Assembly: GCA_016192525.1 (NCBI GenBank) | Contig: JACPTZ010000132.1 | Location: 4,202-68,201, forward strand | Origin: Planctomycetota bacterium | GTDB lineage: Bacteria; Planctomycetota; MHYJ01; JACPTZ01 | Direction: 5' to 3' | DNA length: 64,000 nt | Shown here: positions 1 through 64,000 of the stretch, one piece after another | Layout: the number at the start of each line of letters is the position of its first letter | How positions within the stretch are numbered: position 1 is the stretch's first letter | The notes under the pieces: generated by a model | What the model saw: only the letters and a program-made list of their open reading frames with translations | Told to the model about the DNA's origin: nothing | The model's database searches: none | Made by a program: the position numbers and the translations under genes

Positions 1-177
1 GGCGAGACACAGCGCGATCCCGCCGCCGATCGGCATCGGCGCGTCGTGGATCTTGCGCGGACCGGGCGGATCCACAAATCCGCGGCGGCGCGAGACGGCG
101 GCGGCGACGGGCGTGAACGACACGGCCAGGAGAAAGGAGAGGAGGCCCACCCCGAGACCGACGAGTTCCATTTCCAT
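1..177 (-). CDS. Glycosyltransferase family 4 (WecA/MraY-type polyprenyl-phosphate sugar-1-phosphate transferase), N-terminal fragment; gene continues off the left edge
   Basis: My own minus-strand translation from the ATG at 175-177: MEMELVGLGVGLLSFLLAVSFTPVAAAVSRRRGFVDPPGPRKIHDAPMPIGGGIALCLA. It shows an N-terminal TM helix followed by the D-x-P-x-x-RK-x-H...P-x-x-GG motif typical of WecA/MraY N-termini. It starts 3 nt downstream of the pyrF stop. It is absent from the ORF track because it is truncated by the window edge. Confidence 0.5.
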   Translation of the reverse strand, partial: MEMELVGLGVGLLSFLLAVSFTPVAAAVSRRRGFVDPPGPRKIHDAPMPIGGGIALCLA

Positions 178-179
178 CC

Positions 180-1271
180 CTACGGTACGCGCCGGACGCG
201 ATTCAGTTCGTCGCGAAGCGAGGAGGCCGCGGCCTCCACGGCCCGGGCCCAGACCCGCGAGGGGTCCTGCTCGTTCCACGGCGGACTCAGGTGGGCGCCG
301 GCGATGGAGCGGGAGGCCGCGATGAGCGCCCCGCGACCGCCCCGGTCGAAGCAGCCGCGCACATCCTCGGCCGAGCCGCCCTGCGCCCCCACGCCCGGGA
401 CCAGGAACCAGGCGTTCGGCAGGCGGCGTCGGAGCGCCGCCGCCTGGGCCGGGAACGTGGCGCCCACCACCGCGCCGATCGGGCCGTAACCGTCCTTCCC
501 GACGTGCGGCCGGTTCAACCGATGGACAAGATCGGCCACATGCTCGTGGACCCACTGGGCGGATTCGAGGGGAACCGTTCGTTCCGCCTCCGCCCCCTTC
601 GGCCGGCGGGAGCGGGCCGGTGAGACGGGCAGGCCCTGAAGCACCTCGGCGCGCTCGAGGTAACGTCGGGTCTCCCTGGGAAGCCTCGATCGGGTGTCCG
701 GCTTCCCGCCCGGCGGATCGGCCCGGAGGTCCTGCACGTCGCTCCCACCGGGATTCGATGTCTTCACGAGGACGAAGCACCCCTTCCCGCCGGCCACGGC
801 CGCGCGTACGAACGGGGCGAGCCCGTCGGAACCGAAGTAGGGGTTGACCGTGATGGAGTCGGTCTCGAACGCGGCGGGCTGCCTCTGCCGGCCGTCTCCG
901 AGGAAGGCGGCGGCATAGGCCTCGGCGGTGCTCGGAACGTCGCCCCGCTTCACGTCGGCGATGGTGACCAGCCCGCGCTTCCGGGCGTACGCGAGGGCGT
1001 CGGCGAAGACGGCGAGGCCGGGCAGGCCGTACTGCTCGTAGAAGGCGATCTGGGGCTTGACCGCCACGGCATAGGGGGCGATGAGATCGATCAGGGCCCG
1101 CTGGAAACGCCGGATCGACCGGGCGGCCGCGGCCGGAGCAACCCCTCCGGCCGGTGAACGGGGCCGAAAGGCGGGAGGGAAGGAACTCAGCCTCGGATCG
1201 ATTCCGACCACGACCACGGAGCGTTTCCGCTCGACGGCGCGGGCCAGGCGTTCATGGAAGGGAGCGGTCAT
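180..1271 (-). CDS. pyrF: Orotidine 5'-phosphate decarboxylase, type 2 (long form with an internal insertion)
   Basis: 363-aa ORF with ATG at 1269-1271. It carries the type-2 OMP decarboxylase motifs VVVGIDPRL, VKPQIAFYEQYG, IADVKRGDVPSTAEAYA and LVPGVGAQGGS. Confidence 0.85.
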   Translation of the reverse strand: MTAPFHERLARAVERKRSVVVVGIDPRLSSFPPAFRPRSPAGGVAPAAAARSIRRFQRALIDLIAPYAVAVKPQIAFYEQYGLPGLAVFADALAYARKRGLVTIADVKRGDVPSTAEAYAAAFLGDGRQRQPAAFETDSITVNPYFGSDGLAPFVRAAVAGGKGCFVLVKTSNPGGSDVQDLRADPPGGKPDTRSRLPRETRRYLERAEVLQGLPVSPARSRRPKGAEAERTVPLESAQWVHEHVADLVHRLNRPHVGKDGYGPIGAVVGATFPAQAAALRRRLPNAWFLVPGVGAQGGSAEDVRGCFDRGGRGALIAASRSIAGAHLSPPWNEQDPSRVWARAVEAAASSLRDELNRVRRVP

Positions 1272-1384
1272 GTTCGCCGGATTGTACGGGCGGTGCGGAA
1301 CGGCGACAAGCGGTTTCGCTTCCTCCGCCGGCCGCCGCCCGCTAGAATCCGCGGTGTTCTCTCGCCCATCCCAAGGAGAAACGC

Positions 1385-1768
1385 ATGCGCCCTCTTCTGA
1401 CGTCTCTGGTGCTGTCCCTGACCCTCCTCCTCTCGTCCGGCTGCAGCCCCACCCGGGCCTCCGACCCCACCCTCGTCGGTCGGGACGGCTGGGTCAAGAC
1501 CGACATCGTGCCCGGCAAGACCATCCACGTCCAGAGCGGCCTCAAGGCGATCTGGATCACGCCGTCGGACGAGGGCGCGCAGGAGTACCTCGTGCAGGTG
1601 AAGCCGGCCGGCACGGAGGCCCCGGTCTACCCCAACGCCCCCTTCCTCCGCGGGAAGCACTACCTCTACAAGGAGTACCGCTACTACGCCCTTCCGGAAG
1701 GAAAGACATTCCAGAACGTGTACGACTGGTACATGGACTGGTTCGCCTTCGGGAAGGCGCAGAAGTAG
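1385..1768 (+). CDS. Small secreted protein, probable lipoprotein
   Basis: 127-aa ORF with an AAGGAG Shine-Dalgarno 6 nt upstream of the ATG. The N-terminus MRPLLTSLVLSLTLLLSSGC is a signal peptide ending in a lipobox-like SSGC. No recognisable family. Confidence 0.55.
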   Translation: MRPLLTSLVLSLTLLLSSGCSPTRASDPTLVGRDGWVKTDIVPGKTIHVQSGLKAIWITPSDEGAQEYLVQVKPAGTEAPVYPNAPFLRGKHYLYKEYRYYALPEGKTFQNVYDWYMDWFAFGKAQK

Positions 1769-1799
1769 CAGGGCCCTTCAGTTCCTTCGGGCGCAGCTC

Positions 1800-1847
1800 T
1801 TGACCAGGGCGCTTCCGGCCTGTAGGATATTATGTGATTCACATAAT
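1800..1847 (+). promoter_or_regulatory. Putative sigma-70 promoter plus operator palindrome for vapBC
   Basis: TTGACC (1800-1805), a 17-nt spacer, then TAGGAT (1823-1828). This is immediately followed by a perfect 19-bp palindrome ATTATGTGA-T-TCACATAAT (1829-1847), just upstream of the GGAGG SD and the ATG at 1866. This is the classic layout of an autoregulated TA operator. Confidence 0.45.
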
Positions 1848-1865
1848 CACGCAGTGGAGGTGCGG

Positions 1866-2099
1866 ATGAAACGCAACCTGACTCTGGCTATCGAAGAGGA
1901 CGTGTTGCATCGCGCCCGCATCGTCGCCGCTCAGCGCAAGCGGACGCTGACCTCGATCGTCAGGGACTATCTGTGTGGACTCGCCCGGGAGGACCGGGAA
2001 CGCGCTGCCTCCCTGAGTCGCCTGCGCCGACTCATGGAGAAGAAGCCCCTCGTCGTCGGTCCCCGACGCTGGCGCCGAGAGCGTCTCCATGAGAGATAG
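1866..2099 (+). CDS. vapB: Ribbon-helix-helix (CopG/VapB-like) antitoxin
   Basis: The internal ATG at 1866 has a GGAGG SD 6 nt upstream; the 1800 start in the track is probably too long. MKRNLTLAIEEDVLHRARIVAAQRKRTLTSIVRDYL fits an RHH beta-strand plus helix. It overlaps the downstream PIN gene by 11 nt. Confidence 0.65.
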   Translation: MKRNLTLAIEEDVLHRARIVAAQRKRTLTSIVRDYLCGLAREDRERAASLSRLRRLMEKKPLVVGPRRWRRERLHER

Positions 2100-2514
2100 G
2101 TGCTTCTTCGACACGAACATCCTCGTCTACGCCTTTGACGCCGGCGATCCGGCCCGACAGAAGACGGCGTCCGCCCTGCTCCAGGAGGGACTGGCGACGA
2201 GCACGGCCACCCTGAGCTTCCAGGTCCTCCACGAGTTTTTCGTCGTCGTCACCCGCAAGATCCCCGTGCCGCTCCCGCCCGCCTCGGCCCGGTCGGTCGT
2301 CGCCGATCTGCTGAGACACCGCGTTGTCGAGCCAAGCGGCGCCCAACTCCTGGCCGCGATCGATCTATCCCGAACAGGAAGGACGTCCTTCTGGGATGCC
2401 CTCATCGTGATGGCGGCCGCGAGCGCAGGCTGCAGCACGCTTTACACAGAAGACCTCAATCACGGAGAGGTGTACGCGGGGGTCCGCGCCGTCAATCCGT
2501 TCCGCGCTCCGTGA
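2089..2514 (+). CDS. vapC: PIN-domain toxin (VapC family ribonuclease)
   Basis: 141 aa. It has the N-terminal FFDTNILVYAF acidic motif, plus FWDALIVMAA and LYTEDLNHG (conserved PIN Asp/Glu positions). It overlaps the upstream antitoxin gene. Confidence 0.8.
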   Translation: MRDRCFFDTNILVYAFDAGDPARQKTASALLQEGLATSTATLSFQVLHEFFVVVTRKIPVPLPPASARSVVADLLRHRVVEPSGAQLLAAIDLSRTGRTSFWDALIVMAAASAGCSTLYTEDLNHGEVYAGVRAVNPFRAP

Positions 2515-3037
2515 GCTTCCGGCGAACCGCGGAGAAGAAGTCAAGGTAAGCGGGGGTCCGGTAGTCCGGATAGGTCCAGGGTTGCGGCCGGAAGACCCCG
2601 TCCTGCCAGTGGAGCGTGACCTCGGCGAAGATGCCGTCGCGCAGATAGACGCGATGGGAGAAGTCCTTGGTCGTGGCCAGGACCAGCTTGGAGGGCGTGA
2701 TGTAGCCGGGGTCGAGATTGACGGGGCGCCGCACCCCGAGCCGCGCCGCATGGCGGCGGGCGAACTCCTCCTCGAGGGAGATCGACCGGCGCTTGAGATC
2801 GGGAAGGGAAGCGGCGTCGATCGTCCGCTCGAAGGAGAAGATGGCGCGCACGAGCCCCGTCCCCATCTCCGGCTCGTAGTAGCGGGTGAAGTCGAAGGGA
2901 AGCGGGCCGAGTTCGAGATCGACCGGACCGTGTTCCGCCGCCAGCGTCGCACGAATCTCCGCGAGGAGGTCCGGGGCGCCGGTCAGCACCCCCACCGCCA
3001 GCCGGACGGATCGCAGCGATTCGGGATCGGTCCGCAT
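2492..3037 (-). CDS. DUF4416-family protein
   Basis: Start taken at the ATG at 3035-3037 (MRTDPESL...), which forms an ATGA overlap with the stop of the upstream DMT gene. The motifs FDFTRYYEPEMG, VNLDPGYITPSKLVLATTKDFSHRVYL and PWTYPDY match my memory of DUF4416. The longer 3220 start would overlap the DMT gene. Confidence 0.6.
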   Translation of the reverse strand: MRTDPESLRSVRLAVGVLTGAPDLLAEIRATLAAEHGPVDLELGPLPFDFTRYYEPEMGTGLVRAIFSFERTIDAASLPDLKRRSISLEEEFARRHAARLGVRRPVNLDPGYITPSKLVLATTKDFSHRVYLRDGIFAEVTLHWQDGVFRPQPWTYPDYRTPAYLDFFSAVRRKLTERGTD

Positions 3038-3375
3038 CACCCCTTGAACACAAAGAAGACGGCGGCCACGAGGCAGGCGAACCCCGCGAGGTGGTTCCAC
3101 TTCAGCCCCTCGCCGAAGTAAAGAACGACGAACGACCCGAAGATGAGCAGATTGAGCACCTCCTGGATCGTCTTCAACTGGACGAGGGAGTACTGCCCCG
3201 GACCGTTCCCGTGTCCCCACCGGTTCGCGGGCACCTGGAAGCAGTACTCGACAAAAGCGATGAGCCAGGAGGCCAGGATGACCTTCCAGAGCACGGCCTC
3301 CTTGAACTTGAGATGGCCGTACCAGGCGGCCGTCATGAAGGCGTTGGAGACGGCGAGAAGAACGATGGTCTGCAT
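3037..3375 (-). CDS. DMT-superfamily small membrane protein (DUF486 / DMT_6 type)
   Basis: 112 aa with four hydrophobic segments and the AWYGHLKF motif characteristic of the DUF486 family. ATG at 3373-3375. Confidence 0.7.
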   Translation of the reverse strand: MQTIVLLAVSNAFMTAAWYGHLKFKEAVLWKVILASWLIAFVEYCFQVPANRWGHGNGPGQYSLVQLKTIQEVLNLLIFGSFVVLYFGEGLKWNHLAGFACLVAAVFFVFKG

Positions 3376-3391
3376 CGGAAGAGAACTCCTT

Positions 3392-3910
3392 TCAGCCGGG
3401 GATGGATTGACGGCGGGACCCCCTCACGCGCGCGCATCGGTCGATCCCGGTCCCTGCTTTCCCGTGAGGCAGACTCCGGCCGACCAGCCGCTCCTGCCGC
3501 GCCCACATCTCCTTTCTGTCGGCGGGACGATGATCGTCGTACCCGCAGAGGTGCAGAATCCCGTGAATCACGTAGCGGATGAGTTCCTCCCGCGCTGGCA
3601 GGCCGCGCCGGCGGGCCTCCCGCCGTGCCGTCGTGGCGGAGACGTAGACTTCGCCGAGCAGCGCTGAAGAAGCAGAGAGAGGCGCCGTCGATCCGTCCAG
3701 GGGAAACGCGATTACGTCCGTCGTCCGGTCGTGGCCGAGGTGCCGGCGGTTGAGCCGGCGGATGGCGCGATCGTCGACGACAACAATGTGGAGGGAGGAG
3801 GTGCGACGCTGATCCTGAAGGACGAGGGAGGCGATGCGCCGAATCGCCGCCACCTTCACCGGAGAGGGCGCGGCGAGCGTGACCTGGATGTCGGCACGAC
3901 GGGCGCTCAT
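3392..3910 (-). CDS. ybeY: rRNA maturation endoribonuclease YbeY
   Basis: Only the C-terminal 172 codons of the 529-aa track ORF are used, starting at the ATG at 3908-3910 (MSARRADIQVTL...). It has the HGILHLCGYDDH zinc-binding motif and DVIAFP. There is a 4-nt overlap with the uvrA stop. Confidence 0.8.
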   Translation of the reverse strand: MSARRADIQVTLAAPSPVKVAAIRRIASLVLQDQRRTSSLHIVVVDDRAIRRLNRRHLGHDRTTDVIAFPLDGSTAPLSASSALLGEVYVSATTARREARRRGLPAREELIRYVIHGILHLCGYDDHRPADRKEMWARQERLVGRSLPHGKAGTGIDRCARVRGSRRQSIPG

Positions 3911-6873
3911 GGCCGGTCCGCGGGCTCCCGCGCCACGCCGGAGGAGGGGACGGAGGCTGAAAGGCCTGCACCACCGGAGGCGGGCGAGGCGGAGACCACG
4001 GCCGGCGCACTTGAGGCGCTGCGCCCGCGGGGAGCGCGCCCGACGCCGTTCCCCGTCTTCTGACCGTTCCGCAGGTACGGCCGCAGGTGCTGCCCCGTGT
4101 GCGATCGCTCCTCGCGGGAGAGCGACTCCGGCGTCCCGCACGCCACGACCTGGCCCCCCTTCTCCCCCCCCTCGGGTCCGAGGTCGATCACCCAGTCGGC
4201 CGTCTTGATGACGTGCATGTTGTGCTCGATCACGAGCACCGTGTTGCCGAGCGAGACGAGCTGGTTCAGGACTTCGAGCAGCTTCGAGATGTCGGCGAAG
4301 TGGAGCCCGGTGGTGGGCTCGTCGAGGATGTACAGGGTCTGTCCGCCGGAGGTCTTGCCGAGTTCCGCGGCGAGCTTCACCCGCTGCGCCTCGCCGCCCG
4401 AGAGCGTCGTCGAAGCCTGACCCACCGCCACGTATCCGAGGCCGACGGCGTCCAGCGTGGCCAGCACCCGCTGGATCTTCGGGAAGGCGTCGAAGAACCG
4501 GAGCGCCTCCTCGATGGGCATCGCCAGGACGTCGGCGATCGATTTCCCCTTGTACTTCACCTCGAGCGTCTCGCGGTTGTACCGCTTCCCCTTGCACTCC
4601 TCGCACGTGACATAGACATCCGGCAGGAAGTGCATCTCGATGACTTTCTGTCCCTGCCCCTCGCAGGCCTCGCACCGGCCGCCCTTCAGGTTGAAGGAGA
4701 ATCGACCCGGCGAGTAGCCGCGCATCCTCGCCTCCTTCACCATCGCATAGAGGCGGCGGACTTCGTCGAAGGCCCCGGTGTAGGTGGCCGGGTTCGAGCG
4801 CGGCGTGCGGCCGATCGGCGACTGGTCGATGACGATGACCTTCTCCAGGGCCGATCCGCACAGAATCCGGTCGTGCGCCCCCGGGCGCTCCCGGCTGCCG
4901 TACAGGCGGCGCATCAGCCCCTTGTACAGGATCTCGTTCACCAGCGTGCTCTTCCCGGAACCGGAGACCCCGGTCACGCACACGAAGCAGCCGAGCGGGA
5001 CCTTCACGTCGATCCTCTTGAGGTTGTTCTCGCGCGCTCCGCGGACCTCGATCGAGGCCTCCGGGGCGGACGGGCGGCGCATCTTCGGAACCGGGATCGA
5101 AAGCGCCCCGGTGAGGTACTGGGCGGTCAGCGACGCGCGGTTCCGGAGGACCTCGTCGCGCGGCCCGGCGGCCACGACGCGCCCGCCGTGCAGGCCGGCG
5201 CCCGGTCCGATGTCGACGAGGTGGTCCGCGGCCCGGATCGTGTCCTCGTCGTGCTCCACCACGATGACGGTGTTCCCGAGATCGCGCAAATGTTCGAGCG
5301 TGGAGAGCAGCCGCACGTTGTCCCGCTGGTGGAGTCCGATCGTGGGCTCATCGAGGACGTAGCAGACCCCCACGAGACCGCTCCCCACCTGCGACGCGAG
5401 CCGGATCCGCTGCGCCTCGCCGCCCGAGAGGGTGGCGCTGCGGCGGTCGAGCGTGAGGTAGCCCAACCCGACGTCCGCCAGGAATCCGGTGCGGGCGCGG
5501 ATTTCCTTGAGCACCCCGGCGGCGATCGTCTTCTGCTCCTCGTTGAGGACGAGTCCGTCGGCCCAGCGCAGCACCTCCTCGACGGTGCAGGCGGTCACCT
5601 CCTGGATGTTCTTCCCCCCCACCCGGACGGCGAGCGATTCCTTGCGGAGCCGGCTCCCCTTGCAGGTGGGACAGGGGAGTTCGCTCATGTACTCGAGGAT
5701 CTTGCGCTTGATGTAGTCGCTCTCCGTGGAGGCGAACCGCCGCTCGAGCGAGGGGATGACCCCCTCGAAGGCGGCGCCGTGGCGCGCCTCGTCCTCCGGC
5801 TGGGAGCCGTGGAGAAGCAGCCGCCTCTGCGGGTCCGAGAGTTTCTGAAAGGGGACGTCCATCGGCACCTCGAAGGTGCCGCAGAATTCGCGGAGGACCC
5901 GGCTGTAGTAGATCGCCATCCGGCGACCCGCCTTCCTCCACGCCTCGATCGCCCCGGCCCGGAGCGAGAGCGTCTTGTCCGGCACGATCAGATCGATGTC
6001 GAGCTCCATTTTTGTTCCGAGGCCGTCGCACGTCGGACAGGCCCCGTACGGGGAGTTGAACGAGAAGGAGCGCGGGGCCAGTTCCTCGAGCGAGATCCCG
6101 CAGCGGGGGCAGGCGTATCTCTCGCTGCAGAGGATGTCGGCGGTCGAGTGGCCGTCGTCGCGGACGGCGACGAGGACTCCCTCACCGATCCGGAGGGCGG
6201 TCTCCACCGAGTCGGCCAGGCGCGGCCGGTCGGTCTTTCCGAGTTCGAGCCGGTCGATCACCGCCTCGATGGTGTGCTTGCGGTGCTTCTCCAGGTCCGG
6301 TACATCCTTGAGTTCGCACATCCGGCCGTTGACGCGGACGCGGACGAATCCCTCCCTTCGGATGCGGGAGAAGATGTCGCGGTGCTCCCCCTTGCGGCCG
6401 CGGACGATCGGGGCGAGAAGGGTGCAGCGGGTGCCGGCGGGCCAGGCGGAGAGGGTCTCGATGATGCGGGCCGCGGACTGGCGGTCGATGGGGTCGCCGC
6501 ACTTCCAGCAGTGGGGCGTGCCGACGCGGGCGAAGAGGACGCGGAGATAGTCGAAAATCTCGGTCTGGGTGGCGACGGTGGAACGGGGCGTCCCGGTGCC
6601 CGACCGCTGTTCGATGGAGATCGTGGGCGGCAGGCCGTCGATCCGTTCGACGTCCGGCTTCTGCATCTGCTCGAGGAATTGCCGGGCGTAGGCGGAGAGC
6701 GATTCGACGTAACGTCGCTGTCCCTCGGCATAGATCGTGTCGAAGGCGAGGGAGGACTTGCCCGAACCGCTCAGGCCGGTGACGACGACGAGGCGGTCGC
6801 GGGGGATGTCCAGGGAGACGTTCTGGAGGTTGTTCTCACGGGCGCCGACGACGGAAATGGCGGGAATGGCCAT
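3907..6873 (-). CDS. uvrA: Excinuclease ABC subunit A
   Basis: 988 aa. The N-terminus is GARENNLQNVSLDIPRDRLVVVTGLSGSGKSSLAFDTIYAEGQRRYVESLSAYARQF. It has a second ABC module (VTGVSGSGKSTL), LSGGEAQR signatures twice, and Zn-finger Cys pairs. The C-terminal ~50 aa is a low-complexity extension. Confidence 0.97.
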   Translation of the reverse strand: MAIPAISVVGARENNLQNVSLDIPRDRLVVVTGLSGSGKSSLAFDTIYAEGQRRYVESLSAYARQFLEQMQKPDVERIDGLPPTISIEQRSGTGTPRSTVATQTEIFDYLRVLFARVGTPHCWKCGDPIDRQSAARIIETLSAWPAGTRCTLLAPIVRGRKGEHRDIFSRIRREGFVRVRVNGRMCELKDVPDLEKHRKHTIEAVIDRLELGKTDRPRLADSVETALRIGEGVLVAVRDDGHSTADILCSERYACPRCGISLEELAPRSFSFNSPYGACPTCDGLGTKMELDIDLIVPDKTLSLRAGAIEAWRKAGRRMAIYYSRVLREFCGTFEVPMDVPFQKLSDPQRRLLLHGSQPEDEARHGAAFEGVIPSLERRFASTESDYIKRKILEYMSELPCPTCKGSRLRKESLAVRVGGKNIQEVTACTVEEVLRWADGLVLNEEQKTIAAGVLKEIRARTGFLADVGLGYLTLDRRSATLSGGEAQRIRLASQVGSGLVGVCYVLDEPTIGLHQRDNVRLLSTLEHLRDLGNTVIVVEHDEDTIRAADHLVDIGPGAGLHGGRVVAAGPRDEVLRNRASLTAQYLTGALSIPVPKMRRPSAPEASIEVRGARENNLKRIDVKVPLGCFVCVTGVSGSGKSTLVNEILYKGLMRRLYGSRERPGAHDRILCGSALEKVIVIDQSPIGRTPRSNPATYTGAFDEVRRLYAMVKEARMRGYSPGRFSFNLKGGRCEACEGQGQKVIEMHFLPDVYVTCEECKGKRYNRETLEVKYKGKSIADVLAMPIEEALRFFDAFPKIQRVLATLDAVGLGYVAVGQASTTLSGGEAQRVKLAAELGKTSGGQTLYILDEPTTGLHFADISKLLEVLNQLVSLGNTVLVIEHNMHVIKTADWVIDLGPEGGEKGGQVVACGTPESLSREERSHTGQHLRPYLRNGQKTGNGVGRAPRGRSASSAPAVVSASPASGGAGLSASVPSSGVAREPADRP

Positions 6874-6892
6874 GGTTTGCCTCGAAAGGCGC

Positions 6893-6960
6893 TCGTAGTG
6901 CGCCCGTCAGGGCGCGGGCGATGACCCGGGGGGAACGCGCCCTCGCGGGCGCACTACGAA
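6893..6960. repeat. REP-like element: two inverted copies of a 24-nt hairpin-containing repeat
   Basis: TCGTAGTGCGCCCGTCAGGGCGCG (6893-6916) and CGCGCCCTCGCGGGCGCACTACGA (6937-6960) are reverse complements apart from 3 of the 4 loop positions. Each arm contains a GCGCCC-N4-GGGCGC hairpin. A third copy is at 13114-13137. Confidence 0.7.
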
Positions 6961-7087
6961 CGGCGCAGGGGGGAGTTTTGCGGTCTCCCGAATCCCGTGA
7001 TTCTAGTTTCGGAGGGGGCGGGATGCAAGTCAAAGAAGCCCGCTCGCCCGATCGTCACGGAGGCGCACCCACGCGGAGAAAGCAGGC

Positions 7088-7990
7088 TCAGTGCGCCGGG
7101 CCGTCGGGAGAGGCCTCGGAGGCGCGGGGGGGGACGGGGTAATCGCCGATCGTGCCGCGTTCGATCTCGGCCAGGCGGCGGTCGCAGGCCTCGGCACCGA
7201 GCGGGTTGCCGCGGCGACGGGCGATCTCGCGCATCGCCTTCCAGGCCTCGGTGCGGATCTCGGGATCGCCGTGCCGGTCGGCGAGAAGCGTTGCCTCGTG
7301 CGCCGACTCCTCGGCGTCCGAGGGACGCGCCCGGCGGAGGAGAAAGAGGGCGAGATCGGTGGCGGCGATGGCCGCCCGCTCCAGGTTCTGGTGCTTCTTC
7401 GCGAGGTCGAGCGAGCGGCGGAAGAAGACCTCCGCCTCGTCCATCTGACCCATCTCCTCGCACGTCGCTCCGATGTTCTTGAGCGCGAGCGAGGCGTGAC
7501 CGGGGTCGTCCACCCGCTCGTAGGCGTTCAGGGCCGACTCGAAGTGCGCCCTCGCCTTCTCGTGGAAACCGAGGTCGGAGGCGACGACGCCGAACATCGT
7601 CTCGAGGCCCGCCGCCAGTTCAAATCCCTGCTGCGAGATCTTCGGAAGCAGCTTCTCGGCCTCGAGCAGGGAATTGAGCGCGGCCTCCGTGAGTTCGTAG
7701 TCGGCCAGGAGGGCGGCCTCCTCGAAGTAGGCCACGAGGAGGACGCGGGCCGGGGTGTCGTCTTCCCTGAAGAGCGGGCCGAGGCGGCGGAGCGCCTCCT
7801 CCACCCGGTTGCATCGGCGGAGGGCGCCGCAGAGGTTCACCGTCATGGCGGCGACGAGGTCCGGGGCGCGCTTCCGGGCCACGGTCACGCCCTGCTGGAA
7901 CGCCTCGAGGGCGAGTTCGTGCCGCCCCTCGGCGGTGCAACGGGCGCCGACGTCGCGAAGGCGCCGGACCTCCGGGTCGTGAAACTCCAT
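7088..7990 (-). CDS. Tetratricopeptide-repeat protein
   Basis: 300 aa with ATG at 7988-7990. It has repeated ~34-aa helical units with A/L/Y/F/A spacing (e.g. EKARAHFESALNAYERVDD, DEAEVFFRRSLDLAKK). No catalytic motif is visible. Confidence 0.7.
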   Translation of the reverse strand: MEFHDPEVRRLRDVGARCTAEGRHELALEAFQQGVTVARKRAPDLVAAMTVNLCGALRRCNRVEEALRRLGPLFREDDTPARVLLVAYFEEAALLADYELTEAALNSLLEAEKLLPKISQQGFELAAGLETMFGVVASDLGFHEKARAHFESALNAYERVDDPGHASLALKNIGATCEEMGQMDEAEVFFRRSLDLAKKHQNLERAAIAATDLALFLLRRARPSDAEESAHEATLLADRHGDPEIRTEAWKAMREIARRRGNPLGAEACDRRLAEIERGTIGDYPVPPRASEASPDGPAH

Positions 7991-8054
7991 GGGCGGTGGA
8001 CCTCCAGTCCCGGGGGCATCCTAACGCAAAAGCTCCGCACAACGGAGGAAAAAC

Positions 8055-8081
8055 CGCGAATTTCGCGAATGGCGCGAATTC
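8055..8081. repeat. Three tandem 9-mers, CGCGAA-NNN x3
   Basis: CGCGAATTT CGCGAATGG CGCGAATTC read directly from the sequence, 65-90 nt upstream of the TPR gene start (minus strand). Confidence 0.7.
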
Positions 8082-8120
8082 AAGAAACAGAGGAAACAAC
8101 GGAAACGGAGGCCGTCAGGG

Positions 8121-8340
8121 AACAACAACAACAACAACAACAACAACAGCAGCAACAACAGCAACAACAACAGCGACAACAGCAACAAGAACAGCGACAA
8201 CAGCCACAAGAACAGCGACTACAGCCACAACAACAGCGACTACAGCCACAACAACAGCGACTACAGCCACAACAACAGCGACTACAGCCACAACAACAGC
8301 GACTACAGCCACAACAACAGCGACAACAGCCGAAGCAGAA
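8121..8340. repeat. Trinucleotide microsatellite (CAA/CAG)n merging into a 21-nt VNTR
   Basis: (CAA)9-(CAG)2-... followed by degenerate and then five perfect tandem copies of CAGCGACTACAGCCACAACAA (8213-8317). It is intergenic, between the nucleotidyltransferase stop (8450) and the TPR gene start (7990). Confidence 0.9.
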
Positions 8341-8449
8341 TGACGGAAGCAGATTCCGTAACAACGGCTGAGGCAACTGAGAAGGTAAACGAATCCTGGA
8401 GCAGAGGGACCGGAAGAGCACAGCGGGTGACGGAGTTTCGGACCGGCGG

Positions 8450-9763
8450 CTATCGCGCCGCCCAGAGCGCCTGGGCGAGTCCCCAGCCACGGCCCCAGGC
8501 CTGACGGAACCGGCCCCAGTAGTGGACCGGCGCCACCTCTGCGGCGATCGCATCGAGGCGGGCCAGGGCCGCTCGCGGGGGGAAGATCGCGCGTTGCAGA
8601 AACCGCCCGCGGGCCACCCAGGAGTCCATCATCGCCAGATAGGCGAGCCAGTTCACCCCGCCGCGGCGGACATCGGCCCGCACGGCCCGGGCAAACCAGC
8701 GCTCGGTTCCCCAGACCGGCCCCAGCCCCCTCAACTCAGAGGCCTCGGGAGGCAGCCGGGCCCCGATCAGGTCCTCGGCGAAACGGAGCGCATAGGCGAG
8801 CGGGCGATCGAGCCCGAAGCGGATCGCCTCACGGTGAACACCCGACCAGAATTCTCGCGGGCCGGCGGACACGTCCGGGCTCATCCACACGTCGATGTCC
8901 TCGCGGCGGCGCTCGTGCGCCGCATCCCAGGCCTCCCCGAGCCCCTCCACGACCTCCGCGATGTCGGTGAGGAGGATGAGCTTTTCATAGCAGTGCTTGA
9001 GCGCGTGCTCCGCGAGGTGGAGCAGGAAGTGCGCCGGCGAGAGGACCCGGACGGGAGCGCCGCCCAGCGTCCAGGGACGCGAGGCCCGCCACAGGGCGTC
9101 CAGATCGATCAAGCGCGCGTAGACGTCGAGCGGATACGAGGCGTTGACAAGGTGCCAGTGGACATGGAGGAACAGGGGTTGCCCGGCCTCCTCCCGCCGG
9201 TACATGAGCGTGTTCCGGAAGGGGCTCTCGTCGAGCCGCGCGGCGTCGAGGACCGGTTCCCGGTCCGGGGCATAGCCCAGGGCGACGCATGCGCGGTGGG
9301 CCTCGGTCACGGCGGAACGCGGAATGAGGAGATCGACATCCTGGCACGGTCGCAGTCCGATGTTGCGGTAGACGGCCGTGCCAAGGAACGCGCCCTTGAG
9401 GAGGATGACGGGAATTCGGGCGGAGTCGAGGGCGGCGCACAGTCGCCGCGTGTCGGAGAGGAGGCGGATCGTACGGGCGGCCGAGGCGTAGTAAACGGTG
9501 TCCAGTTCCTCGCGGACCGCCGGCGGGACCCTCGGGGAGAAGTCCGGGTCGACGGCGTGACGGCGGACCAGCCCGCTCAGCCCCTCCCGCCGGGCCCCGG
9601 CGAGGACAGCGGTCCAGTCGACCGGCTGCGCGAGGAGGCGATTGATGTGCTCGCGGGCCTCCGGGTTGAGTCGACACCGCGCCAGACGGCGGACGAGCGC
9701 CACGGCGCGCCCGGCCGGGCCGGAACGCTCACCCTGGGGAATCGCGGGAGTCGAACGCGGCAT
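8450..9763 (-). CDS. Uncharacterised nucleotidyltransferase family protein (PF14907 / NTP_transf_5-like)
   Basis: Motifs IPVILLKGAFLGTAVYRNIGLRPCQDVDLLIP and FLHVHWHLVN match my memory of this family. The start is uncertain: I prefer ATG 9761-9763. The TTG at 9808 would translate the CAA-rich repeat into MLCCGGCCC. Confidence 0.6.
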   Translation of the reverse strand: MPRSTPAIPQGERSGPAGRAVALVRRLARCRLNPEAREHINRLLAQPVDWTAVLAGARREGLSGLVRRHAVDPDFSPRVPPAVREELDTVYYASAARTIRLLSDTRRLCAALDSARIPVILLKGAFLGTAVYRNIGLRPCQDVDLLIPRSAVTEAHRACVALGYAPDREPVLDAARLDESPFRNTLMYRREEAGQPLFLHVHWHLVNASYPLDVYARLIDLDALWRASRPWTLGGAPVRVLSPAHFLLHLAEHALKHCYEKLILLTDIAEVVEGLGEAWDAAHERRREDIDVWMSPDVSAGPREFWSGVHREAIRFGLDRPLAYALRFAEDLIGARLPPEASELRGLGPVWGTERWFARAVRADVRRGGVNWLAYLAMMDSWVARGRFLQRAIFPPRAALARLDAIAAEVAPVHYWGRFRQAWGRGWGLAQALWAAR

Positions 9764-10038
9764 CGGGGAAGGCCCCAAGCGACAACAACAACCGCCACAA
9801 CAGAGCAACTACAACGACGACGGGAGCCGCGGAAGCAGAGACGGCAGGAGCTATGGAGCGGCTACCTCCTCGGGAGGCCGGCGGGTCGACGGACCGGGGG
9901 GAGAGACGCGGAGGGAGGGCGCGCGGAGACGCGGGGACGCGGAGGAGACACGCCCATCGCCGCTGTCCCTGGACTGCCCTCGACGTCCTCCGTGGATCCG
10001 TCCCCCCGTGGCCGTGCCTTCTGTGCCTCTTTCGAGGC

Positions 10039-12747
10039 TCACTTGTCCCGGGGGGCCTGGCGGGCGGCGTCCTCGATCATCTCCCGCAGACTCGCCTCCT
10101 GGGAAGGGTCGGCGGCGATGGCGGCGTTCCAGTCCGAGATCGCCTCCGCCCACCGGCCGAGGTTGTACTTCGCGATGCCGCGGTTGCGCAGCGCCACCAC
10201 GAGACCCGGCCGCTGGGCGATCGCCTTGTCGTAGAACAGGATCGCCTGCTCCTGGTCCCCCTTCCCGGCGTAACAGAGCCCTCCGAGCACCCAGGCCTCC
10301 ACGTACTTCGAGTCGATCTTCGCCGCCTCCAGGAGCCGGGCCAGCGCATCGTCATACTTCCGCTGCAGGTAGGCGTTGTGCGCCCGACCGAAGAGCGCAG
10401 AGACGTTTCGGGCGTCCCGTTTCAGGACGTTGGCGTACTCCGATTCCGACTCCTCGAATCGCCTCAGTTCTCCGAGCAGGTTTCCCCGGGCGAGGGCGGC
10501 CATGACGTTTCCGGGATCGGCAATGAGGGCCTCCGCGAATTCTGCAAGCGCCAGGTCGAAGTAGCGTTGATCGTCCGGGGACCCGGACTCCCGGGCTATT
10601 CCTTCGAGCGCCTTGCCCCGGTTGACGTGGATGGCCGGGTCGCCCGGCCTTTCTCTCGTTGCCTCGTCCAGATGGCCCAGCGCCTCACGACACTGTCCCT
10701 TCCCCAGGAGATAGAGGCCGAGAAGGGTGTGGGCGTCGATGCACGGTTCGGAGTTGGACGGATGACCGAGAACCTCCTCGATCTCAATGGCCCGAAGTCC
10801 GTCCTCCACCGCCCCGTCGAGCAGGTCCGGGGACCGCGTTTCGAGATAGGTGGAGTACCGGAGCCGGGAACGGATGACCCAGGCGGCGCCGGAGGTCGGG
10901 CGGTTGTCCTGCTTGGTCAGCGCGATGAGGCGGTCTGCATCCTCGAGCGCCAGGGCGTACTGGCCGCGTTGAAACCGGAAGTCGCGACGGGCCTCGAGCG
11001 CCTCCCGGCTGCACCCGTCCCGGCGACACGCGGTATCCAGGTCGGAGGCGGCCTCCTCCACCTGGCCCATCCCCTTCCGCGCCTCAGCCCTCCGCAGGTA
11101 GGCGGCGATCAGGTTTGGGTTCGCCTTGACCGCCCGGTCGCACAGGCCGAGCGCACCGGGGTAGTCCTGCTGTTCAAGATGGATCGCGGCCCGGAGCACC
11201 AGCAGGGCGGCATTCTCCGGGGCCAGCACCTCGGCCTGATCCAGGCTCGCCATCGCGGCCCGGAGGTTGCCCTTCTTCAGATAGAGCTGCGATTCGAGCT
11301 GAAACCCCTCGGCCGTCGGGAGGACGCCGAGCGCGGTTTGTACGGCGGCCAGCGCATCGTCGGATTTTCCCTCCTGAAGCAGGCTTCGACCCTCCCCGAT
11401 CCGCCGCTCGTATTTCTCTCGAAGCTCCTCCGAGGCCCGGTGGCGTCGGTACATCATTCCCCCCCACGCTGAAGCCAGGGAGACGAGCACGACGGCGACG
11501 GCCCCCATCCGGTATCCGGTCGGGTTGCGCTCGATCCGGTCCCGCAGCCGCAGCCAGACCCCCTTCGGACGCGCCGTGAGAGGACGACCATCCCTGAAGT
11601 TCCGGAGGTCCTGGGCGAGGGAAGCCGCGGTCGCATATCGCCGACGCGGGTCCTTCTCCATGGCTCGGACGATCACGGTCTCGATCTCGACGGGCAAATC
11701 GGGATCGAGGTGGGTGGGAAGGATCGGATCCTCCTCGACCACCTTCTTCATGATGGCGTGGGAGGTCTCCCCCTGGTACGGCGCTTCGCCGGTCACGAGT
11801 TCATAGAGGGTGGCCCCCAGCGAGTAGATGTCGGAGCGGGGACCGATCTCGTCCTTCGAGGCGGTGGCCTGCTCCGGACTCATGTACATGGGGGTCCCGA
11901 GAACGGTGCCGGAGGCGGTGAGCGTGGCGTCGAGGGAGTCCTTGGCGAGCCCGAAGTCGGTGATGAGCGCCCGGCCGGCGGGGGTGACCATGATGTTGTC
12001 GGGCTTGATGTCGCGATGGACGATCCCCTTCTGGTGCGCGTAGTCGAGTCCGTCCGCCACCTCCGCGATGAGGCGGGCGCACTCGCCCGGGGTGAGGTTG
12101 TTCTCCCGGGCGTGCCGGCGGAGGGAGACCCCGTCGACGAAGGTCATCGCGTAGAAGTGGACGTTCCGGTCCTGGCCGGTGCCGTGAATGCCGACGATGT
12201 TCGGATGCTCAAGGCGCGCCGCGGCCTTCGCCTCGCGGTGGAACCGGTCCACCATCTCCGGGCTCGACGTGTAGCTCCCGTTCAGGACCTTGAGGGCGAC
12301 CCGACGGTTGAGCGAATCCTGCGTCGCCTCGTAGACCACTCCCATCGCCCCCCGGCCGAGCTCGCGGCCGAGCGTGAAATCCCCGACCCGGCCGCCGGGG
12401 GCCAGGACCCCTCCGTCGTCGCCCGAGGGCGAGGAGCGGGCGATTCCGCCGGGACCCGCCGCCAGGACGGTGGGAGTGCTCGCGATGTCCGAGGCGGCGG
12501 GAACGGAGGAGGGACGAGAAGGGGCCAGCACCGTGGCGGCGGTGGCCGCGGGATCCACTCCCGCGTCGCGGAGACACTGGGCGGCCGCGCCCGCACTGCA
12601 GACCCCCTGGGAGACGGCAATCTGCCAGAGAGGGTCCGCTTCGAGACTCCGACGCTGGATGCGGCGGCAGTCCTCAATGGCGCTGTCGGTGAGGAGACCA
12701 CGGCGAAGGGCCGCAGCGGCAAAGGCCTCGTCCAAAGGATCGGCCAT
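10039..12747 (-). CDS. Hanks-type Ser/Thr protein kinase with a TM segment and C-terminal TPR repeats
   Basis: 902 aa. It has GRGAMGVVYEA...VALKV (ATP site), HRDIKPDNIMV (catalytic loop), DFGLAK and SPEQ. A TM helix (GAVAVVLVSLASAWGGMMY) is followed by ~10 TPR-like repeats. Confidence 0.9.
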   Translation of the reverse strand: MADPLDEAFAAAALRRGLLTDSAIEDCRRIQRRSLEADPLWQIAVSQGVCSAGAAAQCLRDAGVDPAATAATVLAPSRPSSVPAASDIASTPTVLAAGPGGIARSSPSGDDGGVLAPGGRVGDFTLGRELGRGAMGVVYEATQDSLNRRVALKVLNGSYTSSPEMVDRFHREAKAAARLEHPNIVGIHGTGQDRNVHFYAMTFVDGVSLRRHARENNLTPGECARLIAEVADGLDYAHQKGIVHRDIKPDNIMVTPAGRALITDFGLAKDSLDATLTASGTVLGTPMYMSPEQATASKDEIGPRSDIYSLGATLYELVTGEAPYQGETSHAIMKKVVEEDPILPTHLDPDLPVEIETVIVRAMEKDPRRRYATAASLAQDLRNFRDGRPLTARPKGVWLRLRDRIERNPTGYRMGAVAVVLVSLASAWGGMMYRRHRASEELREKYERRIGEGRSLLQEGKSDDALAAVQTALGVLPTAEGFQLESQLYLKKGNLRAAMASLDQAEVLAPENAALLVLRAAIHLEQQDYPGALGLCDRAVKANPNLIAAYLRRAEARKGMGQVEEAASDLDTACRRDGCSREALEARRDFRFQRGQYALALEDADRLIALTKQDNRPTSGAAWVIRSRLRYSTYLETRSPDLLDGAVEDGLRAIEIEEVLGHPSNSEPCIDAHTLLGLYLLGKGQCREALGHLDEATRERPGDPAIHVNRGKALEGIARESGSPDDQRYFDLALAEFAEALIADPGNVMAALARGNLLGELRRFEESESEYANVLKRDARNVSALFGRAHNAYLQRKYDDALARLLEAAKIDSKYVEAWVLGGLCYAGKGDQEQAILFYDKAIAQRPGLVVALRNRGIAKYNLGRWAEAISDWNAAIAADPSQEASLREMIEDAARQAPRDK

Positions 12748-12818
12748 CGGCGAGACTCCGGGAATAATCCCCGGTCTACCTTCGAGGGGGCGGGGCGGTC
12801 AAGGGGAATCCGCGCGCG

Positions 12819-12921
12819 CAGGGGCGGGGACCGACCTTGGGATGGCGGACGGCGGATTGTGGATGGCAGATTGAACGGAGAAGGCCCGGGACGATGTCGC
12901 GGACAGGGGCGGGGACCGACC
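12819..12921. repeat. 18-nt direct repeat pair in the kinase upstream region
   Basis: CAGGGGCGGGGACCGACC occurs at 12819-12836 and again, identical, at 12904-12921 (85-nt period). Confidence 0.7.
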
Positions 12922-13113
12922 AACCGTTGGAGGAACCATCGGGTCGAGGAGTGCCCTGGACGGCGGGTGTGCCGGTGATGGTTGCCTCGGGCCGGTGAGG
13001 GAGGGACCGGCCGGAGACGGGGAACTACAACACCCGCCGTCCACAGGGCACAGGCCTCTTGATGTCGACATGCCGGCCGTTCGCCGTACCGCCGCCAGGC
13101 GGTTCGCCAAGGG

Positions 13114-13140
13114 CGCGCCCTGACGGGCGCACTACGAACG
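13114..13140. repeat. REP-like hairpin repeat (third copy)
   Basis: CGCGCCCTGACGGGCGCACTACGA is the exact reverse complement of 6893-6916. It lies just downstream of the PilZ gene stop, so it may also act as a terminator-like hairpin. Confidence 0.7.
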
Positions 13141-13174
13141 CCGCACTTCCGGGATGATCCCGTCGACCGGCCCC

Positions 13175-13537
13175 TCAGCGGGGCGACGTGGCCGTCTTCC
13201 AGTCCCCGCGTTGTGCCAGCCGGACGAGATCATCCCGCACGGACGGATCGAGGCGGACAAACGCGACTCCCATTCCGGGCTCCGGGGCTTCCACGCTCTC
13301 CCAGATGACGCGGCCGAGGACGCGCACCGCTTCAGACTGGCTGGGGATCGTGAACTCCAGTTCGCATAGGGTGCCCAAGGACCACGGGACGGAGGTCGGG
13401 ACGAAAAGTCCTCCCGCTCCGATGTTGGTCGCAATCCTCTGCTCTAAGTACCCCTCGCGCATCTCCAGTCGACGGAAGCGGAGACGTGTGGTCAAGGGGA
13501 GCCTGAGATACGCGCGTCTCTCCGCTTCCGGAGGCAC
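13175..13537 (-). CDS. PilZ-domain protein (putative c-di-GMP receptor)
   Basis: 120 aa with a GTG start at 13535-13537 and a strong AGGAGG SD 9 nt upstream. It has RRAYLR (RxxxR) and NIGAGGLFV (a D/NxSxxG-like motif) at the canonical spacing. Confidence 0.7.
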   Translation of the reverse strand: MPPEAERRAYLRLPLTTRLRFRRLEMREGYLEQRIATNIGAGGLFVPTSVPWSLGTLCELEFTIPSQSEAVRVLGRVIWESVEAPEPGMGVAFVRLDPSVRDDLVRLAQRGDWKTATSPR

Positions 13538-13721
13538 AACGGCACCACCTCCTTCCGGGAGCCATCAGGAACTTCCGTCACATGCGCAAAATGCAGTCCT
13601 GACACCATGCGAATCCTGTCACGAGCATGAAATGCAAGCTGCGTAGTGCACACCACTTAAGCTGCTGAGGTTCGAATTGCGGCCAGGATGCGTACACGTG
13701 TGTGCTCGGACAAGCGCAGTT

Positions 13722-13737
13722 TGCAAACAGATTGCCT
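13722..13737 (-). promoter_or_regulatory. Candidate sigma-54 (-24/-12) promoter upstream of the PilZ gene
   Basis: The minus strand reads AGGCAATCTGTTTGCA, against the consensus TGGCACG-N4-TTGCW. GGCA and TTGCA are present with the exact canonical spacing. It would give a ~170-nt leader to the PilZ start. Confidence 0.45.
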
Positions 13738-13831
13738 ATACACCACGGTACATGCTGCGGATAATAGCCTTGCGTGCATTTGCATGTTGGGAATGTGGAC
13801 TTGCGAACCTCGGAATGGGGCGCGCCAGCAC

Positions 13832-13880
13832 GGGGGAGGGCCGCGCCCCTCCCCCTCCCCCCTCCCCTCCGGGGAGGGGG
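13832..13880 (-). other. G/C-tract element: G-quadruplex-type motif on the transcribed strand, flanked by complementary runs
   Basis: The minus strand at 13846-13870 reads GGAGGGGAGGGGGGAGGGGGAGGGG (four G-runs of 4 or more with 1-nt loops). The plus-strand G-runs GGGGGAGGG (13832-13840) and GGGGAGGGGG (13871-13880) can pair with it as alternative hairpins. Confidence 0.6.
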
Positions 13881-13923
13881 AAACAGCAACGGCAAGATCA
13901 CCCGCGAAGCCAGAGTCGACGGA

Positions 13924-15378
13924 TCATTGGCCTTTTTCCGGCGGAGTATTCCCGTCCGGCGGCGCGCCGAGAGCCTTCGGATCCACCCGGTACTTCTTGA
14001 GCTTGCGGTAGAGCGTGCTCCGGTCGATTTCGAGAAGGTCGGCCGTCGCCTTCGTGTCGCCGTGCTGCTCCGTCAGTACCCGGAGGATCGTCTCACGCTC
14101 GATCTCGGCGAGCGACTTGTGCTTCCCGGGAGGCGGACCGTAGCGGCGGCTCTTCTCCTGGACCGAAGCGGAGACGGCGGCCGGCAGGTCGCCCACCTCA
14201 ATCTGCGGTCCGTGGCCGAGCGCGAAGGCGCGTTCGATGACATGCTCCAGCTCGCGGACATTTCCCGGCCAGTCGTATCGGAGGAGCAGGATCAGCGCCT
14301 CGCGCGACACCGCCCGCACGTTCCTGTATCCGAGCTTCGAGAAGTGCTGGATGAAGTGGTCGACGAGAAGCGGGATGTCGTCCTTCCGCTGCCGGAGCGG
14401 AGGAACGAGAACGGAAACCACATTCAGCCGGTAGAAGAGATCGGCCCGGAAGCGCCCCGACTTCACGTCGGCCTCGAGGTCGCGGTTGGTCGAGCTCAGG
14501 ATCCGGACGTTGACGTCGAGCATTCCGGTCCCGCCCACGGGGCGGATCTTTTTCGTCTCGATCGCCCGGAGCAGGGTGGGCTGCACGTCGATCGGGACCT
14601 CGCCGATCTCGTCGAGCAGGAGCGTCCCGCCGTCGGCCACGGCGAAGAGCCCCGCCTTCTTCGCATGGGCGCCGGTGAAGGACCCCTTCTCATGGCCGTA
14701 CAGCTCGCTCTCGATGAGCGTGGAGGGGATCGCCCCGCAATCCACGGTGACGAACGGCTTCGCCGCCCTCCGCGAATTGAAGTGGATGGCGCGGGCGATC
14801 AGCTCCTTCCCCGTCCCGCTCTCCCCCTGGATGAGAACGGTGCACTCCTCCTGGCTCACCTTGCGGATCACCTGGTCGATCTCTTCCATGGCCGGCGTCA
14901 GGCCGACCAGACTCCCCAGCCGGTACCGGTCCTTGAGCTGCCCGGTGAGCAGCCGGTTCTGGATCTTCAGCCGCTGCATCTTCCGGAGACGTTCGAGCAC
15001 GATCCGGATCTCGGAGAGGCCGAACGGCTTCGTGAGGTAGTCGTAGGCGCCGAGCTTCATCGCCTGCACGGCGCTCTCCACCGACGCATGGCCGGTGACG
15101 ATCACCACCTCGACATCAGGATGCTGGTGCTTGATCGTCTCGAGCAAATGAAGCCCGTCCTCGCCGGGCAGGGTGAGATCGACGAAGGCGACGTCGCACG
15201 GATGACGCTGGAGATGGACGTGCGCCTCGGCGGCGGCGCCGGCCGTCGTGATCTGGATGGTGTCGGTGGCGACGAGCTGGTCGAAGAGGTGACGAATGGA
15301 CGGCTCGTCGTCGACGACCAGGCAGTTGACCGGCGCAAGGTCAGGCAAGGGAGCAATAGGTGTAAGCGCGGGACGCAA
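13924..15378 (-). CDS. Sigma-54-dependent response regulator (NtrC-family bacterial enhancer-binding protein)
   Basis: It has a receiver domain (LVVDDEPS...VAFVDLTLPGEDG...KP), an AAA+ core (GESGTGKELIARAIH, a GSFTGA variant of GAFTGA, and ESELFGHE-like ESELYGHE), and a C-terminal Fis-type HTH (ATADLLEIDRSTLYRKLKKY). The start at 15378 is a TTG and therefore uncertain. Confidence 0.9.
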   Translation of the reverse strand: MRPALTPIAPLPDLAPVNCLVVDDEPSIRHLFDQLVATDTIQITTAGAAAEAHVHLQRHPCDVAFVDLTLPGEDGLHLLETIKHQHPDVEVVIVTGHASVESAVQAMKLGAYDYLTKPFGLSEIRIVLERLRKMQRLKIQNRLLTGQLKDRYRLGSLVGLTPAMEEIDQVIRKVSQEECTVLIQGESGTGKELIARAIHFNSRRAAKPFVTVDCGAIPSTLIESELYGHEKGSFTGAHAKKAGLFAVADGGTLLLDEIGEVPIDVQPTLLRAIETKKIRPVGGTGMLDVNVRILSSTNRDLEADVKSGRFRADLFYRLNVVSVLVPPLRQRKDDIPLLVDHFIQHFSKLGYRNVRAVSREALILLLRYDWPGNVRELEHVIERAFALGHGPQIEVGDLPAAVSASVQEKSRRYGPPPGKHKSLAEIERETILRVLTEQHGDTKATADLLEIDRSTLYRKLKKYRVDPKALGAPPDGNTPPEKGQ

Positions 15379-15427
15379 GTGGGGGAAGACGGACGGGAGG
15401 GTTCCTCACGAAAAGGACATCACTCAT

Positions 15428-15559
15428 GTCATCCTGAGCTCGCCCGCCTCCGGTCGGCGGGCGAAGCGAAGGATCACCAGCCTCGGCCCGGTCTGGGCGA
15501 TTCCGCGGACAAGCCCGGCGATCCTTCGCCTCGCCCCGTGGGGCGAGGCTCAGGATGAC
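15428..15559. repeat. 132-nt nested-palindrome intergenic element (REP/MITE-like or structured RNA)
   Basis: The outer arms GTCATCCTGAGC (15428-15439) and GCTCAGGATGAC (15548-15559) are complementary. The inner arms GAAGCGAAGGATC and GATCCTTCGCCTC are near-complementary (11 of 13 positions). There are also two small hairpins, GCCCGCC-TCCGGTC-GGCGGGC and GCCCC-GT-GGGGC. The right arm contains the stop codon of the 15550-19023 gene. Confidence 0.65.
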
Positions 15560-18500
15560 AGCCCAAAGGGCGAGCGCCGGCGAGTTCGGAGGGATATTGA
15601 CATCCCGAGGGCCGCGAGTGCAAGCCAAAGAAGTGAGCTGCCGGCCGGTCCGGATCCGGTCGTTTCGACCAGACAGCCTCCCCCGCTTCCTCCTCCGCCG
15701 TCTCCGCCGGAAACAGTCCCTCCCGTGGACGAGTCCGAAGAGGTGGAGGCGGCCGGGGCGCCTGTGGCGGAGGTGGAAGCCGCCGGAAGGGGCACGCCGA
15801 TCCCGCCGGGGTCCACGATCACCCCATTCGCCGCGCCGTCCGCATCCTCTGGTCCGCCGTCGGTGAGCGTAAGCGTGACTGCGTTGTCTCCGTCGCCCAG
15901 CCCGGAGGCGCCCGCAAAAGTGGCCCAGCCGGTGGTGAATTTCAGATATACGGCGTTGGAGGGAATGTTCGTCGAGGCGTCATAGGTGACCGTCACCGTG
16001 ACGATCGGCGCCCCGCCGGTGTTCACGTTGAAGCGGAGGAGCCCCAGCGGCATCGTGTAGCCGGAGGGTCCCCCCCCCGTCGCCGACGTATTCTCGAGCG
16101 GCGTGGAGTACCCCGCGGTGACGACCCGCGAAAGCGTCGCCCCGGGCGTCGAGGTCCCGATCACGATCGTATCTCCGGCGAGGTCGGAGAGCCCGAGGGC
16201 GTCGGCCTCACTTTCGGAGAGCGTGAAGTCGAGCGTCGCGGCGTCGCCCTCCGTGGCTGCAGACTCCAGCGCGTTCACGATGCCGTCTCCGTCGGAGTCG
16301 ATCGGCGCCGCCGGGTCCGACCCGATCTCTGTCGCGTCGGTCGCCCCGTCGCCGTCGGTGTCGGCCGATTCGGGATCGGTTCCGATCGCGATCTCGTCCG
16401 CGTTCAGGAGGCCGTCCCCGTCGCTGTCCGCCCCTGCCGGAATGGGGCTGGTGGCGGCGAACTCGGTGTTGCCGTAGGCCCCGACATTGACGCGGTCGCC
16501 GTTGTAGTAGGGCTCGAGGTTGTAGGGATCGGCCGGGTCTCCGGCGTCCACGGTGGGGGAAGCGCTCTGTTCGCGATAGTCCCCGGGCACGAACAGGGGG
16601 GGAAGCGAGATCGAGCCGGGATCGGCGGTGAGTCCATCGTAGTCGGCCGTCCCGCTCGCCACGACGTCGTTGTAACGCAGCGTCGCGAGAGGCGCCGCCG
16701 GGGCATCGGCCCGGATGCCGTAGAGACCGGCTCCCGAGACCAGGACGTTCCGGATGGCGCTCTGCGCATCGGACAGATCGATCCCGATGCTTCCCGCGAG
16801 CGGGGCCGACCAGACGACACTCAGATGGTCCAGCTCGACATCGGCGCCGTTCGAGGCGCGCACCCCGACGGCACAGTCGAGGAAGACGACGTGACGCGCC
16901 AGCGCCACGCCTCCATCGGCCTCCAGCCCGACGGCGGCATTCTGCACGGTGACCTGTTCGAGACGGGCGGGGTCGCCGCTGGAAGAGGTCACCGAGAGGA
17001 CGGCGCCGGCCATCCCGCGACCGTCGAGATAAGTCGAGTGCGGATTCACGCCGGCGAGGGTGACCCCTTCCGGCAGCGAGAGCCCCGTGAGGAACCCGTA
17101 GGTGCCCGCGTTGAGCCGGACGGTGTCTCCGCTGGAGGCCGCCGCCAGGGCGGCCGCAATCGAGGCATAGGCCGCACTCCCGCCGCCGGAAATCTCCAGC
17201 AGAACGGAAGGCATCGGAATCACGGTCGCATACAGGGCCGTGCTCGGGAGCCCGCCGGTGTCGACGGCGACCAGCGAGAAGTCGTACGCGACATTGTTCG
17301 ACAGCCCGCTCCAGGCGTACGTCCCGGAGGATCCCACATCCACGGCCGGGCCGTACGCCCCGGTTCCGCTGATCGCCACGGCCGCCTCGTAGTGGTCGAT
17401 ATCGAACGAGGGGCTCGCGCCCCAGGTCAGGACGGCCCCCCCATCGGCCGGATCGGCCACGAAGGAAGCGGGCGGGAGTGACGGCAGATTCACCCCGAAC
17501 GTCTGCGGGACGGAGGGGGGGGACGCCGCGCCGTTGGAATCGATGGCCCGAACCGCCCACACCACGGCCGCCCCGTCCCCGAAGGGGCCGAGGGCGATGC
17601 TGGTGAGCGACGTCGGAGAGGACTCGGTGAAGTCGAACAGATCGCCGTCGTCGTCGTGGCGGACGACGTACTCGACGGGATCCCCGTTCGGATCGGTCAC
17701 CGGGTCCCAGCTCAGCGTGACGCCGGGAGTCCCCAGGACGACACCGCCGGTGGGCGAGAATCCGCTGGAAGGGGGAGGCGGGGCGGCATTCGCGCCGGCG
17801 AAGGCGTAAAGCGACCCGCTGCGGGTGGCGACGAACACCTTGCCATCGGCAATCGCCGGCGAGCACCCACAGGGCATGTCCAGAGCGAACGACGCGTCGA
17901 GCGCCCCCGTGGCCAGGTCGAAAACGAGGAGGGCGGGCGTGTTCTGGGCGGCCAGGAAGAGGTGCGTGGTACTGAGTACGGGAGGGACAAGGGCCCCCTG
18001 CACCGGCTCCGTCCCCACGATCTTCGCCCACCACAGGAGGGCTCCCGAAGCGGCATCCCTGACGAAGAGGATGAGGTCGGTGAAGCGAACATCCCCGGCC
18101 AGATAGGCCACGCGACCGAGCGCGGAGGCGGGCGAAGAGGCGTGGACGTCCCCCCAGACGGGCGCTCCCTCCGGATTGTCGATGGCCACGTCCCAGAGGG
18201 GGGAGCCGTCGGCGAGGGACCGGGCATAGAATCTCCCATGCCCCTTTCCCGGCACGAAGAAGGCGCGTCCGTCGAGGATCGACGGGCTGGAAGCATAGAG
18301 CATCCCGCCGGAGGGAACATTCCAGAGCGGGGCGCCGCTCACCGCGTCGAGCGCGTCGACAGATCCGGCATTTGACCCGATGATGACCTTGCCGCCGGAC
18401 ACGGCGGGGGAGGAATAGCTGACTGTCTCCAGCGGACGGGTCCAGAGCGTGCTTCCCGTGGCGGTGTCGATGGCGAGGAGATCGGGAAGCGGGAATCCCG

Positions 18501-19023
18501 CCGCGACGTAGAGGGTGCTGTTCGCCACCACCGGGGAGGACAGGGTGTTCCCCCCCGTCGAAACCTGCCAGAGCAGGGCGCCCGTCCCTGAATCCAGCGC
18601 GTTCAACGTCCGGTTCATCCCCGCGACAAACACGCGCCCGGCGTCCACGGCGGGGCCCGAATTGACGGAGTTGCTCAGGTAGTCGACGATCCGCACGGAA
18701 GCAGGCCACGCGGGATCGCCGTCCGACGCGCTCCTCGCATGGACCCAGCCGTCGGCAGTGCCGACAAAGACCGTCCCGTCGGCCACGGCCGGGGAGGAGA
18801 ACACGGGAGCCGTTCCCAGCGACACCCGCCAGCCGCCGTCCGACGGATCGGAACTGAGCGGGAGGGGAAGGACCTCGGAGCTGGCCCGATTGCCCGCCTC
18901 CGTTCCGCCTCCGGACGGCCAGTCGGAAGCCGGAGTCCATCGAATCTGCAGGACGCCGACGAGGAGGAGCACGGCGATGGACGCTCTTCGCGCAAGGATC
19001 ATGGAATCACGACCCATCTTCAT
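15550..19023 (-). CDS. Multidomain surface protein: PQQ-like beta-propeller, 2x FN3, right-handed beta-helix, thrombospondin type-3 repeats, beta-sandwich, Cys-containing C-terminal sorting-like tail (partner of the 4,826-aa giant)
   Basis: 1157 aa with an N-terminal signal/anchor. It has PQQ/BamB-like blades (DWPSGGG..., GTVFVGTADGWVHA, ALDSGTGALLWQ) and FN3-like units (LSWDPVTDPNGDPVEYVV; LTWGASPSFDIDHYEA). A beta-helix follows (GDTVRLNAGTYG...LAG...), then DxDGDG TSP3 repeats (DSDGDGLLNADEIAIGTDPESADTDGDG). It ends with LTLTDGGPEDADGAANGVIVDPGG and the tail GGGCLVETT...LLWLALAALGMSISLRTRRR. Confidence 0.85.
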   Translation of the reverse strand: MKMGRDSMILARRASIAVLLLVGVLQIRWTPASDWPSGGGTEAGNRASSEVLPLPLSSDPSDGGWRVSLGTAPVFSSPAVADGTVFVGTADGWVHARSASDGDPAWPASVRIVDYLSNSVNSGPAVDAGRVFVAGMNRTLNALDSGTGALLWQVSTGGNTLSSPVVANSTLYVAAGFPLPDLLAIDTATGSTLWTRPLETVSYSSPAVSGGKVIIGSNAGSVDALDAVSGAPLWNVPSGGMLYASSPSILDGRAFFVPGKGHGRFYARSLADGSPLWDVAIDNPEGAPVWGDVHASSPASALGRVAYLAGDVRFTDLILFVRDAASGALLWWAKIVGTEPVQGALVPPVLSTTHLFLAAQNTPALLVFDLATGALDASFALDMPCGCSPAIADGKVFVATRSGSLYAFAGANAAPPPPSSGFSPTGGVVLGTPGVTLSWDPVTDPNGDPVEYVVRHDDDGDLFDFTESSPTSLTSIALGPFGDGAAVVWAVRAIDSNGAASPPSVPQTFGVNLPSLPPASFVADPADGGAVLTWGASPSFDIDHYEAAVAISGTGAYGPAVDVGSSGTYAWSGLSNNVAYDFSLVAVDTGGLPSTALYATVIPMPSVLLEISGGGSAAYASIAAALAAASSGDTVRLNAGTYGFLTGLSLPEGVTLAGVNPHSTYLDGRGMAGAVLSVTSSSGDPARLEQVTVQNAAVGLEADGGVALARHVVFLDCAVGVRASNGADVELDHLSVVWSAPLAGSIGIDLSDAQSAIRNVLVSGAGLYGIRADAPAAPLATLRYNDVVASGTADYDGLTADPGSISLPPLFVPGDYREQSASPTVDAGDPADPYNLEPYYNGDRVNVGAYGNTEFAATSPIPAGADSDGDGLLNADEIAIGTDPESADTDGDGATDATEIGSDPAAPIDSDGDGIVNALESAATEGDAATLDFTLSESEADALGLSDLAGDTIVIGTSTPGATLSRVVTAGYSTPLENTSATGGGPSGYTMPLGLLRFNVNTGGAPIVTVTVTYDASTNIPSNAVYLKFTTGWATFAGASGLGDGDNAVTLTLTDGGPEDADGAANGVIVDPGGIGVPLPAASTSATGAPAASTSSDSSTGGTVSGGDGGGGSGGGCLVETTGSGPAGSSLLWLALAALGMSISLRTRRRSPFGLSS

Positions 19024-19070
19024 GTCTGGCCTCTCACCGATGCCCCGCCGCCGATTCCTGCGCCGGTCCC

Positions 19071-22000
19071 TCAGGGACCGTCTGCGGTCCGGTCCACATA
19101 GTAGATAGTCCCGTTGCTCGAGCCGACGATGACGAAGTGCTTGTAGCCAAGCCCTCCCGAGGCCGGCACGAAATAGTCCATCGCTACATCGCTCATCTTG
19201 TCGGTGGGCGCCCCCAGCTGATAGGTGGCCACGGTCGTCGGCGCGCCGGAAATGTCCACCACGAACAGCTTCCCGCCGTTGTTGGGGACATAGATCACGT
19301 TTCCATTCCGATAGACCCCCCCCTCAATCGGGGTGCTGTCGGTCGGGCCCCCCGGCCGGTACCGGGGCTGCAAGACGGCCGCCTGAAAGCTGAGTCCATA
19401 GAGATATCCGTAGCTGTCGGCGAAGTGCACCTGCCCCCAGAAGATGTCGGCCAGCCCCGTGACCGCCCCGATGTCATTGGGAGAGCCGGGAGCGTACGGC
19501 CAGTTGTAGCCGGCGTGGCCCGAGGCCACACCGAAATCCCTCAGATCGGTCGTCGGATAGGGAAGCGACGCCGCGTACTGCTGTCGTCCGTCCACCACGT
19601 GGAATTCGCTCCCGGTCGTGCCGACGAAGGCGGCTCCCGAGGAGCCGACGACGATGGCCGCGTTCACCGGGGCGTCCGTGATCGCGGTCATCTCAGGTCC
19701 GAGCGGGACCTTGACCTCGACGCCGTAGAGCGTGTTCGCGCCGATGAACATCCTCCACGGGAGCGTCAGCGTGTCGATGGCGGGAGCTGAGGCCACCGGC
19801 GAGGTCGGCGCGTTGACGAAGAAATACTGGGTGGGATCCGCGTGCACGCCGCTGTTGGCGGCATGGACCGAGCCGATCCCCGACACCCCGGCGAGCCTGG
19901 GCGAGCCCTTCACCGTGCTTCCGGTGGTGTGCTTCCGGGCCTTGACGGAGGTCCCCAGGGCGTGCGCCAGGGTCAGTCCCGAAACCCCGGTGAACCTCGG
20001 GGTGGGCGAGGTCGTCTTCCCCGTGTACGTCACCACCTCCTGACTCCCGCCGGTGTCGACCCAGAGGCTCCCGGAAGCGGCAAAGCCGGTGACGCCGACG
20101 ACCTGAATCACGGCATCGGAGGGATTGAGTGCCACCGACGTCGTCGTTTCATAGAGCCCGCCGCTGATTCCGGTGAATTTCGCCGTGGGGACCGATTGCA
20201 GTCCCGTGTACGTGACCGTGGAGACGGTTGAGCCCGTAGTGACGGTCATTGATCCCGAGGGAGGGTATCCGCTGACCGACACGACGGACAGTTCCGTGTC
20301 CGCGGGCAAAAGGTCCGCCGTGGTGGTGGTCGAGGGCGAGACATATCTGTCCGTATAGGTGACCACGTCGGCGGAGGCGCCGTCCATGATCCGGATCGTC
20401 CCGGCGCTGGGGAAACTCGTGACCGTATTCATGACAATCTCGGTGGCCCCGGGATTCGCCGGCAGACTGAGGGAACCGGAGGGGGCGCGGTAGGCGAACA
20501 ACCCGGCATCCGCCCCCTGGGACCCGCCGAAGAAGATGAAGTGGTCGCCGGCGGCATAATAGGCGTTCTCGTAGTCGTTCGAGAAGGGAACCACCGAGGA
20601 GGTGATCCCGTTCCCGACATCGATCGGGTTGGTCCCCCACGCGGCCCAGGGAACAAGGGCCGCTCCGGTGTTCACCAGGGCATAGAGCATCCCCGCGTCG
20701 GTGCCGATGAAGACGAGGCGCTCCCGCGGATTCACGGGGCTGGTGTCCCAGAAGGGGAGCCCGACGACGGCGCCGTTCGCGGATGGAATCGCGAACTCGA
20801 ACATGACGTTGCCGTACCGATCCAGGACGTACACGGCGTCGTCTCCGGTCCTCTTGGAGGTGACGTAGGTGGCATACCACTCGCCCGTGTCGAGATCGAA
20901 CGCCGGCGTCACGAACAGTTGCGGCTCGCCCTGCACGGCCGGAGCCACGCTCTCGGTCCACAGAACGACGGCCTCACCCGCCTGGGCCGGGGTCTCCAGG
21001 GTGTTGTTGCTGTTGACGTCGTTCTCCAGATCGAAGGTCTCCCCGGAACGGTCGGACGCCACCATGGAGGGGAATTCAAACCGGGCGATCAGGGTGGCGC
21101 CGCCCGACACGGAGGCATTGACATTGGTCCCCGCGGCGCTGTCGAAGGTGCAGTCCGGCGCTTTGAGATCCACGACAGCCCCGGGGGCGCCGCTCCGGAG
21201 AAGCGTCAGGGCGGTCCCTCCGGCGAAGTCGATGAAGGCGATCCCCTGGAGGGTGTCGGACTGGCTGCCGGAGGTGATGACCGCGGCGGCCTCGATGCGC
21301 AGGGCCGAGCTCCCCGCGGACGAGAGCCGGAGACCGTTCACGTCGAGCGTCCCGCCGACCGTCATGAAGGGGGGGGAGGCGGGCGCGGCCAGGCTGGTGA
21401 TGCCGGCGGACGCGGTCGTGATCTGGGCTCCGATCCCCCGGAAGGGGTCGGGCACGGCGGGGACGCCCCCGATTCCGGTGAGGGCGTTCGGGCCGGTGGC
21501 CGTCCCCGTGTAGGTCACCGCCTGACCGTCCACATAGACCGTTCCGGAGGGCGGGAACCCGAGGGTGGTGCCCACCTCGATGTTCCCGGTGTTGTCGGCG
21601 GAGGAGACCTCTTCCGTGGCCGAGGTCGCCGCCGTTCGGGTCGTGCGCAGGGTGCCGTTGATCGCCACGCCCTGGCCGCCGCTGATGCGCAGCGAGGGCG
21701 CGGCGGCAGAGGTGGCATTCATCAGGAGTGTCGCCCCGGCCGATGTCGCCAAACCAGCCGCGGTGAGCGTGGTCGTCCCCAGATCCAGGGTCCCGCCCAG
21801 GATCTCGACAAGGCCGGCCGCGGTGGTGTCTCCCCCCACGGTGACGGTCCGCGCCCCGGCATTGATCTGAATCCGGCCGTACGTCGCGGGGAACAAGGTG
21901 CGGTCGGTGCTGGAGTCCTGGTAGCGGCAGAGCGAAGTCGCCGCCATCGCAAAGGTGTCGGGGGCGGTGAACGCCGAGTTCAAGTTGAGCGTCCCCGCCC

Positions 22001-25000
22001 CGGTCCAGGTCAGGCTTCCGCCGCTCCCGTTGAACGTCCCGTTGCAGGTCAGCGTACCGGTGACGGCCGTGATGGCCCGAGTCCCGCTCCCGCCGAAGGT
22101 GAGGGTGGAACCCGCGGGAACCGTCACCGTGCGCACGTCGATGTTGAGCGTCCCCTCCGTGATCGTAAGTCCCCCCGAACCCAGGGTGAGATTGCTTCCC
22201 AGCGTCACGGTCTCGGAGGACTTGCTGACCTCGAAGGCGGCGATCGGCAGCGTTCCCGGAGTCGCGGTCTGGGCGACCGTTCCGGTCATGAGAATTTTCC
22301 CGGCCGACATGCTGATGGTGCCCGTATTGGCCAAATTTCCGTAAATCGAGAGGGTGTTCGCGGCGCTGATCGTGAGAATCCCGGTGGTGATCTGCAGCCC
22401 CCGGCAGGAGCCGGCGGCATTCAGGATCGGGTCGTTGGCCACGTTGAGAATGACGGCGTCGATCGTCGAATTGGGCACGCCGTTGTCCCAGTTCAGGCCG
22501 TCGGTCCACGCGGTGCCGTTGTTGCCGGTCCATCGCGTCGGAACGTTCCAGGAGATCTTCCCGCCGGCGACGGTGTCGGCCGCGCCGGTGGTGGAGTCCT
22601 CGTCCTCGGTGGAGTCGCCGCCGCCGGTGACGAGCGACATCGTGATCGTTCCGGTGTACTCAGGGCGGCAGGAGACCGTGAACTGGGATGTCCCGTCGAA
22701 GGTGCAGCCCAGGGACGAGAGGATCTGGGCCCCGGTGTACTGAAGGTTCAGGAACCGTCCCCCGACTCCGGTCCCGGAGGTGAAGACAACATCGTCCACT
22801 GCGGTGAAGGTCGAGGCGCCCCCGAGGAGAAGCCCCGAGGCGTCCGGATAGCTCAGGTTGAGTCCGGCGATGTTGACGGTCCCGTTGAGGGTGATTCCCC
22901 ACGTCGAGGTGGCGGTGCTCGTCAGGGTCGGCTTTACCGAGCTGGCGGTGGTGGTCTGGAAGGTGCCGTCCACCTGGACGGTGGCGCCCGGGGCCAGACG
23001 CAGGAACGTCCCCCCGGTGCTCCCCGCCAGCCGGAGCGTGGCGGCGGCGGCGACGGAGAGGTCGGGCGTGGCGCCGGTGTCGGTCAACGCAACCCGGCAC
23101 ACCCCCGGCGCCGTCACGAGCAGCGTGCCGTCGCTCACCGTCAGGGCGCGATTCACATCCACGGCGCCGGAGATCGTCGCGGCGCGTCCGGTCATGTTCA
23201 CCGAGAGATTGCAGTAGGTCTCGGGGGCGATCGTGAGATCGCCGCTGGTGCGGTCGTAGAGGACGGTGCTGGAGGCCCCGGGTTGAAGGTCGCCGAGGCT
23301 CGTCAGCGGTCCGCCGATCTGCAGGGTGGCGGCCCCGGTGAGGTTGATGAGGCCGGTCCCGTTCGCATTGAGGGTCCCGTTCGAGTCGATGGTCGCCGTC
23401 CCGGCGCGGAGTTCCTGACCGGAGGAGATGGCGATCGTCCCGGCGACCGTGACGGAATTCGCCCCGAGGCTGAGCACCCCGGAGGTCACGTTCAGGTCCC
23501 CCCCGAGGGTCAGGGCGCCGGCGGTGGTGGAAATGAGCCCCGATCCGCGATTCAGCGTGAGGTGGTGATAGTTGGACGGCGCGGGGACCTGAATCTGCTG
23601 ATCCCCGGCCGCCGCGGAGCGATACGAAACCGTGCAACCCGCGAAGGAGGTGAAGGTCCCGAGGCTGGTGACGCCGTTCCGAAGGATGAGGGAGCCCGTC
23701 CCCGTGAACGTGACGTTGGCCCCGCCGGCGTTGAAGGTGCTTCCGCTGTCCACGCTCCCCCCCGCGATCTGGAGCGTGGAGCCGCCGGAGACGGTCACGG
23801 TCCCGGTCACGGCGGCGCCGTAGGCGGAGGTGGCGAGCGTGCCGCCGCCGCTCACGGTCAGATTCCCGGCCACGACGATGGCCCCGCCGAGCGTCGCGGT
23901 CCCCGCCGTCTTCGGAATGTCGAGATGGTAGTACTGGGCGACGTTGTCGACCGTCTGAGCGCCTCCGGAGTTGTATCGTACCGTCCCCTGGGAGGCGGAG
24001 AGCGATCCGAGGTCGGTGACGGGACCCCCGAGCTCCAGGACCCCGGCGCCGGAGAACGAGATTGTCCCCCCCGTCCCGTCGAACGTCCCCGAGGCCAGAT
24101 CGAGCGTTCCCGTCCCGATCGCGAGGGTGGCGATGCTCGTGACGTCGCCCGCCACGTTGACGGTGGCGCTCCCGACGTCGAACGTCCCCTGATTCACGGT
24201 CAAGCTCTGCCCGATCGACAGGGTGAGCCCGGTCGGCGCCGAGGCGACGATCCCCATGCACTGAATGATCAGGTCGTTGTACCCGGTGACGCCGTTGCGG
24301 GAAATCGTGTGGTTCGAGTCGGACCGGGCGTAGCGCACCTGCCCGGTGGACGGGGTGAGCCACACGGTGGGATCGGCGGGGAAGGTCGTCGCCGCACCGA
24401 ACGTGACGATTCCCGATCCGGTGAAGACGATCGTGGCGCCGGAGACGATGGTGCAGGCGCCGTTGAAGTTCACGACCCCGGTGCTGAGCGACAAGGCGCC
24501 GGCGGAGAGATTGGTGGCGCCGGACACGATGAGGGTGTTCCCGTTGACGTCGAGCGTACCGGCGCCGATCGTCAGGCCGCCGCTCACCGTCACCGTCCCG
24601 GCGGCGGTATCCGCCGTGGCGCCGCTCCGGTTGATGGTCAGGTTGTAGTACGTGATGGCCTGAACCGTCTGGACCGGTCCAGCCCCGGCATCGTAGGTGA
24701 TCTTCCCGGTCCCCGGGGTCAGAGTCCCCAGGCTGCCGGCCGTCCCGCCGAGGCGCAGTTCGCCTCCCGTGTTGAACACGATCGCCGACCCCGCCCCGGC
24801 CGTGAAACCGCCGTTCACGTCGAGGATATGGTCCGTGGCCGCCGCAAAGGACAACGTCTTGTTGTTGGCGAGCGCGCCCCCGACCGTCACGGTCCGACCC
24901 GAAGCAATGGTGGTGTTCGACCCCGGCGCGGCGGCGATGGTGACGTTGTTGAACGAGGTCGCGACGGCGGCGCCGCCGATGGTCTGACTCGTCCCGTCGA

Positions 25001-28000
25001 AGGTGAAGGTGCTGGTGGAAGCGGTGAACGTCCCGCCATGGTGCGTGAAGTTCCCCGCCAGAGTGTGCGTGAAGCCCGCGGCATTGAAGGTCCCCGCCCC
25101 GCTCTCGAGGATGAGGTCGCCCGCGACGTCGAAGATGCCGCCCGCGGTCAGGTTCCCGGTGGTAAGGCGGAGGTTGCCGTTCACCACGAGAGGGACGGCC
25201 GCCTCGGAGGTGGCCGTGCTGCCCCCCGTCTTGGCGATCTCGAGATGCTGATACGAGACGCCCGTTGCGAGGATCTGCTGCGCCCCGGCGCCGTCGTAGA
25301 TGAAGCTGTCGGTCGATCCGGGGGCATAGGTCCCCAGATTCGTCACCGTCCCTGCCGCCCGGACGGTACAGGCCCCGCCGCAACTGATCCCTCCCCCGGC
25401 GAGATTGATCGTCCCGTTGGCGTCGAGAATCCCGGTCGTCAGATCGATGTCTCCGGTCCCTCCGGAGGTCTGGAGGGTCCCGTTCACCGTCAGCGTATAG
25501 GCGCCCACATTGAGGTTCCCCTGGCTCAGGGTGCAGTTCCCGGAGACCGTCAGGTTGGCCAGGAGGGAGAGGCTGCCCGCGGTCTTGTTGACGGTGAAGT
25601 TGGTCACGAGGCCGTCGCCGGCCGTCGTGCCGCCGGTATCCACGCTCTGGGTGTTGGCCCCGTCGAAGACCAGCGTGCCCGCGGTCATGTTCAGGGCACC
25701 GGTCGTACCCACAGTGAAGTCCCCCGAGACCGTAAGGGAGAGGGCGGCGTTGGACATCGTCAGCGTGCCGGTGGTGATCTGGATCGATTTGCAGAAGCCG
25801 TTCGCATCGAGCGTGGGTTGCCGGGTGGCGCTGGGGATGCGAAGGTGCTCGGAACTGGTCGGGGCGAACCCGGTGTCGGGCGTCCAGTTCGCCGTATTGC
25901 TCCAGGCGGTGCTCGAGCTGCCGTCCCAGATCCGTTCGATCGGCCAATCGATCTCGTGGACGGGCGGGTTCTGGATCCCGGCCTCGCTGTCGTTCTCGTA
26001 CAGGGCGCCGGCCCCGGAACCGGTGGCGCTCAGCAGCTCCACCAGCCCGGTGTATCCCGCCCCGGAGGTGACGACATTGTACTGCGGCGGCGCCGCCCCC
26101 GGATTGACCGAGCCGAAGGAGCAGGTCGTGAACACGTACGAGGTGGCGGTCACCATCCTCAGGTTGATGAAGCAGGTATAGGCATACGACACGGCCACGG
26201 TGGCGACGCTGGAGAACGCGACCTCATCGATATCGCTTGCGATCGACGCGTCGCTCATCAGGTGAAGCCCGTCCCCGTTCAAGTAGGAGAGATTGAGGCC
26301 GTTCAGCGTCACCCGCCCCCCGTTCCGGACCGTGAACGGGTAGGTTCCGGCCGCGAGACGCGTGATCGTGGGGGTTCCTCCCGAGGTCGAGGCCGTCAGG
26401 ACGCCGTTGGCCGTCACCGCCGTTCCGACCGAGAGCGATGTTCCCAACCGAAGGGTCGCGCCGCCGGTCAGGGAGAGGGTGCCGACACCAGTGACCGTCG
26501 CAGCGCCGGAGACATCGACCGCGGAGGAGGCCGGCATCGACATCGTTCCCGCGAGGACTTCGAGGATTCCTCCGACGGCGACGGTCCCCCCGGTCGCCGT
26601 CGTCACCGTCTGGCCCGTCGCGTTGATGCGCAGGTCGTAGTACGACGCCACCCGCAAGGTCTGGGCGGAGGCGGTGTCCTGATAGATGACACGGGAGGTC
26701 CCCGCCGAGAGGGTCCCCATGGCGGTGACCGGGCCGTCCAGTTCCAGGACGGCGCTCCCCCCGGAGAAGTTGATGGTCCCGCCGGTGGCGTCGAACGTCC
26801 CGTCCGCGTGGATCGTCCCCCCGGTGGCGCGCAGGGTGCCGGCCACGGTCACATTCCCGGTGGCGGTGATCCCGTTCGCCGCAAAATCGAGCGTGCCGGC
26901 GGAGATCGTCAGGTTTCCCCCGATAGAGAGCGGGCCGGCGGTCGTTGAAGTCTGTCCGGAGCGGTTAAGGGTCAGGTGGTGGTAGTTCGAGGGGGCCGGG
27001 ACAAGCACCTGCTGGTCTCCGGCGCCGGACTGTCTATAGACCACGGTGCAGCCCGCGGCCGAAGTGAATACCCCCAGGCTCGCGACGGCCCCGCGGAGGG
27101 TGAGCGTGCCGGCCCCGGTAAAGGTGACGGCTCCGGTCGTGCTGGCGGTGAACGCCCCGCCAACGTCGAGCCCGCCGCTGGAAATCGTCAGCGCCGCGCC
27201 GTCCGATATCGAGCAGGCCCCGCTCAGCGTCACGGTGAACAGCCCGGCGGCGAAGGTGCCCGAACTCACCGTGAGCGAGGCGGCGGAAAAACTCCCGGCG
27301 GCCGTGGCCGTGCCGGCCGCCTTCGCGATCTGGAGCGCGTTGTACGACACCGCCGCCACCGTCTGGTCGGCCCCGGAGTCGTACCGCACCGTCCCGGATC
27401 CGCCGGTGAAGGTGCCCAGGCTGGTGACCGACCCGCCAAGATAAAGCGAGCCGGCGCCGGGAAACCCGAGGGTCCCCCCGGAGGCGCTGAACGATCCGTT
27501 GGCGTCGAGCAGGCTCCCCCCGTTCAGATTGAGCGTCCCCCCCACGCTCGTCGAACCGGTGACCGTGACCGTGGCGCCGGTCACCGTGAGCGTGGAGTTG
27601 ACGGAGAGGTTTCCTCCCGCATTGACCGAGCCGTTGATCGTCTTGGTCCCGGTCCCGGAGACGGTCAGGGAGAAGAGGGTGGTTGTCTGTGACCCGCCGA
27701 ACGACTGGGTCGCCCCGTCGAGGGTCACCGGACCGGTCGTCACAGAGAACGTCCCGGCGGTGTTGGAGAAGTTGCCGCCGAGACTCAGGCTCTGGGCGCC
27801 GAGGGTGAACGACCCCGACGAGGACATCGTCAGGTTCCCCTCCACGTCGAGCGCGTTCCCGGCCGAGAAGCCCCCGGCGTTCTGGACGATGAGATTCCCG
27901 TCGACGTCCAGGGTCGCCGCCGCCGCGGAGGCCGCGGTGCCGCCGGACTTGTCGAGGGTCAGGTGGTAGTAGGTGAAGAGATTCGTGGGAATTGTCTGGG

Positions 28001-31000
28001 CGGACGACCCGCCGAGGATGATCGTCCCCGTCGTCGCGGCGAAGGGCGTGGAGGAGAGGCTGGTGAGCGTCGAGTCCAGTCTCAGCGTGGCATTGCCGGA
28101 GAAGGTGAGCGGACCGGTCAGGTTGAAATCGGCGTTCGCGTCGAGGAGCGCCCCGCTGCCGGCCAGGAAGGTGATCGCCCCGGCCCCGGAAACCGCCCCG
28201 TTCGCGGTGAGGCTGTCCCCGGCTGCGATCTGCAGCGTACCGGTGACGGTGAGGGCCCCCGACGCGGTCACCGTGGCGGCTCCCGAGGGGCTGATCAGGA
28301 GGGTCGCGCCGCCGGCGGCGGTGACGGCGTTGAGGGTCGTCGACGCGGTGCCGCCGAGCGTCTGGGTCCCCGACCCGTCGAAGGTGAAGGTGCTCGACCC
28401 GGCGGTCAGGGTGCCTCCGTCGTGCGTGAGGCTTCCCCCGATCGTGTGGGAGAAGGACCCGGCGTTGAGCGTGCCGGCGGCGGCTTCGAGGGAGAGGGCC
28501 CCGGCGAGATCCATGGCCGCGGCGAGAGTGAGACTGTCCGAGATGACACGGAGGTTGCCGTTCACGACCAGCGACGCGGTCGCTTCCGTCGTGGCGGTGC
28601 TTCCTCCGCTCTTGGCGATCTCGAGATGGTAGTAGGTGACTCCGTCCGAACGGACGGTCTGGGCCGAGGCGCCGTCGTACCTGACCGTGCCGGTGGAGGG
28701 GGTGAACGATCCGAAGGAGGTCACCGTTCCCCCCAGATCGAGCCGTCCGGCGGCGGTGAATTCGACGACCCCGCTCGCAGAGGCGTCGAAGGTCCCCTTC
28801 ACGTCCACCGTCCCCGTACCGATCCGGAGCGCGCCGGCATCCCCGATGGTGAGATTCCCCGTCCCGGTGGTGCCCACGGTGACTGCAAAGGCCCCCACCT
28901 GCAAGGGGCCTGTCGTCACGGTGAGATCATTGGTCAGGGCGAGATCGTTCGCGAGCGTCACACTTCCGGTGCCGAACTTGTCGACGATCATATTGTAAAG
29001 CGGGGACACGCCGGGATTGACGTTGGGAACATCGCCGCGGAACTTCACGGTGCCGTTGGTCATCGTAAACGTCCCGTTGTTGTCGAAGTCGCCGAAGACC
29101 TCCAGCGTGAGATTGGTGTTGATGGTGAGACTGGCGCCCGGGTCGATGAAGATGCTGCCGGTCTCGCCCCCGGCCCCGTCGAGCACGGGGTAGTTCGCCA
29201 ACGCCCCGGGCAGGAGAACGTCGACGTCCTGGGTCGGCACCAGCCCGGTGCTCCAGTTGCCCGGGGTGTTCCAGGATGTCTCCAGGCCGACGACGTCCCC
29301 CTCCCAGACCGTCGCATCGACCCAGCGGATGGTGTTCGAGGGATCCGGGTTCGGGATGGCCCCCAGATCTTGGTCGTTCTCGGTGACCGTCCCCCCGCCG
29401 ATGAAAAAGCTGAGCGAGACCCTCCCGCCGGCCCACCCCGAATTGGTCCGGACGGTGTACTGCGGCGACCCGTTGAAGGTGGGGCGGGAGAAGAACATGT
29501 CGGCCCCGCCCGCGCCGAGTTCAATGTTGAGAAAGGCGCCGGTCCCCTCGGGGTTGTTGAAGGTGATGTCGTCGCAGTCGATCCCGGTAGTGAGCGCCCC
29601 GGGATTGAAATGCAGGCCGCGATTGGCGCTGGTGTAAGGGCTCGTCACCGTCAGGCCCTTGATGGTCACCAGCCCCCCGGGGAGGATCTCGAAGCCGAAC
29701 CGGGTCACCCCGGGATTGTCGCTTTTCACGGTGGGAAACGACGGTCCGGTGTTCGTGAGAAAGGTCCCGCTGATCGCGATGACGGTGGTGTCCGCCATCG
29801 AGACGGTGGAGCCGGTGGCCCCGCCCTTGAGTTCCAGCGTGGCCCCGGACGAAACGACCAGGTCGTTCCCGGCCCCGCCATCACCGCCGAGGGTGAGGTC
29901 CACCGCGGCCGGTATCACGAATTTCCCGGAGGAAACCGTCAGCACCCTCCCCGCGGCGAAGTCCCCCTCCGCCGTCAGCGTGCGCCCGGCGCCGGGATTG
30001 AGCGTGAGATTCCGATAGGTGAGGGCCTCCACCACCTCGTCCCCGCCGGTGTAGTTGTAGAGGACCGTGCTCGATCCCGCCCCGGCGCTGAGGGAGTCGA
30101 AGCTCGTGACCGCGCCCGACAGCTCGAGGGTGCCGTTCCCCGTGATCGTCACCGTTCCGCCGGTCGCCAGGAAGGAGCCGTTCAAGTCGACCGTGGCCGT
30201 GGAGAGGCTGATTTCGCCCGCCACGGTGGCGGTCCCGGCCACGGTGAGGTTGTTTGCTCCCAGGTCAAGGATGGTGTCCAGGCCGCCGTTCTCGGCGACG
30301 GTAAGGGTGTTCGAGACGACGATGGCCCCGCCGGCCGCGGCGGTGCGGGCGGCCGCACCGCCGGTCCCCTTCGTCAGGGTCAGCGCGTAGTACGTGGTCC
30401 CGATGACCGTCTGGCCCGCCGCCGAATCATCGTAGCAGACGGAACTGTTGCCGACGGTGAAGGTCCCGAGGCTCGATACCGCCCCTCCCAGGAGAAGCTG
30501 TCCGGTCCCGGTCGGGCCGAACGAGACGACCCGGCTTCCGAAGCCGGCCCCGCTCCCGAAGGCGGCATTGACGTCGAGGATCGAGGCGCCCGTGATGTAG
30601 ATCCCGCCCCCGGCGAGGAGCTCCGTGTCTGTGACGGCCCAGCCGATCGTGGCCGTCTGTCCGCCGTTGTCGATCTCGATCTCGTACCAGCCGGCCTCGT
30701 CGGGAATCGTCTGACCGGCGGAGGCGTTGGCGAAGCAGACCCGGCTCGTCCCGGCCGTGAAGGTCCCGAGATCGATCGTGGTTCCGCCCGTGAGACCGAT
30801 GAACCCGGCGCCGGTGCAGGTTACCGCCCGGGGGGCCGTCACGTTGATCCCTCCGCCCGCGGTGAGAATGGAGGCACCCACCAGGGTGAGCGCTCCCCCG
30901 AGCGAGGTGTCGCTGAACGCCGCCGAGGCGGTGGCCGTCCGGGCCGCCTGGGTCCCGCCGGCTTCCTTGTCGATGGTGAGGTTGTAGTAACTCACCGAGG

Positions 31001-33551
31001 CGATGCTCTGACCGGCGGTCGAATCGTTGTAGAGGACCGTTCCGGTCCCGGCGGTGAACGATCCGGTCCCGGCGGCGAGCGCGCCCACCGAGCCGCTCAG
31101 TTCCAGCGTCCCGGCGCCGGTGAACGTGACGCTCCGGTTTCCCGCCCCCGAAAGATCGAAGGCCGCGTCCACGTTCAGGGTCGAAGTCCCGCCGATGGTG
31201 AGCGTCTGGACCCCGCTTGTGGCGCCGTTCCCGATCGTCGTCTGATCGACCGCGAAACCAATGGTGGCCGTCTGGCCCCCCGAGACCGACAGGTTGTAGT
31301 AGTCGTAGGAGAGGACCGAGTGACTGGTGGCCTGGGCATAGTCGATCGTGCCGTTGCCGGGCGTGAAGGTCCCGAGACTCGTCACGGCGTCGCCCAGCCG
31401 GAGGGTCCCGACGCCCGAGGCGCCAAAGGTGACGGTGCGACCGGTGGCGTCGAAGGTCCCGGTGACCGAGGCGACGACGGGGGGGAGGGCATCGTCGGTA
31501 AGGGTCAAAGTTCCGCCGAGGCTGGTGGGACTGACCGAGCCGATCGTCACCGTATTGCCGGGAGCCCCGGTCCGGCCGATCTCGAGGTTGTAGTAGTTGA
31601 CGGCGGGAATCGTGAGGGCCGAGTCCCCGGTGAACTGGACGGTGCCGTTCCCGGCGGTGAACGACGCCCCGAGCGAGGTCACCCCGGCTCGCAGGATGAG
31701 CCGGCCGGTGCCGGCCGCCCCGAAGCTCACGGTCTGACCGGTCTGGTCGAAGGCGGCGCTCACATTGACGATCGACGATCCGGAGAGGGTCAGACTGTTG
31801 TCGATGCTGGTCGTTGTCACCGCGAAACCGATGGAGGCCGTCCCTCCGCCGTTGTTCACGCGGAGGTCCCAGTAACTGGTGTTGTAAACGGTCTGATCGC
31901 CAGCCCGGTCGTAGATCACCTCGCTCGTGGCCCGGGTGAAGACGCCGAGGTTCGGGGCGGCATCTCCGCTCAGATACAGCTTGCCGGCCCCCGTGAAGGT
32001 GACAACCCCGGTGGTGTTGGCGGTGAACGTCCCGTTGGCGTCGATGATGCCGGTGGAGGCGGTCAGGGTGCGGGCGGCCGCAATCGAGGCGGAGCCGTTG
32101 ATCGTGAGGGTGGTGGCCGCGACGGCCAGCGTCCCGGTGGTGACCGTCAGGTCCCCCGCCAGGGCGAGGTCCTGTCCGAGCGTGAAGACATCCGCAACGT
32201 CCACGGGATTGATCGTCAGGTGGTTGAGCGCGTTGTTATTGATGGTGGAGAGGGTGTAGCCGGCGGTTCCGCCCGTGATCGGGGCGACCCGGATGGTTCC
32301 GAGCGTGACGGTCGACCCGACAGCGACCGTGAGGGGATTCGCATCCTGCCGGTTCAGGGTCGTCGTCCGGTTCGCCCCATCGGTCGTGTAGGTTCCCCCG
32401 TTGATGGCAAGGTTGTTCCGGAGGGTGATGTCTCGCGAGAGCGAGGTGGTCTTCCCGGCGTCGGCCACGTTCACGGCATAGAAATCCGGATCGGTGATCC
32501 CCGAGATCTCCCCGGTGTTGTCGAACGTGCCGGAGAACGTGAAGGTCGTCGTCGCCCCTCCATCCGTGGCGCTGAAGGTGCAGGCGCCGGTCCGGCCGCA
32601 GACGAAGTCGTTGCCGAGGGTGTGCGTCCGGGCACTCGGATTCCGGCAGGCGAGCAGCGTGGTGTCGGCCTCGACGATCAGGTCCTTCTTGCATGTCATG
32701 TTGAAGTCGAGCGTCACCGAGGCGCCGATGGGCCAGCGGACGCGGAGTGAGTGCAGGGCGTCCGTGATCCCGGAGATGATCTTGCTGCCCGCCCCGGCGG
32801 GGCCGTCCACGAAGAACTCGATGTTGTTGATCGTGGAACCGGTGGCGACGTTCAGCCCGTCGCCGTTGCGCGTCAGTTTGAGGGTGTATTCGGTCCCCGG
32901 GGCGCTGGAGTCGAGAATGCCCCCGTTGATCCCCAGGATGTCCCTGCAGGTGATGTGGGAGGCGAGCTGGAGGGTCTTCCCCGAGGCCGCCACGTTCAGG
33001 GTGAAAAACGAATCCCCGACATTTCCCGCGACGAGGGGATCGGCGACCGGCGGACCGGTGACGGTCCCGTTCCCGCTGAAGGTCACCGTACCGCCCGCGG
33101 GGTTGAAGGCGATTCCCGAGGAATTGGTCCAATTCCCCGAGACGGTGATGGTATTCGCCGTCTGTGTGATCTGTCCGCCGGTCAGGATCGTGAGATTGGC
33201 GGTCCCGCTGTTGACGTTCAGCGACTTGGTGGTGACCGCGAGCGTGATGGTGTTCGGGTTGCCGACGTACCCGATCGTCAGTCCGGCGAGCGAATTCGTA
33301 TTGACGTTGACCGCGACCGTGTACGTGCCCGCGAACGCGGAATTGTCCAGGGTGACGGTGTCTCCCGCGGCGGGTACGCCGTCCGGGTTCCAGTTGGCGG
33401 CCGTGCCCCAGTTGTTGGTGCCGCCGCCGCGGTCCCAGGTTTTGGCCGCCGCGAAGAGTTCGGTCCCGGAAAGGGACAGAAAAACTCCGAGCGCCAGCGG
33501 GAACAGAATCCCGGACTTGTTCGGGCGCCGCTGAAAGACCATTCGGTTCAC
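19071..33551 (-). CDS. Giant secreted repetitive beta-solenoid-like protein, 4,826 aa (4 concatenated modules plus a C-terminal beta-propeller-like region)
   Basis: Uninterrupted 14.5-kb ORF. The track start at 33551 is a GTG; an ATG at 33540-33542 gives MVFQRRPNKSGILFPLALGVFLSLSGTELFAAA-KTW (a Sec signal peptide). It is T/G/A/S/N/V/L-rich with ~100-aa repeats. The N- and C-termini are paralogous to the 8,466-aa ORF. Confidence 0.88.
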   Translation of the reverse strand: MNRMVFQRRPNKSGILFPLALGVFLSLSGTELFAAAKTWDRGGGTNNWGTAANWNPDGVPAAGDTVTLDNSAFAGTYTVAVNVNTNSLAGLTIGYVGNPNTITLAVTTKSLNVNSGTANLTILTGGQITQTANTITVSGNWTNSSGIAFNPAGGTVTFSGNGTVTGPPVADPLVAGNVGDSFFTLNVAASGKTLQLASHITCRDILGINGGILDSSAPGTEYTLKLTRNGDGLNVATGSTINNIEFFVDGPAGAGSKIISGITDALHSLRVRWPIGASVTLDFNMTCKKDLIVEADTTLLACRNPSARTHTLGNDFVCGRTGACTFSATDGGATTTFTFSGTFDNTGEISGITDPDFYAVNVADAGKTTSLSRDITLRNNLAINGGTYTTDGANRTTTLNRQDANPLTVAVGSTVTLGTIRVAPITGGTAGYTLSTINNNALNHLTINPVDVADVFTLGQDLALAGDLTVTTGTLAVAATTLTINGSASIAAARTLTASTGIIDANGTFTANTTGVVTFTGAGKLYLSGDAAPNLGVFTRATSEVIYDRAGDQTVYNTSYWDLRVNNGGGTASIGFAVTTTSIDNSLTLSGSSIVNVSAAFDQTGQTVSFGAAGTGRLILRAGVTSLGASFTAGNGTVQFTGDSALTIPAVNYYNLEIGRTGAPGNTVTIGSVSPTSLGGTLTLTDDALPPVVASVTGTFDATGRTVTFGASGVGTLRLGDAVTSLGTFTPGNGTIDYAQATSHSVLSYDYYNLSVSGGQTATIGFAVDQTTIGNGATSGVQTLTIGGTSTLNVDAAFDLSGAGNRSVTFTGAGTLELSGSVGALAAGTGSFTAGTGTVLYNDSTAGQSIASVSYYNLTIDKEAGGTQAARTATASAAFSDTSLGGALTLVGASILTAGGGINVTAPRAVTCTGAGFIGLTGGTTIDLGTFTAGTSRVCFANASAGQTIPDEAGWYEIEIDNGGQTATIGWAVTDTELLAGGGIYITGASILDVNAAFGSGAGFGSRVVSFGPTGTGQLLLGGAVSSLGTFTVGNSSVCYDDSAAGQTVIGTTYYALTLTKGTGGAAARTAAAGGAIVVSNTLTVAENGGLDTILDLGANNLTVAGTATVAGEISLSTATVDLNGSFLATGGTVTITGNGTLELSGAVTSFDSLSAGAGSSTVLYNYTGGDEVVEALTYRNLTLNPGAGRTLTAEGDFAAGRVLTVSSGKFVIPAAVDLTLGGDGGAGNDLVVSSGATLELKGGATGSTVSMADTTVIAISGTFLTNTGPSFPTVKSDNPGVTRFGFEILPGGLVTIKGLTVTSPYTSANRGLHFNPGALTTGIDCDDITFNNPEGTGAFLNIELGAGGADMFFSRPTFNGSPQYTVRTNSGWAGGRVSLSFFIGGGTVTENDQDLGAIPNPDPSNTIRWVDATVWEGDVVGLETSWNTPGNWSTGLVPTQDVDVLLPGALANYPVLDGAGGETGSIFIDPGASLTINTNLTLEVFGDFDNNGTFTMTNGTVKFRGDVPNVNPGVSPLYNMIVDKFGTGSVTLANDLALTNDLTVTTGPLQVGAFAVTVGTTGTGNLTIGDAGALRIGTGTVDVKGTFDASASGVVEFTAAGRLDLGGTVTSFGSFTPSTGTVRYDGASAQTVRSDGVTYYHLEIAKSGGSTATTEATASLVVNGNLRVISDSLTLAAAMDLAGALSLEAAAGTLNAGSFSHTIGGSLTHDGGTLTAGSSTFTFDGSGTQTLGGTASTTLNAVTAAGGATLLISPSGAATVTASGALTVTGTLQIAAGDSLTANGAVSGAGAITFLAGSGALLDANADFNLTGPLTFSGNATLRLDSTLTSLSSTPFAATTGTIILGGSSAQTIPTNLFTYYHLTLDKSGGTAASAAAATLDVDGNLIVQNAGGFSAGNALDVEGNLTMSSSGSFTLGAQSLSLGGNFSNTAGTFSVTTGPVTLDGATQSFGGSQTTTLFSLTVSGTGTKTINGSVNAGGNLSVNSTLTVTGATVTVTGSTSVGGTLNLNGGSLLDANGSFSASGGTLGFPGAGSLYLGGSVTSLGTFTGGSGTVRYDSGADQTVAAVSYNALQIAKAAGTATAAGSFSAASLTVSSGTFAAGLFTVTLSGACSISDGAALTISSGGLDVGGAFTASTTGAVTFTGAGTLTLRGAVASLGVFTSAAGCTVVYRQSGAGDQQVLVPAPSNYHHLTLNRSGQTSTTAGPLSIGGNLTISAGTLDFAANGITATGNVTVAGTLRATGGTIHADGTFDATGGTINFSGGSAVLELDGPVTAMGTLSAGTSRVIYQDTASAQTLRVASYYDLRINATGQTVTTATGGTVAVGGILEVLAGTMSMPASSAVDVSGAATVTGVGTLSLTGGATLRLGTSLSVGTAVTANGVLTASTSGGTPTITRLAAGTYPFTVRNGGRVTLNGLNLSYLNGDGLHLMSDASIASDIDEVAFSSVATVAVSYAYTCFINLRMVTATSYVFTTCSFGSVNPGAAPPQYNVVTSGAGYTGLVELLSATGSGAGALYENDSEAGIQNPPVHEIDWPIERIWDGSSSTAWSNTANWTPDTGFAPTSSEHLRIPSATRQPTLDANGFCKSIQITTGTLTMSNAALSLTVSGDFTVGTTGALNMTAGTLVFDGANTQSVDTGGTTAGDGLVTNFTVNKTAGSLSLLANLTVSGNCTLSQGNLNVGAYTLTVNGTLQTSGGTGDIDLTTGILDANGTINLAGGGISCGGACTVRAAGTVTNLGTYAPGSTDSFIYDGAGAQQILATGVSYQHLEIAKTGGSTATSEAAVPLVVNGNLRLTTGNLTAGGIFDVAGDLILESGAGTFNAAGFTHTLAGNFTHHGGTFTASTSTFTFDGTSQTIGGAAVATSFNNVTIAAAPGSNTTIASGRTVTVGGALANNKTLSFAAATDHILDVNGGFTAGAGSAIVFNTGGELRLGGTAGSLGTLTPGTGKITYDAGAGPVQTVQAITYYNLTINRSGATADTAAGTVTVSGGLTIGAGTLDVNGNTLIVSGATNLSAGALSLSTGVVNFNGACTIVSGATIVFTGSGIVTFGAATTFPADPTVWLTPSTGQVRYARSDSNHTISRNGVTGYNDLIIQCMGIVASAPTGLTLSIGQSLTVNQGTFDVGSATVNVAGDVTSIATLAIGTGTLDLASGTFDGTGGTISFSGAGVLELGGPVTDLGSLSASQGTVRYNSGGAQTVDNVAQYYHLDIPKTAGTATLGGAIVVAGNLTVSGGGTLATSAYGAAVTGTVTVSGGSTLQIAGGSVDSGSTFNAGGANVTFTGTGSLILRNGVTSLGTFTSFAGCTVSYRSAAAGDQQIQVPAPSNYHHLTLNRGSGLISTTAGALTLGGDLNVTSGVLSLGANSVTVAGTIAISSGQELRAGTATIDSNGTLNANGTGLINLTGAATLQIGGPLTSLGDLQPGASSTVLYDRTSGDLTIAPETYCNLSVNMTGRAATISGAVDVNRALTVSDGTLLVTAPGVCRVALTDTGATPDLSVAAAATLRLAGSTGGTFLRLAPGATVQVDGTFQTTTASSVKPTLTSTATSTWGITLNGTVNIAGLNLSYPDASGLLLGGASTFTAVDDVVFTSGTGVGGRFLNLQYTGAQILSSLGCTFDGTSQFTVSCRPEYTGTITMSLVTGGGDSTEDEDSTTGAADTVAGGKISWNVPTRWTGNNGTAWTDGLNWDNGVPNSTIDAVILNVANDPILNAAGSCRGLQITTGILTISAANTLSIYGNLANTGTISMSAGKILMTGTVAQTATPGTLPIAAFEVSKSSETVTLGSNLTLGSGGLTITEGTLNIDVRTVTVPAGSTLTFGGSGTRAITAVTGTLTCNGTFNGSGGSLTWTGAGTLNLNSAFTAPDTFAMAATSLCRYQDSSTDRTLFPATYGRIQINAGARTVTVGGDTTAAGLVEILGGTLDLGTTTLTAAGLATSAGATLLMNATSAAAPSLRISGGQGVAINGTLRTTRTAATSATEEVSSADNTGNIEVGTTLGFPPSGTVYVDGQAVTYTGTATGPNALTGIGGVPAVPDPFRGIGAQITTASAGITSLAAPASPPFMTVGGTLDVNGLRLSSAGSSALRIEAAAVITSGSQSDTLQGIAFIDFAGGTALTLLRSGAPGAVVDLKAPDCTFDSAAGTNVNASVSGGATLIARFEFPSMVASDRSGETFDLENDVNSNNTLETPAQAGEAVVLWTESVAPAVQGEPQLFVTPAFDLDTGEWYATYVTSKRTGDDAVYVLDRYGNVMFEFAIPSANGAVVGLPFWDTSPVNPRERLVFIGTDAGMLYALVNTGAALVPWAAWGTNPIDVGNGITSSVVPFSNDYENAYYAAGDHFIFFGGSQGADAGLFAYRAPSGSLSLPANPGATEIVMNTVTSFPSAGTIRIMDGASADVVTYTDRYVSPSTTTTADLLPADTELSVVSVSGYPPSGSMTVTTGSTVSTVTYTGLQSVPTAKFTGISGGLYETTTSVALNPSDAVIQVVGVTGFAASGSLWVDTGGSQEVVTYTGKTTSPTPRFTGVSGLTLAHALGTSVKARKHTTGSTVKGSPRLAGVSGIGSVHAANSGVHADPTQYFFVNAPTSPVASAPAIDTLTLPWRMFIGANTLYGVEVKVPLGPEMTAITDAPVNAAIVVGSSGAAFVGTTGSEFHVVDGRQQYAASLPYPTTDLRDFGVASGHAGYNWPYAPGSPNDIGAVTGLADIFWGQVHFADSYGYLYGLSFQAAVLQPRYRPGGPTDSTPIEGGVYRNGNVIYVPNNGGKLFVVDISGAPTTVATYQLGAPTDKMSDVAMDYFVPASGGLGYKHFVIVGSSNGTIYYVDRTADGP
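22533..29306 (-). repeat. Bi-module super-repeat copy in the 4,826-aa gene (modules 2+3)
   Basis: Delimited by the junction Trp codons at 29304-29306 and 22530-22532. At protein level it is homologous to 44394-51389 and 51390-58826 in the 8,466-aa gene. Confidence 0.65.
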
Positions 33552-33613
33552 CCCGATGTCTTCTCCCCCCCGACCGATCGCGCGGGACCGGCGTCACCCC
33601 GTTCCTTCCGCCT

Positions 33614-33766
33614 TCAGGACCCCTTGGTCCCTCCCCGTCGGATGCAATTGATCCCGGCCAGCTTGCCGCAGGCGAGCGCCGCCTCCTCTCCGAGGAACTG
33701 CGTCACGCACACCGGCGGCTGGTACTCCCGGCGGCCTCGGTCCGAGGGTCGGGCGCGACCTTTCAT
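33614..33766 (-). CDS. Possible small basic Cys-containing protein (50 aa), unknown function
   Basis: The ATG at 33764-33766 is preceded by GGGAGGA (an SD 8 nt upstream). Sequence: MKGRARPSDRGRREYQPPVCVTQFLGEEAALACGKLAGINCIRRGGTKGS. No family recognised; coding status is unproven. Confidence 0.3.
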   Translation of the reverse strand: MKGRARPSDRGRREYQPPVCVTQFLGEEAALACGKLAGINCIRRGGTKGS

Positions 33767-33838
33767 GAGCGATTCCTCCCGCGGCGAATCACGATCAGGG
33801 CCAGGAGAGAGCATCCCACACCGAGCCGCGTGTGGCCG

Positions 33839-34267
33839 TCATCGGTTCGAATCCGGGTGCGCCAGCGCCTCTTCGAGCCGGCCGGCGAGCTCCGGCTTCG
33901 CCAACGAACGGCCCAGATCAGCGGCCCAGTTCCGCGAGTACTCGAGGTTCAGATTCCCGCGCTGGCGGGACAAGACGCTGAATACATCCTGCTGATCCTG
34001 TGGACGCCACCACGCCAGCTTGGACAGAATGAGGTCCTCGGCGGACGCCACAGAGAAGTCGCATCCGACGATAGTGAATTTCCGGGTGCGTTGAAAAGCG
34101 ACCTCCTCATAGGCTCGACGAATGTGATCGAATCCGACGACGAGCAGGCCCTCGAAGATGCGGATCGTCCGCTCGGGCGGAGTCCGCCGCAGTTCTTCCG
34201 CCTCCTCGCGGGCGAGGGCCTCGTTGGAAAGCGCGCGTTGACGATAGGCTTCCGCGAGATCGATCAT
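33839..34267 (-). CDS. Hypothetical protein whose C-terminus resembles nucleotidyltransferase-fold (AbiEii/DUF-type) proteins; possibly a truncated remnant
   Basis: Start moved to the ATG at 34265-34267 because the track ORF (to 34492) overlaps the upstream gene. SAEDLILSKLAWWRPQDQQDVFSVL...LNLEYSRNWAADLG resembles the C-terminal half of small NTase-like proteins. No GS...DxD catalytic N-terminus is visible. Confidence 0.4.
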   Translation of the reverse strand: MIDLAEAYRQRALSNEALAREEAEELRRTPPERTIRIFEGLLVVGFDHIRRAYEEVAFQRTRKFTIVGCDFSVASAEDLILSKLAWWRPQDQQDVFSVLSRQRGNLNLEYSRNWAADLGRSLAKPELAGRLEEALAHPDSNR

Positions 34268-34334
34268 GCCGATGTCCCTGTCGTCGGAGAGAACTCCCAC
34301 TCGCCGGGAACGCGAAGAGGGTCGCCGCTCCAAC

Positions 34335-37300
34335 TCATCGTCGCCGCCCGACCCACAGGAGCAGTCCGGCGACCCATAAGAATACCACACCGAACGGACC
34401 CTGGCGCCCGATTTCGCGGACGAAGCACCCGCCGCCGCTGCTGCCCGAGCCGCCACCGGCACCGGGCACGGGTAGCGAGCTACCCGTGCCACCCGAATCG
34501 CCCGTCGCGGTCGCGCCGACGGCCGCTACCGGGATCGGCACGGCGATCCCGCCCGGGTCCTCGATCACCCCGTTCGGCGCGCCGTCCGCGTCCTCCGGTC
34601 CGCCGTCGGTGAGCGTGAGCGTGACCACGTTGTCCCCGTCGCCGAGCCCCGTCGCCCCGGCGAACGTGGCCCAGCCGGTCGTGAATTTCAGGTAGACGGC
34701 GTTGGTCGGGATGCTCGTGGAGGCGTCATAGGCGATCGTCACCGTGACCGCCGCCGCCCCGCCCGTGTTCACGTTGAAGCGGAGGAGCCCGAGCGGCATC
34801 GTGTAGCCGGAGGGACCGCCGCCGGTCGCGGAGGTGTTCTCCACCGGTGTGGCGTACCCGGCGGTGACGACCCGCGTCAGCGTTGCCCCCGGCGTTGTTG
34901 TCTCGATCACGATCAGGGCGCCGGCCAGGCCGGGGAGGCCGAGCGCATCCGCCTCCGTCTCCGACACGACGAATCCCAGCACGTCGCCCTGCCCGACGCC
35001 CTCGTACGCCGCCGGCTCGAGGGCGTCCACGACGCCGTCTCCATCGGTGTCGAGTGGCGACGCGGGATCGCCGCCGATCTCGGCCGCGTCGGACTGGCCG
35101 TCGCCGTCGGTGTCGCCGTCCATATCGTTCGGATCGGTCCCGAGGGCGATCTCATCGGCGTTCAGAATCCCGTCGCCGTCGATGTCCTGTCCCGGCGGCG
35201 CCGGCGAGATCGTCGCGTCCGGCGTATTCCCGAAGGCCCCGATGTTGATCCGGCTTCCGTTATAGTAGGGCTCCAGGTTGTACGCGTCGGCCGGGTCTCC
35301 CGCGTCGACATTAGGCGATCCGGAGGCCTCCCGGTAGTCACCGTTCAGGGCGTCGAGGAAGGCGACGGCGGAGGAGATCGAGTTCGCGTCCGCCGCGAGG
35401 CCGCTGTAGTCGGCGGTTCCGCTCCCCACGACGTTATTGTATCCAAGCGTGGCGAACGGGGCCGAGGAGGCATCGGACTGGAGACCGAACTGCCCGGCCC
35501 CCTGGATGAGCGTGTTCCGGACGGCGCTCTGGGAGTTCAGAAGGTCGATTCCGAGATCGGTCGGAGCGTCGATCGTAACATTGATGACTTCGAGGTCGGC
35601 CGCGTTTTCGGCCCGGACCCCGACGTCGCAGGCACGAATGACGACGTTTCGGAGCTGGAGGACCCCGCCGTCGGCGTCGGCCCCGATGGCGGCGCCCAGG
35701 AGGGAGAGATCGCGCAGTTCCGCCCGGTTCCCGTTCGATGCCGCCACGACGATCAGGGCCCCGACCATGCCCTTCCCGTCGATCCGCGTGCCCGACGGGC
35801 CGGGGCCCGCACCGGCGAGAGTGACGCCCTCGGGGAGCGAGAGCCCGGTCAGCTGGCCGTAATCGCCGGCGTCCAGAAGGACCCGGTCCCCGTCCCCGGC
35901 CGCCGCGAGGGCGGCGGCGACGGAGGGATAAGTGGCCGTCCCCCCGCCGGCGATCTCGAGGGTGACGGGGAGGGACGGGATGACCGAGGACTGCACGTCG
36001 GCGCTCGTGAGCGCGGTGGCGTCCACGGCGACGATCGAGAAGTCGTAGGCGACGTTGTTCGTCAGACCTCCCCACGAGTAAGAGCCGGAGCCCCCCACGT
36101 CGACGTACGGACCGAAGGAGGTGGCGCCGCTGAGCCGCACGGCCGCCTCGTAGTGATCGACATCGGGGGACGGGCTGGCCCCCCACGTGAGCGTAGCCGC
36201 GCCATCGGCGGGGACGGCCCCGAAGAACGCCGGGGGGGCGGGCGGGACCGTAACGACGAACGTCTGCGTGGCGGAGAAGGGCGAGGCCGCCCCGTTCGCG
36301 TCCCGGGCCCGCACGGCCCAGGCCACGGTCGAGTTGTCCGGCAGAGAGCCGATCGCGAGCGAAGCGGCGGCCCCGGCGGAGACCTCGGTGTAGTCGATCA
36401 GGTCGCCGTCGATGTCGTAGCGCACGATGTAGGTGACGGTATCGCCGTCGGGATCGGCGACGGCGTCCCACAGGAGCGTCGTGGAGTCGGTGAGAATCGC
36501 CGTGCCGCCGGCGGGCGCAAACCCGCTTGCGGGCGCGGGGGGTGGCGCGTTCGGGGAGTTGAAGCAGTGGACGGTCCCGTTCCAGGTGCAGACGATGATG
36601 CGGCCGTTGGCAAACACGGGCGAGGCGGCGCAGGGGCCGGAGAGGGGGTACGGCGACGCGGCGAGATCGGCGCCGGTGGCCAGATCGAGGACCCGCAACT
36701 GCGCGGAGCCCTGCGTGGCGCAGATGGCTTGAGTGGACGTGGTGAGCGGCGACGGAGTGATTCCGATCTGCTCGAGCGTGTTGCCGAGCGAGAGGTTCCA
36801 GAGAGGGCCGCCGGAGGCCGCGTCGCGCGCGAAGAGACTCAGCCCCGTTCCCGGGCGCTGTCCGGCGACGAACAGCAGGGTCCCGCCGGCGACCGAGGGG
36901 GACGACGCCGCGGGATTCGACCAGGGCGGCGGAGCGGACGGGTTCTCGAATTTCGCCGACCAGATGACCGAGGAGAGGTCGGGCGCAAGGGCGGCAAACC
37001 GCTTCGACTGCCGCGCCACGGTCAGGAAAACGCCCGTGGGGGTGGCGGCCGGAGCGGCGATCTCCGCCGAGCCCCCGAGCTCGAACGACCCCACGAGGGC
37101 GCCGCCGAGAGGGCCGGTGCTGAAGGCCGAATACACCCCCTTGTTGTTCCCGACATAGACCCGGCCGCCTTCCACCGCGGGGGCGCCGAAGACAAACGCC
37201 CCCGCATCGCCGCTCCACAGCGGCGCCCCGCTGGTCGCGTCGACGGCGTGGAGGGTCGTCTCCGGAAAGCCGCTCCCCACGTAAATCACCCCGTCGACAG

Positions 37301-37757
37301 CCACGGGCGAGGACATGCAGTTCCCCCCCAGGGTGGCGGTCCAGAGGGTCGCGCCGGTCGCCGCGTCCAGGGCTCGAAGAGTGCGCTCCATCGTGGCCAC
37401 GTAGAGCCGGCCTCCGTAGGCGAGCGGAGCGGCGTTTACGGCGTTGTGCGGGTGATCGGCCACCCTGACGTTCCACACGGTTGAACCGTCGGCCAGCCGG
37501 AGGGCATGCACCTCGCCGGAATTCAGACAGATGTAGGCGAGATCGCCCGCGACCACCGGAGAGGCGACGATTTCCTCGCCCGGGAAGGAGACCGTCCATC
37601 CTCCGGCGCCGGACTCGCTCACGGGAAGGACAAGCGTCTCGGCCGACGATCGCGTCCCGCCCGGCGTCCCGCCGAAGGACGGCCAGTCGTCGGCCATCGC
37701 CGGTCCGGACACGAGGAACAAGACAACGAATGTGAGCAGGGTCCTTCTCATCGCCAC
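34335..37757 (-). CDS. Multidomain surface protein, paralog of 15550-19023 (PQQ-like propeller, 2x FN3, beta-helix, TSP3 repeats, beta-sandwich, Cys-containing C-terminal tail); partner of the 8,466-aa giant
   Basis: 1140 aa. Signal peptide MAMRRTLLTFVVLFLVSGPAMA-DDWPSFGG, with the same domain order as its paralog. The C-terminal ~110 aa is nearly identical to the paralog (GPSGYTMPLGLLRFNVNTGG...LTLTDGGPEDADGAPNGVIEDPGG). The tail is GGGCFVREIGRQGPFGVVFLWVAGLLLWVGRRR. It starts 10 nt (GTG 37757) or 16 nt (ATG 37751) after the giant gene's stop. Confidence 0.85.
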   Translation of the reverse strand: MAMRRTLLTFVVLFLVSGPAMADDWPSFGGTPGGTRSSAETLVLPVSESGAGGWTVSFPGEEIVASPVVAGDLAYICLNSGEVHALRLADGSTVWNVRVADHPHNAVNAAPLAYGGRLYVATMERTLRALDAATGATLWTATLGGNCMSSPVAVDGVIYVGSGFPETTLHAVDATSGAPLWSGDAGAFVFGAPAVEGGRVYVGNNKGVYSAFSTGPLGGALVGSFELGGSAEIAAPAATPTGVFLTVARQSKRFAALAPDLSSVIWSAKFENPSAPPPWSNPAASSPSVAGGTLLFVAGQRPGTGLSLFARDAASGGPLWNLSLGNTLEQIGITPSPLTTSTQAICATQGSAQLRVLDLATGADLAASPYPLSGPCAASPVFANGRIIVCTWNGTVHCFNSPNAPPPAPASGFAPAGGTAILTDSTTLLWDAVADPDGDTVTYIVRYDIDGDLIDYTEVSAGAAASLAIGSLPDNSTVAWAVRARDANGAASPFSATQTFVVTVPPAPPAFFGAVPADGAATLTWGASPSPDVDHYEAAVRLSGATSFGPYVDVGGSGSYSWGGLTNNVAYDFSIVAVDATALTSADVQSSVIPSLPVTLEIAGGGTATYPSVAAALAAAGDGDRVLLDAGDYGQLTGLSLPEGVTLAGAGPGPSGTRIDGKGMVGALIVVAASNGNRAELRDLSLLGAAIGADADGGVLQLRNVVIRACDVGVRAENAADLEVINVTIDAPTDLGIDLLNSQSAVRNTLIQGAGQFGLQSDASSAPFATLGYNNVVGSGTADYSGLAADANSISSAVAFLDALNGDYREASGSPNVDAGDPADAYNLEPYYNGSRINIGAFGNTPDATISPAPPGQDIDGDGILNADEIALGTDPNDMDGDTDGDGQSDAAEIGGDPASPLDTDGDGVVDALEPAAYEGVGQGDVLGFVVSETEADALGLPGLAGALIVIETTTPGATLTRVVTAGYATPVENTSATGGGPSGYTMPLGLLRFNVNTGGAAAVTVTIAYDASTSIPTNAVYLKFTTGWATFAGATGLGDGDNVVTLTLTDGGPEDADGAPNGVIEDPGGIAVPIPVAAVGATATGDSGGTGSSLPVPGAGGGSGSSGGGCFVREIGRQGPFGVVFLWVAGLLLWVGRRR

Positions 37758-37766
37758 CTATCCATC

Positions 37767-40700
37767 CTAAGGATCCACATAGTAGATCGTCCCGTTCTTC
37801 GTTCCCACGATGATCTGCGCGATCATCGGACCGAGCCCGTCCCAGTCGTCCTGAGCGGAGATGTCGGTCAGGGGGCTGGACCCCAACTGGTATCTCTTGA
37901 CGATGGTCATTGCCGCCGGAGGATCCGGAGCGACGTCCACGACATACAGGGTTCCGGCGTCGTTTCCGATGTAGGCGCGCAGCCCTGGACCGAGGTTGAT
38001 GACCAGGGGGGCCGAGCTGGCGTTCGTGCCGCCGAGGGCGAGGGCCTGACCGGGGCCAATCGCGCCTCCGGCCGCAGAAATGCGGACCAGGTACCCATTG
38101 TACGTCCCCACATAGGGGCCGTAGGAATCTCCCCAGATGTCCGGGAGCCTCTTGACGCCGCCCAGCGTCGTCACCCCGTCGATCAGGCTGACGGGGAACC
38201 CCGACACCGCCGCATAGGGCCGGCTCACGACGGCGTCCACCGCATAGCTGCCCGTAATCGTTCCGATTCCCGTAAACCGCGGCGTCGGACTCGACGCGAT
38301 GCCGGTGTAGGTAATAACCTCCCCGCCGATCGACAACTGGCCGGACGACGGCCAGCCCGCGGTGTCGGCCACCTCGATGGTCCCGTCGCCGCCGACGCTC
38401 TGATCTGCCGAACTCACGGCTTCATCGGTATCGGTGCTCGTGGAGATCCGGGCATCCAGGCCGACGAACTGCCCGACGAGGGAGGCATCGAGCTTGTCGT
38501 ACGTGCCCGCATAGACCCGCCCGTCCGTGCCGCGGTACGCGATGGGGGCATCGATGATCTTGTCGTCGGCGCCGCCGGAACTTCCCCAGCCGGCCGTGAA
38601 GTTGAATCCGGCGGACGAGAGCTCCCCTCGGGCGCAGTCGATCGCCGCATTGGAAGCCCCCATCTGGACCAGCCAACTGGTGCGAATGCCCGCGCTGTCG
38701 ACGGCCGGCGCGGCGCCGAGGGACGAGAAACTGGCGCCGGCGTTCAGATAGGGACCCGACGCGGCCGGATCCGATCGCTGTGTCTGGTAGGTGGCGCCGC
38801 CGCCCCAGACGAAGTCCGGATTCACGATGGCCCCGTCCGGGACATCGATGAGACGCAGGCAAAGCGCGAACATGTTGCGGTCCGGATCCGTGCCGGCATC
38901 TCCTCCGTCGGGCACCTCCCCACCGAACATCATGTGATACCCGCAGCTGTTGCCCTCGATAAGGCCGATGATCGCCGTCGAGATCTTCGTCACGGGATAG
39001 CCGGTGAGGTCCCAGGCCTTGGCGAGGGTGAGGGTGAGCGTGGCCGGAACATACTCGAGCATGAGCAGCCATCCGCCCTCGGTCCCGATGAAGGCGACAT
39101 TCCGTGTCTTGGCGCTCCCGACGGGGGAACTGCTCGCCTGGGAACCGCTGATATTCGTCACCCCGGTCAGTCGCTCAGGAGCTGTATCCAAACCGGAGTA
39201 ATAGACCAGGACGTCCCCGACGAAGGCCGCCCCGCCCGAGGGATCAAACCCCGCGGTCGAAGTCACTTCGATGTCGCCCTCGGTCCCGTCCGGATCGGCT
39301 GCTCCGCCCGCCAGGTCGGCGGAATCGACCGTCTCCTCCGTGAACGTCGAGGCCACCCCGTCGCCGAAGTAGAGCGTGTCCCACCAGACCAGCCCCGCCA
39401 GCGCCCCGTACGTGGCGTCCGAAACGGTGACCTGACCGATCACCTCACCATCTATGTCCAGCAGGTAGATAATGTCGTCGCCCGCGATGCGCTGAACGGC
39501 GTAGGTCCCCAAGAAATCGCCGGAGTCCAGGTCGAACGCGCCCGACGGAAAGAGCTGGTTCTCCCCGAGCACTTCGTCATTCCCGCGCGGGACCCAGTAC
39601 ACGACCCCTCCCCCGCCGTCCGAGATCCCGTCGTCGTCCGCGTCGTCGTCGCTGTCGTTGGCCTCTCCGGAGCCGGGGCCGTTGGCCGTGTCCGCGGCAT
39701 CGTCCTCGAAGGTGAGGCGCAAGTCGGAGCCGAGGGCGGGGTCGCTTACAATGACGTTCTTTCCGCCTGCAAGGAACGAGTCGTCGAAATAGCAGCGCGA
39801 ACAGAAGAGGCTCAGCGCCGCCGATTTCGTCACCCTGAGATGCGCGCCGCCGGCGGGCGCGTTCAGGAACCGGACCCGGGCGAGAGAGGTGAACGTCCCA
39901 CACTGGTCCAGGAACATTCCTGTGGCGTTCGGGGAGTTGAAATTGAGTCCGTTGATGTTGACCGTCCCGGTCGACGCCACCGAGAACCCGAAGCGGTCGG
40001 TATTCGGAATCGCGCCCTGGACGGTGGGCCAGTCGAACCAGTCGCCGGGATCGACGGTGGAGGTCTGGATCGTGCCGTTCACGGTGACCGCCTTGGTGTT
40101 CCAGATCGCGAGTACGGGCCTTGAAGCGGCGTCATCGGTCAGGTCCCTCATACGGAGGGTGGCGCCGGCCGAGACGGTGAGAGAGTCCTTGAGCGTCAAG
40201 ATCGCGGTGCCGAGGTCGAGAGTGCCACTGAGGACCCTCAGGAGCCCGGGCGCGTCGACGGTCGAATCGCCGGCAAGGGTGGCCACGACGCCGGCCGAGA
40301 CGCCGATATCGAGTTTCCCGTAGGTTGCTGTCCCCACGACGCAATCGGCCGTCTGGGAGTACAGCACCGTTCCCGACCCGGGCACAAAGGAGGTGGCGGC
40401 GAGCGGCGAAGTCACCGTGCACGTCCCGGCAAACTCCAGCGTTCCCACTCCGGTGAACTCGAGAGTGCCGTTCGCGCCGTTCCAGGCGCCGCCGACCGAT
40501 AGCGTCCCGTCCCGGATACGGATGATCCGCGTCCCGACGGCGCCGTAGGAGACGATTCCGCTCACGGTCGTCATCCCCGACCCGCGTTCGAGGATGCCGC
40601 CGTTGACCGTGAGGTTGCCGGTGATGCCGGGATCGCCGATCGGCGTTACGGTCTGTGTGGTGTCCGAGAGATCGAGCATGAGGCTGGGAAGGTCGTCCCC

Positions 40701-43700
40701 GTTCGGCGCGGTGAAGGTGCTCGTGGCATCACCGATGAACCGGATGAGGGCGGTGCCGGCGGGGTCGAGGATGCCCGCCGCGCCGCCGGTCTCAAGCGTC
40801 CGCAGCGTCCCGCCGATGCGCAGCGTACAAGTCGCATTCAGCGTGAGGGTGGCGTTCGGAGTGGAGTCGCGGACGAGCATGCTCCGACACTCGGCCGTGG
40901 CGGAGGGGCCGATCGCAGGAAGTCGCGTGGAGGCCGGATAGGCCACGGCGATGTCCTCGCCGGGGATGTCGTCGATGTCCACGAGATACCCCGGCACGGA
41001 AAGGACGGAACTGGCGACCGGGTGGGAGTCATCGACCCCCGCGACGCCCGTCAGGCGCAAGGGTCCCGTAGCCACGCCGGTGTAGGTGATGGTGTCGGGC
41101 ACGCCGCCTGTGGTGATCTGAACCGAGTAGGGCGGGGCGGGATTGCCCGGCTTCGCGGGATCGGGGAATCCCCGCAGGGAGTTCACCTCGATGGTGCCGT
41201 CGACGTTGTCCGCGGCATCCACGATCTCGACGGTCGTCCCCCGCGGGGTCCAGTTGTCCGGGTCGAACCAGTCGGTCGAGTCGTCCCCGGTCCAGGCCCG
41301 GAAGGGGAGCCAGACGATGCTCGCCGCCGCCACGGTCCCCGTCCCGGTCAGCCCGGTGGGAGAGAACTCTTCGTCGTTCTCGTTCACCTCGCCGTCCCCG
41401 CCCGGCACCATGTTCCCCGTGGGGTAACTGACGTACAACCGCGCGAGGAGGACTGAGAAGAAGCCGGAAGCGGTGGTAATGTTGAAGACCGGCGTGGTCG
41501 TGTTCGGAACCCCCGGAGGCGGACCAACGAGTTCGGCCCCGCCCGAGAACTTGCAGGCGGAGATCGTCGGCTTTCGGGCCGGGCCCGTCGCGCCAAACCT
41601 CATGTAGGTCCCGTAGGGGCTCGGATCGCCGTTGGCGAACTCGATGTCGCTGATCACGGTGACGGAGTTCGGCGAGGCGATGTTCAGCCCGTTCACGTCC
41701 GCCCACTCCATCTCCAGTCCCTCGATCTCCACCTCGCCCCCGGCGGAGACCGTGAACGAGTACCGGCCTCCCCCGCTCCGTGTGATCTTTGGCTTGGGGG
41801 CCGGCGGGTTCGGGAAGAGAAGCGTGACGATCTTCCCGTCGATCTGCGCCCCCCTCCCGCTCCCGATGGCGAGCGTCGGACGCCGGGCCGGCGAGTCCTC
41901 GCCCTGAAGCCGGAGGGTCGCCCCCGCGGACACCTTGAGCCCCTCAGTGACTGAGAGCGTGAAGTCGGCGCCGGACGGGTCCAGACTGAGCGTACCGGAC
42001 GTGACCTCGAGGGAAGGCGTGGCCGGCCAAGTTCCCCCCGTCACCGAATCGGTGGCGCTCATCGTGACCTTGTACGTGGCCCCGCAGGCGATCTTGAGGC
42101 GGTAGTAGTTCCACCCGGCGGCGGTGAGCAGGTTCTGGTCGCTGGAGGGGGCTCCGTACACCACCAGACTCTGACCCGGCGTGAAGGTCCCCAGACTGAC
42201 CGGGGGTCCATTGATATTGATCGTGGTCGATCCCCCCGTCACGACGGTCAACGTGATGTCGGTCGCGTCGAACGACCCCCCGACCGTGAAGACGCTGTTC
42301 TCGACGGTGAGGGTCCTCGTCCCGCCCGCGGCGCCGGCCTTCGAGAAGACGCCGCCCACCGTCACCGTGGCGTTCAGGATGGGCAGCGTCCCCTGTTTCA
42401 GCCGCAAATCGCCGCCGACCGCCGTCGTGCCGGGGAATGGGATGGCCACCGCCCCGGAGGTCTTGTCGATTTCCAGGGCCCCCAAGGTCGAGCCGCCCGC
42501 GTTCAACGTCTGCCCGGCGGTCCCGTACAACCGCAGAACGCTCGTGGGATCCGCGCCGATCGTCCCGCCGCTCTTGAGCAGGCTGCCCGTGAGCTGGAGG
42601 GTGGCTCCGGCCGGGAGCGTGAGCGTTCGACCCGTCATCCACAGGTTGCGGCCGTCACCGGTCGCGATGTTCAACGTGGGGTCGGGGTTCGCGCCCGCCG
42701 CGATGAGCAGATCATCGGCGGGTTGGGGGTAGTTGTCGCTCGGGCTCCAGTTGAGGGGGTCGTTCCAGGCCGTGGTCCCGTTCGCCCCGGTCCAGGTGCG
42801 GGCCGTGGGCCAACGGATGTCTCCCGTGGCGGCCCCGGTGGCGGGAGAGGTCTCTCCGTCCCTCTCGTACGCGACGGTCCCGCCGAGCCCGGACGGGAAC
42901 GACATCGTGACGGTGCCGGCGAACGGCGGATTGGACGTGAAAATGTTGTAGTCACCCGCCGCGAGGGCGGCGAAGTCGCAGAAGGCGAAATTCAGATTGC
43001 CGGAGACCCCATCGTCGAGGCGCACACCCGTCCCTCCGGGGCTGAACGTGTCGTGGAAACTCACGTTGTTCAACTGGGCGATGGTGGCCCCGGTGCGGGC
43101 ATAAAGACCGTTGGCGTTCGCGAATCCGAAGTCCAGCCCGTCCACGTCGATCGTGCCCGGCGGATCGACGACGAAGGCGAACGGCCCCGCCCCCGTCACC
43201 GACGGCTTGATGGGCGTCGCGCTCTGCCGGGACAGGAAGGTCCCGAGCACTGTGACCGTCTTTCCCGACGCCACCGCCAGGGTGGGGGTCGGCAGCGCGG
43301 CCCCGGCCTGCAGGCGGAGCGTCGCGCCCGCGGACACGTCGAGGCCGTTGTTCGCGGTGAGCGTGGACGTGCCCAGGTCCATCGTGCCCGAGAAGACCTG
43401 GACGAGACCGCCGGCGGTGGCGTCTCCTCCAAGGGTGGCGATCTTGACGTTGACGTTGACCTGCAACCGGTTGTATCCGGCGAAGGGGAAGATCGAGCTG
43501 TTGCTCGTCTGGTTGGAGTAGCTGCAGATGCCGTTGGCCCCGGGAGCGTAGGTCCCCAGACTGCTCACCGAACCGCCGATGACGAGGGCCCCGGCCCCTC
43601 CCCCCGTGTTCGTGATCGTCCCGCCGGTCCCATTGAGCGTCCCGTTGCAGGTCAACGTGCCGCTGGTGAGCGTGATCGCGCGCGTCACTCCCGGCCCCGG

Positions 43701-46700
43701 GAAGTTCAGGATGCCGCCGACCGTGCAGGCGCGCGAGTTGATGTCGAGCGTCCCCTGCTTGATCGTGAGGTTGTTGCTCACGGTCACGCTCCCCGGGGCG
43801 CCGGTGAGCGCGACCGAGCCCGACGTCTTGTCGAGTTCGATGTTGAGATAGCCTCCCGGACCGGGACCGGGACCGGGCGTGAAGTTCTGCGCCCCCGTGC
43901 CCGTGAAGGCGAGTTTCGCGTCCAGGATGACCGCGGCCCCGTTCGTATGCGAAGCGGGCGCCCCGCGGGTCAGCCCCGTGAAACTGTTGCCGGTCTTCGC
44001 CGTGTAGGTCATGTCTTCGGAATCGATGCGGAGGGTCCCGCTGTCGGCGAAGGCGCCGGTCGAGACCACGTTCGCCACGCTGTCGCCGGTCCCCATGGGG
44101 GCGCTGAGCGTCGTGGCGGCCGCCGTGAAGGAGCCAGAGTTGGTGAGGTGCCCGTTGACGTTGAGGACCCCGCCCCAGAGGAACTCGACGGGCGCGAACA
44201 CGTTGACGATCAGATTGCGGCACGAAACCGAGGCGCCGAGCCGCGGATCGTAGAACTGGTTCGGGATAATGGCATCCTCGGCCGCCTGCGGGAAGTTATC
44301 GCCCGGAGTCCAGTTCGCCGGGATGATCCAGTCGAACTGATCGAGAATCCCGTTCGCGTTGGCGTCTCCGCCGACGTTGTTTCCCCCCGCCCATGTTCGC
44401 GTCACGATCCACTCGATACTGCCGGGGGTGATTGTGCCCCCGACCCTGTCGTCCTCATACGTCTGCCCCGATCGCCCGCCGCTGCTGTTCCCCATGAGAA
44501 CGGTTGAGTCGGTGGTGTACGGGGCGGCATTCGGGGTGCGAACATTGTACGTCGCGGGATTGGCGCCCGGAAACTCGCACCCCGTGATGTTGAGCGGATT
44601 CGCGCCCGAGGGCTGCGTGGTCTGCAGGTTGAGCCAGACGCCGCCGGGATCGACCCCGTACGAGAACTTGACGTTGCTCATGTTGTAGCTGGTGAGCGTG
44701 GCCGTGCCGCCGATCGCCATCCCGGATGCGTTCGTCGACCCCACGTTCAGCCCGTCCACCGTCACCGTCCCGTTCAGCGTCAGCCCGTACCGGTCCGTCC
44801 CCGGATTCGTGCTCGTCACCGTCGGAAAGTTGGGACTCGTCCCGCTCGCGGAGAACGTCCCGTCCACCTGGAGCGTGGAACCTGCCCCCACTCGCAGCGT
44901 GCATGCGTTCGTCAGCGTCAGCGTACTCGACGCGTTCACCGTCACGTTTCCCGTCACCCGAAGGTCCGATCCCCCCGCCAGCGCCAGCGTCCGCGCCGGA
45001 GGCCCCGCCGCCACCGTCAGCGTCCCGTCCGCCGTCGCCGTCCCGTTCAGCGTCACCGTGTACCCCGCGTTGTCGATCAGGACGTTCTGGTAGTCCACCG
45101 CCGCCATCGTCTGGTCCAGGGTCCCCAGATACTGCACCGTCCCCGACCCCGCCGTGAACGACGCCGTCGTTCCAAGACTCGTCACCGCCCCCCTCAACTT
45201 CAAGACCGGCGTCCCCGTGAACGTCATCTTCCCCGTCGCGTTCGCGTTCGCGCTCCCCGTCACATCGATCGTGCTCCCCGTCGCCGCCTTCACCTCCTGG
45301 CCATCCGCCACGCTCAGGTTCCCCCCGATCGTCGCGTTGTTCGCCCCCAGGTCCACGATCCCTGTCGTCACGGTCAGGTTCGCTGCGATCGTCAAGGCCC
45401 CCGCCGGGGCGCTCGCCGTGTTCGTGCTCGTGATCGCGAACGTCAGGTGCCGGTATCCCGTCGCCCCGTTCCGCGAGAACGTGAAATCTGCCCCCGTCCG
45501 ATCGTACCGCACCGTCCCCCCCGTCCCCGGCGTCAGCCACACCGTCGCGCCAGGAACGAATGCCACCGCCCCCCCGAAGTCCACCCGCCCCGTGCCCGTG
45601 AAGACGATGTTCTTGTTCGCGTTCGTCGAGTCGGAGATCGTGCACGACCCGTTCAGGTCCAGCACCCCCGTCGAGATCGAGACCGTTCCCCCCGCCGGCG
45701 GCGTCGTGTCCGAAAGACTCGTCGCGCCCGTCACCGTCAGCGTGTTCGATCCGACATCCAGGCCTCCGTCGCTCACCGTCAGCGCGCCGGCCACCGACGT
45801 GGTCCCGCCGAGCAGCGCCGTCGAGTTCAAGCCCTTTGCGATCGTCAGGTTGTAGTACTGCGTCACCGTGTCAACCGTCTGATTCGCGTCCCAGTCGTAT
45901 TGCACCGTCCCCGCCGTCGCGTTCAGCGTTCCCAGGTCCGTCACGGGACCGCTCAGATACAGCGTCCCTCCCCCCGGCGCGAACGTGACTGTCCCTCCCG
46001 TCCCGTCGAACGTCGATCCCGCCGCCAGATCCACCACCCCGCTCCCCGCCCCCGTCCCGAGGTTCAATTTCGACGCGTTCGTCACACTCCCCGCCACGTT
46101 TACCGTCGCCGTTGTGACATCGAACGTCCCCTTCACGATGGCCAGGGACCCCCCGATCGTCAGCGTGAGTCCCGCGGGGGCGGACGCCGTGACGTTCGTC
46201 GGGATGCTCTGCGTCTCGATCGTCAGGTGGTTGTACCCCGTCGCGCCGTTCCTCGAGATCCCGAACGAGGCGTCGGCCCGGTTGAACCGCACCGTCCCCG
46301 ACCCGGGCGTCAGCCACACTGTCGGGTCCGCCGGAAAGGTCGCTGCCCCACCGAAATCCACGCGGCCCCCCGCGAACGCCCCGAAGACGATCAACGCCCC
46401 CGCCTGGATCGTACACGAGCCGTCCAGGTCCAGCAGCCCACCCGAGACCCCGTCCGATACCGTGATCTGCGCGATCGGCGCCAGGGCGTTGTCCGTCATC
46501 GTCGTCGCCCCCGTCACCCTCAGCGTCGCCGCATTCGTCGCCAAGTCCAGCGTCCCGTTGCTCACCGTCAGCGTCCCGCCCACGGCGATCGTCCCCGCGT
46601 CCGCCGTCGCCGTCCCGCCCGCCTTGTCGATCCTGAGGTTGTAGAAAGTCAAGGGCTCGACGGACTGCGCCCCTCCCGAATCGTAGACGACCGTTCCCGA

Positions 46701-49700
46701 TCCGGCCGTGAGACTGCCCAGACTGACCGGCCCTCCCAGCCGGAGCGTTCCGTCCGCGGTCGGGGCAAAGTAAACGCTCCCGGCGGCCACGGCGTAGGTC
46801 CCGTTGACGTCGAGCACGTAGTCCGCGGTCGCGGCGGAGAAGGTGATGGTGCCGTCGTTCGTCAACGTCCCGCTCACGGTGACCGTCCGGTTCGAGGCGA
46901 TCGTGGTGTCCGAGCCAAGGGGGATCGTCAGGTCGACGAAGGTGGTCGAGGTCGAGGTCCCGCCGATGCCCTGCGTCGTCCCGTCGAAGATGAACTGCGA
47001 GGCGCCGGGCCCGCCGCCGCCCGCCGTGAAGGTCCCGCCGTTGTGCGTGAAATTGCGGAGGATCGTGACGAAGGCATCCCGGGCGAGGTACGTACCTCCC
47101 GAGAGGACCAGGTCTCGCCCGATGCTGATGGCGGGATCGGAGGCGTCGTTCCCGTCGAGCGTGCCGGAAGAGACGGTCAAGTCGTTCGACACGGTGAGGG
47201 TTACACCTCCTTCCACGGTCCCCGGGGAACTTCCGGCGATCGTCAGGTCCCAATACGATCCGAGAGCCCCGCGAATGGTCTGCGCCCCGACGCCGTCGTA
47301 GATGAAATTGCTCGAACCGGGCGAGAAGGACCCGAGGGCCGTCACGGTGCTGGAGGCGCGAATCGTGCTCGCGCCGGTGCATGTGAGGTAATCCGTGGGC
47401 GCGGCCGCGCTGATGTTGATGTCCCCGTTGGCGTCGAAGGTCCCAGTCCCGACCTTCAGCGTGGCCACCGTGCCGCCGACGGAACTCGTCGTGGCCCCGT
47501 TGACCGTCAATGTGGCGGTGCCGATGTCAAGTGTCCCTTCCGTGAGGGTGAAAGCGCCGGCCACGGTGGTGTCCGTCGCGAGGATCGCCATCCCGCCGGT
47601 CTTGTTCACGGTCAGGTTCGCGATGCGGCCGTCCCCGACCGTGGTGCCTCCCGGGTCGAGGGTCTGGTTGGCGTCTCCCAGCAGGGCGATGGTCCCGGCG
47701 GTCATATTAAGGGCGCCGGTGCTGAGGACGGTGATGTCACCGTACACATTGAGCGTGTTGGCGGCGGTGATGTTGAGCGTGCCGGTCGTGATGAGCAGAC
47801 TCTTGCAATCTCTTGGAGTGGCGTTGAGCGTGGGGTTGCGGCCGCCGTCCCCGAGCGGGATGCGGACGTTGTTGGCGTTCGTGGGGACCGCGCCCCCGGA
47901 CCAGTTGCTCCCGGTGTCCCAGGCCGTCGTCCCGCCGGGGTTGGGACTCTTCCAGATGATGTAGACGGGCCAGGTGATCCGCCCGGGCGTGACCGAGCCG
48001 CCCTCGTTGTCGTTCTCATACGACGCCCCGGCGCCGGCCCCCGACGCGGAGAGCATCTCCACGCTCGTCAAGAACCCGGCCGGCGTCGCCACGTTGAACG
48101 GGGTCGTGGCGGCGAAGGAACACTCCGAGAACTGGAACGTGGCGGGATTGATCTCACGCTCAACCTTGAGGCAGCAGGCGTAGCCGTAGGTGACGGGGGT
48201 GGTCGATACGTTCGAGAACGCGACCCGGTCCACGTCGCAGGAGGCGGAGGCGTTGCCGAGCAGGCGCAGCCCGTCCCCGTTCACGTACTCGAGGTTCAAG
48301 CCGTCGAGGGCTGCGCGCCCTCCATTCTGGACGGTGAAGGCGTACGATGCCGCGGGCGCGAGTCGGGTGATCGTCGGAGTCCCGCCCGAGATCGCTGAGG
48401 TCAGCACGCCGTTCGCGGTGGCCGTACCGATCGAAAGCGACAAGCCCAGTCGCAAGATCGCCGTTCCCGAGAGCGCCAGAGTCCCGTTTCCGGTCACGCC
48501 CGCGGCGCCGGTGATCTCCAGGACGCTGCCTCCCGGCAGGCTCAGAGTGCCGGTCGATACCTCGCAGGTCCCGGTCGCCGCGATGGTGGCCGCCGTGGAG
48601 GCGGTCACCGTCTGGCCCGAGGCGCTGACCTTGAGGTTCTTGTAGGTCGCCGGTCGCAGGGTCTGAGCGCTCCCCGTGTCCTGGTAGACGACGAGGCTGT
48701 TGCCCGCGGTGAAGCCCCCCATGCTCGTCACGGGGCCGTCGAGCTCGAGCGTGGCGTTTCCGGCCCCCGGAGAGAAGTCCACGGTCCCGCCGGTCGCATC
48801 GAAGGTCCCATCCACATGAACCGTCCCTCCGGCGGCCTTGAGCGTGCCGCTCGCGCCTACGGAAAGGCCACCGCCGGCGGTGATCCCGAGGGCGGCCAGA
48901 TCGAGCGTCCCCGCCGTCACGGTGAGGTTCCCGGAGATCGTGAGTGCGCCGGCCGTGGTCGAGGTGAGGCCCGCCGCGCGGTTGAGCGTCAGGTTGGCGT
49001 AGTTCGAGGGGGCGGGGACGAGGACCTGCTGATCGCCCGCGGCCGTGGAACGGTAGGCCACCGTGCATCCGCTCGCGGACGTGAAACTCCCGAGGCTGGA
49101 GACGCTTCCGCGAAGGGTGAGCGTCCCGGCGCCGGAGAAGATGACGGCACCCGTTGGCGGGCCACCCGCCGGTGCGTCAGCGGTGAAGGCGCCGCCGACA
49201 TCGAGGGACCCCGTCGTGATCCGCAGTGTCGCGTTGTCCTCGATCGTGGCCGCGCCGGTCACGGTGACCGCGTTGGCGCCGGTGGAGAAGGTCCCTGAGG
49301 TCACCGTGAGCGTGCCCCCCACTGAGAATGTCCCTGTCGCGGTGCCAGTGCTCGCCCCTTTCACGATCTCGAGGTTGTTGTAGGAGACGTCGCGCACGCT
49401 CTGATCGGAAACGCCGTCGTATCGAACGGTCCCCGTGCCGCCGCTGAACGTCCCCAGGCTCGTGACCGCGCCCGCGAGTCGGAGCGTCCCGGCCCCGGGG
49501 GAGTTGATGAAACCGCCGGCCGCCGTGAAGGCGCCGTCGGCGTCGAGCGTCCCTCCGGCCTGCAGGTTCAGCGTTCCGCCGATGCTCGTCGAGCTCGTAC
49601 CGTCCACGGTGACGGTGGCGCCGCTGATGTCGAGCGTGGAGTTGACCGTGAGCGACGAGGAGGCCCCGATCGCGACGGCCGCGGAAATCGTCTTGACGCT

Positions 49701-52700
49701 GGTCCCCGCCACGGTCAGGGAGGCCAGCGAGGTGGACGCGGCCGTGCCCCCGAAACCCTGGGCCGCGCCGTCCAGGGTGACGAGTCCCGTGGGCGCGGTG
49801 AACGTGCAGGCGGCGGCGTGAGAGAAGTCACCGGCCAGGTTCAGGGTCTGCCCCCCTAGGGTGAACGTCCCGCCGTTGAGCGTCAACGCCCCTTCGATGT
49901 CGAGCGCGTTGTTCGCGACGAAGGTCCCGCTCGTGAGCGCAAAACCGCCGTTCACGTCGAGCACGGCCGCGGCCTGGGCGTTCGCCGTCATCCCCGAGGT
50001 GTCGACCTCCAGGTGATGGTACGCGATGCCGGACGTGAGGATCGTGCTCCCCGCGGCCTGATTGCGATAGACGACGGTCCCGTTTCCGGCCGTGAAGACG
50101 GCGCCCAGGCTGGTGACGGCCCCCCCCAGCCGGAGCGTGCCGGTCCCGGCGGCACCGAAGGTCACGGTGGCCCCCGTGGCATTGAAGGAACCGGCGGCAT
50201 CGAAAACGGGAGTAGCGCCGGAGAGCGTCAGGGTACCGGCGATGGTCGCGGCCCCGTTCGCGGTGAAGGTGTAACTTGTGGAGATCGTAAGCTCGCCGCT
50301 CACCGTGAGCGATCCCAGCGAAGCGACGCTCGCCGAGTGATTCAGGGTCGTCGTTGAGCCGGGGGCGATCGCCAGGCTGTAGAACGGAATCGCGCTGGGG
50401 GCCGTGCCGCCGATCGCCTGAGCGCCGCCGTCGAAGGTGACGAGGCTCGTGACGGGCGTGATGGCGCCGCCGTCGAAAGCAAAATTGCCCGCGAAGGTGT
50501 GGCTCGACGACCCGAGGTTGAGCGTGCCGGCGTTGCTCTCCATGACGAAAGCGCCGTTTGCGTCGATCGCCGCCCCGGCCGTCAGGTTCCCGGTAACGAT
50601 CCGCAGCGTGCCGCCGACCTTCAGCGCCGCGCTCGCGCCGGTCGTCCCGGTGGTTCCGGCCGCCTTTGCGATCTCGAGGTTGTTGTAATCGTATGGCACG
50701 ACAACATTGAGGGTCCGGATCGTCTGGTCCGCGGCGCCGTCGTACGAAACGGTCCCCGTCCCCGCGGTGAAGTTACCGAGGCCGTTCAGCGGCACGCCCC
50801 CGCCAAGTTCCAGGCGCCCGGTGCCGGTGAACGTGACCGCGCCTCCGGCGGAGGCGTCGAACGCGCCATGTCCGTCCGCGGTGCCGGTCCCGATCTGCAG
50901 GGTCCCCTCCCCTTTGATCGTCATGTCTCCCGCCCCAGCCCCGGCTCCGACCGTGAGCGTCTTCGCCCCCACATCCAGAGTCCCCTTCGTAAGCGTCAGT
51001 TCGTTGGAAACGGTCAGATTCCCCGGCGAACCCGTCAGCACGACCAGACCGGTGGTCTTATTGACTTCGACATTGAGATACTCGGATCCCCCCGGGGTGA
51101 AATTCTGGGTTCCGGTGCCGCTGAAGACGAGTTTCATTCCCGCCGCCATGCCGATCGAGCCGGCCACGGACGCATTGCCCTTCACGTCGAGCGTCCCGCC
51201 GTCCTGGAACTCGACGGGGGCACCGCCGCTGATCGTCAGGTTGCGGCATGCGGCTGGAACATTGAGCTGGGGGTCGTACAGCAGGTTGGGAATGACGACA
51301 TCGTCCCCCGCCAGCGGGTAACTGTCGCTCGGGTTCCAGTTCGCCGCGGTCGTCCAGTTTCGCTCGAAGCCGACCGTGCCTCCGGTCCAGGTTCGGAGCA
51401 TGATCCACTCGATGCTGCCCGGGGTCTGGGTCCCGCCCGTCCCGGGGGGATTGAAGAAGTCATCCTCATAGGTCGCGCCGGATCTGGCCCCGGGGGACTG
51501 TCCCATCAGGACCGTAGAAGCCGCATAGGTGCTGGGCGTGCGGACGTTGTACTGGGCGAAGTCCGAGCCAGGGAAGGTGACGGCGGTCACATTGAACGGG
51601 CCGGCGGAAGTCGTCTGGAAGTTGAGCCAGACGCCGCCGGGATCGACCCCGTACGAGAACTTGACGTTGGCCAGGTTGTTCCCCGTCAGCGTGGACGTGG
51701 CGCCGATCACCATCCCGGAGGCATTCGTCGACCCCACGTTCAGCCCGTCCACCGTCACCGCCCCGTTCAGCACGAACCCGTACCGGTCCGTCCCCGGATT
51801 CGTGCTCGTCACCGTCGGAAGGTTCGGACTCGTCCCGCTCGCCGCGAACGTTCCGTCCACCTGAAGCGTGGAGGCGTTTCCCACCCGCAGCGTGCACGCG
51901 TTCGTGAGCGTCAGCGTGCTCGACGCGTTCACCGTCACGTTTCCCGTCACCCGCAGGTCCGACCCTCCCGCCAGCGCCAGCGTCCGCGCCGGAGGGCCCG
52001 CCGTCACGGTCAGCGTCCCGTCCGCCGTCGCCGTCCCGTTCAACGTCACCGTGAACCCCGCGTTGTCGATCAGAAGGTTCTGATAGTCCACCGCCGCCAT
52101 CGTCTGGTCCACTGTCCCCAGATACTGCACCGTCCCCGACCCCGCCGTGAACGACGCCGTCGTTCCCAGGCTCGTCACCGCCCCCCTCAGCTTCAGGACC
52201 GGCGCCCCCGTGAACGTCATCTTCCCCGTTGCGTTCGCGTTCACGCTCCCCGTCACGTCGATTGTCTCCCCCGTGTTCGCCTTCAGTTCGTGCCCGTCGG
52301 CGATCGCCAGATTCCCTGCGACAGAGATCGTCGCGCCGGCCGCGCTCAGATCCATGATCCCCGTCGTGATCGTAAGGTTTCCCGCGATCGTCAAGGCCCC
52401 CGCCGGGGCGCTTGCCGTGTTTGTGCTCGTGATCGCGAACGTCAGGTGCCGGTACCCCGTCGTCCCGTTCCGCGAAAACGTGAAATCCGCCCCCGTCCGA
52501 TCGTACCGCACCGTCCCCCCGATCCCCGGCGTCAGCCACACCGTCGGGTCCGCCGGGAACGTCGTTGCTCCCCCGAAGTCCACCCGCCCGATCCCCGTGA
52601 ACACCAGGTTCTTGTTCCCGTTCGTCGACCCCGCGATCGTGCTCGACCCGTTCAGGTCCAGCACCCCCGTCGAGATCGAGACCGTTCCCCCCGCCGGCGG

Positions 52701-55700
52701 CGTCGTGTCCGACAGATTCGTCGCCCCCGTCACCGTCAACGTGTTCGCCCCGACATCGAACCCCCCGTCGCTCACCGTCAGCGCACCGGCCACCGCGGTC
52801 GACCCGCTCCCCAGCGTCGCCGTCCCTCCCGTCTTCGCGATGGTCAGGTTGTAGTACTGCGTCACCGCGTCCACCGTCTGGTCCGCCGTCGAGTCGTACA
52901 CCACCGTCCCCGCCGTCGCGTTCAGCGTCCCCAGGTCCGTCACCGAGCCGCTCAGATACAGCGCCCCCCCCCCCGACGCGAACATGAGCGTCCCTCCCGT
53001 CCCGTCGAACGTCGATCCCGCCGCCAGATCCACCACCCCGCTCCCCGCCCCCGTCCCGAGGTTCAACTTCGAGGCATTCGTCACCCCCCCCGCCACGTTC
53101 ACCGTCGCCGTCGTGACATCGAACGTCCCCTTGACGATGGCCAGGGCGCCGCCGACCGTCAGCGTGAGTCCCGCCGGGGCGGACGCCGTGACGTTCGTCG
53201 GCGTGTTCTGCGTCTCGATCGCCAGGTGGTTGTATCCCGTCGCGCCGTTCCTCGAGATCCCGAACGAGGCGTCGACCCGGTTGAACCGAATCGTCCCCGA
53301 CCCGGGCGTCAGCCACACCGTCGGGTCCGCCGGAAAGGTCGCCGCCCCTCCGAAGTCCACCCGGCCCCCGGCGAACGCGCCGAAAACGATCAACGCCCCC
53401 GCCTGGATCGTGCATGCCCCATTCAGGTCGAGCACGCCGGCGGAGACCCCGTCCGATACCGTCACCTGCGCGATCGGGGCCCCCCCGTTGTCCGACAGGA
53501 GCGCCGATCCATCCACCTTCAGCGTCGCCGCGTTCGTCGCCAAGTCCAGCATCCCGTTGCTCACCGTCAGCGTCCCGCCCACGCCGACCGTCAGCGTCCC
53601 TGCGTTTGCCGTCGCCGTCCCGCCCGCTTTGTCGATCTTGAGGCTGTAGAACGTGAGGGCCTCGACCGATTGCGCCCCGCCCGAGTCGTAGGTAATCGTC
53701 CCCGATCCGGCTGTGAGCGACCGCAGGAGGGCGCTTCCGCCCAGACGAAGTTCCCCGCCGGCGGTGAAGACGACGGTGCTTCCCACGGCTCCATCAAATG
53801 GCCCGTTGACGTCGAGCAGGTGGTTCGAGGCGTTCGCGAAGGTGAGGGTGCCGTTGTTGGTCAGGGTGCCGTTCACCGCGATCGTGAGCCCCGAGGCGAT
53901 GGTCGTGTCGGAGTCGGAGGCGATCGTCACGCTGTTGAATGACGTGTTGACGGCGCCTCCGATGACCTGCGTCGCCGACGACGGCGGATCGAACGTAAAG
54001 AGCGACGACCCGCCGGACGTGACGGAATCGAACGTGCCTCCGTTGTGCGTGAAATCCCGTCCGATGTTGACGGTCGCATTCCGGGTGTAGTACGTCCCCG
54101 CCCCCGCGCCAAGAATGAAGTCCCGTGTCAGGTTGATCGTCACGTTCGTCGTGGCCGGGACGGCGTCGCTGTCTAGATTGCCGGTCGAGAGGGTCAGGTC
54201 GTTCGTGACGTTGAGCGTCCCGCCATCAGGGACGGTGGCCGTGACTCCGGCGGCTTTCCCGAGGGTCAGATTGTAGTAAGTGGTTCCAGCGGTCAAGATC
54301 GTCGCGTTCGCGCCGCCATCGTAGATGAACGTCCCCGTCGAGGCGGTGAAACTCCCCAGACGGGTGACGCTGCTGGAGGCGCGGATCGTGCTCGTCCCCA
54401 CGCACGTAAGGAAGTCCGTCGGGGCGGCGGTGCTGATGTTGATGTCTGCGTTGGCGTCGAACGTGCCGGTGCCGATCCTCAGGAGGGCCGCGGCGCCTCC
54501 GTCCGGGCTGGTCGTCGCGCCGTTCACCGTGAGGGTGACGCTTCCGACGTTGAGCGTCCCCGCGGTCAGCGTGAGGGCGCCCGAAACGGTGGTATCGGTC
54601 GAGAGCGTGGCCGTCCCGCCGGTCTTGTCAACGGTGAGGTTGGTGATCCGGCCGTCGCCGGCGGCCGTGCCGCCGGGATCGAAGGTCTGGTTCGCGCTCC
54701 CGCGAAGGGAGATCGTCCCGGCGGTCATGTTCAGGACGCCGGCGCTCTCCACCGTGAAATCACCGTAGATCTCGAGCGTGTTGGCGGCGCTGATGGTCAG
54801 GCGCCCATTCGTGATCTGGAGCGACTTGCACCCGCCGAGCCAGACCTGGGCCCCGGAGGTGTGAGCGGCCGCAGTAGTGTAGTTCACGCCGCGCACCAGC
54901 CCGGTGAAGGTGGTGGCCGTGGTCCCGGTGTAGCGCATCGCCTCCGAATCGATGAGCAGCGATCCCTCCGCCGGGAAACCGGCGGTCGAAACAACCGTCG
55001 CGGTGCCGCCGCCGATCGTCAGATCGGCCGTGAGCGAGGTCGAGGCCACCGTGATGTTCAGCGTGGGGTCGTTCACCTTGTCGTCGATCCGGACGTTGTC
55101 GTTGGCCGTGGGAACGGCCCCCGTGCTCCAGTTCTGGCGGGTTCCCCAAGCCGTGCTGTTGGCTCCGGTCCAGAGTATCGCCACTGGCCAGGTGATCTCG
55201 CCCGGATTCACCGTCCCCGGGTTCTCGCTGTCGTTCTCGTAGGTCGCCCCCGAGCCGGGGCCCGTGGCCGAGAGCAGTTCGATGCCGCCGGTGAAGTCGA
55301 TTCCGGCGGAGGCCACGTTGTACTGGGGCGGGGCGGCGAGGGGATTGACCGAGGTGAAGGAGCAGTCGGAGAACTGGTACTTCGTCACGAGTCGCACCGC
55401 GGCGCCGGAGTTGTGGGCGTCGGCGGCCGTCCCGTTCACCCCGCGGGTCACCCCCTCGAAGGTCCCCGCGGTCGTCGAGGAGTAGTTCATCTCCTCAGCG
55501 TCGATCCGCAGGGTGCCCGACGAAGGAAAAGAACCCGTGGACGTGGCGCCGATCGTCGTGTCGGTAGCCAAAATCGCTCCGGAGAGCGAGGTTGATCGCG
55601 AGATCCGGACGTTCAGAAACGACGTGTAGCCGTAGTTGACGGCGATCGTGGCGACATTCGCGAACGCGATGCCGCCCATCACGCTCGACACCGACGAGTC

Positions 55701-58700
55701 GCCCAAGAGACGCAATCCGTCGCCGTCCAAGTATTCGATATTCAGACCGGCGAGATTGACGCGCCCGTCGTTGCGAACCGTGAAGGCGAACGAGGTCGCG
55801 GGGGCCAGCCGCGTGATCGTCGGCGTGCCGCTCGATACCGCCGAGGTCAACACGCCGTTCGCCGTGGAGGCCGTGCCGATCGAGAGCGAAGCGCCCAGCC
55901 GCAGGGTGGCCGTCCCGGCGAGGTCGAGCTCTCCCCCCCCCGTCACCTCCATCGCGCCCGTGACCTCCGTCGTGCTCGAACCCGGGAGGAGAAGCGTCCC
56001 GGCCCGCACCGTACAAACTCCGCCCACGGCGATCGTGGCCGCCGTCGAGGCCGTCACCGTCTGTCCTGAGGCATTCACCCTCAGATCGTAGTACGTCGCT
56101 GGACGCAGGGTCTGGGCCGAGGCGGTGTCCTGATAGACCACGAGGCTGCTCCCCGCGGTGAAAGTCCCCAAGCCCGTCACCGGACCGTCGAGCTCTAGGG
56201 TGGCCGTCCCGGGCGCGGGCGAGAAGTCCACGGCGCCCGCCGACGCGTCGAAGGTCCCATCGAGGTGTACCGTCCCCCCGGAGGCCTTGAGCGTGCCGTC
56301 GGCGCCGACCGTGATGTTCCCCGCCACGCTGATCCCGAGCGCGGCCAGATTCAGCGTCCCGGCCGTGACGGTGAGGTTGCCGCTGATGGTGAGGCCCCCG
56401 GCCGGCGTGGACTCCAGTCCGACGGCGCGGTTGAGCGTCAGGTTGGCGTAGTTCGACGGCGCCGGGACCAGGATCTGCTGGTCGCCGGGCGAAGTCGACC
56501 GATACGACACCGTGCTCCCCGACACAGACGTGAAACTCCCGAGGCTGGCGACGCTCCCGCGCAGCCGCAACGTCCCCGCGCCGGTGAAGGCGACGGCGCC
56601 TGTCGGCGCCCCGGCCGGCGAATCGGCGGTGAAGGCGCCGGTGACATCGAGGATGCCGGTGGCCGGCAGCGTGAGCGTCGCCCCGTCCGCGATCGTCGTG
56701 GAGCCGGACAGGGTGTTGACGGTCACCGTATTCCCGCCTACGGCGAAGACGCCCGAACTCACGGTCAGGCTTCTCTGGACCGTGAAGGTCCCCGAGGCCG
56801 TGCCGGTGCTACCTCCGCCCTTGGCGATCTCCAGGATGTTGTACGTGACGGCGCGAACGTCCTGGGCGAACGAGCCGTCGTATCGGACCGTTCCGGACCC
56901 GCCGTCTAAGGTACCGAGGCTGGTGACCGTGCCCGCGAGCCGGAGCGTCCCCGCCCCGGGGAAGTTCACGAAACCGCCGGACGCGGTGAAGGAACCGTTC
57001 GCGTCGAACACCCCGCTCGCCTGCAGATTCAGCGTCCCGCTGACGGCCGTCGAGCCGTCCACCGTGAACGTGACCCCGCTGACGTCCAGGGTCGAGTTGA
57101 CCGCTAGGGCGGATCCCGAACCGACGGTCACGGCGCCGTTCACCGTCTTCGTCCCCGTACCGGCGACCGTCAGGGAGGCGAGCGAGGTCGCCGCGGCGCC
57201 GCCGAAGTTCTGCGCCGCGCCGTCGAGCGTGACGAGCCCGGAACTCACGCTGAACGTGCCCGCGCTGTGATCGAAACTCCCGGCCAAGTTCAGGTTCTGC
57301 GTGCCCAACGTGAAGGTGCCGGTCGACGACATCGTCAACGCGCCCTCCACGTCGAGGGCGTTCCCGGCCGAGAAGTTGCCGGCGTTCTTCACCTCGAAGG
57401 CGCCGTTCACGTCGAGGGTGGCCGTTGCGCTGCCCGCGGCGGTCCCGGCGGTCTTGTCGATCGTCAGATTCCAGTAGGTGAACTGGCTCGTCGGAACCGT
57501 CTGCCCCCCCGATCCACCGAAGACAATCGTCCCGGTCGTCGCCGCGAAAGGAGTGGACGAGAGACTGGTGACTGTCCCGTCCAGGCGCAACGTGGCGTTC
57601 CCCGTGAAGGTCAGGGGCCCGGTCAGGTTGAAGTCCGAGGACGCGGTCAGCGCCTCCACGCTCCATGTCCCGGCCAGGAAGGTGAGTGACCCGCCCCCGG
57701 TGACGCTTCCGCTGGCGATCAGCCTCCGATCGGCCGCGATCTCGAGGGCGCCGGTGGAGTTGATCGTCAAGGTCCCGCCAGCGGTGACCGTAACCGCCGC
57801 GGCCGACGTGTTGACGCGGGCGGTCGCTCCCGACGCGATCGTGAGGATATTGAATGCGGTCGGGGCGGTCCCTCCGACCGTTTGCGTCGAGGTCCCGCCG
57901 AACGTGAAGGTCCCGGCGCCCGCGTCGAAGGTCCCGCCATCGTGCGTGAAGTTGCCCTTGATCGTGTGTGCGTGAGACCCGGCCGTGAAGGTCCCGGCGT
58001 CCATCTCGAACGCGCCGTTCAGGCTCATGGCCTTTCCGGCCACCAGGGTTCCCGCCTTCAGCCAGAGGAGGCCGTTGACGACCAGGTCGGCGGCCGTGCC
58101 CGTGGACGCCGTTCCGCTGCTCTTGTCGATCTCCAGATTGTTGTAGGCGATCCCGGAGGTGCGGATCGTCTGGTCCGCGGTCCCGTCGTAGGAGACCGTC
58201 CCGGTCCCCGCCCCGAAGGGCGTCCCGAGCCCGCCGGAAGGAAGGTCGGCGCCGAGCTGGAGGCGTCCCGAGCCCGTGAAATCCACGGCGCCGCCGTTGA
58301 GGTTGAAGGTCCCGTTGGCGTCGACCGTGCCGGACCCGATCTTGAGGGTCCCCGTCCCGCCTGAGGTTTGCAGGGCGCCATCGACGCGAAGGGTGGAGGA
58401 CCCGACATCGAACGTGCCGAAGGTCATCGTCACGTTGCCCGCGACGGTCATGTTCGCGAGCAGGACGGCCACGCCGCCGGGCTTGTCGATGACCAGATTC
58501 GCGAGGCGTCCGTCTCCGGGGGCGGTCCCGCCGGGGTCGATTCCCCGCTGATCGCCCTCCCCGGAGAACGTGATCGTCCCGGCGGTCATGTTGAGGGCCC
58601 CCGCCGCCGCCACCGAGAGGTCGCCGTACACCTTGAGGGTGTTCGCGCTGTTATTGAGGGTGAGCGTGCCGGTGGGGATGCTGAGCGAGGCGCATTCCCC

Positions 58701-61700
58701 GAGGCTCACGTCCAGGGTCGGTTGAAACGCTACGGCGGGGATGATGGCGTCTGTGTCCTGGGTGGGAATGCCCGCGCTCCAGTTCCCCGCCGTGTTCCAG
58801 GAGGTCGTGCCCGCGCCGCCGGTCCACGTGGACGAGAGGACCCACTTGATGCTGCCGGAGGCGGAAGCATCGGCGCCGCCGTCGCGGTCGTTCTCGGTCG
58901 CCGTTCCGCCCGTGGGCGAGAGGTTGATCGTCACAACCTTGCCGGCAGCCCAGGCGGGGTCCGTCCGAACCGAGTACGGCGGATACGTGGGCCCCAGGCC
59001 CTCGAATGTGAGCGTGCTGAACGTCAGGTTGACGGCGTTGACGCCGAGTTCGAGGTAGAGAAAGGCGTCCTCATCGGTACCCAGCAACGCCGTCTGGGGG
59101 TTCTTGAATGTGACGTTTCGGATGTCGATGTCCGTCGTCGCGGCGCCCGGGTTCAGATGGAGCCCTCGATTATTGCGCGTGTATACGCTGTCGAGCGTCA
59201 TCCCCGTGATCGTGACCAACCCTCCGGGATCGCTCTGAAGACCGACCTCGAAGCCGAAGCGAGTGGTCCCGGGGTTGTCGCTTCTGATCGTGGGGTAGAC
59301 CGAACCCGTATTCGACTGGAACGTCCCCCGGATGTCGATGACGGTCGTGTCCGCCATCGTGATAGATGAACCGTTGTTGCCGCCCTTGATCTCCAGCGTT
59401 GCCCCGGGCGACACGATCAGGTCCGGATCGGTGTTTCCCGCGACGAGATCGCCAATCACGGTGAGGTCGTTGGTGTCCTGGATCAGGAACGTACCCGACG
59501 AGACGGTCAACAGCCGGTTCACGGTGAAGTCGCCTCCGGCCGTGAGCGTCCGACCGGTCCCCGAGCTAAGGGTCAGGTTCCCGTACGCGACCGCCTCGAC
59601 GGTCTCGTTGGCCCCGGTGTAGTTGTAGATGACCGTACTGGACGTAACGCCATAGGTGAATGTCCCGAGACTGGTCACAGGGCCGGACAGTTCCAGGGTT
59701 CCCGCGCCCGTGAAGGTCACTTTCCCCCCGGTCGCGTTGAAGGTCCCGGCCACGTCGAGCATGCCGGCAGCTATCTTCACCCACCCACCGACGGTCGCGT
59801 TCCCGCCCACCGGGATCGATGTCCCGGAGACGTCGAAGATGCTGTCGAGGGCCCCGCTCTCCGTCACCGCCAGGTTGTTCGTCACGGAGAACGAGCCCCC
59901 GGCGGTCGCCGTCCTCGGCTTGTTGTCGATCGTGAGTTTGTAATACGAACCGCCGCTCGGCACGACGACCGTCTGGTCCCCCCCCGTGTTGTCGTAGACC
60001 ACTTCACTCTGCCCGATCGTGCACGTTCCCAAACTCGTCACCGCGGAGCCCAATTTCAGGATCCCGGTGCCCGTTCCGCCGAACGTGAGGGTTCGTCCCG
60101 CCATGTCGAACGCGGAGTCGACGTCGAGAGTGGACGAACCGGTGATCGAACTCTTGATCGTGAGAGAGGCTTCGGGATTCGACGATGCCCCGGGGGCGAT
60201 CGGGAACGCGGAGAAGCTCAACGCCGCCGTCTGACCGTTGTTGTCGATTTCGAGGTCGTAGTAGCGGACGTCGGCCAAGGTCTGATTCGCCCCCATGTAG
60301 CGGACGCGCCCCTGTCCGGCCTCGAAGGAGGCGGATGCGCCCAGGCCGATGACCGTCCCCCCCGTCACGTCCAATCGCCCCGTGCCCGCGACGCCGAACG
60401 TGACGGTTCGCCCAGCGGTGAGCGCGATCCCACCGCCGGCGATTAGGATTGAGGTTCCGGTCAGGGTCAGCGTTCCTCCGGAGGCGATCCCGATGTTCCC
60501 GGCCGACCAAGTGTCGATGATCGGAACCGAGGCCGTCGCGGTTCGCGCCGACTCGCTGCCGCCGCTCTTGTCGATCGTCAGATTGTAGTATCCGACGGCA
60601 GCGATGTTCTGTCCGGACGCGGCGTCGTTGTAGATCACCGTGCATCCGGCGAAGGCCGTGAAAGAGCCGCCCGCCCCCTCGGCCAGTTTCCCCGCGGCGC
60701 CGCCGAGGGTCAGCGTCCCGGCCCCCGTGAACGTAACGCTCCTGTTCCCCGCCCCGGTGAGGTCGAATCCCGCGTTCACGTCCACCGTAGAGGCGCCGCC
60801 GATCGTCAGCGTGGGGTTCCCCGTCGTGTCGCCGTTCCCCAGCGTCGTCTGGTTGATCGTGAAACCGACCGTCGCCGTCTGCCCCCCCGTCACCGACAGG
60901 TTGTAGTAGTTCACGCCGGCCACGGTCTGCGCCGCTGCCGAGGCGTAGTTCACCGTCCCCTTCCCGGCCGTGAACGTCCCGAGACTCGTCACCGTGGAGT
61001 CCAGTTGCAGCGTCCCGGTGGCAGTGGGCACGAACATCACGGTCCGACCGGTCGCGTCGAACCCCCCGGTCACCCGCGCCGTGGCCGGTCCGGAGATCGC
61101 GAGCCCGTTCATGAGGTTCGTCGCCGTCACGGACCCGACGGTGACGGTGTTCGCCAGGCCGCCGGCGATGCCGATCTCCAGGTTGTAGTAGTTCTCCGCG
61201 GGGACCGTCAGCACTGTGGCCGCGGTGTACTGAACGGTCCCGTTCCCCGCCGTGAATCCCAGGGCGGACCCGAGCGACGTGACGGCCCCGCGGAGGATCA
61301 ACCGGCCCGTCCCCGCCGCGCCGAAGGTCAGGATCTTGCCGGTTCGATCGAACGAGAACGTCCCGGTCACGTCCACCACGGAGGCCCCGGAGATCGTGAG
61401 GCTGTTTTCGACGCTCGTGGTCGTCACGTTGAACCCGATCGACGCGGTCCTCCCGCCGTTGTTCGCGGTCAGGTCCCAGTAGTTCGCCGTGTAGACGGTC
61501 TGGTCCGACGCCGCATTGTCGTAGATCACCTCGCTCGTCGAGCGGGTGAAGACGCCGAGATTCGGCGCCGGGTCTCCGCTCAGGTAGAGCTTGCCCGCCC
61601 CCCCCGTGAAGGTGACGATACCTGTGGTATTCGCCGTGAACAGGCCGTTCGCGTCCACCGTGCCGGTCGAGATCCTCATCTCCTTCAGCGCGGCGACCGA

Positions 61701-63167
61701 GGTGTCACCGGCGATCGTGATCGTGTTCGCCCCGACCGTGAGTATCCCGTTCGTCACCGTCAGGTTCCCGCTCAACGAGAGGTTCTGCCCCAGGGTGATG
61801 ACCTTGCCGGCGGTCGCGGGGTTGATCAGGACGCTGTTCAACTGGTAGGACATGTCCGTGTTGTTGATGGACGACACGGTGTACTCGGACGTGGGAGGGG
61901 CGAAGGAGATCGTGCCTTGGGAAACTGCGGAACCGGCCGAGACGGAGATGGGGTTGACGGCGTCATCGCGCGTCAGCGTCGTCGTGAACGCGCCATCGTA
62001 CAGGCCGCCGTTCACGGCAAAGGCGCTCGTCACGGTGATGTCCCGCGCGAGCGTCGTGCCTTCCCCCGGACTGGCTACGTTGAGGTTCTGGAAGTTCGGG
62101 TTCGAGAAGCCGGAAATGAAAGCCTGTCCGGGCCACGAACCGGACATGGTCACCGTGTTGAGGTTGCCGCCGTTGCTCGCGAAATACGTGGCCGCCCCTG
62201 TCCTTCCACAAACGAAGTCATTCCCGATCGTGTGGGAGGTGTCGGGGTTGGCAGCCGCCTTCCCCGTCCCGCGAACGGTGGTGCCGGCCTCGATGATGAA
62301 GTCCTTCTTGCAGTTCAGGTTCAGGTTGAGCACGATGTCGACGCCCGCGGGCCATCGAACGCGAAGGGTGTGAAAGGCATCCTGGATCCCCGTGATGTCC
62401 TTGTCGTTGGCCGGGGGGGGGGGAGGGCCGTCGATGAAGAGTTCGACGTTGTTGATCGTGGCGCCGGCGGTGACGTTCAAGCCGTCGTCGTTGTAGGTCA
62501 GTTTGATCGTGCGCTCCACCGGGGGATTCTCGAGTTTGACGTCGAGAATGCCCGAGCCGATTCCCAGGATGTTCTTGCAGGTGATGTGCGAGGCCAGGCG
62601 GGTCGTAAAAGGCGGATTACCACCGGACGGGGCGAGATTCAGCGCGAAGAACTGATCGCCGATCCCCACTCCGGGGCCGGCCGCAAGGGGATCCGCGACG
62701 TCGATTCCCTTGATCTCGCCGGAACCCGAGAAGGTGACCGTGCCGCCGGTGGAGTTGAACGCGACACCGGAGTTGTTCGTCCAGTTACCCAGGACCGTGA
62801 TGGTGTTGCCTCCCTGGGTGAGACGGCCAGTGGCCTCGAGAAGAACGTTGCCCGGGGCGCTCGTGACATTCAGGTTCTTGTTCGTGACGCTGAGGGTGAT
62901 GGTGTTGCCGGCCGCCGTCCCGATCGTCAGACTGGCGACGGCATTTGTGTCGATGTTGACCGAGATTATCTTCGCCGCCGCCCCCGCGGTGTGATCGAGA
63001 ATCACATTGTCCCCAGCGGCGGGTACCCCGGGGGGACTCCAATTGCCCGCGGTGTTCCAGTTGCCGTTCCCGTTCACGTTCCACGTCTTGTCCGCGGCCT
63101 CCACGGGGCAGGCCGCGAGCCAGGCGCCGAAGATCGCGATGAGTAGATAGGGCCAACGGCTGGACAT
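37767..63167 (-). CDS. Giant secreted repetitive beta-solenoid-like protein, 8,466 aa (8 concatenated modules plus a C-terminal beta-propeller-like region)
   Basis: Uninterrupted 25.4-kb ORF with ATG at 63165-63167 and a GAGG SD 11 nt upstream. The N-terminus MSSRWPYLLIAIFGAWLAACPVEAADKTW is a signal peptide with both a lipobox-like LAAC and an A-x-A-type site. The composition and ~100-aa repeat are the same as in the 4,826-aa paralog. It ends ...IIVGTKNGTIYYVDP. Confidence 0.88.
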   Translation of the reverse strand: MSSRWPYLLIAIFGAWLAACPVEAADKTWNVNGNGNWNTAGNWSPPGVPAAGDNVILDHTAGAAAKIISVNIDTNAVASLTIGTAAGNTITLSVTNKNLNVTSAPGNVLLEATGRLTQGGNTITVLGNWTNNSGVAFNSTGGTVTFSGSGEIKGIDVADPLAAGPGVGIGDQFFALNLAPSGGNPPFTTRLASHITCKNILGIGSGILDVKLENPPVERTIKLTYNDDGLNVTAGATINNVELFIDGPPPPPANDKDITGIQDAFHTLRVRWPAGVDIVLNLNLNCKKDFIIEAGTTVRGTGKAAANPDTSHTIGNDFVCGRTGAATYFASNGGNLNTVTMSGSWPGQAFISGFSNPNFQNLNVASPGEGTTLARDITVTSAFAVNGGLYDGAFTTTLTRDDAVNPISVSAGSAVSQGTISFAPPTSEYTVSSINNTDMSYQLNSVLINPATAGKVITLGQNLSLSGNLTVTNGILTVGANTITIAGDTSVAALKEMRISTGTVDANGLFTANTTGIVTFTGGAGKLYLSGDPAPNLGVFTRSTSEVIYDNAASDQTVYTANYWDLTANNGGRTASIGFNVTTTSVENSLTISGASVVDVTGTFSFDRTGKILTFGAAGTGRLILRGAVTSLGSALGFTAGNGTVQYTAATVLTVPAENYYNLEIGIAGGLANTVTVGSVTATNLMNGLAISGPATARVTGGFDATGRTVMFVPTATGTLQLDSTVTSLGTFTAGKGTVNYASAAAQTVAGVNYYNLSVTGGQTATVGFTINQTTLGNGDTTGNPTLTIGGASTVDVNAGFDLTGAGNRSVTFTGAGTLTLGGAAGKLAEGAGGSFTAFAGCTVIYNDAASGQNIAAVGYYNLTIDKSGGSESARTATASVPIIDTWSAGNIGIASGGTLTLTGTSILIAGGGIALTAGRTVTFGVAGTGRLDVTGGTVIGLGASASFEAGQGRVRYMGANQTLADVRYYDLEIDNNGQTAALSFSAFPIAPGASSNPEASLTIKSSITGSSTLDVDSAFDMAGRTLTFGGTGTGILKLGSAVTSLGTCTIGQSEVVYDNTGGDQTVVVPSGGSYYKLTIDNKPRTATAGGSFSVTNNLAVTESGALDSIFDVSGTSIPVGGNATVGGWVKIAAGMLDVAGTFNATGGKVTFTGAGTLELSGPVTSLGTFTYGVTSSTVIYNYTGANETVEAVAYGNLTLSSGTGRTLTAGGDFTVNRLLTVSSGTFLIQDTNDLTVIGDLVAGNTDPDLIVSPGATLEIKGGNNGSSITMADTTVIDIRGTFQSNTGSVYPTIRSDNPGTTRFGFEVGLQSDPGGLVTITGMTLDSVYTRNNRGLHLNPGAATTDIDIRNVTFKNPQTALLGTDEDAFLYLELGVNAVNLTFSTLTFEGLGPTYPPYSVRTDPAWAAGKVVTINLSPTGGTATENDRDGGADASASGSIKWVLSSTWTGGAGTTSWNTAGNWSAGIPTQDTDAIIPAVAFQPTLDVSLGECASLSIPTGTLTLNNSANTLKVYGDLSVAAAGALNMTAGTITFSGEGDQRGIDPGGTAPGDGRLANLVIDKPGGVAVLLANMTVAGNVTMTFGTFDVGSSTLRVDGALQTSGGTGTLKIGSGTVDANGTFNLNGGAVDFTGSGRLQLGADLPSGGLGTPFGAGTGTVSYDGTADQTIRTSGIAYNNLEIDKSSGTASTGTAADLVVNGLLWLKAGTLVAGKAMSLNGAFEMDAGTFTAGSHAHTIKGNFTHDGGTFDAGAGTFTFGGTSTQTVGGTAPTAFNILTIASGATARVNTSAAAVTVTAGGTLTINSTGALEIAADRRLIASGSVTGGGSLTFLAGTWSVEALTASSDFNLTGPLTFTGNATLRLDGTVTSLSSTPFAATTGTIVFGGSGGQTVPTSQFTYWNLTIDKTAGTAAGSATATLDVNGAFEVKNAGNFSAGNALDVEGALTMSSTGTFTLGTQNLNLAGSFDHSAGTFSVSSGLVTLDGAAQNFGGAAATSLASLTVAGTGTKTVNGAVTVGSGSALAVNSTLDVSGVTFTVDGSTAVSGTLNLQASGVFDANGSFTASGGFVNFPGAGTLRLAGTVTSLGTLDGGSGTVRYDGSFAQDVRAVTYNILEIAKGGGSTGTASGTFTVQRSLTVSSGVFAVGGNTVTVNTLSGSTTIADGATLTLPATGILDVTGAFTADSPAGAPTGAVAFTGAGTLRLRGSVASLGSFTSVSGSTVSYRSTSPGDQQILVPAPSNYANLTLNRAVGLESTPAGGLTISGNLTVTAGTLNLAALGISVAGNITVGADGTLKASGGTVHLDGTFDASAGAVDFSPAPGTATLELDGPVTGLGTFTAGSSLVVYQDTASAQTLRPATYYDLRVNASGQTVTASTAATIAVGGVCTVRAGTLLLPGSSTTEVTGAMEVTGGGELDLAGTATLRLGASLSIGTASTANGVLTSAVSSGTPTITRLAPATSFAFTVRNDGRVNLAGLNIEYLDGDGLRLLGDSSVSSVMGGIAFANVATIAVNYGYTSFLNVRISRSTSLSGAILATDTTIGATSTGSFPSSGTLRIDAEEMNYSSTTAGTFEGVTRGVNGTAADAHNSGAAVRLVTKYQFSDCSFTSVNPLAAPPQYNVASAGIDFTGGIELLSATGPGSGATYENDSENPGTVNPGEITWPVAILWTGANSTAWGTRQNWSTGAVPTANDNVRIDDKVNDPTLNITVASTSLTADLTIGGGTATVVSTAGFPAEGSLLIDSEAMRYTGTTATTFTGLVRGVNYTTAAAHTSGAQVWLGGCKSLQITNGRLTISAANTLEIYGDFTVESAGVLNMTAGTISLRGSANQTFDPGGTAAGDGRITNLTVDKTGGTATLSTDTTVSGALTLTAGTLNVGSVTLTVNGATTSPDGGAAALLRIGTGTFDANADINISTAAPTDFLTCVGTSTIRASSSVTRLGSFTASTGTFIYDGGANATILTAGTTYYNLTLGKAAGVTATVPDGGTLNVTNDLTLSTGNLDSDAVPATTNVTINLTRDFILGAGAGTYYTRNATVNIGRDFTHNGGTFDSVTSGGSSLFTFDPPSSATQVIGGAVNTSFNSVTIASDSDTTIASGLTIAVNGTLTNNGTLTFANASNHLLDVNGPFDGAVGSTVVFTAGGELRLGGSALLRSLTAGSGTITYDSGGAQSVEALTFYSLKIDKAGGTATANAGTLTVGVGGTLTVSNGMLDLATNAATLKVDGSALLSDNGGAPIAQVTVSDGVSAGVLDLNGACTIQAGALIVFGAFAGGRVDFGGAATFPADPTVWLTPGSGTIRFNRVDASFGISRNGATGYNHLAIETQNTPTNVTASAPAGLTLTVGGALAIVKGTFDVTTATVNVAGGVTNASKLNLGTGAGSGVVDLAAGSTFDGTGGTLMFASGGGALYLSGSVTDLGTLNATAGTVVYDSTADQTVDAVTQYYNLTIAKTGGTATLGSGSTAVAGALTVSDGGFDVGANTLTVTGATNLSDTTPPAGGTVSISTGVLDLNGSSTIAGSTNGNKNLVFTGIGRVDFGGATTFPADPTVWLTPGIGGTVRYDRTGADFTFSRNGTTGYRHLTFAITSTNTASAPAGALTIAGNLTITTGIMDLSAAGATISVAGNLAIADGHELKANTGETIDVTGSVNANATGKMTFTGAPVLKLRGAVTSLGTTASFTAGSGTVQYLGTVDQTMAAVDYQNLLIDNAGFTVTLNGTATADGTLTVTAGPPARTLALAGGSDLRVTGNVTVNASSTLTLTNACTLRVGNASTLQVDGTFAASGTSPNLPTVTSTNPGTDRYGFVLNGAVTVDGLNVGSTNASGMVIGATSTLTGNNLANVKFSYGVDPGGVWLNFQTTSAGPFNVTAVTFPGSDFAQYNVRTPSTYAASTVLMGQSPGARSGATYEDDFFNPPGTGGTQTPGSIEWIMLRTWTGGTVGFERNWTTAANWNPSDSYPLAGDDVVIPNLLYDPQLNVPAACRNLTISGGAPVEFQDGGTLDVKGNASVAGSIGMAAGMKLVFSGTGTQNFTPGGSEYLNVEVNKTTGLVVLTGSPGNLTVSNELTLTKGTLDVGAKTLTVGAGAGAGDMTIKGEGTLQIGTGTADGHGAFDASAGGAVTFTGTGRLELGGGVPLNGLGNFTAGTGTVSYDGAADQTIRTLNVVVPYDYNNLEIAKAAGTTGTTGASAALKVGGTLRIVTGNLTAGAAIDANGAFVMESNAGTLNLGSSSHTFAGNFAFDGGAITPVTSLVTFDGGAQAIGGTAPSAIPFYSLAIAPGSTTTLNHSASVASLGSLTVSGELTISTSYTFTANGAATIAGTLTLSGATPVFDAAGSFNATGATVTFGAAGTGTLRLGGAVTSLGAVFTAGNGTVVYRNQAAGSTILTSGIAYHHLEVDTSGMTANAQAAAVLDVNGGFALTSGTFVANNALDIEGALTLNGGTFTLGGQTLNLAGDFSHAAACTFTAPTGLVTLDGAAQGFGGTAASTSLASLTVAGTSVKTISAAVAIGASSSLTVNSTLDISGATVTVDGTSSTSIGGTLNLQAGGTLDADGAFTAAGGFINSPGAGTLRLAGAVTSLGTFSGGTGTVRYDGVSDQSVRDVSYNNLEIVKGASTGTATGTFSVGGTLTVTSGTFSTGANAVTVTGAATIEDNATLRITTGSLDVGGAFTADAPAGGPPTGAVIFSGAGTLTLRGSVSSLGSFTSASGCTVAYRSTAAGDQQVLVPAPSNYANLTLNRAAGLTSTTAGALTISGNLTVTAGTLDLAALGITAGGGLSVGASGTLKAAGGTVHVDGTFDATGGTVDFSPGAGNATLELDGPVTSMGGFTAGNSLVVYQDTGSAQTLRPATYKNLKVSASGQTVTASTAATIAATGTCEVSTGTLSLPGGSVLEITGAAGVTGNGTLALSGTAILRLGLSLSIGTATANGVLTSAISGGTPTITRLAPAASYAFTVQNGGRAALDGLNLEYVNGDGLRLLGNASASCDVDRVAFSNVSTTPVTYGYACCLKVEREINPATFQFSECSFAATTPFNVATPAGFLTSVEMLSASGAGAGASYENDNEGGSVTPGRITWPVYIIWKSPNPGGTTAWDTGSNWSGGAVPTNANNVRIPLGDGGRNPTLNATPRDCKSLLITTGTLNITAANTLNVYGDITVLSTGALNMTAGTIALLGDANQTLDPGGTTVGDGRIANLTVNKTGGMAILATDTTVAGAFTLTEGTLDIGTATLTVNGATTSSVGGTVATLKVGTGTFDANGDINISAAAPTDYLTCTGASTIRASSTVTALGSFSPGSSNFIYDGVGAQTIRGALGSYWDLTIAGSSPGTVEGGVTLTVSNDLTVSSGTLDGNDASDPAISIGRDLVLSGGTYLARDAFVTILRNFTHNGGTFTAGGGGPGASQFIFDGTTQGIGGTSTSTTFVDLTIPLGSDTTIASNRTVTVSGTLTNDGTITFSAATADYVLDVNGTYAVAAGSVYFAPTADGTLRLGGPVSLGSLTAGSGTVVYDSGGAQSVEPLTFYNLRIDKAGGTATADAGTIAVGGTLTVSNGTLDLATNAATLRVTGATTMTDNALAPIAQITVSDGVSGGLLDLDGSCTIQAGALIVFGAFAGGRVDFGGAATFPADPTVWLTPGSGTVRFNRADASFGISRNGATGYNHLTIETQSIPTNVTASAPAGLTLTIGGSLAIVKGTFDVTTATVNVAGSVTNASKLNLGTGAGSGVVDLAAGSTFDGTGGTVTFAPGGGTLYLSGPVTDLGTLNATAGTVQYDWDANQTVDTVTQYYNLTIAKGLNSTALLGGTTSVAGALTVSDGGLDVGSNTLTVTGATSLSDTTPPAGGTVSISTGVLDLNGSCTISDSTNANKNIVFTGTGRVDFGGAVAFVPGATVWLTPGTGGTVRYDRTGADFTFSRNGATGYRHLTFAITSTNTASAPAGALTIAANLTVTTGIVDLGANNATIGGNLSVADGQEVKAATGSTIDVTGSANANATGKMTFTGTPVLKLRGAVTSLGTTASFTAGSGTVQYLGTLDQTMAAVDYQNVLIDNAGYTVTLNGTATADGTLTVAAGPPARTLALAGGSDLRVTGNVTVNASSTLTLTNACTLRVGAGSTLQVDGTFSASGTSPNFPTVTSTNPGTDRYGLTLNGTVTVDGLNVGSTNASGMAIGGTATLTSYNMSNVKFSYGVDPGGVWLNLQTTQPSGANPLNITGCEFPGANPATYNVRTPNAAPYTTDSTVLMGNSSGGRSGQTYEDDRVGGTITPGSIEWIVTRTWAGGNNVGGDANANGILDQFDWIIPANWTPGDNFPQAAEDAIIPNQFYDPRLGASVSCRNLIVNVFAPVEFLWGGVLNVNGHLTNSGSFTAAATTLSAPMGTGDSVANVVSTGAFADSGTLRIDSEDMTYTAKTGNSFTGLTRGAPASHTNGAAVILDAKLAFTGTGAQNFTPGPGPGPGGYLNIELDKTSGSVALTGAPGSVTVSNNLTIKQGTLDINSRACTVGGILNFPGPGVTRAITLTSGTLTCNGTLNGTGGTITNTGGGAGALVIGGSVSSLGTYAPGANGICSYSNQTSNSSIFPFAGYNRLQVNVNVKIATLGGDATAGGLVQVFSGTMDLGTSTLTANNGLDVSAGATLRLQAGAALPTPTLAVASGKTVTVLGTFLSRQSATPIKPSVTGAGPFAFVVDPPGTIDVDGLDFGFANANGLYARTGATIAQLNNVSFHDTFSPGGTGVRLDDGVSGNLNFAFCDFAALAAGDYNIFTSNPPFAGTVTMSFPSGLGGTVAYERDGETSPATGAATGDIRWPTARTWTGANGTTAWNDPLNWSPSDNYPQPADDLLIAAGANPDPTLNIATGDGRNLWMTGRTLTLPAGATLQLTGSLLKSGGTIGADPTSVLRLYGTAGQTLNAGGSTLGALEIDKTSGAVAIPFPGTTAVGGDLRLKQGTLPILNATVTVGGVFSKAGAAGGTRTLTVENSVFTVGGSFDATDITLTVVTGGSTTININGPPVSLGTFTPGQSLVVYGAPSSDQNLLTAAGWNYYRLKIACGATYKVTMSATDSVTGGTWPATPSLEVTSGTLSLDPSGADFTLSVTEGLKVSAGATLRLQGEDSPARRPTLAIGSGRGAQIDGKIVTLLFPNPPAPKPKITRSGGGRYSFTVSAGGEVEIEGLEMEWADVNGLNIASPNSVTVISDIEFANGDPSPYGTYMRFGATGPARKPTISACKFSGGAELVGPPPGVPNTTTPVFNITTASGFFSVLLARLYVSYPTGNMVPGGDGEVNENDEEFSPTGLTGTGTVAAASIVWLPFRAWTGDDSTDWFDPDNWTPRGTTVEIVDAADNVDGTIEVNSLRGFPDPAKPGNPAPPYSVQITTGGVPDTITYTGVATGPLRLTGVAGVDDSHPVASSVLSVPGYLVDIDDIPGEDIAVAYPASTRLPAIGPSATAECRSMLVRDSTPNATLTLNATCTLRIGGTLRTLETGGAAGILDPAGTALIRFIGDATSTFTAPNGDDLPSLMLDLSDTTQTVTPIGDPGITGNLTVNGGILERGSGMTTVSGIVSYGAVGTRIIRIRDGTLSVGGAWNGANGTLEFTGVGTLEFAGTCTVTSPLAATSFVPGSGTVLYSQTADCVVGTATYGKLDIGVSAGVVATLAGDSTVDAPGLLRVLSGTLDLGTAILTLKDSLTVSAGATLRMRDLTDDAASRPVLAIWNTKAVTVNGTIQTSTVDPGDWFDWPTVQGAIPNTDRFGFSVASTGTVNINGLNFNSPNATGMFLDQCGTFTSLARVRFLNAPAGGAHLRVTKSAALSLFCSRCYFDDSFLAGGKNVIVSDPALGSDLRLTFEDDAADTANGPGSGEANDSDDDADDDGISDGGGGVVYWVPRGNDEVLGENQLFPSGAFDLDSGDFLGTYAVQRIAGDDIIYLLDIDGEVIGQVTVSDATYGALAGLVWWDTLYFGDGVASTFTEETVDSADLAGGAADPDGTEGDIEVTSTAGFDPSGGAAFVGDVLVYYSGLDTAPERLTGVTNISGSQASSSPVGSAKTRNVAFIGTEGGWLLMLEYVPATLTLTLAKAWDLTGYPVTKISTAIIGLIEGNSCGYHMMFGGEVPDGGDAGTDPDRNMFALCLRLIDVPDGAIVNPDFVWGGGATYQTQRSDPAASGPYLNAGASFSSLGAAPAVDSAGIRTSWLVQMGASNAAIDCARGELSSAGFNFTAGWGSSGGADDKIIDAPIAYRGTDGRVYAGTYDKLDASLVGQFVGLDARISTSTDTDEAVSSADQSVGGDGTIEVADTAGWPSSGQLSIGGEVITYTGIASSPTPRFTGIGTITGSYAVDAVVSRPYAAVSGFPVSLIDGVTTLGGVKRLPDIWGDSYGPYVGTYNGYLVRISAAGGAIGPGQALALGGTNASSAPLVINLGPGLRAYIGNDAGTLYVVDVAPDPPAAMTIVKRYQLGSSPLTDISAQDDWDGLGPMIAQIIVGTKNGTIYYVDP
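44394..51389 (-). repeat. Bi-module super-repeat, copy A (modules 4+5 of the 8,466-aa protein)
   Basis: Delimited by the junction Trp codons at 51387-51389 and 44391-44393. It is collinear with 51390-58826. Antisense track ORFs recur at offsets of ~6,990-7,450 nt (e.g. 45154 vs 52147, 45985 vs 52984, 48190 vs 55636). Confidence 0.75.
44630..46650 (-). repeat. High-identity core of the intragenic duplication (copy A)
   Basis: I aligned 44641-45300 against 51631-52290 by hand (offset 6,990) and roughly nine positions in ten are identical. Similarity drops on both sides of ~44630 and ~46650. Confidence 0.8.
51620..53650 (-). repeat. High-identity core of the intragenic duplication (copy B)
   Basis: Partner of 44630-46650; see the manual alignment described there. 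Confidence 0.8.
52964..52974 (-). repeat. 11-nt homopolymer (C11 on plus strand, G11 on coding strand) inside the 8,466-aa ORF
   Basis: Counted directly: gcg + ccccccc | cccc + gacgcg. It encodes S-GGG-A within FASGGGALYLSG. The duplicated copy at ~45970 has the run broken up (ccctcccccc). Confidence 0.9.
62413..62423 (-). repeat. 11-nt homopolymer (G11 on plus strand, C11 on coding strand) near the 5' end of the 8,466-aa ORF
   Basis: Counted directly: ccgggggggg|gggaggg. It encodes PPPPP (aa 248-252, FIDGPPPPPANDKD). The paralog has FFVDGPAGAGSK here, with no tract. Confidence 0.9.
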
Positions 63168-63212
63168 GTTCGCGGTCGCCTCAACGGATAGTGCAACTTG
63201 GACTTATGGAGA

Positions 63213-63228
63213 GGCAAAAGGCATACCG
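63213..63228 (-). promoter_or_regulatory. Candidate sigma-54 (-24/-12) promoter upstream of the 8,466-aa gene
   Basis: The minus strand reads CGGTATGCCTTTTGCC: GG and TTGC at canonical spacing, and G at consensus position 7. The -24 box is weak (CGGTAT vs TGGCAC). It lies 44 nt upstream of the ATG, implying a ~33-nt leader that contains the GAGG SD. Confidence 0.35.
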
Positions 63229-63612
63229 CTGGACACGAAGACTCCGTCGCCGAACGCAGAACAAAACCTTACTACGAGAAGAGTTGTGAATCAAGGATTG
63301 CCCGGTTCCGCCCCCGGGGTTCTCCGTCGAGACCCGAGTGAGTCGAATCGGGACGATGTGGCGCGAAAAGGACGCTAAGTCTCTGCAAGACCGACCTTAC
63401 GTGTCCGTCTTGCAACTTGCGATGTGAACAAGGGTGATCGCGCGCGGGAGACTTCGAACCAGTTCCTCTGTTTCAGCGGCTTCGGCGGTTTCAGTGGCCC
63501 GTTTTCCGTTCGTTCTGTTCCGTGGCCCTTGCGCCTTTTCGTGGCCCTTGAAGACTCGTCATGCAACGCGGCGTCTTGGTTGCGGCCGACGGCCGCGCTG
63601 GGGGGAGAACCG

Positions 63613-64000
63613 CTATCGTGTGGGGGACAGAAGAAGGGCCGCCGTCCGCCGAACGTCGGGAGAGGGATCCTCGATTTCGATCCCGTGGAGCACGGCGACC
63701 GCCCGATCGAGATCGAGGTGGGCCATCGTCGCGGCGAGCCGCTCTCGAACCTGAGGTGATGGATCTGAGCCGAGCGCTCCTTCAAGAATCGCCCACGCCC
63801 GCTCGTCTCCAAGATCCCCCAGCGCCGCCGCCGCGTGGCAGCGGACGGTGACACTGGGATCGGACGTGAGGGCGCGCTCCAGGGCCGGGATGGCCTCGGC
63901 ATCCCGTCGACGGCCGAGGGCCGACGCCGCGAGATAGCGGCCCTCGAAGGTGCGCTCGGCGAGCACGCCCTCGAGCGCCGGGAGAACCCGATCGTCCCGC
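63613..64000 (-). CDS. HEAT-repeat protein, C-terminal part; gene continues off the right edge
   Basis: It has repeated D-x-(D/S)-x-x-VR...AA-x-ALG...A-x-P-x-L units (SDPSVTVRCHAAAALGDLGDERA, SDPSPQVRERLAATMAHL, EDPSPDVRRTAALLL). The frame stays open upstream of the GTG at 63966 to the window edge (RDDRVLPALEGVLAER...). Confidence 0.7.
   Translation of the reverse strand, partial: RDDRVLPALEGVLAERTFEGRYLAASALGRRRDAEAIPALERALTSDPSVTVRCHAAAALGDLGDERAWAILEGALGSDPSPQVRERLAATMAHLDLDRAVAVLHGIEIEDPSPDVRRTAALLLSPTR

Follow-up and report, generated by a model that had tools for sequence, protein, structure and literature searches.

A gene pair encoding a predicted secreted beta-solenoid fibre and a tail-bearing beta-propeller partner, which a sequence-only reading had taken for a functional couple from its two copies in the 64,000-nucleotide stretch of Planctomycetota DNA analyzed here (the window), is conserved with tight spacing and on one strand in both Planctomycetota and myxobacteria. 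No Pfam or NCBIfam family and no paper in the literature that could be searched describes the fibre or the pairing, in keeping with that reading's view that the couple is not a described system, and a literature search for the pairing or for the peptide/PqqD/radical-SAM (rSAM) cassette of related loci returned nothing relevant. Since the fibres end in a propeller without a sorting tail and the partners carry a Cys/TM/RRR tail, we propose the partner as the fibre's anchor, and tentatively, with slightly less than even confidence, a two-component mechanism in which the surface-anchored partner docks the anchor-less fibre.

Genomic Organization of the Duplicated Pair

The four fibre and partner genes, all on the minus strand, were found in exactly the order, at the coordinates and with the spacings first noted (Table 1). 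Partner1 comprises 1140 aa from a GTG lying 9 nt from giant1, or 1138 aa from the ATG at 37751 selected by the gene caller, 15 nt away; the gap between giant2 and partner2 is 47 nt. Both gaps contain a purine-rich, SD-like sequence and lack a terminator, and judging from the 9-47 nt gaps here and the 4-nt overlaps in compact operons elsewhere (L002, L083 and L084), the partner gene is almost certainly co-transcribed with the fibre gene. The HEAT_2 gene in the window is located directly upstream of giant1. The 142-aa ORF between the modules scores 20.8 bits against Pfam DUF6036, below the cut-off of 23.6, and probably lies outside the fibre/partner system. Beyond the left end of the window the contig continues, and short Logan contigs with pyrF were retrieved.

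Table 1. Genes and features of the window, in order of transcription.
Feature	Coordinates	Strand	Description
HEAT_2 repeat protein gene	63616..64000	(-)	Pfam HEAT_2 E 2e-20; 5' end beyond window
giant1	37767-63167	(-)	8466 aa; Sec signal, T/G-rich beta-helix fibre, ~7 supermodules
giant1 C-terminal region	37767..39560	(-)	very divergent family propeller with inserted phage-tail-like ~60-aa motifs
partner1	34335-37757	(-)	PQQ_2 propeller, 2 FN3, beta-helix, TSP3, choice-of-anchor U, Cys/TM/RRR tail
142-aa ORF	33839..34267	(-)	weak DUF6036-like nucleotidyltransferase remnant; gene call also in Logan contig L131
50-aa precursor-like peptide MKGRARPSDRGRREYQPPVCVTQFLGEEAALACGKLAGINCIRRGGTKGS	33614..33766	(-)	member of the 'SLACGK...C' family
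giant2 (NCBI MBI3098717, 'hypothetical protein')	19071-33551	(-)	4826 aa; beta-helix fibre, 4 supermodules
giant2 C-terminal PQQ-like-blade beta-propeller	19071..20930	(-)	~4 inserted phage-tail-like motifs
partner2 (NCBI MBI3098716, 'PQQ-binding-like beta-propeller repeat protein')	15550-19023	(-)	1157 aa; architecture as partner1
partner2 3' segment, choice-of-anchor U region	15783..16190	(-)	homogenised with partner1 34529-34930
sigma-54-dependent (NtrC-type) response regulator	13924..15378	(-)	ortholog of the regulator closing the cluster in related loci
NTP_transf_5 nucleotidyltransferase	8450..9808	(-)	Pfam PF14907 E 9e-46

With a GC content of 68%, the window abounds in long spurious ORFs in its other frames, which would favor a reading of the giant ORFs as chance frames, or of the second module as an assembly duplicate. 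Both junctions, and the stretch between the modules, recur in Logan assemblies, which are independent and were built from different sequencing runs: L131 carries the 3' end of giant1, partner1, the 142-aa ORF, the 50-aa ORF and the 5' end of giant2, and L128-130 carry the 3' end of giant2, partner2 and the next gene. The copies have moreover diverged to ~55% protein and ~70% DNA identity, homologous proteins occur in hundreds of clusters, and the AF2 model described below is confident. Because the independent assemblies reproduce the layout and the copies have diverged, the second module is not an assembly artefact, the check that the sequence-only reading had called for, and the probability of either artefact is negligible; both are refuted.

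The Fibre Proteins

The giants are concatenations of beta-solenoid supermodules of ~1,100-1,400 aa apiece, each of which in giant1 opens with 'W.G..W..NW', and how long a fibre is depends on how many supermodules it joins, with one or two found in most relatives against four in giant2 and ~7 in giant1. Across the family, for which an exhaustive representative search yielded 792 cluster representatives at 50% identity, sizes extend from 0.9 to 8.5 kaa and are usually 0.9-2.7 kaa; the exhaustive search was needed, as a word-indexed homologue search returned one match with the giant2 tail and six with the alignment. An AF2 model of giant2 residues 1416-2541 is an all-beta solenoid (pLDDT 87), and the top Foldseek matches of this supermodule model are all beta-helix adhesins or tailspikes (Ag43, Hbp, EtpA, TibA), at non-significant E values (best 0.14). 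The fibre is accordingly predicted to be a Sec-secreted right-handed beta-solenoid, and it lacks an anchoring signal of its own. Pfam detected no family in either giant except one weak G8 match in giant1, and NCBIfam none in giant2, the one giant scanned there; in the same scans no beta-barrel translocator, N-terminal TPS domain, POTRA partner or other recognisable secretion domain was found.

Giant1 and giant2 had been described as paralogous at both ends. This is clear at the N-terminus, where identity is 55% over ~2,500 aa, and it declines to 40% through the middle; at the C-terminus the likeness is confined to 32% identity over ~200 aa and a common terminal motif, 'NGTIYYVDP'. Giant1 additionally contains an internal DNA duplication of 2.1 kb at 87% identity (44617-46712 versus 51610-53717).

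By profile comparison, the C-terminal ~400-aa domain of the fibre family (Cprop) is a divergent PQQ-like-blade beta-propeller. Between the family profile and the designed PQQ-like propellers Cake8-10, E values are 1e-39 to 1e-45 (best 9e-46), and four of six members give sub-threshold PQQ_2 or Beta-prop_ACSF4 matches; single-sequence PDB searches with the window's own fibre C-termini returned no match. Default hmmsearch filters miss Cprop in ORFs longer than 3,000 aa, and the tails were re-run with --max. Giant2 is matched by a profile built without window sequences at E 2e-23, with both halves of the domain covered, and its C-terminus has BLAST matches to three relatives (P0121, L002up and L003up). 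The giant1 tail reaches E 3e-92 with window sequences in the profile; without them its pieces align in the correct order at E 0.17 (Z=1e6; ~3e-7 as a two-sequence test), so that recognition of a propeller at the giant1 C-terminus is marginal. The earlier assignment of PQQ-like propellers to the giants' C-termini as well as to the partners' N-termini is thus borne out for the family and for giant2, and marginally for giant1. Among the best 150 representatives listed, the Cprop match extends to the C-terminus in every full-length protein, and a sorting tail after Cprop is absent from the fibres.

Conservation of the Gene Pair

Survey of partner homologues at ~45 evaluable genome loci revealed a Cprop-ending ORF directly upstream on the same strand in ~33, a Cprop ORF nearby in another arrangement in three more, and no Cprop neighbour in about 8-9, so that, in the Planctomycetota and Polyangia MAGs, ~80% of the partner homologues that could be evaluated adjoin a Cprop-ending gene. 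A metagenome survey seeded with fibres found the partner directly downstream in 18 of 34 evaluable loci; it was in another arrangement in five, on three cut contigs the start of a partner was seen, and of the 16 loci lacking a partner directly downstream ~11 had none nearby. This second survey used Polyangia-type query sequences and is therefore biased towards that clade. Overall, ~20% of partners and ~30% of fibres lack their mate within the sequence available, indicating that the two genes need not be coupled in cis.

The question posed by the sequence-only reading, whether a giant ORF always lies upstream of the partner, is answered in the negative: the upstream protein usually measures 0.9-2.7 kaa, so that "giant" is not the conserved feature, and the 8-9 loci above have no such neighbour. 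What is conserved in the upstream protein is the C-terminal ~400-aa Cprop and, at the N-terminus, the 'W.G..W..NW' beta-helix architecture. Like the window, seven further loci (L017, L023, L024, L036, L049, L061 and L066) carry tandem fibre-partner-fibre-partner arrays, and at three others (L010, L039 and L122) the partner ORF continues in frame into the fibre ORF that follows.

The Partner Proteins

Pfam and NCBIfam matches bear out the identical domain order claimed for the two partners: a signal peptide, a PQQ_2/BamB-like propeller (E 1e-32 to 1e-35), two FN3 domains, a beta-helix with weak NosD/parallel-beta-helix matches, TSP3_bac, choice-of-anchor U, and a tail comprising a cysteine, a hydrophobic stretch and RRR. 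The choice-of-anchor U domain (NF041766; 89.5 and 83.8 bits, cut-off 32; residues 986-1077 and 982-1073) sits directly before the C-terminal tail in both window partners, which are the only two to carry it among 17 aligned members of the partner family. The tail, which in the window reads GGGC[FL]V followed by ~20 hydrophobic residues and RRR, is present in 17 of 17 aligned partners with the cysteine invariant. It resembles the tails of MYXO-CTERM/myxosortase proteins (TIGR03901; e.g., TraA), in which an invariant cysteine, a TM helix and an arginine cluster likewise recur. According to PMC11980579, MYXO-CTERM proteins are exposed at the cell surface. Polyangia partner tails pass the TIGR03901 cut-off of 20 bits (28.6 and 32.2 bits), and two Polyangia partners are annotated as MYXO-CTERM proteins by JGI. 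The window tails fall below it (8.6 bits for partner2, no match for partner1), as do those of other Planctomycetota partners, with L001 borderline; partner1 gives in addition a weak CFI-box match of 12.1 bits (cut-off 15.9). The known MYXO-CTERM system, in contrast to the present one, has neither a companion fibre gene nor the propeller/FN3/beta-helix architecture. No CPBP or myxosortase-like gene lies within the 64-kb window. In L083 and L008 a generic CPBP gene with sub-threshold Mrt similarity is located 6 kb away from the module; it was considered as a sortase and dropped, its position probably reflecting just synteny between these close relatives.

The nearest solved structures to the partner propeller are BamB proteins (E 5e-14 to 1e-11), and TIGR03300 matches the partner at E 2e-32. 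Together with the tight coupling and one-to-one duplication of the genes and the want of a recognisable secretion domain in the fibres, this would suit a partner that acts in assembly or export, its BamB-like propeller serving as a scaffold or chaperone for passage or folding of the very long beta-helix at the outer membrane and the fibre being later released or held otherwise. We consider such a role unlikely. With the BamB equivalogs TIGR03300 and NF008351 the partners score 112 and 77 bits, where the cut-offs are 285 and 423, and neither window partner has a lipobox cysteine after its signal peptide. BamB (YfgL) is a ~390-aa lipoprotein, whereas the partners, whose N-terminal domain aligns to BamB structures and the PQQ_2 model, are 1140-1157 aa long and stand in no bam context; their ~700 further residues and C-terminal sorting tail suit an exposed structural protein better, and the ~30% of fibres without a partner nearby also argue against a dedicated assembly factor. 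Assignment to the PQQ-dependent dehydrogenases is likewise not indicated, with scores of 55.9 and 41.5 bits where the models for a full 8-bladed quinoprotein domain (TIGR03075 and related) require 480.

Divergence of the Modules and Co-variation of the Propellers

Partner1 and partner2 are 54.6% identical in amino acid sequence over their full length. Their 3' ends, estimated by eye at 85% identity in the sequence-only reading, are indeed highly similar, and the estimate was too low: measured DNA identity is ~90% in the 3' segment, compared with 70.8% over 34529-36470. Four-fold-degenerate third positions are alike at a frequency of 0.66 in this segment and of 0.34-0.49 elsewhere, and this raised identity at synonymous sites suggests that the 3' segments have been homogenised by partial gene conversion. 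Among the partner domains, the choice-of-anchor U region is 87% identical and the propeller 38%, with the other domains at 55-87% and the 58-aa C-terminal tail also low at 43%. The fibre propeller is <30% identical between the giants, as against 55% at the fibre N-terminus, and within each protein type the propellers are the most diverged parts.

Across 51 fibre-partner pairs, Cprop distance correlates with partner-propeller distance when the partner beta-helix is controlled for (partial r 0.62, Mantel p~0.001), and the reverse partial correlation is 0.11. Divergence and co-variation of the propellers may hint at cognate specificity; the co-variation could equally be explained by the adjacency of the two propeller-coding regions on the DNA. 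Comparison of the fibre propeller with the partner propeller by hhalign was not significant.

A rival reading regards fibre and partner as co-regulated but physically independent surface proteins with a role in exopolysaccharide or attachment, in which, for example, the partner beta-helix would bind or cleave a glycan and the fibre would be an adhesin. The weak NosD/parallel-beta-helix matches in the partner are consistent with it, as are the tyrosine autokinase and Poly_export genes adjoining L083, the Glycos_transf_4 and Wzy_C genes just past the left end of the window and the occurrence of unpaired partners and fibres. Yet no catalytic family was matched above threshold, and one-to-one tandem duplication, in-frame fusions and propeller co-variation exceed what co-regulation predicts, making this reading quite unlikely.

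Under the docking mechanism that we tentatively favor, the partner would reach the cell surface by sorting and remain attached through its processed cysteine tail, and would dock the anchor-less fibre, most probably through contact between the fibre C-terminal propeller and the partner N-terminal propeller. Every fibre would be matched to a cognate anchor of its own, and together they would form a surface fibre or adhesin of two components, ~90-170 nm long here by a rough estimate that assumes a value for the solenoid rise. Co-functional accessories would be provided by the peptide/rSAM cassette and the sigma-54 regulator discussed next.

The Wider Gene Cluster

The sequence-only reading did not mention a wider cluster around the pair. 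In Planctomycetota the cluster runs fibre, partner, HEAT_2, 'SLACGK...C' peptide, PqqD, rSAM/SPASM and sigma-54 response regulator, and NTP_transf_5 is found close by. Of these genes the window retains HEAT_2, the peptide, the regulator and NTP_transf_5, and PqqD and rSAM are absent within its 64 kb. In related loci the HEAT_2 gene lies directly 3' of the partner gene.

The 'SLACGK...C' peptides are ~45 aa long, with a basic leader, two invariant cysteines and a single ACGK; they lack tandem ACGX repeats and matched no NCBIfam model. By tblastn and HMM the window peptide, whose ATG is preceded at 7-8 nt by GGGAGGA and which has an independent gene call in L131, matches peptides adjoining PqqD and rSAM/SPASM in L001, L003, L008, L011, L083 and L084, and also the peptide of L007, where as in the window no rSAM is nearby. 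No curated family fits the rSAMs of the related loci, whose scores of 59.8 and 101.6 bits fall short of the 400 required for ACGX (TIGR04340/04341). The window response regulator is 53-54% identical to those following the rSAM gene in L008, L011, L083 and L084 and falls below every NCBIfam equivalog cut-off (383 bits versus 502.6 for the PEP-CTERM-box regulator PrsR, TIGR02915; AtoC and NtrC give similar scores, also below their cut-offs). Homologues of NTP_transf_5 adjoin or lie near the module in L008, L009, L011 and L083. Matches to the sigma-54 -24/-12 consensus upstream of fibre and peptide genes were fewer than expected by chance, with none in the relevant gaps.

These genes raise, by analogy, an alternative centred on the peptide, in which PqqD and rSAM/SPASM would cross-link it into a small subunit, cofactor or ligand of a PQQ-like propeller, with the complex of fibre and partner as holo-protein or receptor. 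The logic is that of QhpC/QhpD in quinohemoprotein amine dehydrogenase (QHNDH) or of PqqA/PqqD/PqqE with PQQ-binding propellers. The beta subunit of QHNDH is a propeller. The radical-SAM enzyme QhpD cross-links the small gamma subunit of QHNDH through cysteine thioethers (PMC7876137). In eight independent loci, the rSAM-less window and L007 included, the gene for the peptide comes after that for the partner or for HEAT_2, and in L083 and L084 overlapping genes join partner, HEAT_2, peptide, PqqD and rSAM, which together with the basic leader and the two cysteines is consistent with such a role. Nearly all Polyangia loci, on the other hand, have the pair without a cassette within 8-10 kb, the window has no PqqD or rSAM, and the rSAM belongs to no curated family; we regard the peptide-centred alternative as quite unlikely. 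A broader combination, in which an undescribed multi-component surface system of Planctomycetota and Polyangia would use the rSAM-cross-linked peptide as cofactor, small subunit or specificity ligand of its PQQ-like propellers, one of them tail-anchored on the cell and the other capping a 100-nm-scale beta-helix fibre, and peptide-loaded propeller-propeller docking would assemble cognate fibre/anchor pairs under sigma-54 control, is likewise a long shot.

Comparison with Known Systems

In its predicted long right-handed beta-solenoid the fibre would resemble the passengers of autotransporters (Ag43, Hbp) and of the two-partner-secretion protein EtpA, which are the nearest folds to the supermodule model, albeit at non-significant Foldseek E values, and as in two-partner-secretion adhesins the fibre has a dedicated second gene. 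The fibre differs from both in having no beta-barrel translocator or TPS domain and in ending in a propeller, and the downstream partner is a soluble-domain, putatively tail-anchored propeller protein rather than an Omp85/POTRA protein. Like known rSAM/SPASM and PqqD cassettes (ACGX, TIGR04340/TIGR04341; QhpC/QhpD; PqqA/D/E), the related loci bring together a small cysteine-containing precursor, PqqD and a SPASM rSAM, here adjoining beta-propeller proteins; unlike the Qhp and Pqq systems they contain no Qhp or Pqq homologues, and the window has the peptide alone. The giant proteins of Omnitrophota, a phylum of the PVC group, are also very large, repeat-built, beta-helix-rich predicted surface proteins (bioRxiv 10.1101/2023.11.21.568195), but theirs have an antiparallel beta-helix, SecA-like domains and TM regions, and a conserved propeller partner and Cprop are not mentioned.

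Significance

The cell surfaces of Planctomycetota and myxobacteria are complex and poorly understood, and the giant genes of these bacteria are routinely labelled "hypothetical". What is new is a recurrent fibre family without a Pfam or NCBIfam model, accompanied by a dedicated partner, whose length evolves by concatenation of supermodules from 0.9 to 8.5 kaa, together with a testable model for how an anchor-less fibre may be held on the cell. Lastly, the uncurated peptide/PqqD/rSAM-SPASM cassette beside PQQ-like propellers constitutes a new RiPP lead, and raises the possibility that a modified peptide serves a structural surface protein instead of acting as an antibiotic.

Organization of the Duplicated Module

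An ORF map and domain searches bore out the positions, the gap lengths and the order of the partner domains proposed in a sequence-only reading, which had described a duplicated two-gene module in which each giant protein (the fibre) is followed by a propeller-containing partner; the observation itself was confirmed, and its interpretation as a functional, possibly docking, couple is partly supported. The window has a GC content of 68%, all genes relevant to the module lie on the minus strand (see table), and exact NCBI protein matches run from MBI3098702 (pyrF) through MBI3098717 (giant2), with the fibre annotated as "hypothetical protein" and the partner as "PQQ-binding-like beta-propeller repeat protein". 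The 142-aa ORF between partner1 and the peptide gene shows sub-threshold similarity to DUF6036 (nucleotidyltransferase), is also predicted by a gene caller in an independent contig, and sits where related loci carry the HEAT_2 gene. A long plus-strand ORF that terminates in a poly-Q/QQR run lies on the strand opposite the TPR gene region and intergenic sequence near 8100-8370; it is probably a simple CAG/CTG-type DNA repeat and not a gene.

Features of the window (minus-strand genes in transcription order) and of related loci (L numbers; genomes, metagenomes and Logan contigs)
Feature	Position	Strand	Remark
HEAT_2 gene	63616 to beyond 64000	-	Pfam E 2e-20
giant1	37767-63167	-	8466 aa
partner1	34335-37757	-	
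DUF6036-like remnant	33839-34267	-	142-aa ORF
SLACGK-family peptide	33614-33766	-	50-aa ORF
giant2	19071-33551	-	4826 aa
partner2	15550-19023	-	
Sigma-54 NtrC-type response regulator	13924-15378	-	
PilZ protein	13175-13537	-	E 9e-10
Ser/Thr kinase with TPR repeats	10039-12747	-	
NTP_transf_5 protein	8450-9808	-	E 9e-46
TPR protein, then UvrA		-	last
Poly-Q/QQR ORF	7091-8371	+	
~60-aa motif, giant1	aa ~2535, 2719, 6361, 7335, 7963, 8260		
~60-aa motif, giant2	aa ~3987, 4421, 4482		
~60-aa motif, example window positions	~54800-55560; ~19900-21600		
SLACGK peptide	L001:11355-11495		
SLACGK peptide	L003:13249-13413		
SLACGK peptide	L007:13628-13855		
SLACGK peptide	L008:12677-12814		
SLACGK peptide	L011:~13265-13397		
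SLACGK peptide	L083:17150-17281		
SLACGK peptide	L084:~4950-5082		
In-frame partner-fibre ORFs	L010:9893-17935; L039:1736-9226; L122:258-9035		Polyangia
Poly_export and polysaccharide tyrosine autokinase	L083:6929-9786	-	
CPBP/Rce1-like protease	L083:3546-4205; L008:1458-2108		

Partner Proteins

The two partners (54.6% identity) each begin with a signal peptide and a PQQ_2/BamB-like propeller (E 1e-32 to 1e-35) whose nearest solved structures are BamB, followed by two FN3 domains, a right-handed beta-helix closed by the motif D.GDP.D....EP..NG.RIN.GAFG.T, TSP3 repeats, a choice-of-anchor U domain (84-90 bits vs a cut-off of 32), and a tail of GGGC, a hydrophobic helix and RRR. Their homologues, ~820-890 aa long, make up one family that occurs in MAGs of Polyangia/Myxococcales and Planctomycetota. 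Identity between the partners climbs from N- to C-terminus, from 38% in the propeller through 55-62% (FN3), 58% (beta-helix) and 69% (TSP3) to 87% in choice-of-anchor U. The high similarity of the 3' ends, put at ~85% by eye, measures about 90% in DNA across the choice-of-anchor U regions (15783-16190 vs 34529-34930), and synonymous-site identity is raised in this segment (0.66 vs 0.34-0.49), consistent with homogenisation of the tandem partners by partial gene conversion in this region, together with purifying selection.

Fibre Architecture

The giants, in which T, G and A are abundant, matched no Pfam family except for one weak G8 match in giant1, and an NCBIfam scan of giant2 matched none. 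Both are concatenations of supermodules of about 1,100-1,400 aa (four in giant2, about seven in giant1), each opening with the motif W.G....W....NW..P..D that also stands right after the signal peptide. Two internal repeats in giant1, one of 2.1 kb with 87% DNA identity (44617-46712 vs 51610-53717) and one of 1.7 kb with 73% (48180-49910 vs 55626-57362), each have their second copy about 7 kb away, indicating recent segmental duplication of a segment of about 7 kb, which accounts for giant1 being roughly twice as long as giant2. AF2 modelling of a single giant2 supermodule (aa 1416-2541), with the eight paralogous supermodules as alignment, gave a confident structure (mean pLDDT 87) made up solely of short beta-strands. 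Foldseek returned no significant match to this model (best E 0.14), and the top matches were all right-handed beta-helices (Ag43, Hbp, EtpA, TibA, tailspikes and a beta-helical antifreeze protein); we therefore read the giants as putative beta-solenoid fibres. Assuming a typical solenoid rise, giant2 would be some 90 nm long and giant1 some 170 nm.

In sequence-profile comparisons, the proposal that the giants end in PQQ-like propellers held at the family level and for giant2, and marginally for giant1. A profile of six C-terminal domains matched the designed PQQ-like symmetric propellers Cake8-10 (E 1e-39 to 9e-46) and, weakly, a BamB fragment; four of its six members gave sub-threshold Beta-prop_ACSF4 and PQQ_2 matches, and eight blade motifs (hyd-Y/F-x-G-x-x-x-G-x-hyd-Y) can be discerned by eye in compact homologues. 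With a profile built without the window sequences, the giant2 C-terminus matched over both domain halves (E 2e-23) and that of giant1 only marginally, while single-sequence PDB searches with either tail gave no propeller match. Both tails are broken up by insertions of a ~60-aa motif, G[ST]L.ID.E.M.Y...T...FTGL.RG..GT.A..H..GA.V, present in about nine copies in the giants, some of them interrupting the C-terminal propellers. Among PHROGs, this motif matches phage families of the baseplate wedge, tail and tail fibre (phrog_2885 at 6e-9, along with phrog_708, phrog_1101, phrog_11439 and phrog_4406); it matches nothing in Pfam or among PDB sequences.

Conservation of the Pairing

A partner-seeded survey with custom HMMs covered 76 genome loci, about 45 of them with enough upstream sequence. 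A propeller-ending ORF lies directly upstream on the same strand in about 33 of these ~45, and in another arrangement in 3; 8-9 have none. In the reverse, fibre-seeded survey of JGI metagenomes (Polyangia-type queries only; 34 evaluable loci), the partner is directly downstream in 18, with its start visible on three further cut contigs, nearby in another arrangement in 5, and absent in 11. The upstream protein measures 938 aa (L002), 1329 aa (L083) or 2073 aa (L003); in L007, L009 and L042 the end of the flank truncates it after more than 3,300 aa. An exhaustive search with the C-terminal domain recovered 792 representatives at a threshold of E<=1e-3, of which 167 reached E<=1e-30, the longest fibre being 5,831 aa; among the 150 representatives listed, the match extends to the C-terminus in every full-length protein. 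Thus the couple is real and adjacency frequent; contrary to the expectation of a giant ORF always upstream, adjacency is not universal, and gigantism is a lineage-specific expansion. Further support for a functional couple comes from recurrent tandem fibre-partner-fibre-partner arrays (L017, L023, L024, L036, L049, L061, L066) and from three Polyangia loci where no stop codon follows the MYXO-CTERM RRRR end of the partner and a single reading frame carries on into the following fibre's signal peptide, representing either natural partner-fibre fusion or programmed read-through.

Wider Cluster and SLACGK Peptide

In the compact Planctomycetota loci L083 and L084, neighbouring genes overlap by 4 nt in the order fibre, partner, HEAT_2, 43-46-aa peptide, (methyltransferase), PqqD, rSAM/SPASM and sigma-54 response regulator, and an NTP_transf_5 gene is nearby; the cluster is also found in L001, L008, L011 and the Polyangia-lineage L003. 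The peptides (~43-60 aa) share a consensus from eight independent members, comprising a basic N-terminus (MKKKKRPY.KPT), an EKV[YF]E leader, a SLACGK core and a second invariant Cys ~8 residues on, and match no NCBIfam model. The window peptide gene has a Shine-Dalgarno sequence (GGGAGGA), and a gene caller independently predicts the same ORF in a Logan contig. The cluster-closing regulators of L008, L011, L083 and L084 share 53-54% identity with the window response regulator, and NTP_transf_5 recurs beside the module in L008, L009, L011 and L083, so that it may belong to the system.

The peptide adjoins PqqD and rSAM/SPASM in most loci and stands without them in the window and L007; neither is detectable within the 64-kb window, and the organism may encode them past the HEAT_2 gene or at another site in its genome. 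The rSAM proteins of related loci fall in no curated NCBIfam family: the best-scoring models, heme-related and mycofactocin, are all far under cut-offs, and the ACGX-system model, whose cut-off is 400, gives 60-102 bits. By analogy with QhpC/QhpD (PMC7876137), the system might instead centre on the peptide as part of a holo-protein; in almost every Polyangia locus the pair occurs with no peptide-PqqD-rSAM cassette, which argues that the cassette is accessory and the fibre/partner pair the core.

Polysaccharide genes flank the cluster in L083, where Poly_export and autokinase genes lie divergently upstream of the fibre, and in the window's own organism, where Glycos_transf_4 and Wzy_C lie just past pyrF (Logan contigs L085/L086, left of position 1). 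The related Planctomycetota loci L083 and L008 also encode CPBP/Rce1-like intramembrane proteases (66% identity), located upstream at a distance of about 4-6 kb from the fibre gene, with weak, sub-threshold matches to myxosortase-family models; the window contains no such gene.

Proposed Function

The fibre is a secreted, anchor-less beta-helix protein with a terminal propeller; the partner, encoded alongside it, has a separate propeller and ends in a Cys/TM/Arg tail. Polyangia partner tails score 28.6 and 32.2 bits under the MYXO-CTERM model and pass its cut-off of 20, whereas those of the window fall below it; MYXO-CTERM proteins are displayed on the surface of the cell (PMC11980579), and the window carries no myxosortase-like gene. 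We propose that the partner would hold its cognate fibre at the cell surface, acting both as its anchor and as its docking site, the whole working like a two-component surface adhesin with a MYXO-CTERM-type anchor. The propellers are the most diverged domains in both proteins, and their distances co-vary across 51 pairs (partial r 0.62, Mantel p~0.001, controlling for the partner beta-helix; reverse control, partial r 0.11), although a shared recombination history could yield the same co-variation, since the stretches that encode the two propellers are direct neighbours on the DNA. The BamB resemblance of the partner propeller would also suit an assembly factor, and the occurrence of unpaired members in both families an independent glycan-active surface protein; tested for membership, the system fell outside BamB, and likewise outside quinoproteins, autotransporter/TPS adhesins, the ACGX system and PrsR, as did the window under the MYXO-CTERM HMM itself.

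Full-text searches found literature on MYXO-CTERM and on planctomycete/Omnitrophota giant genes and none on the pairing or cassette. We rate the system as belonging to a known kind, in which a surface fibre has an anchor of its own, with a modest chance that the peptide link turns it into something more unusual. The finding is best restated as a conserved fibre/anchor module of variable fibre length, duplicated in the window with fibres enlarged to 4.8 and 8.5 kaa, within a sigma-54/RiPP-type cluster.

Follow-up and report, generated by a model that had tools for sequence, protein, structure and literature searches.

Two paralogous giant proteins of a Planctomycetota-labelled genome, each encoded next to a propeller partner with a candidate sorting tail

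According to Reva and Tummler as quoted in PMC5177795, surface proteins and PKS/NRPS account for over 90% of the giant genes of bacteria. Genes of over 20 kb were found in 15 of 29 Planctomycetes genomes, with sizes up to 36,239 bp (PMC5177795), and in Omnitrophota, proteins with 30,000 aa or more have been documented (bioRxiv 10.1101/2023.11.21.568195). Giant repetitive surface proteins represent a large unannotated share of environmental bacterial genomes, and the retention of those devoid of an anchor is usually unexplained. The MYXO-CTERM mechanism has been described (PMC11980579). The locus analysed here offers a testable answer to the retention problem for one family, namely that the giant ends in a dedicated propeller and is encoded together with a propeller partner that has a putative sortase-type anchor.

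The window, i.e. the whole 64-kb stretch of DNA that we analysed (68% GC), harbours two giant genes, A and B (Table 1). Neither ORF has an internal stop, and the GC contents at the three codon positions are 0.57, 0.57 and 0.88 in both, which is a strong coding signature. A and B are collinear paralogues that share 44.7% identity over ~4,990 alignment columns, with many off-diagonal matches due to internal repeats. Identity reaches 55% in the first 450 aa, where the motifs KTW..NW..GVPAAGD, ASHITC, LRVRWP and GNDFVCGRTGA are found. Gly, Thr, Ala, Ser, Asn, Val and Leu make up ~70% of the residues of both proteins, and Lys, Arg and Glu ~5-6%. Both start with a signal peptide-like segment; that of A harbours LAAC, similar to a lipobox, at residues 17-20, and also a putative signal-peptidase-I-type site (VEA followed by AD). 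These results bear out a sequence-only reading of the locus, which had reported two unbroken paralogous ORFs with related N-termini, signal peptides and few charged residues. Its statement that the product of A is among the largest bacterial proteins was overstated: although large, with 8,466 aa it is far from a record (PMC5177795; bioRxiv 10.1101/2023.11.21.568195). UvrA and OMP decarboxylase are among the chromosomal neighbours, and no phage genes were found in the window.

Table 1. Positions in the window of the giant genes, their modules and domains, and the adjacent genes
Feature	Position (nt)	Strand	Residues or product	Remarks
Gene A	37767..63167	(-)	8,466 aa; 842 kDa; pI 4.35	ATG start; supported by ORF and GC3, paralogy and module map
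Putative signal peptide of A	63093..63167	(-)	aa 1-25	Read from sequence
Module A1	58827..63083	(-)	aa 29-1447	Cap, N-terminal solenoid region, 6-7 repeats of ~100 aa, junction domain; 55% to B1
Module A2	55173..58826	(-)	aa 1448-2665	Resembles B2 and A4 (57%); holds the G8 match
G8 (PF10162) match	58581-58781		A aa 1463-1529	
Module A3	51390..55172	(-)	aa 2666-3926	74% identity to A5, 44% to B3
Insert domains of ~68 aa, first and second	54831..55589	(-)	A aa 2527-2594 and 2712-2779	Phage-related (see text)
Module A4	47955..51389	(-)	aa 3927-5071	Duplicate of A2/B2 type
Module A5	44394..47954	(-)	aa 5072-6258	Duplicate of A3/B3 type
Short modules A6 and A7	41295..44393	(-)	aa 6259-6791 and 6792-7291	
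Insert domain of ~68 aa, third	43911-44120	(-)	A aa 6350-6419	
Module A8	37770..41294	(-)	aa 7292-8466	Weak similarity to B4
Propeller of A with inserts	37770-39680		~aa 7830-8466	Preceded by a short solenoid and an acidic linker
Gene C1	34335..37757	(-)	1,140 aa	
Choice-of-anchor U of C1	34539-34814		aa 982-1073	NF041766, 83.8 bits
Tripartite sorting tail of C1	34338..34436	(-)	GGGC-FVREIGRQGPFG-VVFLWVAGLLLWVG-RRR	
Small ORF	33614..33766	(-)	50 aa	...LACGK...C motif; 62 nt upstream of B
Gene B	19071..33551	(-)	4,826 aa; 479 kDa	GTG start; NCBI MBI3098717.1, 'hypothetical protein'
Putative signal peptide of B	33447..33551	(-)	aa 1-35	Read from sequence; ends in LFAAA, before KTW; no Cys
Module B1	29307..33437	(-)	aa 39-1415	
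Module B2	25929..29306	(-)	aa 1416-2541	
Module B3	22533..25928	(-)	aa 2542-3673	Modelled with AlphaFold2
Module B4	19074..22532	(-)	aa 3674-4826	Bears the propeller
Propeller of B	19074-20921		aa 4211-4397 and 4571-4824	Relatives' profile match
Insert in the propeller of B	19842-20360		~175 aa	Small 'YTG...FTG' domains
Gene C2	15550..19023	(-)	1,157 aa	54.6% identity to C1
Choice-of-anchor U of C2	15793-16068		aa 986-1077	NF041766, 89.5 bits
Tripartite sorting tail of C2	15553..15687	(-)	GGGC-LVETTGSGPAGSS-LLWLALAALGMSISL-RTRRR...	

The giants are built of modules of ~1,130-1,420 aa, except for the smaller A6 and A7. Each starts with a cap, whose W-x-G...W...NW...P...D motif coincides with the module start, followed by repeats of ~100 aa (33 copies in A, 19 in B) and a conserved junction domain. 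A2, A4 and B2 share 52-57% identity. A probably goes back to a B-like protein of four modules, in which modules 2 and 3 were duplicated as a pair and two short modules were added. The only Pfam family detected in the modules is G8, with a single weak match (29.8 bits, cut-off 22.9) that covers model positions 2-68 of 124, i.e. the cap part; it was found neither in the other modules of A nor in B. The three ~68-aa insert domains of A are related to one that occurs in the tail-fibre and baseplate proteins of phages (PHROGs, E 6e-10 to 1e-7). In two relatives (P0109 and P0120), the N-terminal region corresponds to a further solenoid-type repeat, in which the Cys and His residues highlighted in the sequence-only reading are not conserved. 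A catalytic function, or a special one in export, is thus improbable for this region.

An AlphaFold2 model of module B3 (pLDDT 77.8) is all-beta, with 132 short strands that recur, by autocorrelation, every 7 and 20-21 residues. B3 is therefore predicted to form a three-sided beta-solenoid with ~21 residues per turn, a period within the ~18-25 residues per coil that are typical of parallel beta-solenoids. In Foldseek searches of the PDB, its best neighbours were beta-helical autotransporter passengers, all with E > 0.03 and hence not significant, and in BFVD they were fibre proteins of cyanophages and giant viruses, with E down to 8e-7. All top neighbours are beta-helical or fibrous, with low TM-scores (0.1-0.2), so that the assignment to the solenoid class rests on the predicted strand periodicity and weak neighbours rather than on confident superposition. 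The S-layer protein RsaA is also found among the weak neighbours. The model is thus in keeping with the beta-solenoid or adhesin-like nature proposed earlier from composition.

On profile evidence, both giants end in a beta-propeller of the BamB/PQQ type, as the sequence-only reading had suspected of their C-terminal regions. A profile built from the C-termini of relatives matches BamB/PQQ propellers of the PDB with E values of 1e-11 to 1e-13 (3hxj, 7e-13; BamB, 6e-12), and it maps onto the C-terminus of B in two parts separated by an insert. The match of the same region in A is weak and fragmented (E 4e-8), and the AlphaFold2 model of the last 640 aa of B is poor (pLDDT 54).

Directly following each giant gene is a partner gene, C1 after A and C2 after B, that had been overlooked. 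The start codons of C1 and C2 are located 9 nt and 47 nt past the stop codons of A and B, respectively, and each giant-partner pair is therefore probably one operon. C1 is composed of a signal peptide, a PQQ_2/BamB propeller, a beta-helix, a Ca-binding TSP3 repeat, choice-of-anchor U and a sorting tail; C2 has the same architecture, with in addition an fn3 match that is weak and does not reach the Pfam threshold. PQQ_2 is matched at 112.5 and 122.9 bits in the partners, compared with a Pfam gathering threshold of 27.6, and choice-of-anchor U far above its cut-off of 32 bits in both. The tails start within ~40 residues downstream of the latter domain. They consist of a Gly-rich run with a Cys residue, a hydrophobic helix (VVFLWVAGLLLWVG in C1, LLWLALAALGMSISL in C2) and an Arg cluster, i.e. 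the Cys motif, transmembrane helix and C-terminal Arg cluster of MYXO-CTERM tails. Thus, although the sequence-only reading held that anchoring cannot be read from known families, it can plausibly be inferred from them. We also considered that the partners might be BamB itself. However, they score 77 and 112 bits with TIGR03300, far below the equivalog cut-off of 285, they are much longer than the ~390-aa lipoprotein, they have extra domains, and their anchor is C-terminal rather than N-terminal.

The giant family is rare, with 14 representatives at E <= 1e-30 among 1.84 billion. Analyses of gene neighbourhoods revealed that the succession of a propeller-ending protein and a PQQ-propeller partner, present twice in the window, recurs in five further loci of other assemblies (L082 and L083, both with 4-bp overlaps, L085 from Polyangia, L086 and L089). 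The N-terminal payload differs among the paired loci, comprising beta-solenoid modules or LamG, but the propeller and the partner are kept, which fits a role of the propeller as a docking module. All 15 partner homologues listed, as well as the L085 partner, end with the pattern G-G-C...hydrophobic...RRRR, and some of these tail-bearing homologues, several of them from Polyangia, are named MYXO-CTERM proteins by JGI; the L086 partner is devoid of this tail design. One 2,779-aa relative (P0116) has its own GGGC-TM-RRRRR tail and no adjacent partner gene, and this replacement suggests that both arrangements answer a need for anchoring.

On balance, we lean towards A and B being giant adhesive surface fibres that are exported by Sec and held in trans by an anchored partner. 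Both giant and partner would cross the inner membrane via Sec. By analogy with MYXO-CTERM proteins, for which lipidation, CPBP-type cleavage and type II secretion provide the model, the tail of the partner might be processed at its Cys residue and the partner displayed on the surface, where it would grip the anchor-less giant by its propeller. The giants most likely form long surface fibres for adhesion or contact, with a length of ~90-180 nm provided that their modules are stacked along one axis. Several observations weigh against this proposal. TIGR03901, the MYXO-CTERM model, matches neither the full C1 and C2 proteins nor their isolated tails (NCBIfam, E <= 10), in which only the CFI-box NF041763 was seen, below threshold (12 bits vs 15.9). 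MYXO-CTERM has been described as restricted to Myxococcota, and the present MAG is labelled Planctomycetota. No genes for a CPBP protease or type II secretion (Gsp) were found within the 64-kb window. One relative (P0112) has neither a tail nor a neighbouring partner, and one partner homologue (P0009) has no propeller protein upstream. A folded rod of at least ~100 nm is hard to reconcile with a type II system that secretes folded substrates, the propeller region of B is poorly modelled, and the lipobox-like motif of A might allow this giant to anchor itself by its N-terminus.

It is possible, though doubtful, that the two-gene unit represents an undescribed system of in-trans surface display common to Planctomycetota-labelled MAGs and Polyangia, in which very large fibres or lectin-like payloads that have no anchor of their own would dock, propeller to propeller, to a sortase-processed partner. 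Such a system may be functionally tied to a nearby radical-SAM/SPASM-PqqD-methyltransferase cluster and to the 'LACGK' peptides. The small ORF upstream of B, which harbours this motif, resembles RiPP precursor-type peptides that adjoin relatives of the giants.

Alternatively, the partner might be a helper of assembly or export rather than an anchor, i.e. a BamB-like propeller that chaperones, folds or passes on the beta-strands of the giant in the periplasm or at the outer membrane. The giant would then be set free, or retained in another way, e.g. by a possible N-terminal lipid in A. The sub-threshold BamB scores of the partner propellers, the LAAC motif and the very short distance between A and C1 are consistent with this, since dedicated helpers are typically encoded beside their clients. 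We nevertheless consider it unlikely: proteins of ~1,150 aa with fn3, beta-helix, TSP3, choice-of-anchor U and a tail have the architecture of displayed surface proteins, B has no lipobox, and the P0116 protein carries a tail in place of a partner.

Another explanation, which appears quite improbable to us, is that the giants are released as matrix, sheath or S-layer-like material or as prey-contact factors, and that the partner is an independent surface protein that is merely co-regulated. It would account for the lack of an anchor signature in the giants and agree with the weak similarity to RsaA, and there is a precedent in TraA, which is released by the T2SS when it lacks its MYXO-CTERM (PMC11980579). 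Nevertheless, the pairing of propeller and partner has been kept in at least five other loci despite the change of payload, and 4-bp overlaps or gaps of 3-9 nt are more indicative of coupled expression than of loose co-regulation.

The profile searches concur with the sequence-only reading that the giants themselves are devoid of the usual export and anchoring signatures. When both full giants were compared with Pfam and NCBIfam, the weak, partial G8 match in A was the only one, and no export or anchor family of these libraries matched either giant. No beta-barrel, TPS, RTX, T9SS CTD, LPXTG or PEP-CTERM model was matched at E <= 0.01 over the full giants, nor any such export or sorting model at E <= 1 with the C-terminal 3,466 aa of A and both C-terminal ends (640-676 aa). 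Specifically, the autotransporter barrel PF03797 was found neither in B nor in either half of A (Pfam, E <= 0.01), and the C-terminus is a propeller instead, which argues against type Va secretion. The N-termini have no haemagglutination-activity/TPS match, and no TpsB was detected with Pfam among the window ORFs scanned. As for RTX adhesins of type I systems, HemolysinCabind is absent, N-terminal signal peptides are present, and the window contains no ABC exporter or MFP genes; its only ABC_tran match is UvrA. TIGR04183-type signals of T9SS cargo were not matched, NCBIfam giving no family for B (E <= 0.01) or, at E <= 1, for the C-terminal 3,466 aa of A and the 640-676-aa ends of both giants, and no T9SS genes were found in the window. 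LPXTG, PEP-CTERM and GlyGly-CTERM signals were discarded as well: A ends in ...GTIYYVDP and B in ...YYVDRTADGP, with neither a hydrophobic helix nor a basic cluster, and NCBIfam sorting-signal families do not match these C-termini. It is thus highly improbable that the giants are divergent type V autotransporters or TpsA proteins, RTX/T1SS adhesins or T9SS cargo such as SprB, even though autotransporter passengers are the nearest PDB entries to the predicted solenoid, none of them significantly, and the cap motif also starts large proteins in Flavobacterium, Verrucomicrobiota and Planctomycetota.

A Logan contig of run SRR12113401 is 100% identical to positions 31577-44657 of the window (13,081 bp), a region that runs from the 3' part of A through C1 into the 5' part of B; an independent public assembly thus agrees with ~13 kb of the locus, and codons 1 to ~6,170 of A are supported by the present assembly alone. 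That the ORFs are assembly or annotation errors, e.g. repeats that were collapsed or joined into chimaeras, or else pseudogenes in decay, is hardly credible: the source is a short-read MAG, the best long DNA repeat between 19 and 63 kb (3.2 kb, modules A3/A5) is 80% identical and the exact A sequence was not found in a collection of 15 billion proteins, but the longest exact repeat there is 77 bp, ORFs of 25.4 and 14.5 kb would be free of stops with probabilities of ~1e-80 (8,466 codons) and ~1e-46 (4,826 codons) at this base composition, GC3 is 0.88 throughout, B is intact in NCBI and other MAGs hold homologues with the same modules.

Three unannotated units, namely the cap with its ~100-aa repeat, the junction domain and the C-terminal putative docking propeller, might provide new family models, and MYXO-CTERM-like Cys tails with choice-of-anchor U are extended to Planctomycetota-labelled genomes. 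If the docking hypothesis is wrong, A and B are simply one more pair of very large hypothetical adhesins.

Giant genes of more than 5 kb, often more than 20 kb, are known from Planctomycetes as well as other bacteria and mostly encode repetitive proteins of the cell surface that have little annotation (Reva and Tummler 2008, and Fuerstia marisgermanicae, as reported in PMC5177795). A and B likewise come from a MAG labelled Planctomycetes/Planctomycetota. In contrast with other Planctomycetes giants, their family is rare, lacks Pfam or NCBIfam coverage and has a dedicated partner gene. The Omnitrophota giants (bioRxiv 10.1101/2023.11.21.568195) are also very long, largely unannotated and secreted, with beta-helix segments and a proposed role in attachment, but they reach 30,000-85,000 aa, contain SecA-like, peptidase and TM domains and are encoded beside T2SS-like and pilus-like loci, all of which A and B lack. 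With the beta-helical adhesins of type V systems (Ag43, TibA, the SepA/EspP passengers, FHA), A and B share a predicted parallel beta-solenoid rod and a repetitive, G/T/A/S/N-rich sequence, and such passengers are the best, if weak, PDB neighbours of the modelled module. Unlike them, A and B have no translocator barrel, TPS domain or TpsB gene, they end in a propeller, their modules consist of cap, repeats and junction domain, and they are 5-10 times larger. Phage tail fibres and baseplates resemble them by the fibrous beta-solenoid neighbours in BFVD and the shared insert domain, but the genetic context of A and B is cellular, with Sec signal peptides and no phage genes.

The propellers are related to the eight-bladed BamB/PQQ type, the partner N-terminal domains by their PQQ_2 scores and the giant C-terminal family by profile. 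The partners nevertheless remain far from the BamB equivalog, the giant propellers are interrupted by small inserted domains, and nothing points to PQQ binding or dehydrogenase function. Like the MYXO-CTERM surface proteins of Myxococcota such as TraA, which are associated with the CPBP-family myxosortase MrtX (PMC11980579), C1, C2 and nearly all of their homologues end with a Gly-rich run and Cys, a helix and Arg residues. They differ by the lack of a TIGR03901 match, by a Cys-to-helix spacer of ~12-13 residues that is charged in C1, by a host labelled Planctomycetota and by the location of the tail on the partner and not on the giant. Thus, the kind of protein is familiar, but the A/B family and the pairing of giant and partner are undescribed.

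The window encodes two intact paralogous giants, A and B, made of predicted-solenoid modules between Sec-type N-termini and PQQ/BamB-type C-terminal propellers. Each is closely linked to a gene for a PQQ-propeller partner (C1 after A, C2 after B) with surface-protein architecture and a sorting tail, a pairing that recurs in other genomes. The partners share 54.6% identity and harbour a signal peptide, a PQQ_2/BamB propeller (112-123 bits), a TSP3 Ca-binding repeat and a choice-of-anchor U domain (84 and 90 bits in the two proteins, for a cut-off of 32); weak matches, below the Pfam cut-offs, are to a beta-helix in C1 and to fn3 in C2. Choice-of-anchor domains by definition stand just before C-terminal sorting signals. 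The C-terminal tails of C1 and C2 consist of a Gly-rich stretch with Cys, a hydrophobic helix and RRR, a tripartite Cys-containing design common to MYXO-CTERM. In Myxococcus, the MYXO-CTERM tail is a presumed site of Cys lipidation; the CPBP protease MrtX cleaves it, and the protein gains the cell surface via type II secretion (PMC11980579). The MYXO-CTERM HMM did not match C1 or C2, with only a sub-threshold CFI-box detected, and we therefore call their tail 'MYXO-CTERM-like' rather than a member of that family. The G-G-C...hydrophobic...RRRR end is present in 15 of 15 partner homologues among the matches listed and in the partner of locus L085; several homologues belong to Polyangia and bear the name MYXO-CTERM protein. 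The sequence-only reading held that export and anchoring could not be deduced from known families. This stands for the giants themselves, which carry no such signature, but the partner genes with their anchor architecture had been missed.

Features of the window and of related loci (L082-L089) fetched from other assemblies or contigs
Feature	Coordinates	Strand	Description
OMP-decarboxylase-family, DUF486/DMT, PIN-domain and UvrA proteins	180-6873		
TPR protein	7088-7990	-	downstream of C2
NTP_transf_5 protein	8450-9808	-	downstream of C2
Ser/Thr kinase with TPR repeats	10039-12747	-	downstream of C2
sigma-54-dependent response regulator	13924-15378	-	downstream of C2
two hairpins	15440-15550	-	right after the C2 stop
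C2	15550-19023	- (as B)	1,157 aa, start 47 nt after the B stop
B	19071-33551	-	4,826 aa, GTG start
antisense ORF (rejected)	20541-26948	+	overlaps B
50-aa ORF	33614-33766	-	62 nt upstream of B
142-aa ORF	33839-34267	-	between C1 and the 50-aa ORF
C1	34335-37757	- (as A)	1,140 aa, start 9 nt after the A stop
A	37767-63167	-	8,466 aa, ATG start
~68-aa inserts in A	55386-55589, 54831-55034, 43911-44120	-	at or near module junctions; PHROGs matches
LAAC in A	63108-63119	-	residues 17-20
promoter candidate (dropped)	~63225-63238		upstream of A
HEAT_2-repeat protein	63616-64000	-	directly upstream of A, cut by window end
L082 (GCA_973514835.1), pair			upstream ORF cut by contig end, propeller resembles B; 4-bp overlap with PQQ partner
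L082, LACGK-type peptide	11355-11495		
L083, pair			upstream 938-aa protein, junction domain and propeller (E 1e-14 to B); 4-bp overlap with PQQ partner
L085 (Polyangia, GCA_036498765.1), pair	1-8349		upstream LamG and docking-propeller protein; ~3 nt to PQQ partner; second large LamG gene after partner
L086, pair			upstream 502-aa propeller protein; ~380 nt to PQQ partner
L087 (GCA_016190175.1, JACPRC010000202.1), P0116	10001-18340		2,779 aa; solenoid modules, propeller, Ig-like domain, GGGCG-TM-RRRRR tail
L088, LACGK-type peptide	6743-7020		
L089 (GCA_031082105.1), pair			upstream P0108, 1,918 aa, A/B-type modules; ~125 nt to PQQ partner

Across the loci, the propeller and the partner are constant and the N-terminal payload varies (solenoid modules or LamG). 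Judging from these gene arrangements, the propeller appears to behave as a docking module. The L085 genes may form a tandem like that of the window, with another payload. Three relatives depart from the pairing: P0112 has neither tail nor adjacent partner, P0009 is a partner homologue without an upstream propeller protein, and P0116, with no adjoining partner, carries a GGGC-TM-RRRRR tail itself. By analogy, P0116 supports the idea that the anchor is a required function that might be supplied in cis or in trans. In a Rosetta-stone test its post-propeller tail had no BLAST similarity to C1 or C2, so that the cis-anchor argument is one of analogy, not homology. P0116 is preceded by a weak exosortase-EpsH-like gene and a ParA/AAA_31 gene, and followed by a HEAT_2 gene.

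Based on these features, we infer that the partner undergoes processing at its Cys and is displayed on the cell surface, where it would bind the propeller of the giant and thereby tether the anchor-less fibre, which may mediate adhesion or contact. The partner might instead be a BamB-like helper, as its propeller type would allow; its choice-of-anchor domain and sorting tail are more consistent with a surface protein. The giants might also be released into the medium, a possibility compatible with their own lack of an anchor, and the propeller-partner pairing, kept across loci with different payloads, argues for tethering. By analogy only, type II secretion might take giants of 479-842 kDa across the outer membrane; a folded rod of ~100 nm or more would be an awkward substrate for it.

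The C-terminal domain of the giants is predicted from profile comparisons to be a BamB/PQQ-type beta-propeller. The profile built from five clean relatives matches designer 'Cake' propellers (best E 6e-58), the PQQ-repeat protein 3hxj (7e-13) and BamB (~1e-11). It covers B residues 4211-4397 and 4571-4824, the gap corresponding to an insert of small 'YTG...FTG' domains. An AlphaFold2 model of the last 640 residues of B (pLDDT 54) was confident in the terminal blades only and was left out of the fold search. BLAST of the C-termini of the giants against C1 and C2 gave no matches; they are akin at the profile level only, as PQQ-like blades. At the other end, the N-termini of A and B resemble Sec signal peptides, directly followed by the first cap, the motif that starts modules. 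The signal peptide of A contains a lipobox-like L-A-A-C, and A might thus be N-terminally lipidated; in B the aligned residue is Thr, and its signal peptide has no Cys. The N-terminal motifs quoted in the sequence-only reading are present, and the first 450 residues of A and B are 55% identical. Their ASHITC/LRVRWP/GNDFVCGRTGA region is unlikely to be a catalytic or otherwise functional domain: its counterpart in the relatives P0109 and P0120 is a repeated unit of solenoid type, devoid of those Cys and His residues.

The cap motif, W-x-G...W...NW...P...D-x-V/I, repeats every ~1,130-1,420 residues and delimits eight modules in A (A1-A8) and four in B (B1-B4). A1 is related to B1 (55%), A2, A4 and B2 to one another (52-57%), and A3 to A5 (74%), both resembling B3 (44%); A6 and A7 are short (~500 aa), and the likeness of A8 to B4 is weak. 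A can thus be described as a B-like protein in which the module 2-3 pair was duplicated and two short modules were gained. The modules contain a ~100-aa repeat (...G-x-G-x-L-x-L-x-G-x-V-T-S-L-G-x-F-T-x-G-x-G-T-V-x-Y...Q-T-V...Y-Y-N-L-x-I), which an HMM built from six units detected 33 times in A and 19 times in B. Each module is closed by a conserved junction domain leading into the next cap (...P-T-I-T-S...F-x-V...G-L-N-L-x-Y...G-L...F...C-x-F...Y-N-V...Y-E-x-D...I-x-W), for whose profile neither the PDB (best E 0.024) nor Pfam offers a relative. A also contains three ~68-aa inserts (G-x-L-x-I-D-x-E-x-M-x-Y...F-x-G-x-x-R-G...H-x-x-G-A) that match phage tail-fibre, baseplate-wedge and virion-protein PHROGs (E 6e-10 to 1e-7), with degenerate copies within the C-terminal propellers of A and B.

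Module B3 was modelled with AlphaFold2 from an alignment of six paralogous modules. The model (mean pLDDT 77.8) is all-beta, with 132 short strands whose autocorrelation peaks at 7 and 20-21 residues, which indicates three strands per ~21-residue coil and hence a three-sided beta-solenoid. Foldseek found no PDB match at E <= 1e-3; the top neighbours are all beta-helical (the SepA, EspP, EspC, Ag43 and TibA passengers, PL6 lyases, a beta-helical antifreeze protein and RsaA). In BFVD, nine fibre proteins of cyanophages and giant viruses match at E <= 1e-3; their annotation is S74 tail fibre or 'baseplate wedge initiator'. Foldseek TM-scores are low (0.1-0.2), as expected of long rods with differing curvature. 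The model thus supports a beta-solenoid fold class, without support for membership of any family. Coaxial stacking of the modules would give rods of ~95 nm for B and ~176 nm for A.

Both giant ORFs are as first described. In this GC-rich window (64-70%) long shadow ORFs are numerous, including one of 2,135 aa antisense to B. The coding pattern (GC1/GC2/GC3 of 0.57/0.57/0.88) is confined to the frames of A and B, and antisense stop-free stretches in register with their third codon positions also have high GC3. The many antisense and off-frame ORFs overlapping the giants at 19-63 kb (<=2,135 aa) were rejected as genes; they arise from the high GC3 of the true coding frames. The probability of stop-free frames arising by chance at this composition is ~1e-80 for 8,466 codons and ~1e-46 for 4,826 codons. 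A and B are collinear, with 44.7% identity over ~4,990 columns and many off-diagonal matches. An assembly artefact would be a further alternative, though an unlikely one: between 19 and 63 kb the longest exact DNA repeat is 77 bp, and among long repeats the highest similarity is 80% identity, over 3.2 kb. Moreover, a Logan contig (run SRR12113401) is 100% identical to positions 31577-44657 (13,081 bp), which takes in the last 2,296 codons of A, the whole of C1 and the initial 655 codons of B. The NCBI entry for B is MBI3098717.1, a 'hypothetical protein' on a 71,275-bp contig of a MAG labelled Planctomycetes bacterium; the exact sequence of A had no entry in the protein collection searched. 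The assembly appears sound, independent confirmation of A being limited to its 3' part, with the upstream ~6,170 codons resting on one assembly.

Pfam and NCBIfam were searched over all of A and B at E <= 0.01, with relaxed thresholds for the C-terminal 3,466 residues of A and both C-terminal ends (E <= 1) and for four Pfam pieces (E <= 10). The sole match was a partial G8 domain at A residues 1463-1529. The giants thus lack known export or anchor signatures, in agreement with the initial description: no autotransporter barrel, TPS domain, RTX repeat, T9SS CTD, LPXTG or PEP-CTERM was detected. No TpsB, T1SS, T2SS or T9SS genes were found in the 64-kb window. That the giants are cryptic members of a known secretion family, as autotransporter passengers among the neighbours of B3 might suggest, is hardly compatible with these results.

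The 50-aa ORF (MKGRARPSDRGRREYQPPVCVTQFLGEEAALACGKLAGINCIRRGGTKGS) shares ...P-Y/x-x-P-x-V-x-T...L-A-C-G-K...C with 46-aa peptides encoded beside relatives in two other MAGs, in which genes for a methyltransferase, PqqD and radical SAM/SPASM come next, as in a RiPP-like cluster. Within the 1.41 Mb of loci fetched, no other instance of the [LIVM]ACGK-near-stop pattern was found, no NCBIfam model matches these peptides, and literature searches on 'SynChlorMet' and on the SRA run found nothing. The 142-aa ORF, also gene-called in the Logan contig (L081), has a weak match to DUF6036 (nucleotidyltransferase-like; E 3.6e-4, 20.8 bits, cut-off 23.6). HEAT_2 genes (E 2e-20 for that of the window) also lie beside the related loci L082, L084 and L087. 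In L084 the HEAT_2 gene heads a ScmC-PqqD-radical SAM/SPASM operon, and the ~7 kb of the source contig beyond the window may thus hold such genes. Genes for sigma-54 activators or Ser/Thr kinases with TPR repeats likewise recur around giant-related loci (L082, L086, L088). As a sigma-54 activator is encoded downstream, a sigma-54 promoter was sought upstream of A; the candidate (GGTATGCCTTTTGC) has four mismatches to TGGCACG-N4-TTGCW and was dropped, this motif occurring 28 times in the window at <= 3 mismatches vs 64 in shuffles. Scanning both intergenic regions for sigma-70 promoters and for consensus terminators (the latter at 33400-34500 and 63100-63700) gave nothing informative. The two G+C-rich hairpins without T-runs after C2, GCCTCGCCCC-ACGG-GGCGAGGC and GCCCGCC-GACCGGA-GGCGGGC, are possible end points of the B-C2 transcription unit. 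The housekeeping genes at the start of the window indicate a chromosomal locus rather than a phage or plasmid.

Using a profile of the first 1,100 residues of A and B, an exhaustive HMMER search of 1.84 billion cluster representatives collected 1,159 proteins at E <= 1e-3, mostly via the cap alone, 71 at 1e-10 and 14 at 1e-30. The strong matches are B itself and a handful of proteins of 1,100-4,400 aa with the same repeats, often truncated; the named ones are from MAGs labelled Planctomycetota, all 'hypothetical protein'. Scanning the genomes of 185,579 species representatives revealed cap-motif relatives only (residues ~1-150), in many phyla, and no full-length relatives. A word-indexed search with the N-terminal 450 residues gave one marginal match, because low-complexity words swamp the candidate list. 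Thus, based on the HMMER and genome scans, the giant family is real, rare and unannotated.

In Planctomycetes, genes of > 5 kb were found in 29 of 29 genomes examined and genes of > 20 kb in 15 of 29, the largest being 36,239 bp; > 90% of bacterial giant genes code for surface proteins or PKS/NRPS (PMC5177795). Omnitrophota have proteins of at least 30,000 aa (bioRxiv 10.1101/2023.11.21.568195). The 25.4-kb gene of A is therefore large, and 'among the largest' bacterial proteins, as had been proposed for its product, is an overstatement. Beta-solenoid adhesins are an already known kind of protein, and giant surface-protein genes are typical of Planctomycetes. What is new is the family of modules without a Pfam or NCBIfam model, and the conserved cassette of a docking propeller and an anchored propeller partner.

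Follow-up and report, generated by a model that had tools for sequence, protein, structure and literature searches.

Two giant planctomycete proteins are head-to-tail arrays of one large module and appear to have grown by duplication

Introduction

Two genes, g1 and g2, on a metagenome-assembled (MAG) contig of an uncultured member of the Planctomycetota encode proteins of several thousand residues, in which a tryptophan-rich motif that follows the signal peptide returns internally many times. How did such genes arise? According to the initial annotation, they are serial end-to-end fusions of eight and four stand-alone secreted proteins minus their signal peptides; alternatively, they may have enlarged by copying their own parts. 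We addressed this question, together with that of what the products might do, in the window, i.e., the whole 64,000-nt stretch of DNA analysed here, to which all nucleotide positions refer. The two genes, taken from the list of open reading frames and its translation, are as follows:

37767..63167 (minus strand), g1: 8466 aa; signal peptide, 8 modules and C-terminal domain
19071..33551 (minus strand), g2: 4826 aa; signal peptide, 4 modules and C-terminal domain

The g2 product is deposited as MBI3098717.1 with the annotation 'hypothetical protein'. As read by eye, both proteins start with a Sec-type signal peptide (g1, aa 1-24, MSSRWPYLLIAIFGAWLAACPVEA followed by ADKTW; g2, about aa 1-35). 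They are Gly/Thr/Ala/Ser-rich, with 6.9% D+E and 3.8% K+R.

Results

The Trp-rich cap

All ten internal Trp codons that the initial annotation had reported are found where it placed them, each specifying the W of 'xW(T/A/K/E/D)G'. The Trp residues are aa 1448, 2666, 3927, 5072, 6259, 6792 and 7292 in g1 (codons 58824-26, 55170-72, 51387-89, 47952-54, 44391-93, 42792-94 and 41292-94) and aa 1416, 2542 and 3674 in g2 (codons 29304-06, 25926-28 and 22530-32). The motif also stands directly after the signal peptides (W29 in g1, W39 in g2), because the first module starts there. Its core, W-x4-NW, occurs 12 times, in these copies only, against a mean of 0.045 in shuffled sequences. A profile of the 12 copies retrieves every listed site with exactly 12 matches of 53-79 bits; no other site scored above 3.5 bits, whether in g1 and g2 themselves, among 40 shuffled giants or in the window translated in all six frames. 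When each copy was left out in turn, 11 of the 12 still reached 27-55 bits and the remaining one (g1 aa 7292) reached 7.5 bits (E 0.01), the best shuffle scoring at most 2.1 bits; moreover, a profile built from the four g2 copies alone ranked all eight g1 copies at the top.

The motif as first formulated holds as a consensus, but taken as a literal regular expression it matches none of the copies. Similarly, its Cys is present in 8 of the 12 copies but is hardly one of 'very few', since 2-11 Cys were counted per module. The invariant positions (W, G, N, P) are structural. The motif does recur, but it is better regarded as a cap at the N-terminal end of every module than as the junction motif it had been termed.

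Module architecture

In both giants, a large self-contained module is repeated head to tail, with eight copies in g1 (A1-A8) and four in g2 (B1-B4):

58839..63095 (minus strand), A1: aa 25-1443; cap 62889-63092, 59.6 bits; about 11 sub-repeats; end domain aa 1204-1450, 236 bits
55185..58838 (minus strand), A2: aa 1444-2661; cap 58653-58835, 74.1 bits; end domain 213 bits
51402..55184 (minus strand), A3: aa 2662-3922; cap 54990-55184, 62.9 bits, split by a ~55-aa mini-domain (aa 2721-2776)
47967..51401 (minus strand), A4: aa 3923-5067; cap 51201-51398, 78.6 bits; duplicate of A2
44406..47966 (minus strand), A5: aa 5068-6254; cap 47760-47966, 71.7 bits; duplicate of A3
42807..44405 (minus strand), A6: aa 6255-6787; short; cap 44175-44405 with 13-aa insertion, 62.2 bits (26.8 bits if left out of the profile); 2 sub-repeats; end domain 229 bits
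41307..42806 (minus strand), A7: aa 6788-7287; short; cap 42609-42803; 2 sub-repeats; modelled with AlphaFold2
39594..41306 (minus strand), A8: aa 7288-7858; last g1 module; divergent cap 41079-41303, 53.5 bits; end domain aa 7625-7844, 98 bits with a profile not trained on A8; ends in a very acidic linker, then VVYW
29319..33446 (minus strand), B1: aa 36-1411; cap 33237-33446, 61.7 bits
25941..29318 (minus strand), B2: aa 1412-2537; cap 29112-29315, 70.1 bits
22545..25940 (minus strand), B3: aa 2538-3669; cap 25749-25937, 72.4 bits
20958..22544 (minus strand), B4: aa 3670-4198; last g2 module; cap 22359-22541, 61.7 bits; end domain aa 3900-4182, 31.6 + 16.4 bits, split by a mini-domain (aa 3989-4045)

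All 12 share one plan, in which the cap is followed by units of ~80 aa, an end domain of ~220 aa and an acidic linker closed by 'hhxW'; the modules are therefore complete, as had been proposed, each with its own cap, repeat body, end domain and linker. The ~80-aa unit recurs every ~105-125 aa, with 2 copies in short and 8-11 in long modules, and the end domain is found in 12 of 12 modules, two of them outside the training set of its profile. Acidic linker and 'hhxW' precede all ten internal caps, for which the initial annotation had said 'most', and they also end both last modules; D+E amounts to 13.9% in the linkers vs 6.9% overall, and 'hhxW' lies exactly 6 residues upstream of the next cap Trp. 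The module sizes first estimated agree with ours within a few per cent, except that the last modules extend to W7858 (g1) and W4198 (g2), and the C-terminal regions, put at ~650 and ~670 aa, are actually about 608 aa (g1) and 628 aa (g2). The mini-domain of ~55 aa has a match in PHROGs and none in Pfam or the PDB. The unit of cap, sub-repeats, end domain and linker has no dedicated family in Pfam or NCBIfam, the cap being weakly G8-like (see below).

Along their whole length the modules are paralogous, with 30-75% identical amino acids and no more than 80% identical nucleotides. Mis-joining of repeats during assembly might be suspected, given that the source is a MAG contig and that in a related contig a scaffold gap divides one giant into three gene calls. 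Modules of this divergence are nevertheless too dissimilar for collapse or mis-joining, both ORFs are unbroken, positions 15036-22011 of the window recur at 100% identity in a Logan assembly/other assemblies (probably from the same study), and relatives share the architecture of g1 and g2, so that we regard an assembly artefact as scarcely conceivable. Separately, locus L004, with its apparent order of giant, 541-aa gene and giant, was rejected as a candidate, the '541-aa gene' being an artefact of a scaffold gap within one giant.

Relatives of the cap

An exhaustive search with the cap profile matched 26,409 cluster representatives in several phyla, and the best 150 of these are nearly all giants with 3-11 caps spaced 300-1300 aa apart. 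In many Bacteroidota T9SS proteins of ~2000 aa, one cap follows the signal peptide and another lies near residue 920, and distant cap-bearing Bacteroidota proteins carry a T9SS sorting domain (Por_Secre_tail PF18962 or type B CTD). Among the giant relatives that were checked, all are annotated 'hypothetical protein' or are unnamed. The multi-cap design is, by these profile matches, common and uncatalogued in many bacteria. Two word-indexed protein searches gave match lengths only to near 2100 and 1055 aa and are blind to long proteins; g1 itself was absent from the results of every database search. Separate profiles for cap, sub-repeat and end domain would allow very large genes to be segmented and compared.

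Growth of the arrays

In the module tree (alignment with MAFFT --auto), the groups (A1,B1), (A2,A4,B2) and ((A3,A5),B3) each have 100% bootstrap, and the modules follow one another in corresponding order in g1 and g2 (A1~B1; A2/A4~B2; A3/A5~B3). Protein identity is 54-59% between A1 and B1 over the whole length, 57-60% between A2 and either A4 or B2, and 74-75% between A3 and A5. In nucleotides, A3/A5 are 80% identical over 3.2 kb and A2/A4 71.5% over 1.8 kb, vs 66% for A2/B2 and about 66% for the orthologous module pairs of g1 and g2. Both pairs within g1 exceed the orthologous pairs, which shows that the two-module block A2-A3 was tandem-duplicated within g1 to give A4-A5 later than the g1/g2 split.

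These relationships bear directly on the proposed origin of g1 and g2 by serial fusion, in which 8 and 4 once separate secreted genes would have been joined and have lost their signal peptides. Such a history would fit modules that are complete from cap to end domain, as well as a cap that, both in module 1 and in numerous other proteins, comes right behind the signal peptide. Single-cap secreted proteins do exist: the Bacteroidota T9SS proteins P0198, P0201, P0197, P0199 and P0203 carry one cap directly after the signal peptide. They are, however, distant and devoid of the end domain, and no protein consisting of a signal peptide and one full module was found among the matches examined. Moreover, nearly all of the strongest database matches (the 150 mentioned above) are multi-cap, and the modules are mutual paralogs, colinear in g1 and g2 and block-duplicated, which argues against the joining of independent genes. 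We consider such a fusion very unlikely.

Growth by duplication is the history we favour. An ancestral multi-module giant and its downstream partner gene (see below) may have been duplicated as one cassette, after which g1 would have copied the block A2-A3 to A4-A5; the arrays would thus have been enlarged through duplication, not through the joining of separate genes. Read in this manner, the locus would display giant-gene growth in layers, from ~80-aa units to modules, to a two-module block and to a two-gene cassette.

Fold of the module and resemblance of the cap to G8

The AlphaFold2 model of A7 (pLDDT 76.9, pTM 0.78) comprises ~34 short strands and no helix of 4 or more residues, and its linker (residues 455-500, pLDDT <50) is predicted to be disordered. 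A Foldseek search with this model returned nothing significant (best E 0.19 in the PDB and 0.019 in BFVD), and the top lists consist mostly of parallel beta-helix proteins, all non-significant. Judged from the strand pattern and these non-significant lists, the module is predicted to be all-beta and beta-solenoid-like. Pfam gave no Beta_helix/PbH1 match in the giants, and a profile of the whole module found no match among PDB sequences.

The single Pfam match of the giants is G8 (PF10162) at g1 aa 1463-1529, in module A2. Over g1 aa 1-4256 the G8 model sums to 26.6 bits against a cut-off of 22.9, with no single stretch passing; of ten isolated caps, two scored 16.2 and 19.9 bits and eight had no match, while multi-cap relatives reached 27.5 and 37.2 bits. 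Only profile positions 1-69/81 of 124 are covered, as compared with about 120 aa for a full-length G8, and a PDB search with the cap profile found no G8 protein. The cap aligns over 'NW..P..D.V.I ... L.I.G.L' and, as in proteins that combine G8 with a beta-helix, precedes a repeat body that is predicted to be all-beta, whereas the upstream 'W.G....W' element of the giants is not part of G8. Our sequence comparison therefore suggests a weak resemblance of the cap to the first half of the G8 domain. G8 occurs together with parallel beta-helix repeats in fibrocystin/PKHD1, CEMIP and TMEM2, and PKHD1 also repeats the unit of G8 and beta-helix.

Such resemblances raise the question of whether the modules are enzymes, i.e., arrays of beta-helix glycan lyases or hydrolases comparable to PL6 lyases, phage tailspikes or CEMIP/TMEM2. 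The top Foldseek entries, albeit non-significant, include PL6 alginate lyases, RbmB, tailspikes and pectate-lyase-like proteins, and G8 is present in the hyaluronan-degrading proteins HYBID/CEMIP and TMEM2 (PMC12423501). On the other hand, neither Pfam nor NCBIfam matched a lyase or hydrolase family in the giants, their composition is poor in charged residues, and the invariant cap positions are structural; an enzymatic role of the modules seems unlikely to us.

C-terminal domain and partner genes

Behind the last module, each giant ends in a domain of its own, and each gene is followed by a partner:

37770..39593 (minus strand), g1 C-terminal domain: aa 7859-8466; inserted mini-domains
19074..20957 (minus strand), g2 C-terminal domain: aa 4199-4826; belongs to one family with the g1 domain
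34335..37757 (minus strand), n1: 1140 aa; 9 nt downstream of g1; MBI3098720.1
15550..19023 (minus strand), n2: 1157 aa; 47 nt downstream of g2; MBI3098716.1

The giants' C-terminus looks soluble (final residues GTIYYVD). The g1 domain is homologous to that of g2 and to the C-termini of three relatives, P0087, P0080 and P0070. Neither g1 nor g2 has a Pfam match here, while the P0087 C-terminus matches Beta-prop_ACSF4 (E 4.3e-9, 36.6 bits; cut-off 133 bits) and PQQ_2 (E 7.5e-5). The domain is probably a divergent, lineage-specific PQQ-like beta-propeller. Its hhalign comparison with the n1/n2 propeller gave a weak probability of 11%, on which we claim no relatedness, and an AlphaFold2 model of the g1 domain from a two-sequence alignment was unusable (pLDDT 32.6). 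Relatives of the domain surfaced only via the exhaustive cap search: the g2 C-terminus retrieved none in a word-indexed protein search, neither the g1 C-terminus nor the n1/n2 alignment detected anything in genome contigs, and the g1+g2 C-terminal alignment gave no match in metagenome contigs.

The partner proteins n1 and n2 are 54% identical and have the same set of domains, namely a PQQ_2 propeller, Beta_helix, TSP3 and choice-of-anchor U (84-90 bits). Both end in a Cys/TM/Arg tail (GGGC, hydrophobic helix, RRR), which matched no NCBIfam CTERM model of the MYXO-CTERM/PEP-CTERM type. Downstream of P0080 (GCA_016220095.1) and P0070 (GCA_040753835.1), within 43 and 15 nt, lie genes for 949-aa and 1001-aa proteins with PQQ_2, fn3 and Beta_helix domains, which share 30-32% identity with n1/n2 along about 850-930 aa and likewise have a C-terminal Cys/TM tail; P0087 has no downstream partner gene on its own contig. 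Judged by gene order and domain content, the pair of giant and partner is conserved in two other Planctomycetota MAGs.

Discussion

We have found that g1 and g2 are built from one module, repeated from cap to linker. We speculate that the chained modules make up a long surface fibre or adhesin divided into segments, that the giant's C-terminal, probably propeller-like domain docks to the partner encoded next to it, and that n1/n2 may be held at the cell surface by the Cys, TM and Arg elements of their tails. Taken as a whole, the most likely explanation of the locus, and one in which we have fair trust, is that of Sec-exported module chains that grew by duplication and make up a putative surface fibre docked on its partner. 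The conserved pairing with a propeller protein that is putatively anchored through a sorting signal hints at a means by which very long fibres might be attached to the surface of Planctomycetota. A further-reaching interpretation, in which the module is an uncatalogued autonomous beta-solenoid block extending from Planctomycetota to Bacteroidota gliding adhesins and the locus an undescribed two-gene fibre system docked by propellers, is offered tentatively, as we hold it to be rather doubtful. Current ideas are not overturned by these findings, repeat-built giant adhesin-like proteins being already familiar.

Could the giants instead be polyproteins that are processed at their acidic linkers ((Y/T)E(N/D)D ... 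hhxW), freeing the modules after export? The linkers are conserved, acidic and predicted to be disordered, every module appears self-sufficient, and in Omnitrophota giant proteins have been suggested to undergo cleavage (bioRxiv 10.1101/2023.11.21.568195). However, Pfam and NCBIfam reveal no protease domain in the giants and no evident protease gene in the cassette, and the exact distance of 'hhxW' from the next cap Trp is more suggestive of a structural strand than of a place where the chain is cut. Hence, processing into separate modules strikes us as most improbable, and we retain the continuous, putatively surface-docked chain as the preferred reading.

Several known secretion systems were considered. 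No T9SS cargo of the RemA/SprB type is indicated, as g1 and g2 lack Por_Secre_tail PF18962 and the type B CTD; an autotransporter (T5aSS) was rejected for want of a beta-barrel or PATR match in Pfam and NCBIfam. Two-partner secretion (TpsA) does not apply either, since there is no Haemagg_act/TPS domain and the neighbours encode PQQ-propeller proteins, not Omp85, and neither does a T1SS RTX adhesin (LapA/SiiE type), as the giants have a Sec-type signal peptide (by eye) and no HemolysinCabind. A route by which the giants cross the outer membrane was not found.

RemA of Flavobacterium johnsoniae is a T9SS-secreted gliding-motility lectin adhesin. Its residues 888-995 (PDB 8gl6 chain D) match the cap profile with E 2.8e-11, a relationship detected by the cap-only profile. 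This adhesin is secreted and carries a Sec signal at its N-terminus (PMC12618676). It has, however, one detectable cap, which is internal, whereas the giants contain 4-8 full modules with end domain; in addition, RemA possesses a lectin domain and a type A T9SS C-terminal domain, neither of which is present in the giants, which belong to Planctomycetota.

Very long secreted proteins, in which repetitive regions lack annotation and long beta-helices are predicted, are also encoded by MAGs of Omnitrophota and other uncultured bacteria (bioRxiv 10.1101/2023.11.21.568195), and a role in adhesion has been proposed for them (West-Roberts et al., bioRxiv 10.1101/2023.11.21.568195). These differ from g1 and g2 in their size of 30,000-85,000 aa and in their many enzymatic, dockerin or TSP3 domains; a module shared with g1/g2 is not established. 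Type V beta-helical adhesins (autotransporter passengers, TpsA/FHA, Fap2, EtpA) are, like the giants, long, Gly/Thr/Asn-rich, secreted and solenoid-like, and the autotransporters Hbp and Ag43 are among the non-significant fold matches of A7. However, type V adhesins form one continuous helix, whereas the giants consist of separately capped modules joined by linkers.

Layout of the locus

The two giant secreted proteins, g1 and g2, are encoded on the minus strand, each directly followed by a partner gene (n1 and n2, respectively).

Giant and partner genes in the window
63167..37767, minus: g1, giant ORF, 8466 aa
37757..34335, minus: n1, ~1150 aa, 9 nt after g1; PQQ-propeller/fn3/beta-helix/TSP3/choice-of-anchor-U type with Cys, TM and basic tail
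33551..19071, minus: g2, giant ORF, 4826 aa, annotated as 'hypothetical protein HYY93_10830'
19023..15550, minus: n2, ~1150 aa, 47 nt after g2; same type and tail as n1

Exact-sequence matching assigned the window to a 71,275-bp contig of a Planctomycetota MAG (proteins MBI3098702-720), and the flanks carry ordinary chromosomal genes (pyrF, uvrA, and genes for a TPR protein, a Ser/Thr kinase and a sigma-54 response regulator). The n1-g2 spacer (33552-34334, 783 bp) contains small minus-strand ORFs, one of ~143 aa if counted from a Met inside ORF 33839-34492 and a second of 66 aa (33614-33814); judging by the NCBI protein numbers, two proteins are annotated there. The G+C content is 66-70% across most of the window, and long stop-free ORFs of up to 2135 aa lie opposite the giants (20541-26948, 27963-32750, 50499-53942 and 45447-48398, all plus strand); most likely, these are not genes but shadow ORFs that arise from the high G+C and skewed codon usage.

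Capped modules of the giant proteins

The initial annotation described a Trp-rich junction motif recurring within both giants, and our analyses confirmed this observation. Translation placed all ten internal Trp codons at the first Trp of the motif, which also directly follows the signal peptide in both proteins. A profile built from the 12 copies retrieved exactly 12 matches (53-79 bits); the remainder of the giants, 40 shuffled versions and all six reading frames of the window gave nothing further above 3.5 bits. When each copy was left out in turn, 11 scored 27-55 bits and the divergent one at g1 7292 scored 7.5 bits. A profile of only the four g2 copies ranked all eight g1 copies first. 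The core W-x4-NW occurs 12 times, exclusively within these copies (shuffle mean, 0.045). The full motif holds as a consensus, although its literal pattern matches no copy, and the proposed cysteine is found in 8 of 12 copies. The acidic linker with 'hhxW' precedes all ten internal copies and also closes the last module of each giant. The boundaries of these last modules needed small corrections.

Within g1, G8 (aa 1463-1529) lies right on one copy and is the sole Pfam match in either giant. Isolated copies match G8 below threshold, covering profile positions 1-69/81 of 124, and multi-copy relatives pass the G8 cut-off (27.5 and 37.2 bits). Among PDB sequences the profile had one convincing match, at residues 888-995 (E 2.8e-11) of RemA, a lectin adhesin that Flavobacterium secretes by T9SS and uses in gliding (PMC12618676). 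Given these matches, the 'junction' is most plausibly a cap at the N-terminus of every module; this cap is probably related to G8's first half but is not a complete G8 domain. The module itself falls under no Pfam or NCBIfam family.

The modules (A1-A8 in g1, B1-B4 in g2) are homologous end to end. An iterated profile revealed a ~80-aa unit recurring every ~105-125 aa, with two copies in the short modules (A6, A7, A8 and B4) and 8-11 in the long ones. A profile made from the ~230 aa that directly precede each internal cap showed that every module has a conserved end domain, including the two terminal modules outside the training set (g1 7625-7844, 98 bits; g2 3900-4182, split by an insertion). 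Hence, each of the 8 + 4 modules consists of a cap, a variable number of ~80-aa units, an end domain and an acidic linker, and modules of distant proteins align with the same cap and end-domain signatures. The AlphaFold2 model of A7 (500 aa; pLDDT 76.9, pTM 0.78) shows ~34 short strands, no helices of at least four residues and a disordered linker. Foldseek found no significant relative of this model (best E 0.19 in PDB, 0.019 in BFVD), the lists from both consisting mostly of right-handed parallel beta-helix proteins. The all-strand model, together with these beta-helix-dominated lists, suggests that the module may adopt a beta-solenoid-like fold.

A ~55-aa mini-domain, 'GFP.sG.l.ID.E.itYTG....fTGl.RG', is inserted nine times in caps, end domains and C-terminal domains. 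It has no match in Pfam or PDB; one copy matches PHROGs phage baseplate, tail and virion structural families (phrog_2885, E 3.7e-9).

Mini-domain copies (sequence repeat)
g1: 54840-55007, 55392-55556, 43926-44081, 41004-41105, 39117-39278, 38223-38384
g2: 21417-21587, 20133-20288, 19941-20114

The true C-terminal domains following the last modules comprise ~608 aa (g1) and ~628 aa (g2). Pfam has no match for these final ~600 aa, and neither a word-indexed protein search nor contig scans returned a relative of this domain. Three cap-bearing relatives (P0087, P0080 and P0070) share this domain in a more compact version of 390-440 aa, which in P0087 resembles PQQ-like propeller families (Beta-prop_ACSF4, E 4e-9; PQQ_2, E 7.5e-5; both under curated cut-offs). 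Every version contains repeated 'G.lY.vD'-type motifs and ends in 'G.IYYV'. AlphaFold2 gave no usable model of the domain. Profile comparison did not support direct kinship of the propeller-like domains of giant and partner.

Duplication history

In a neighbour-joining tree, the eight long modules fell into (A1,B1), (A2,A4,B2) and ((A3,A5),B3), each with 100% bootstrap; thus, the module order of g1 and g2 is colinear. DNA identity is graded.

DNA identity between duplicated segments
A3/A5: 80% over 3.2 kb
A2/A4: 71.5%
n1/n2: 70.8%
A1/B1 and A2/B2: ~66%

In the simplest history, an ancestor comprising a multi-module giant and a partner gene would have been duplicated as a cassette, followed by a tandem duplication of block A2-A3 within g1. 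The tree and the identities therefore contradict the proposed serial fusion of independent secreted proteins. Stand-alone homologs were expected under that proposal; single-cap secreted proteins do exist, but searches that were length-limited and biased to high-scoring multi-cap proteins recovered none that pairs a signal peptide with a single complete module, so that such proteins may still exist. The single-cap proteins are distant Bacteroidota sequences without the end domain, in which a T9SS tail accompanies a signal peptide, a cap and 4-6 units. The observation is correct and well made; the evolutionary process behind it, growth of a domain array by duplication, is an ordinary one.

Distribution and partner genes

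Searching the cap profile against 1.84 billion cluster representatives yielded 26,409 matches at E <= 1e-3 (3,796 at <= 1e-10; 221 at <= 1e-30); the module is unannotated yet widespread. Nearly all of the best 150 of the 26,409 are proteins of 1-7 kaa in which 3-11 strict caps recur at intervals of 300-1300 aa. Among the taxa named as sources are Planctomycetota, Kiritimatiellia, Wallbacteria, Verrucomicrobiales, Lentisphaeria, Syntrophaceae and Bacteroidota; the closest relatives among the matches listed come from other Planctomycetota MAGs and are fragments (P0087, 47% identity; P0120, 35%). In GCA_031082105.1 (L004), an N run at ~8356 within a single giant gene causes the public annotation to split it into three calls; a 541-aa 'protein' between the P0120 and P0003 calls is a spurious piece of this gene. 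Immediately upstream of P0080 (L007, GCA_016220095.1), 5143-7938 encodes a protein of 931 aa that has a signal peptide and carries caps at aa 35 and aa 640, a small multi-module relative adjoining a giant one.

Both n1 and n2 contain a PQQ_2 propeller, beta-helix, TSP3 repeats and choice-of-anchor U, and end in GGGC, a hydrophobic helix and RRR. The giant-partner pair is tandemly duplicated in the window, and in two other Planctomycetota MAGs homologous propeller proteins (30-32% identity over ~850-930 aa, with C-terminal Cys/TM tails) are encoded within 43 and 15 nt downstream of giants sharing the C-terminal domain. Hence, the pairing is conserved in four cassettes from three genomes.

Partners in other genomes (same protein type, ~950-1157 aa range)
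L007, 21364-24213: partner of P0080
L008 (GCA_040753835.1), 17541-20546: partner of P0070

At the C-terminus of the P0070 partner, 'GCFIATAVYG' precedes hydrophobic segments; this anchor differs from the GGGC-TM-RRR type of n1/n2, which fits the 'choice-of-anchor' idea. The P0087 contig has no partner gene downstream. Directly after P0087 (L006, GCA_016190175.1, 6743-9414) lie two 46-aa ORFs and genes for a methyltransferase, PqqD and a radical-SAM/SPASM enzyme, which look like a RiPP cluster in the place of the propeller partner. The cassette is the newest element of our finding, and we hypothesise a functional role for it: since the pairing is conserved and the partners carry C-terminal Cys/TM tails, the partner may tether the giant at the cell surface.

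Comparison with known systems

Pfam and NCBIfam showed in g1 and g2 none of the domains that define autotransporters, TpsA proteins, RTX adhesins or T9SS cargo. In their mode of working, the giants would come nearest to other giant beta-helical adhesins but, unlike them, are chains in which every module has its own cap and acidic linkers connect one module to the next.
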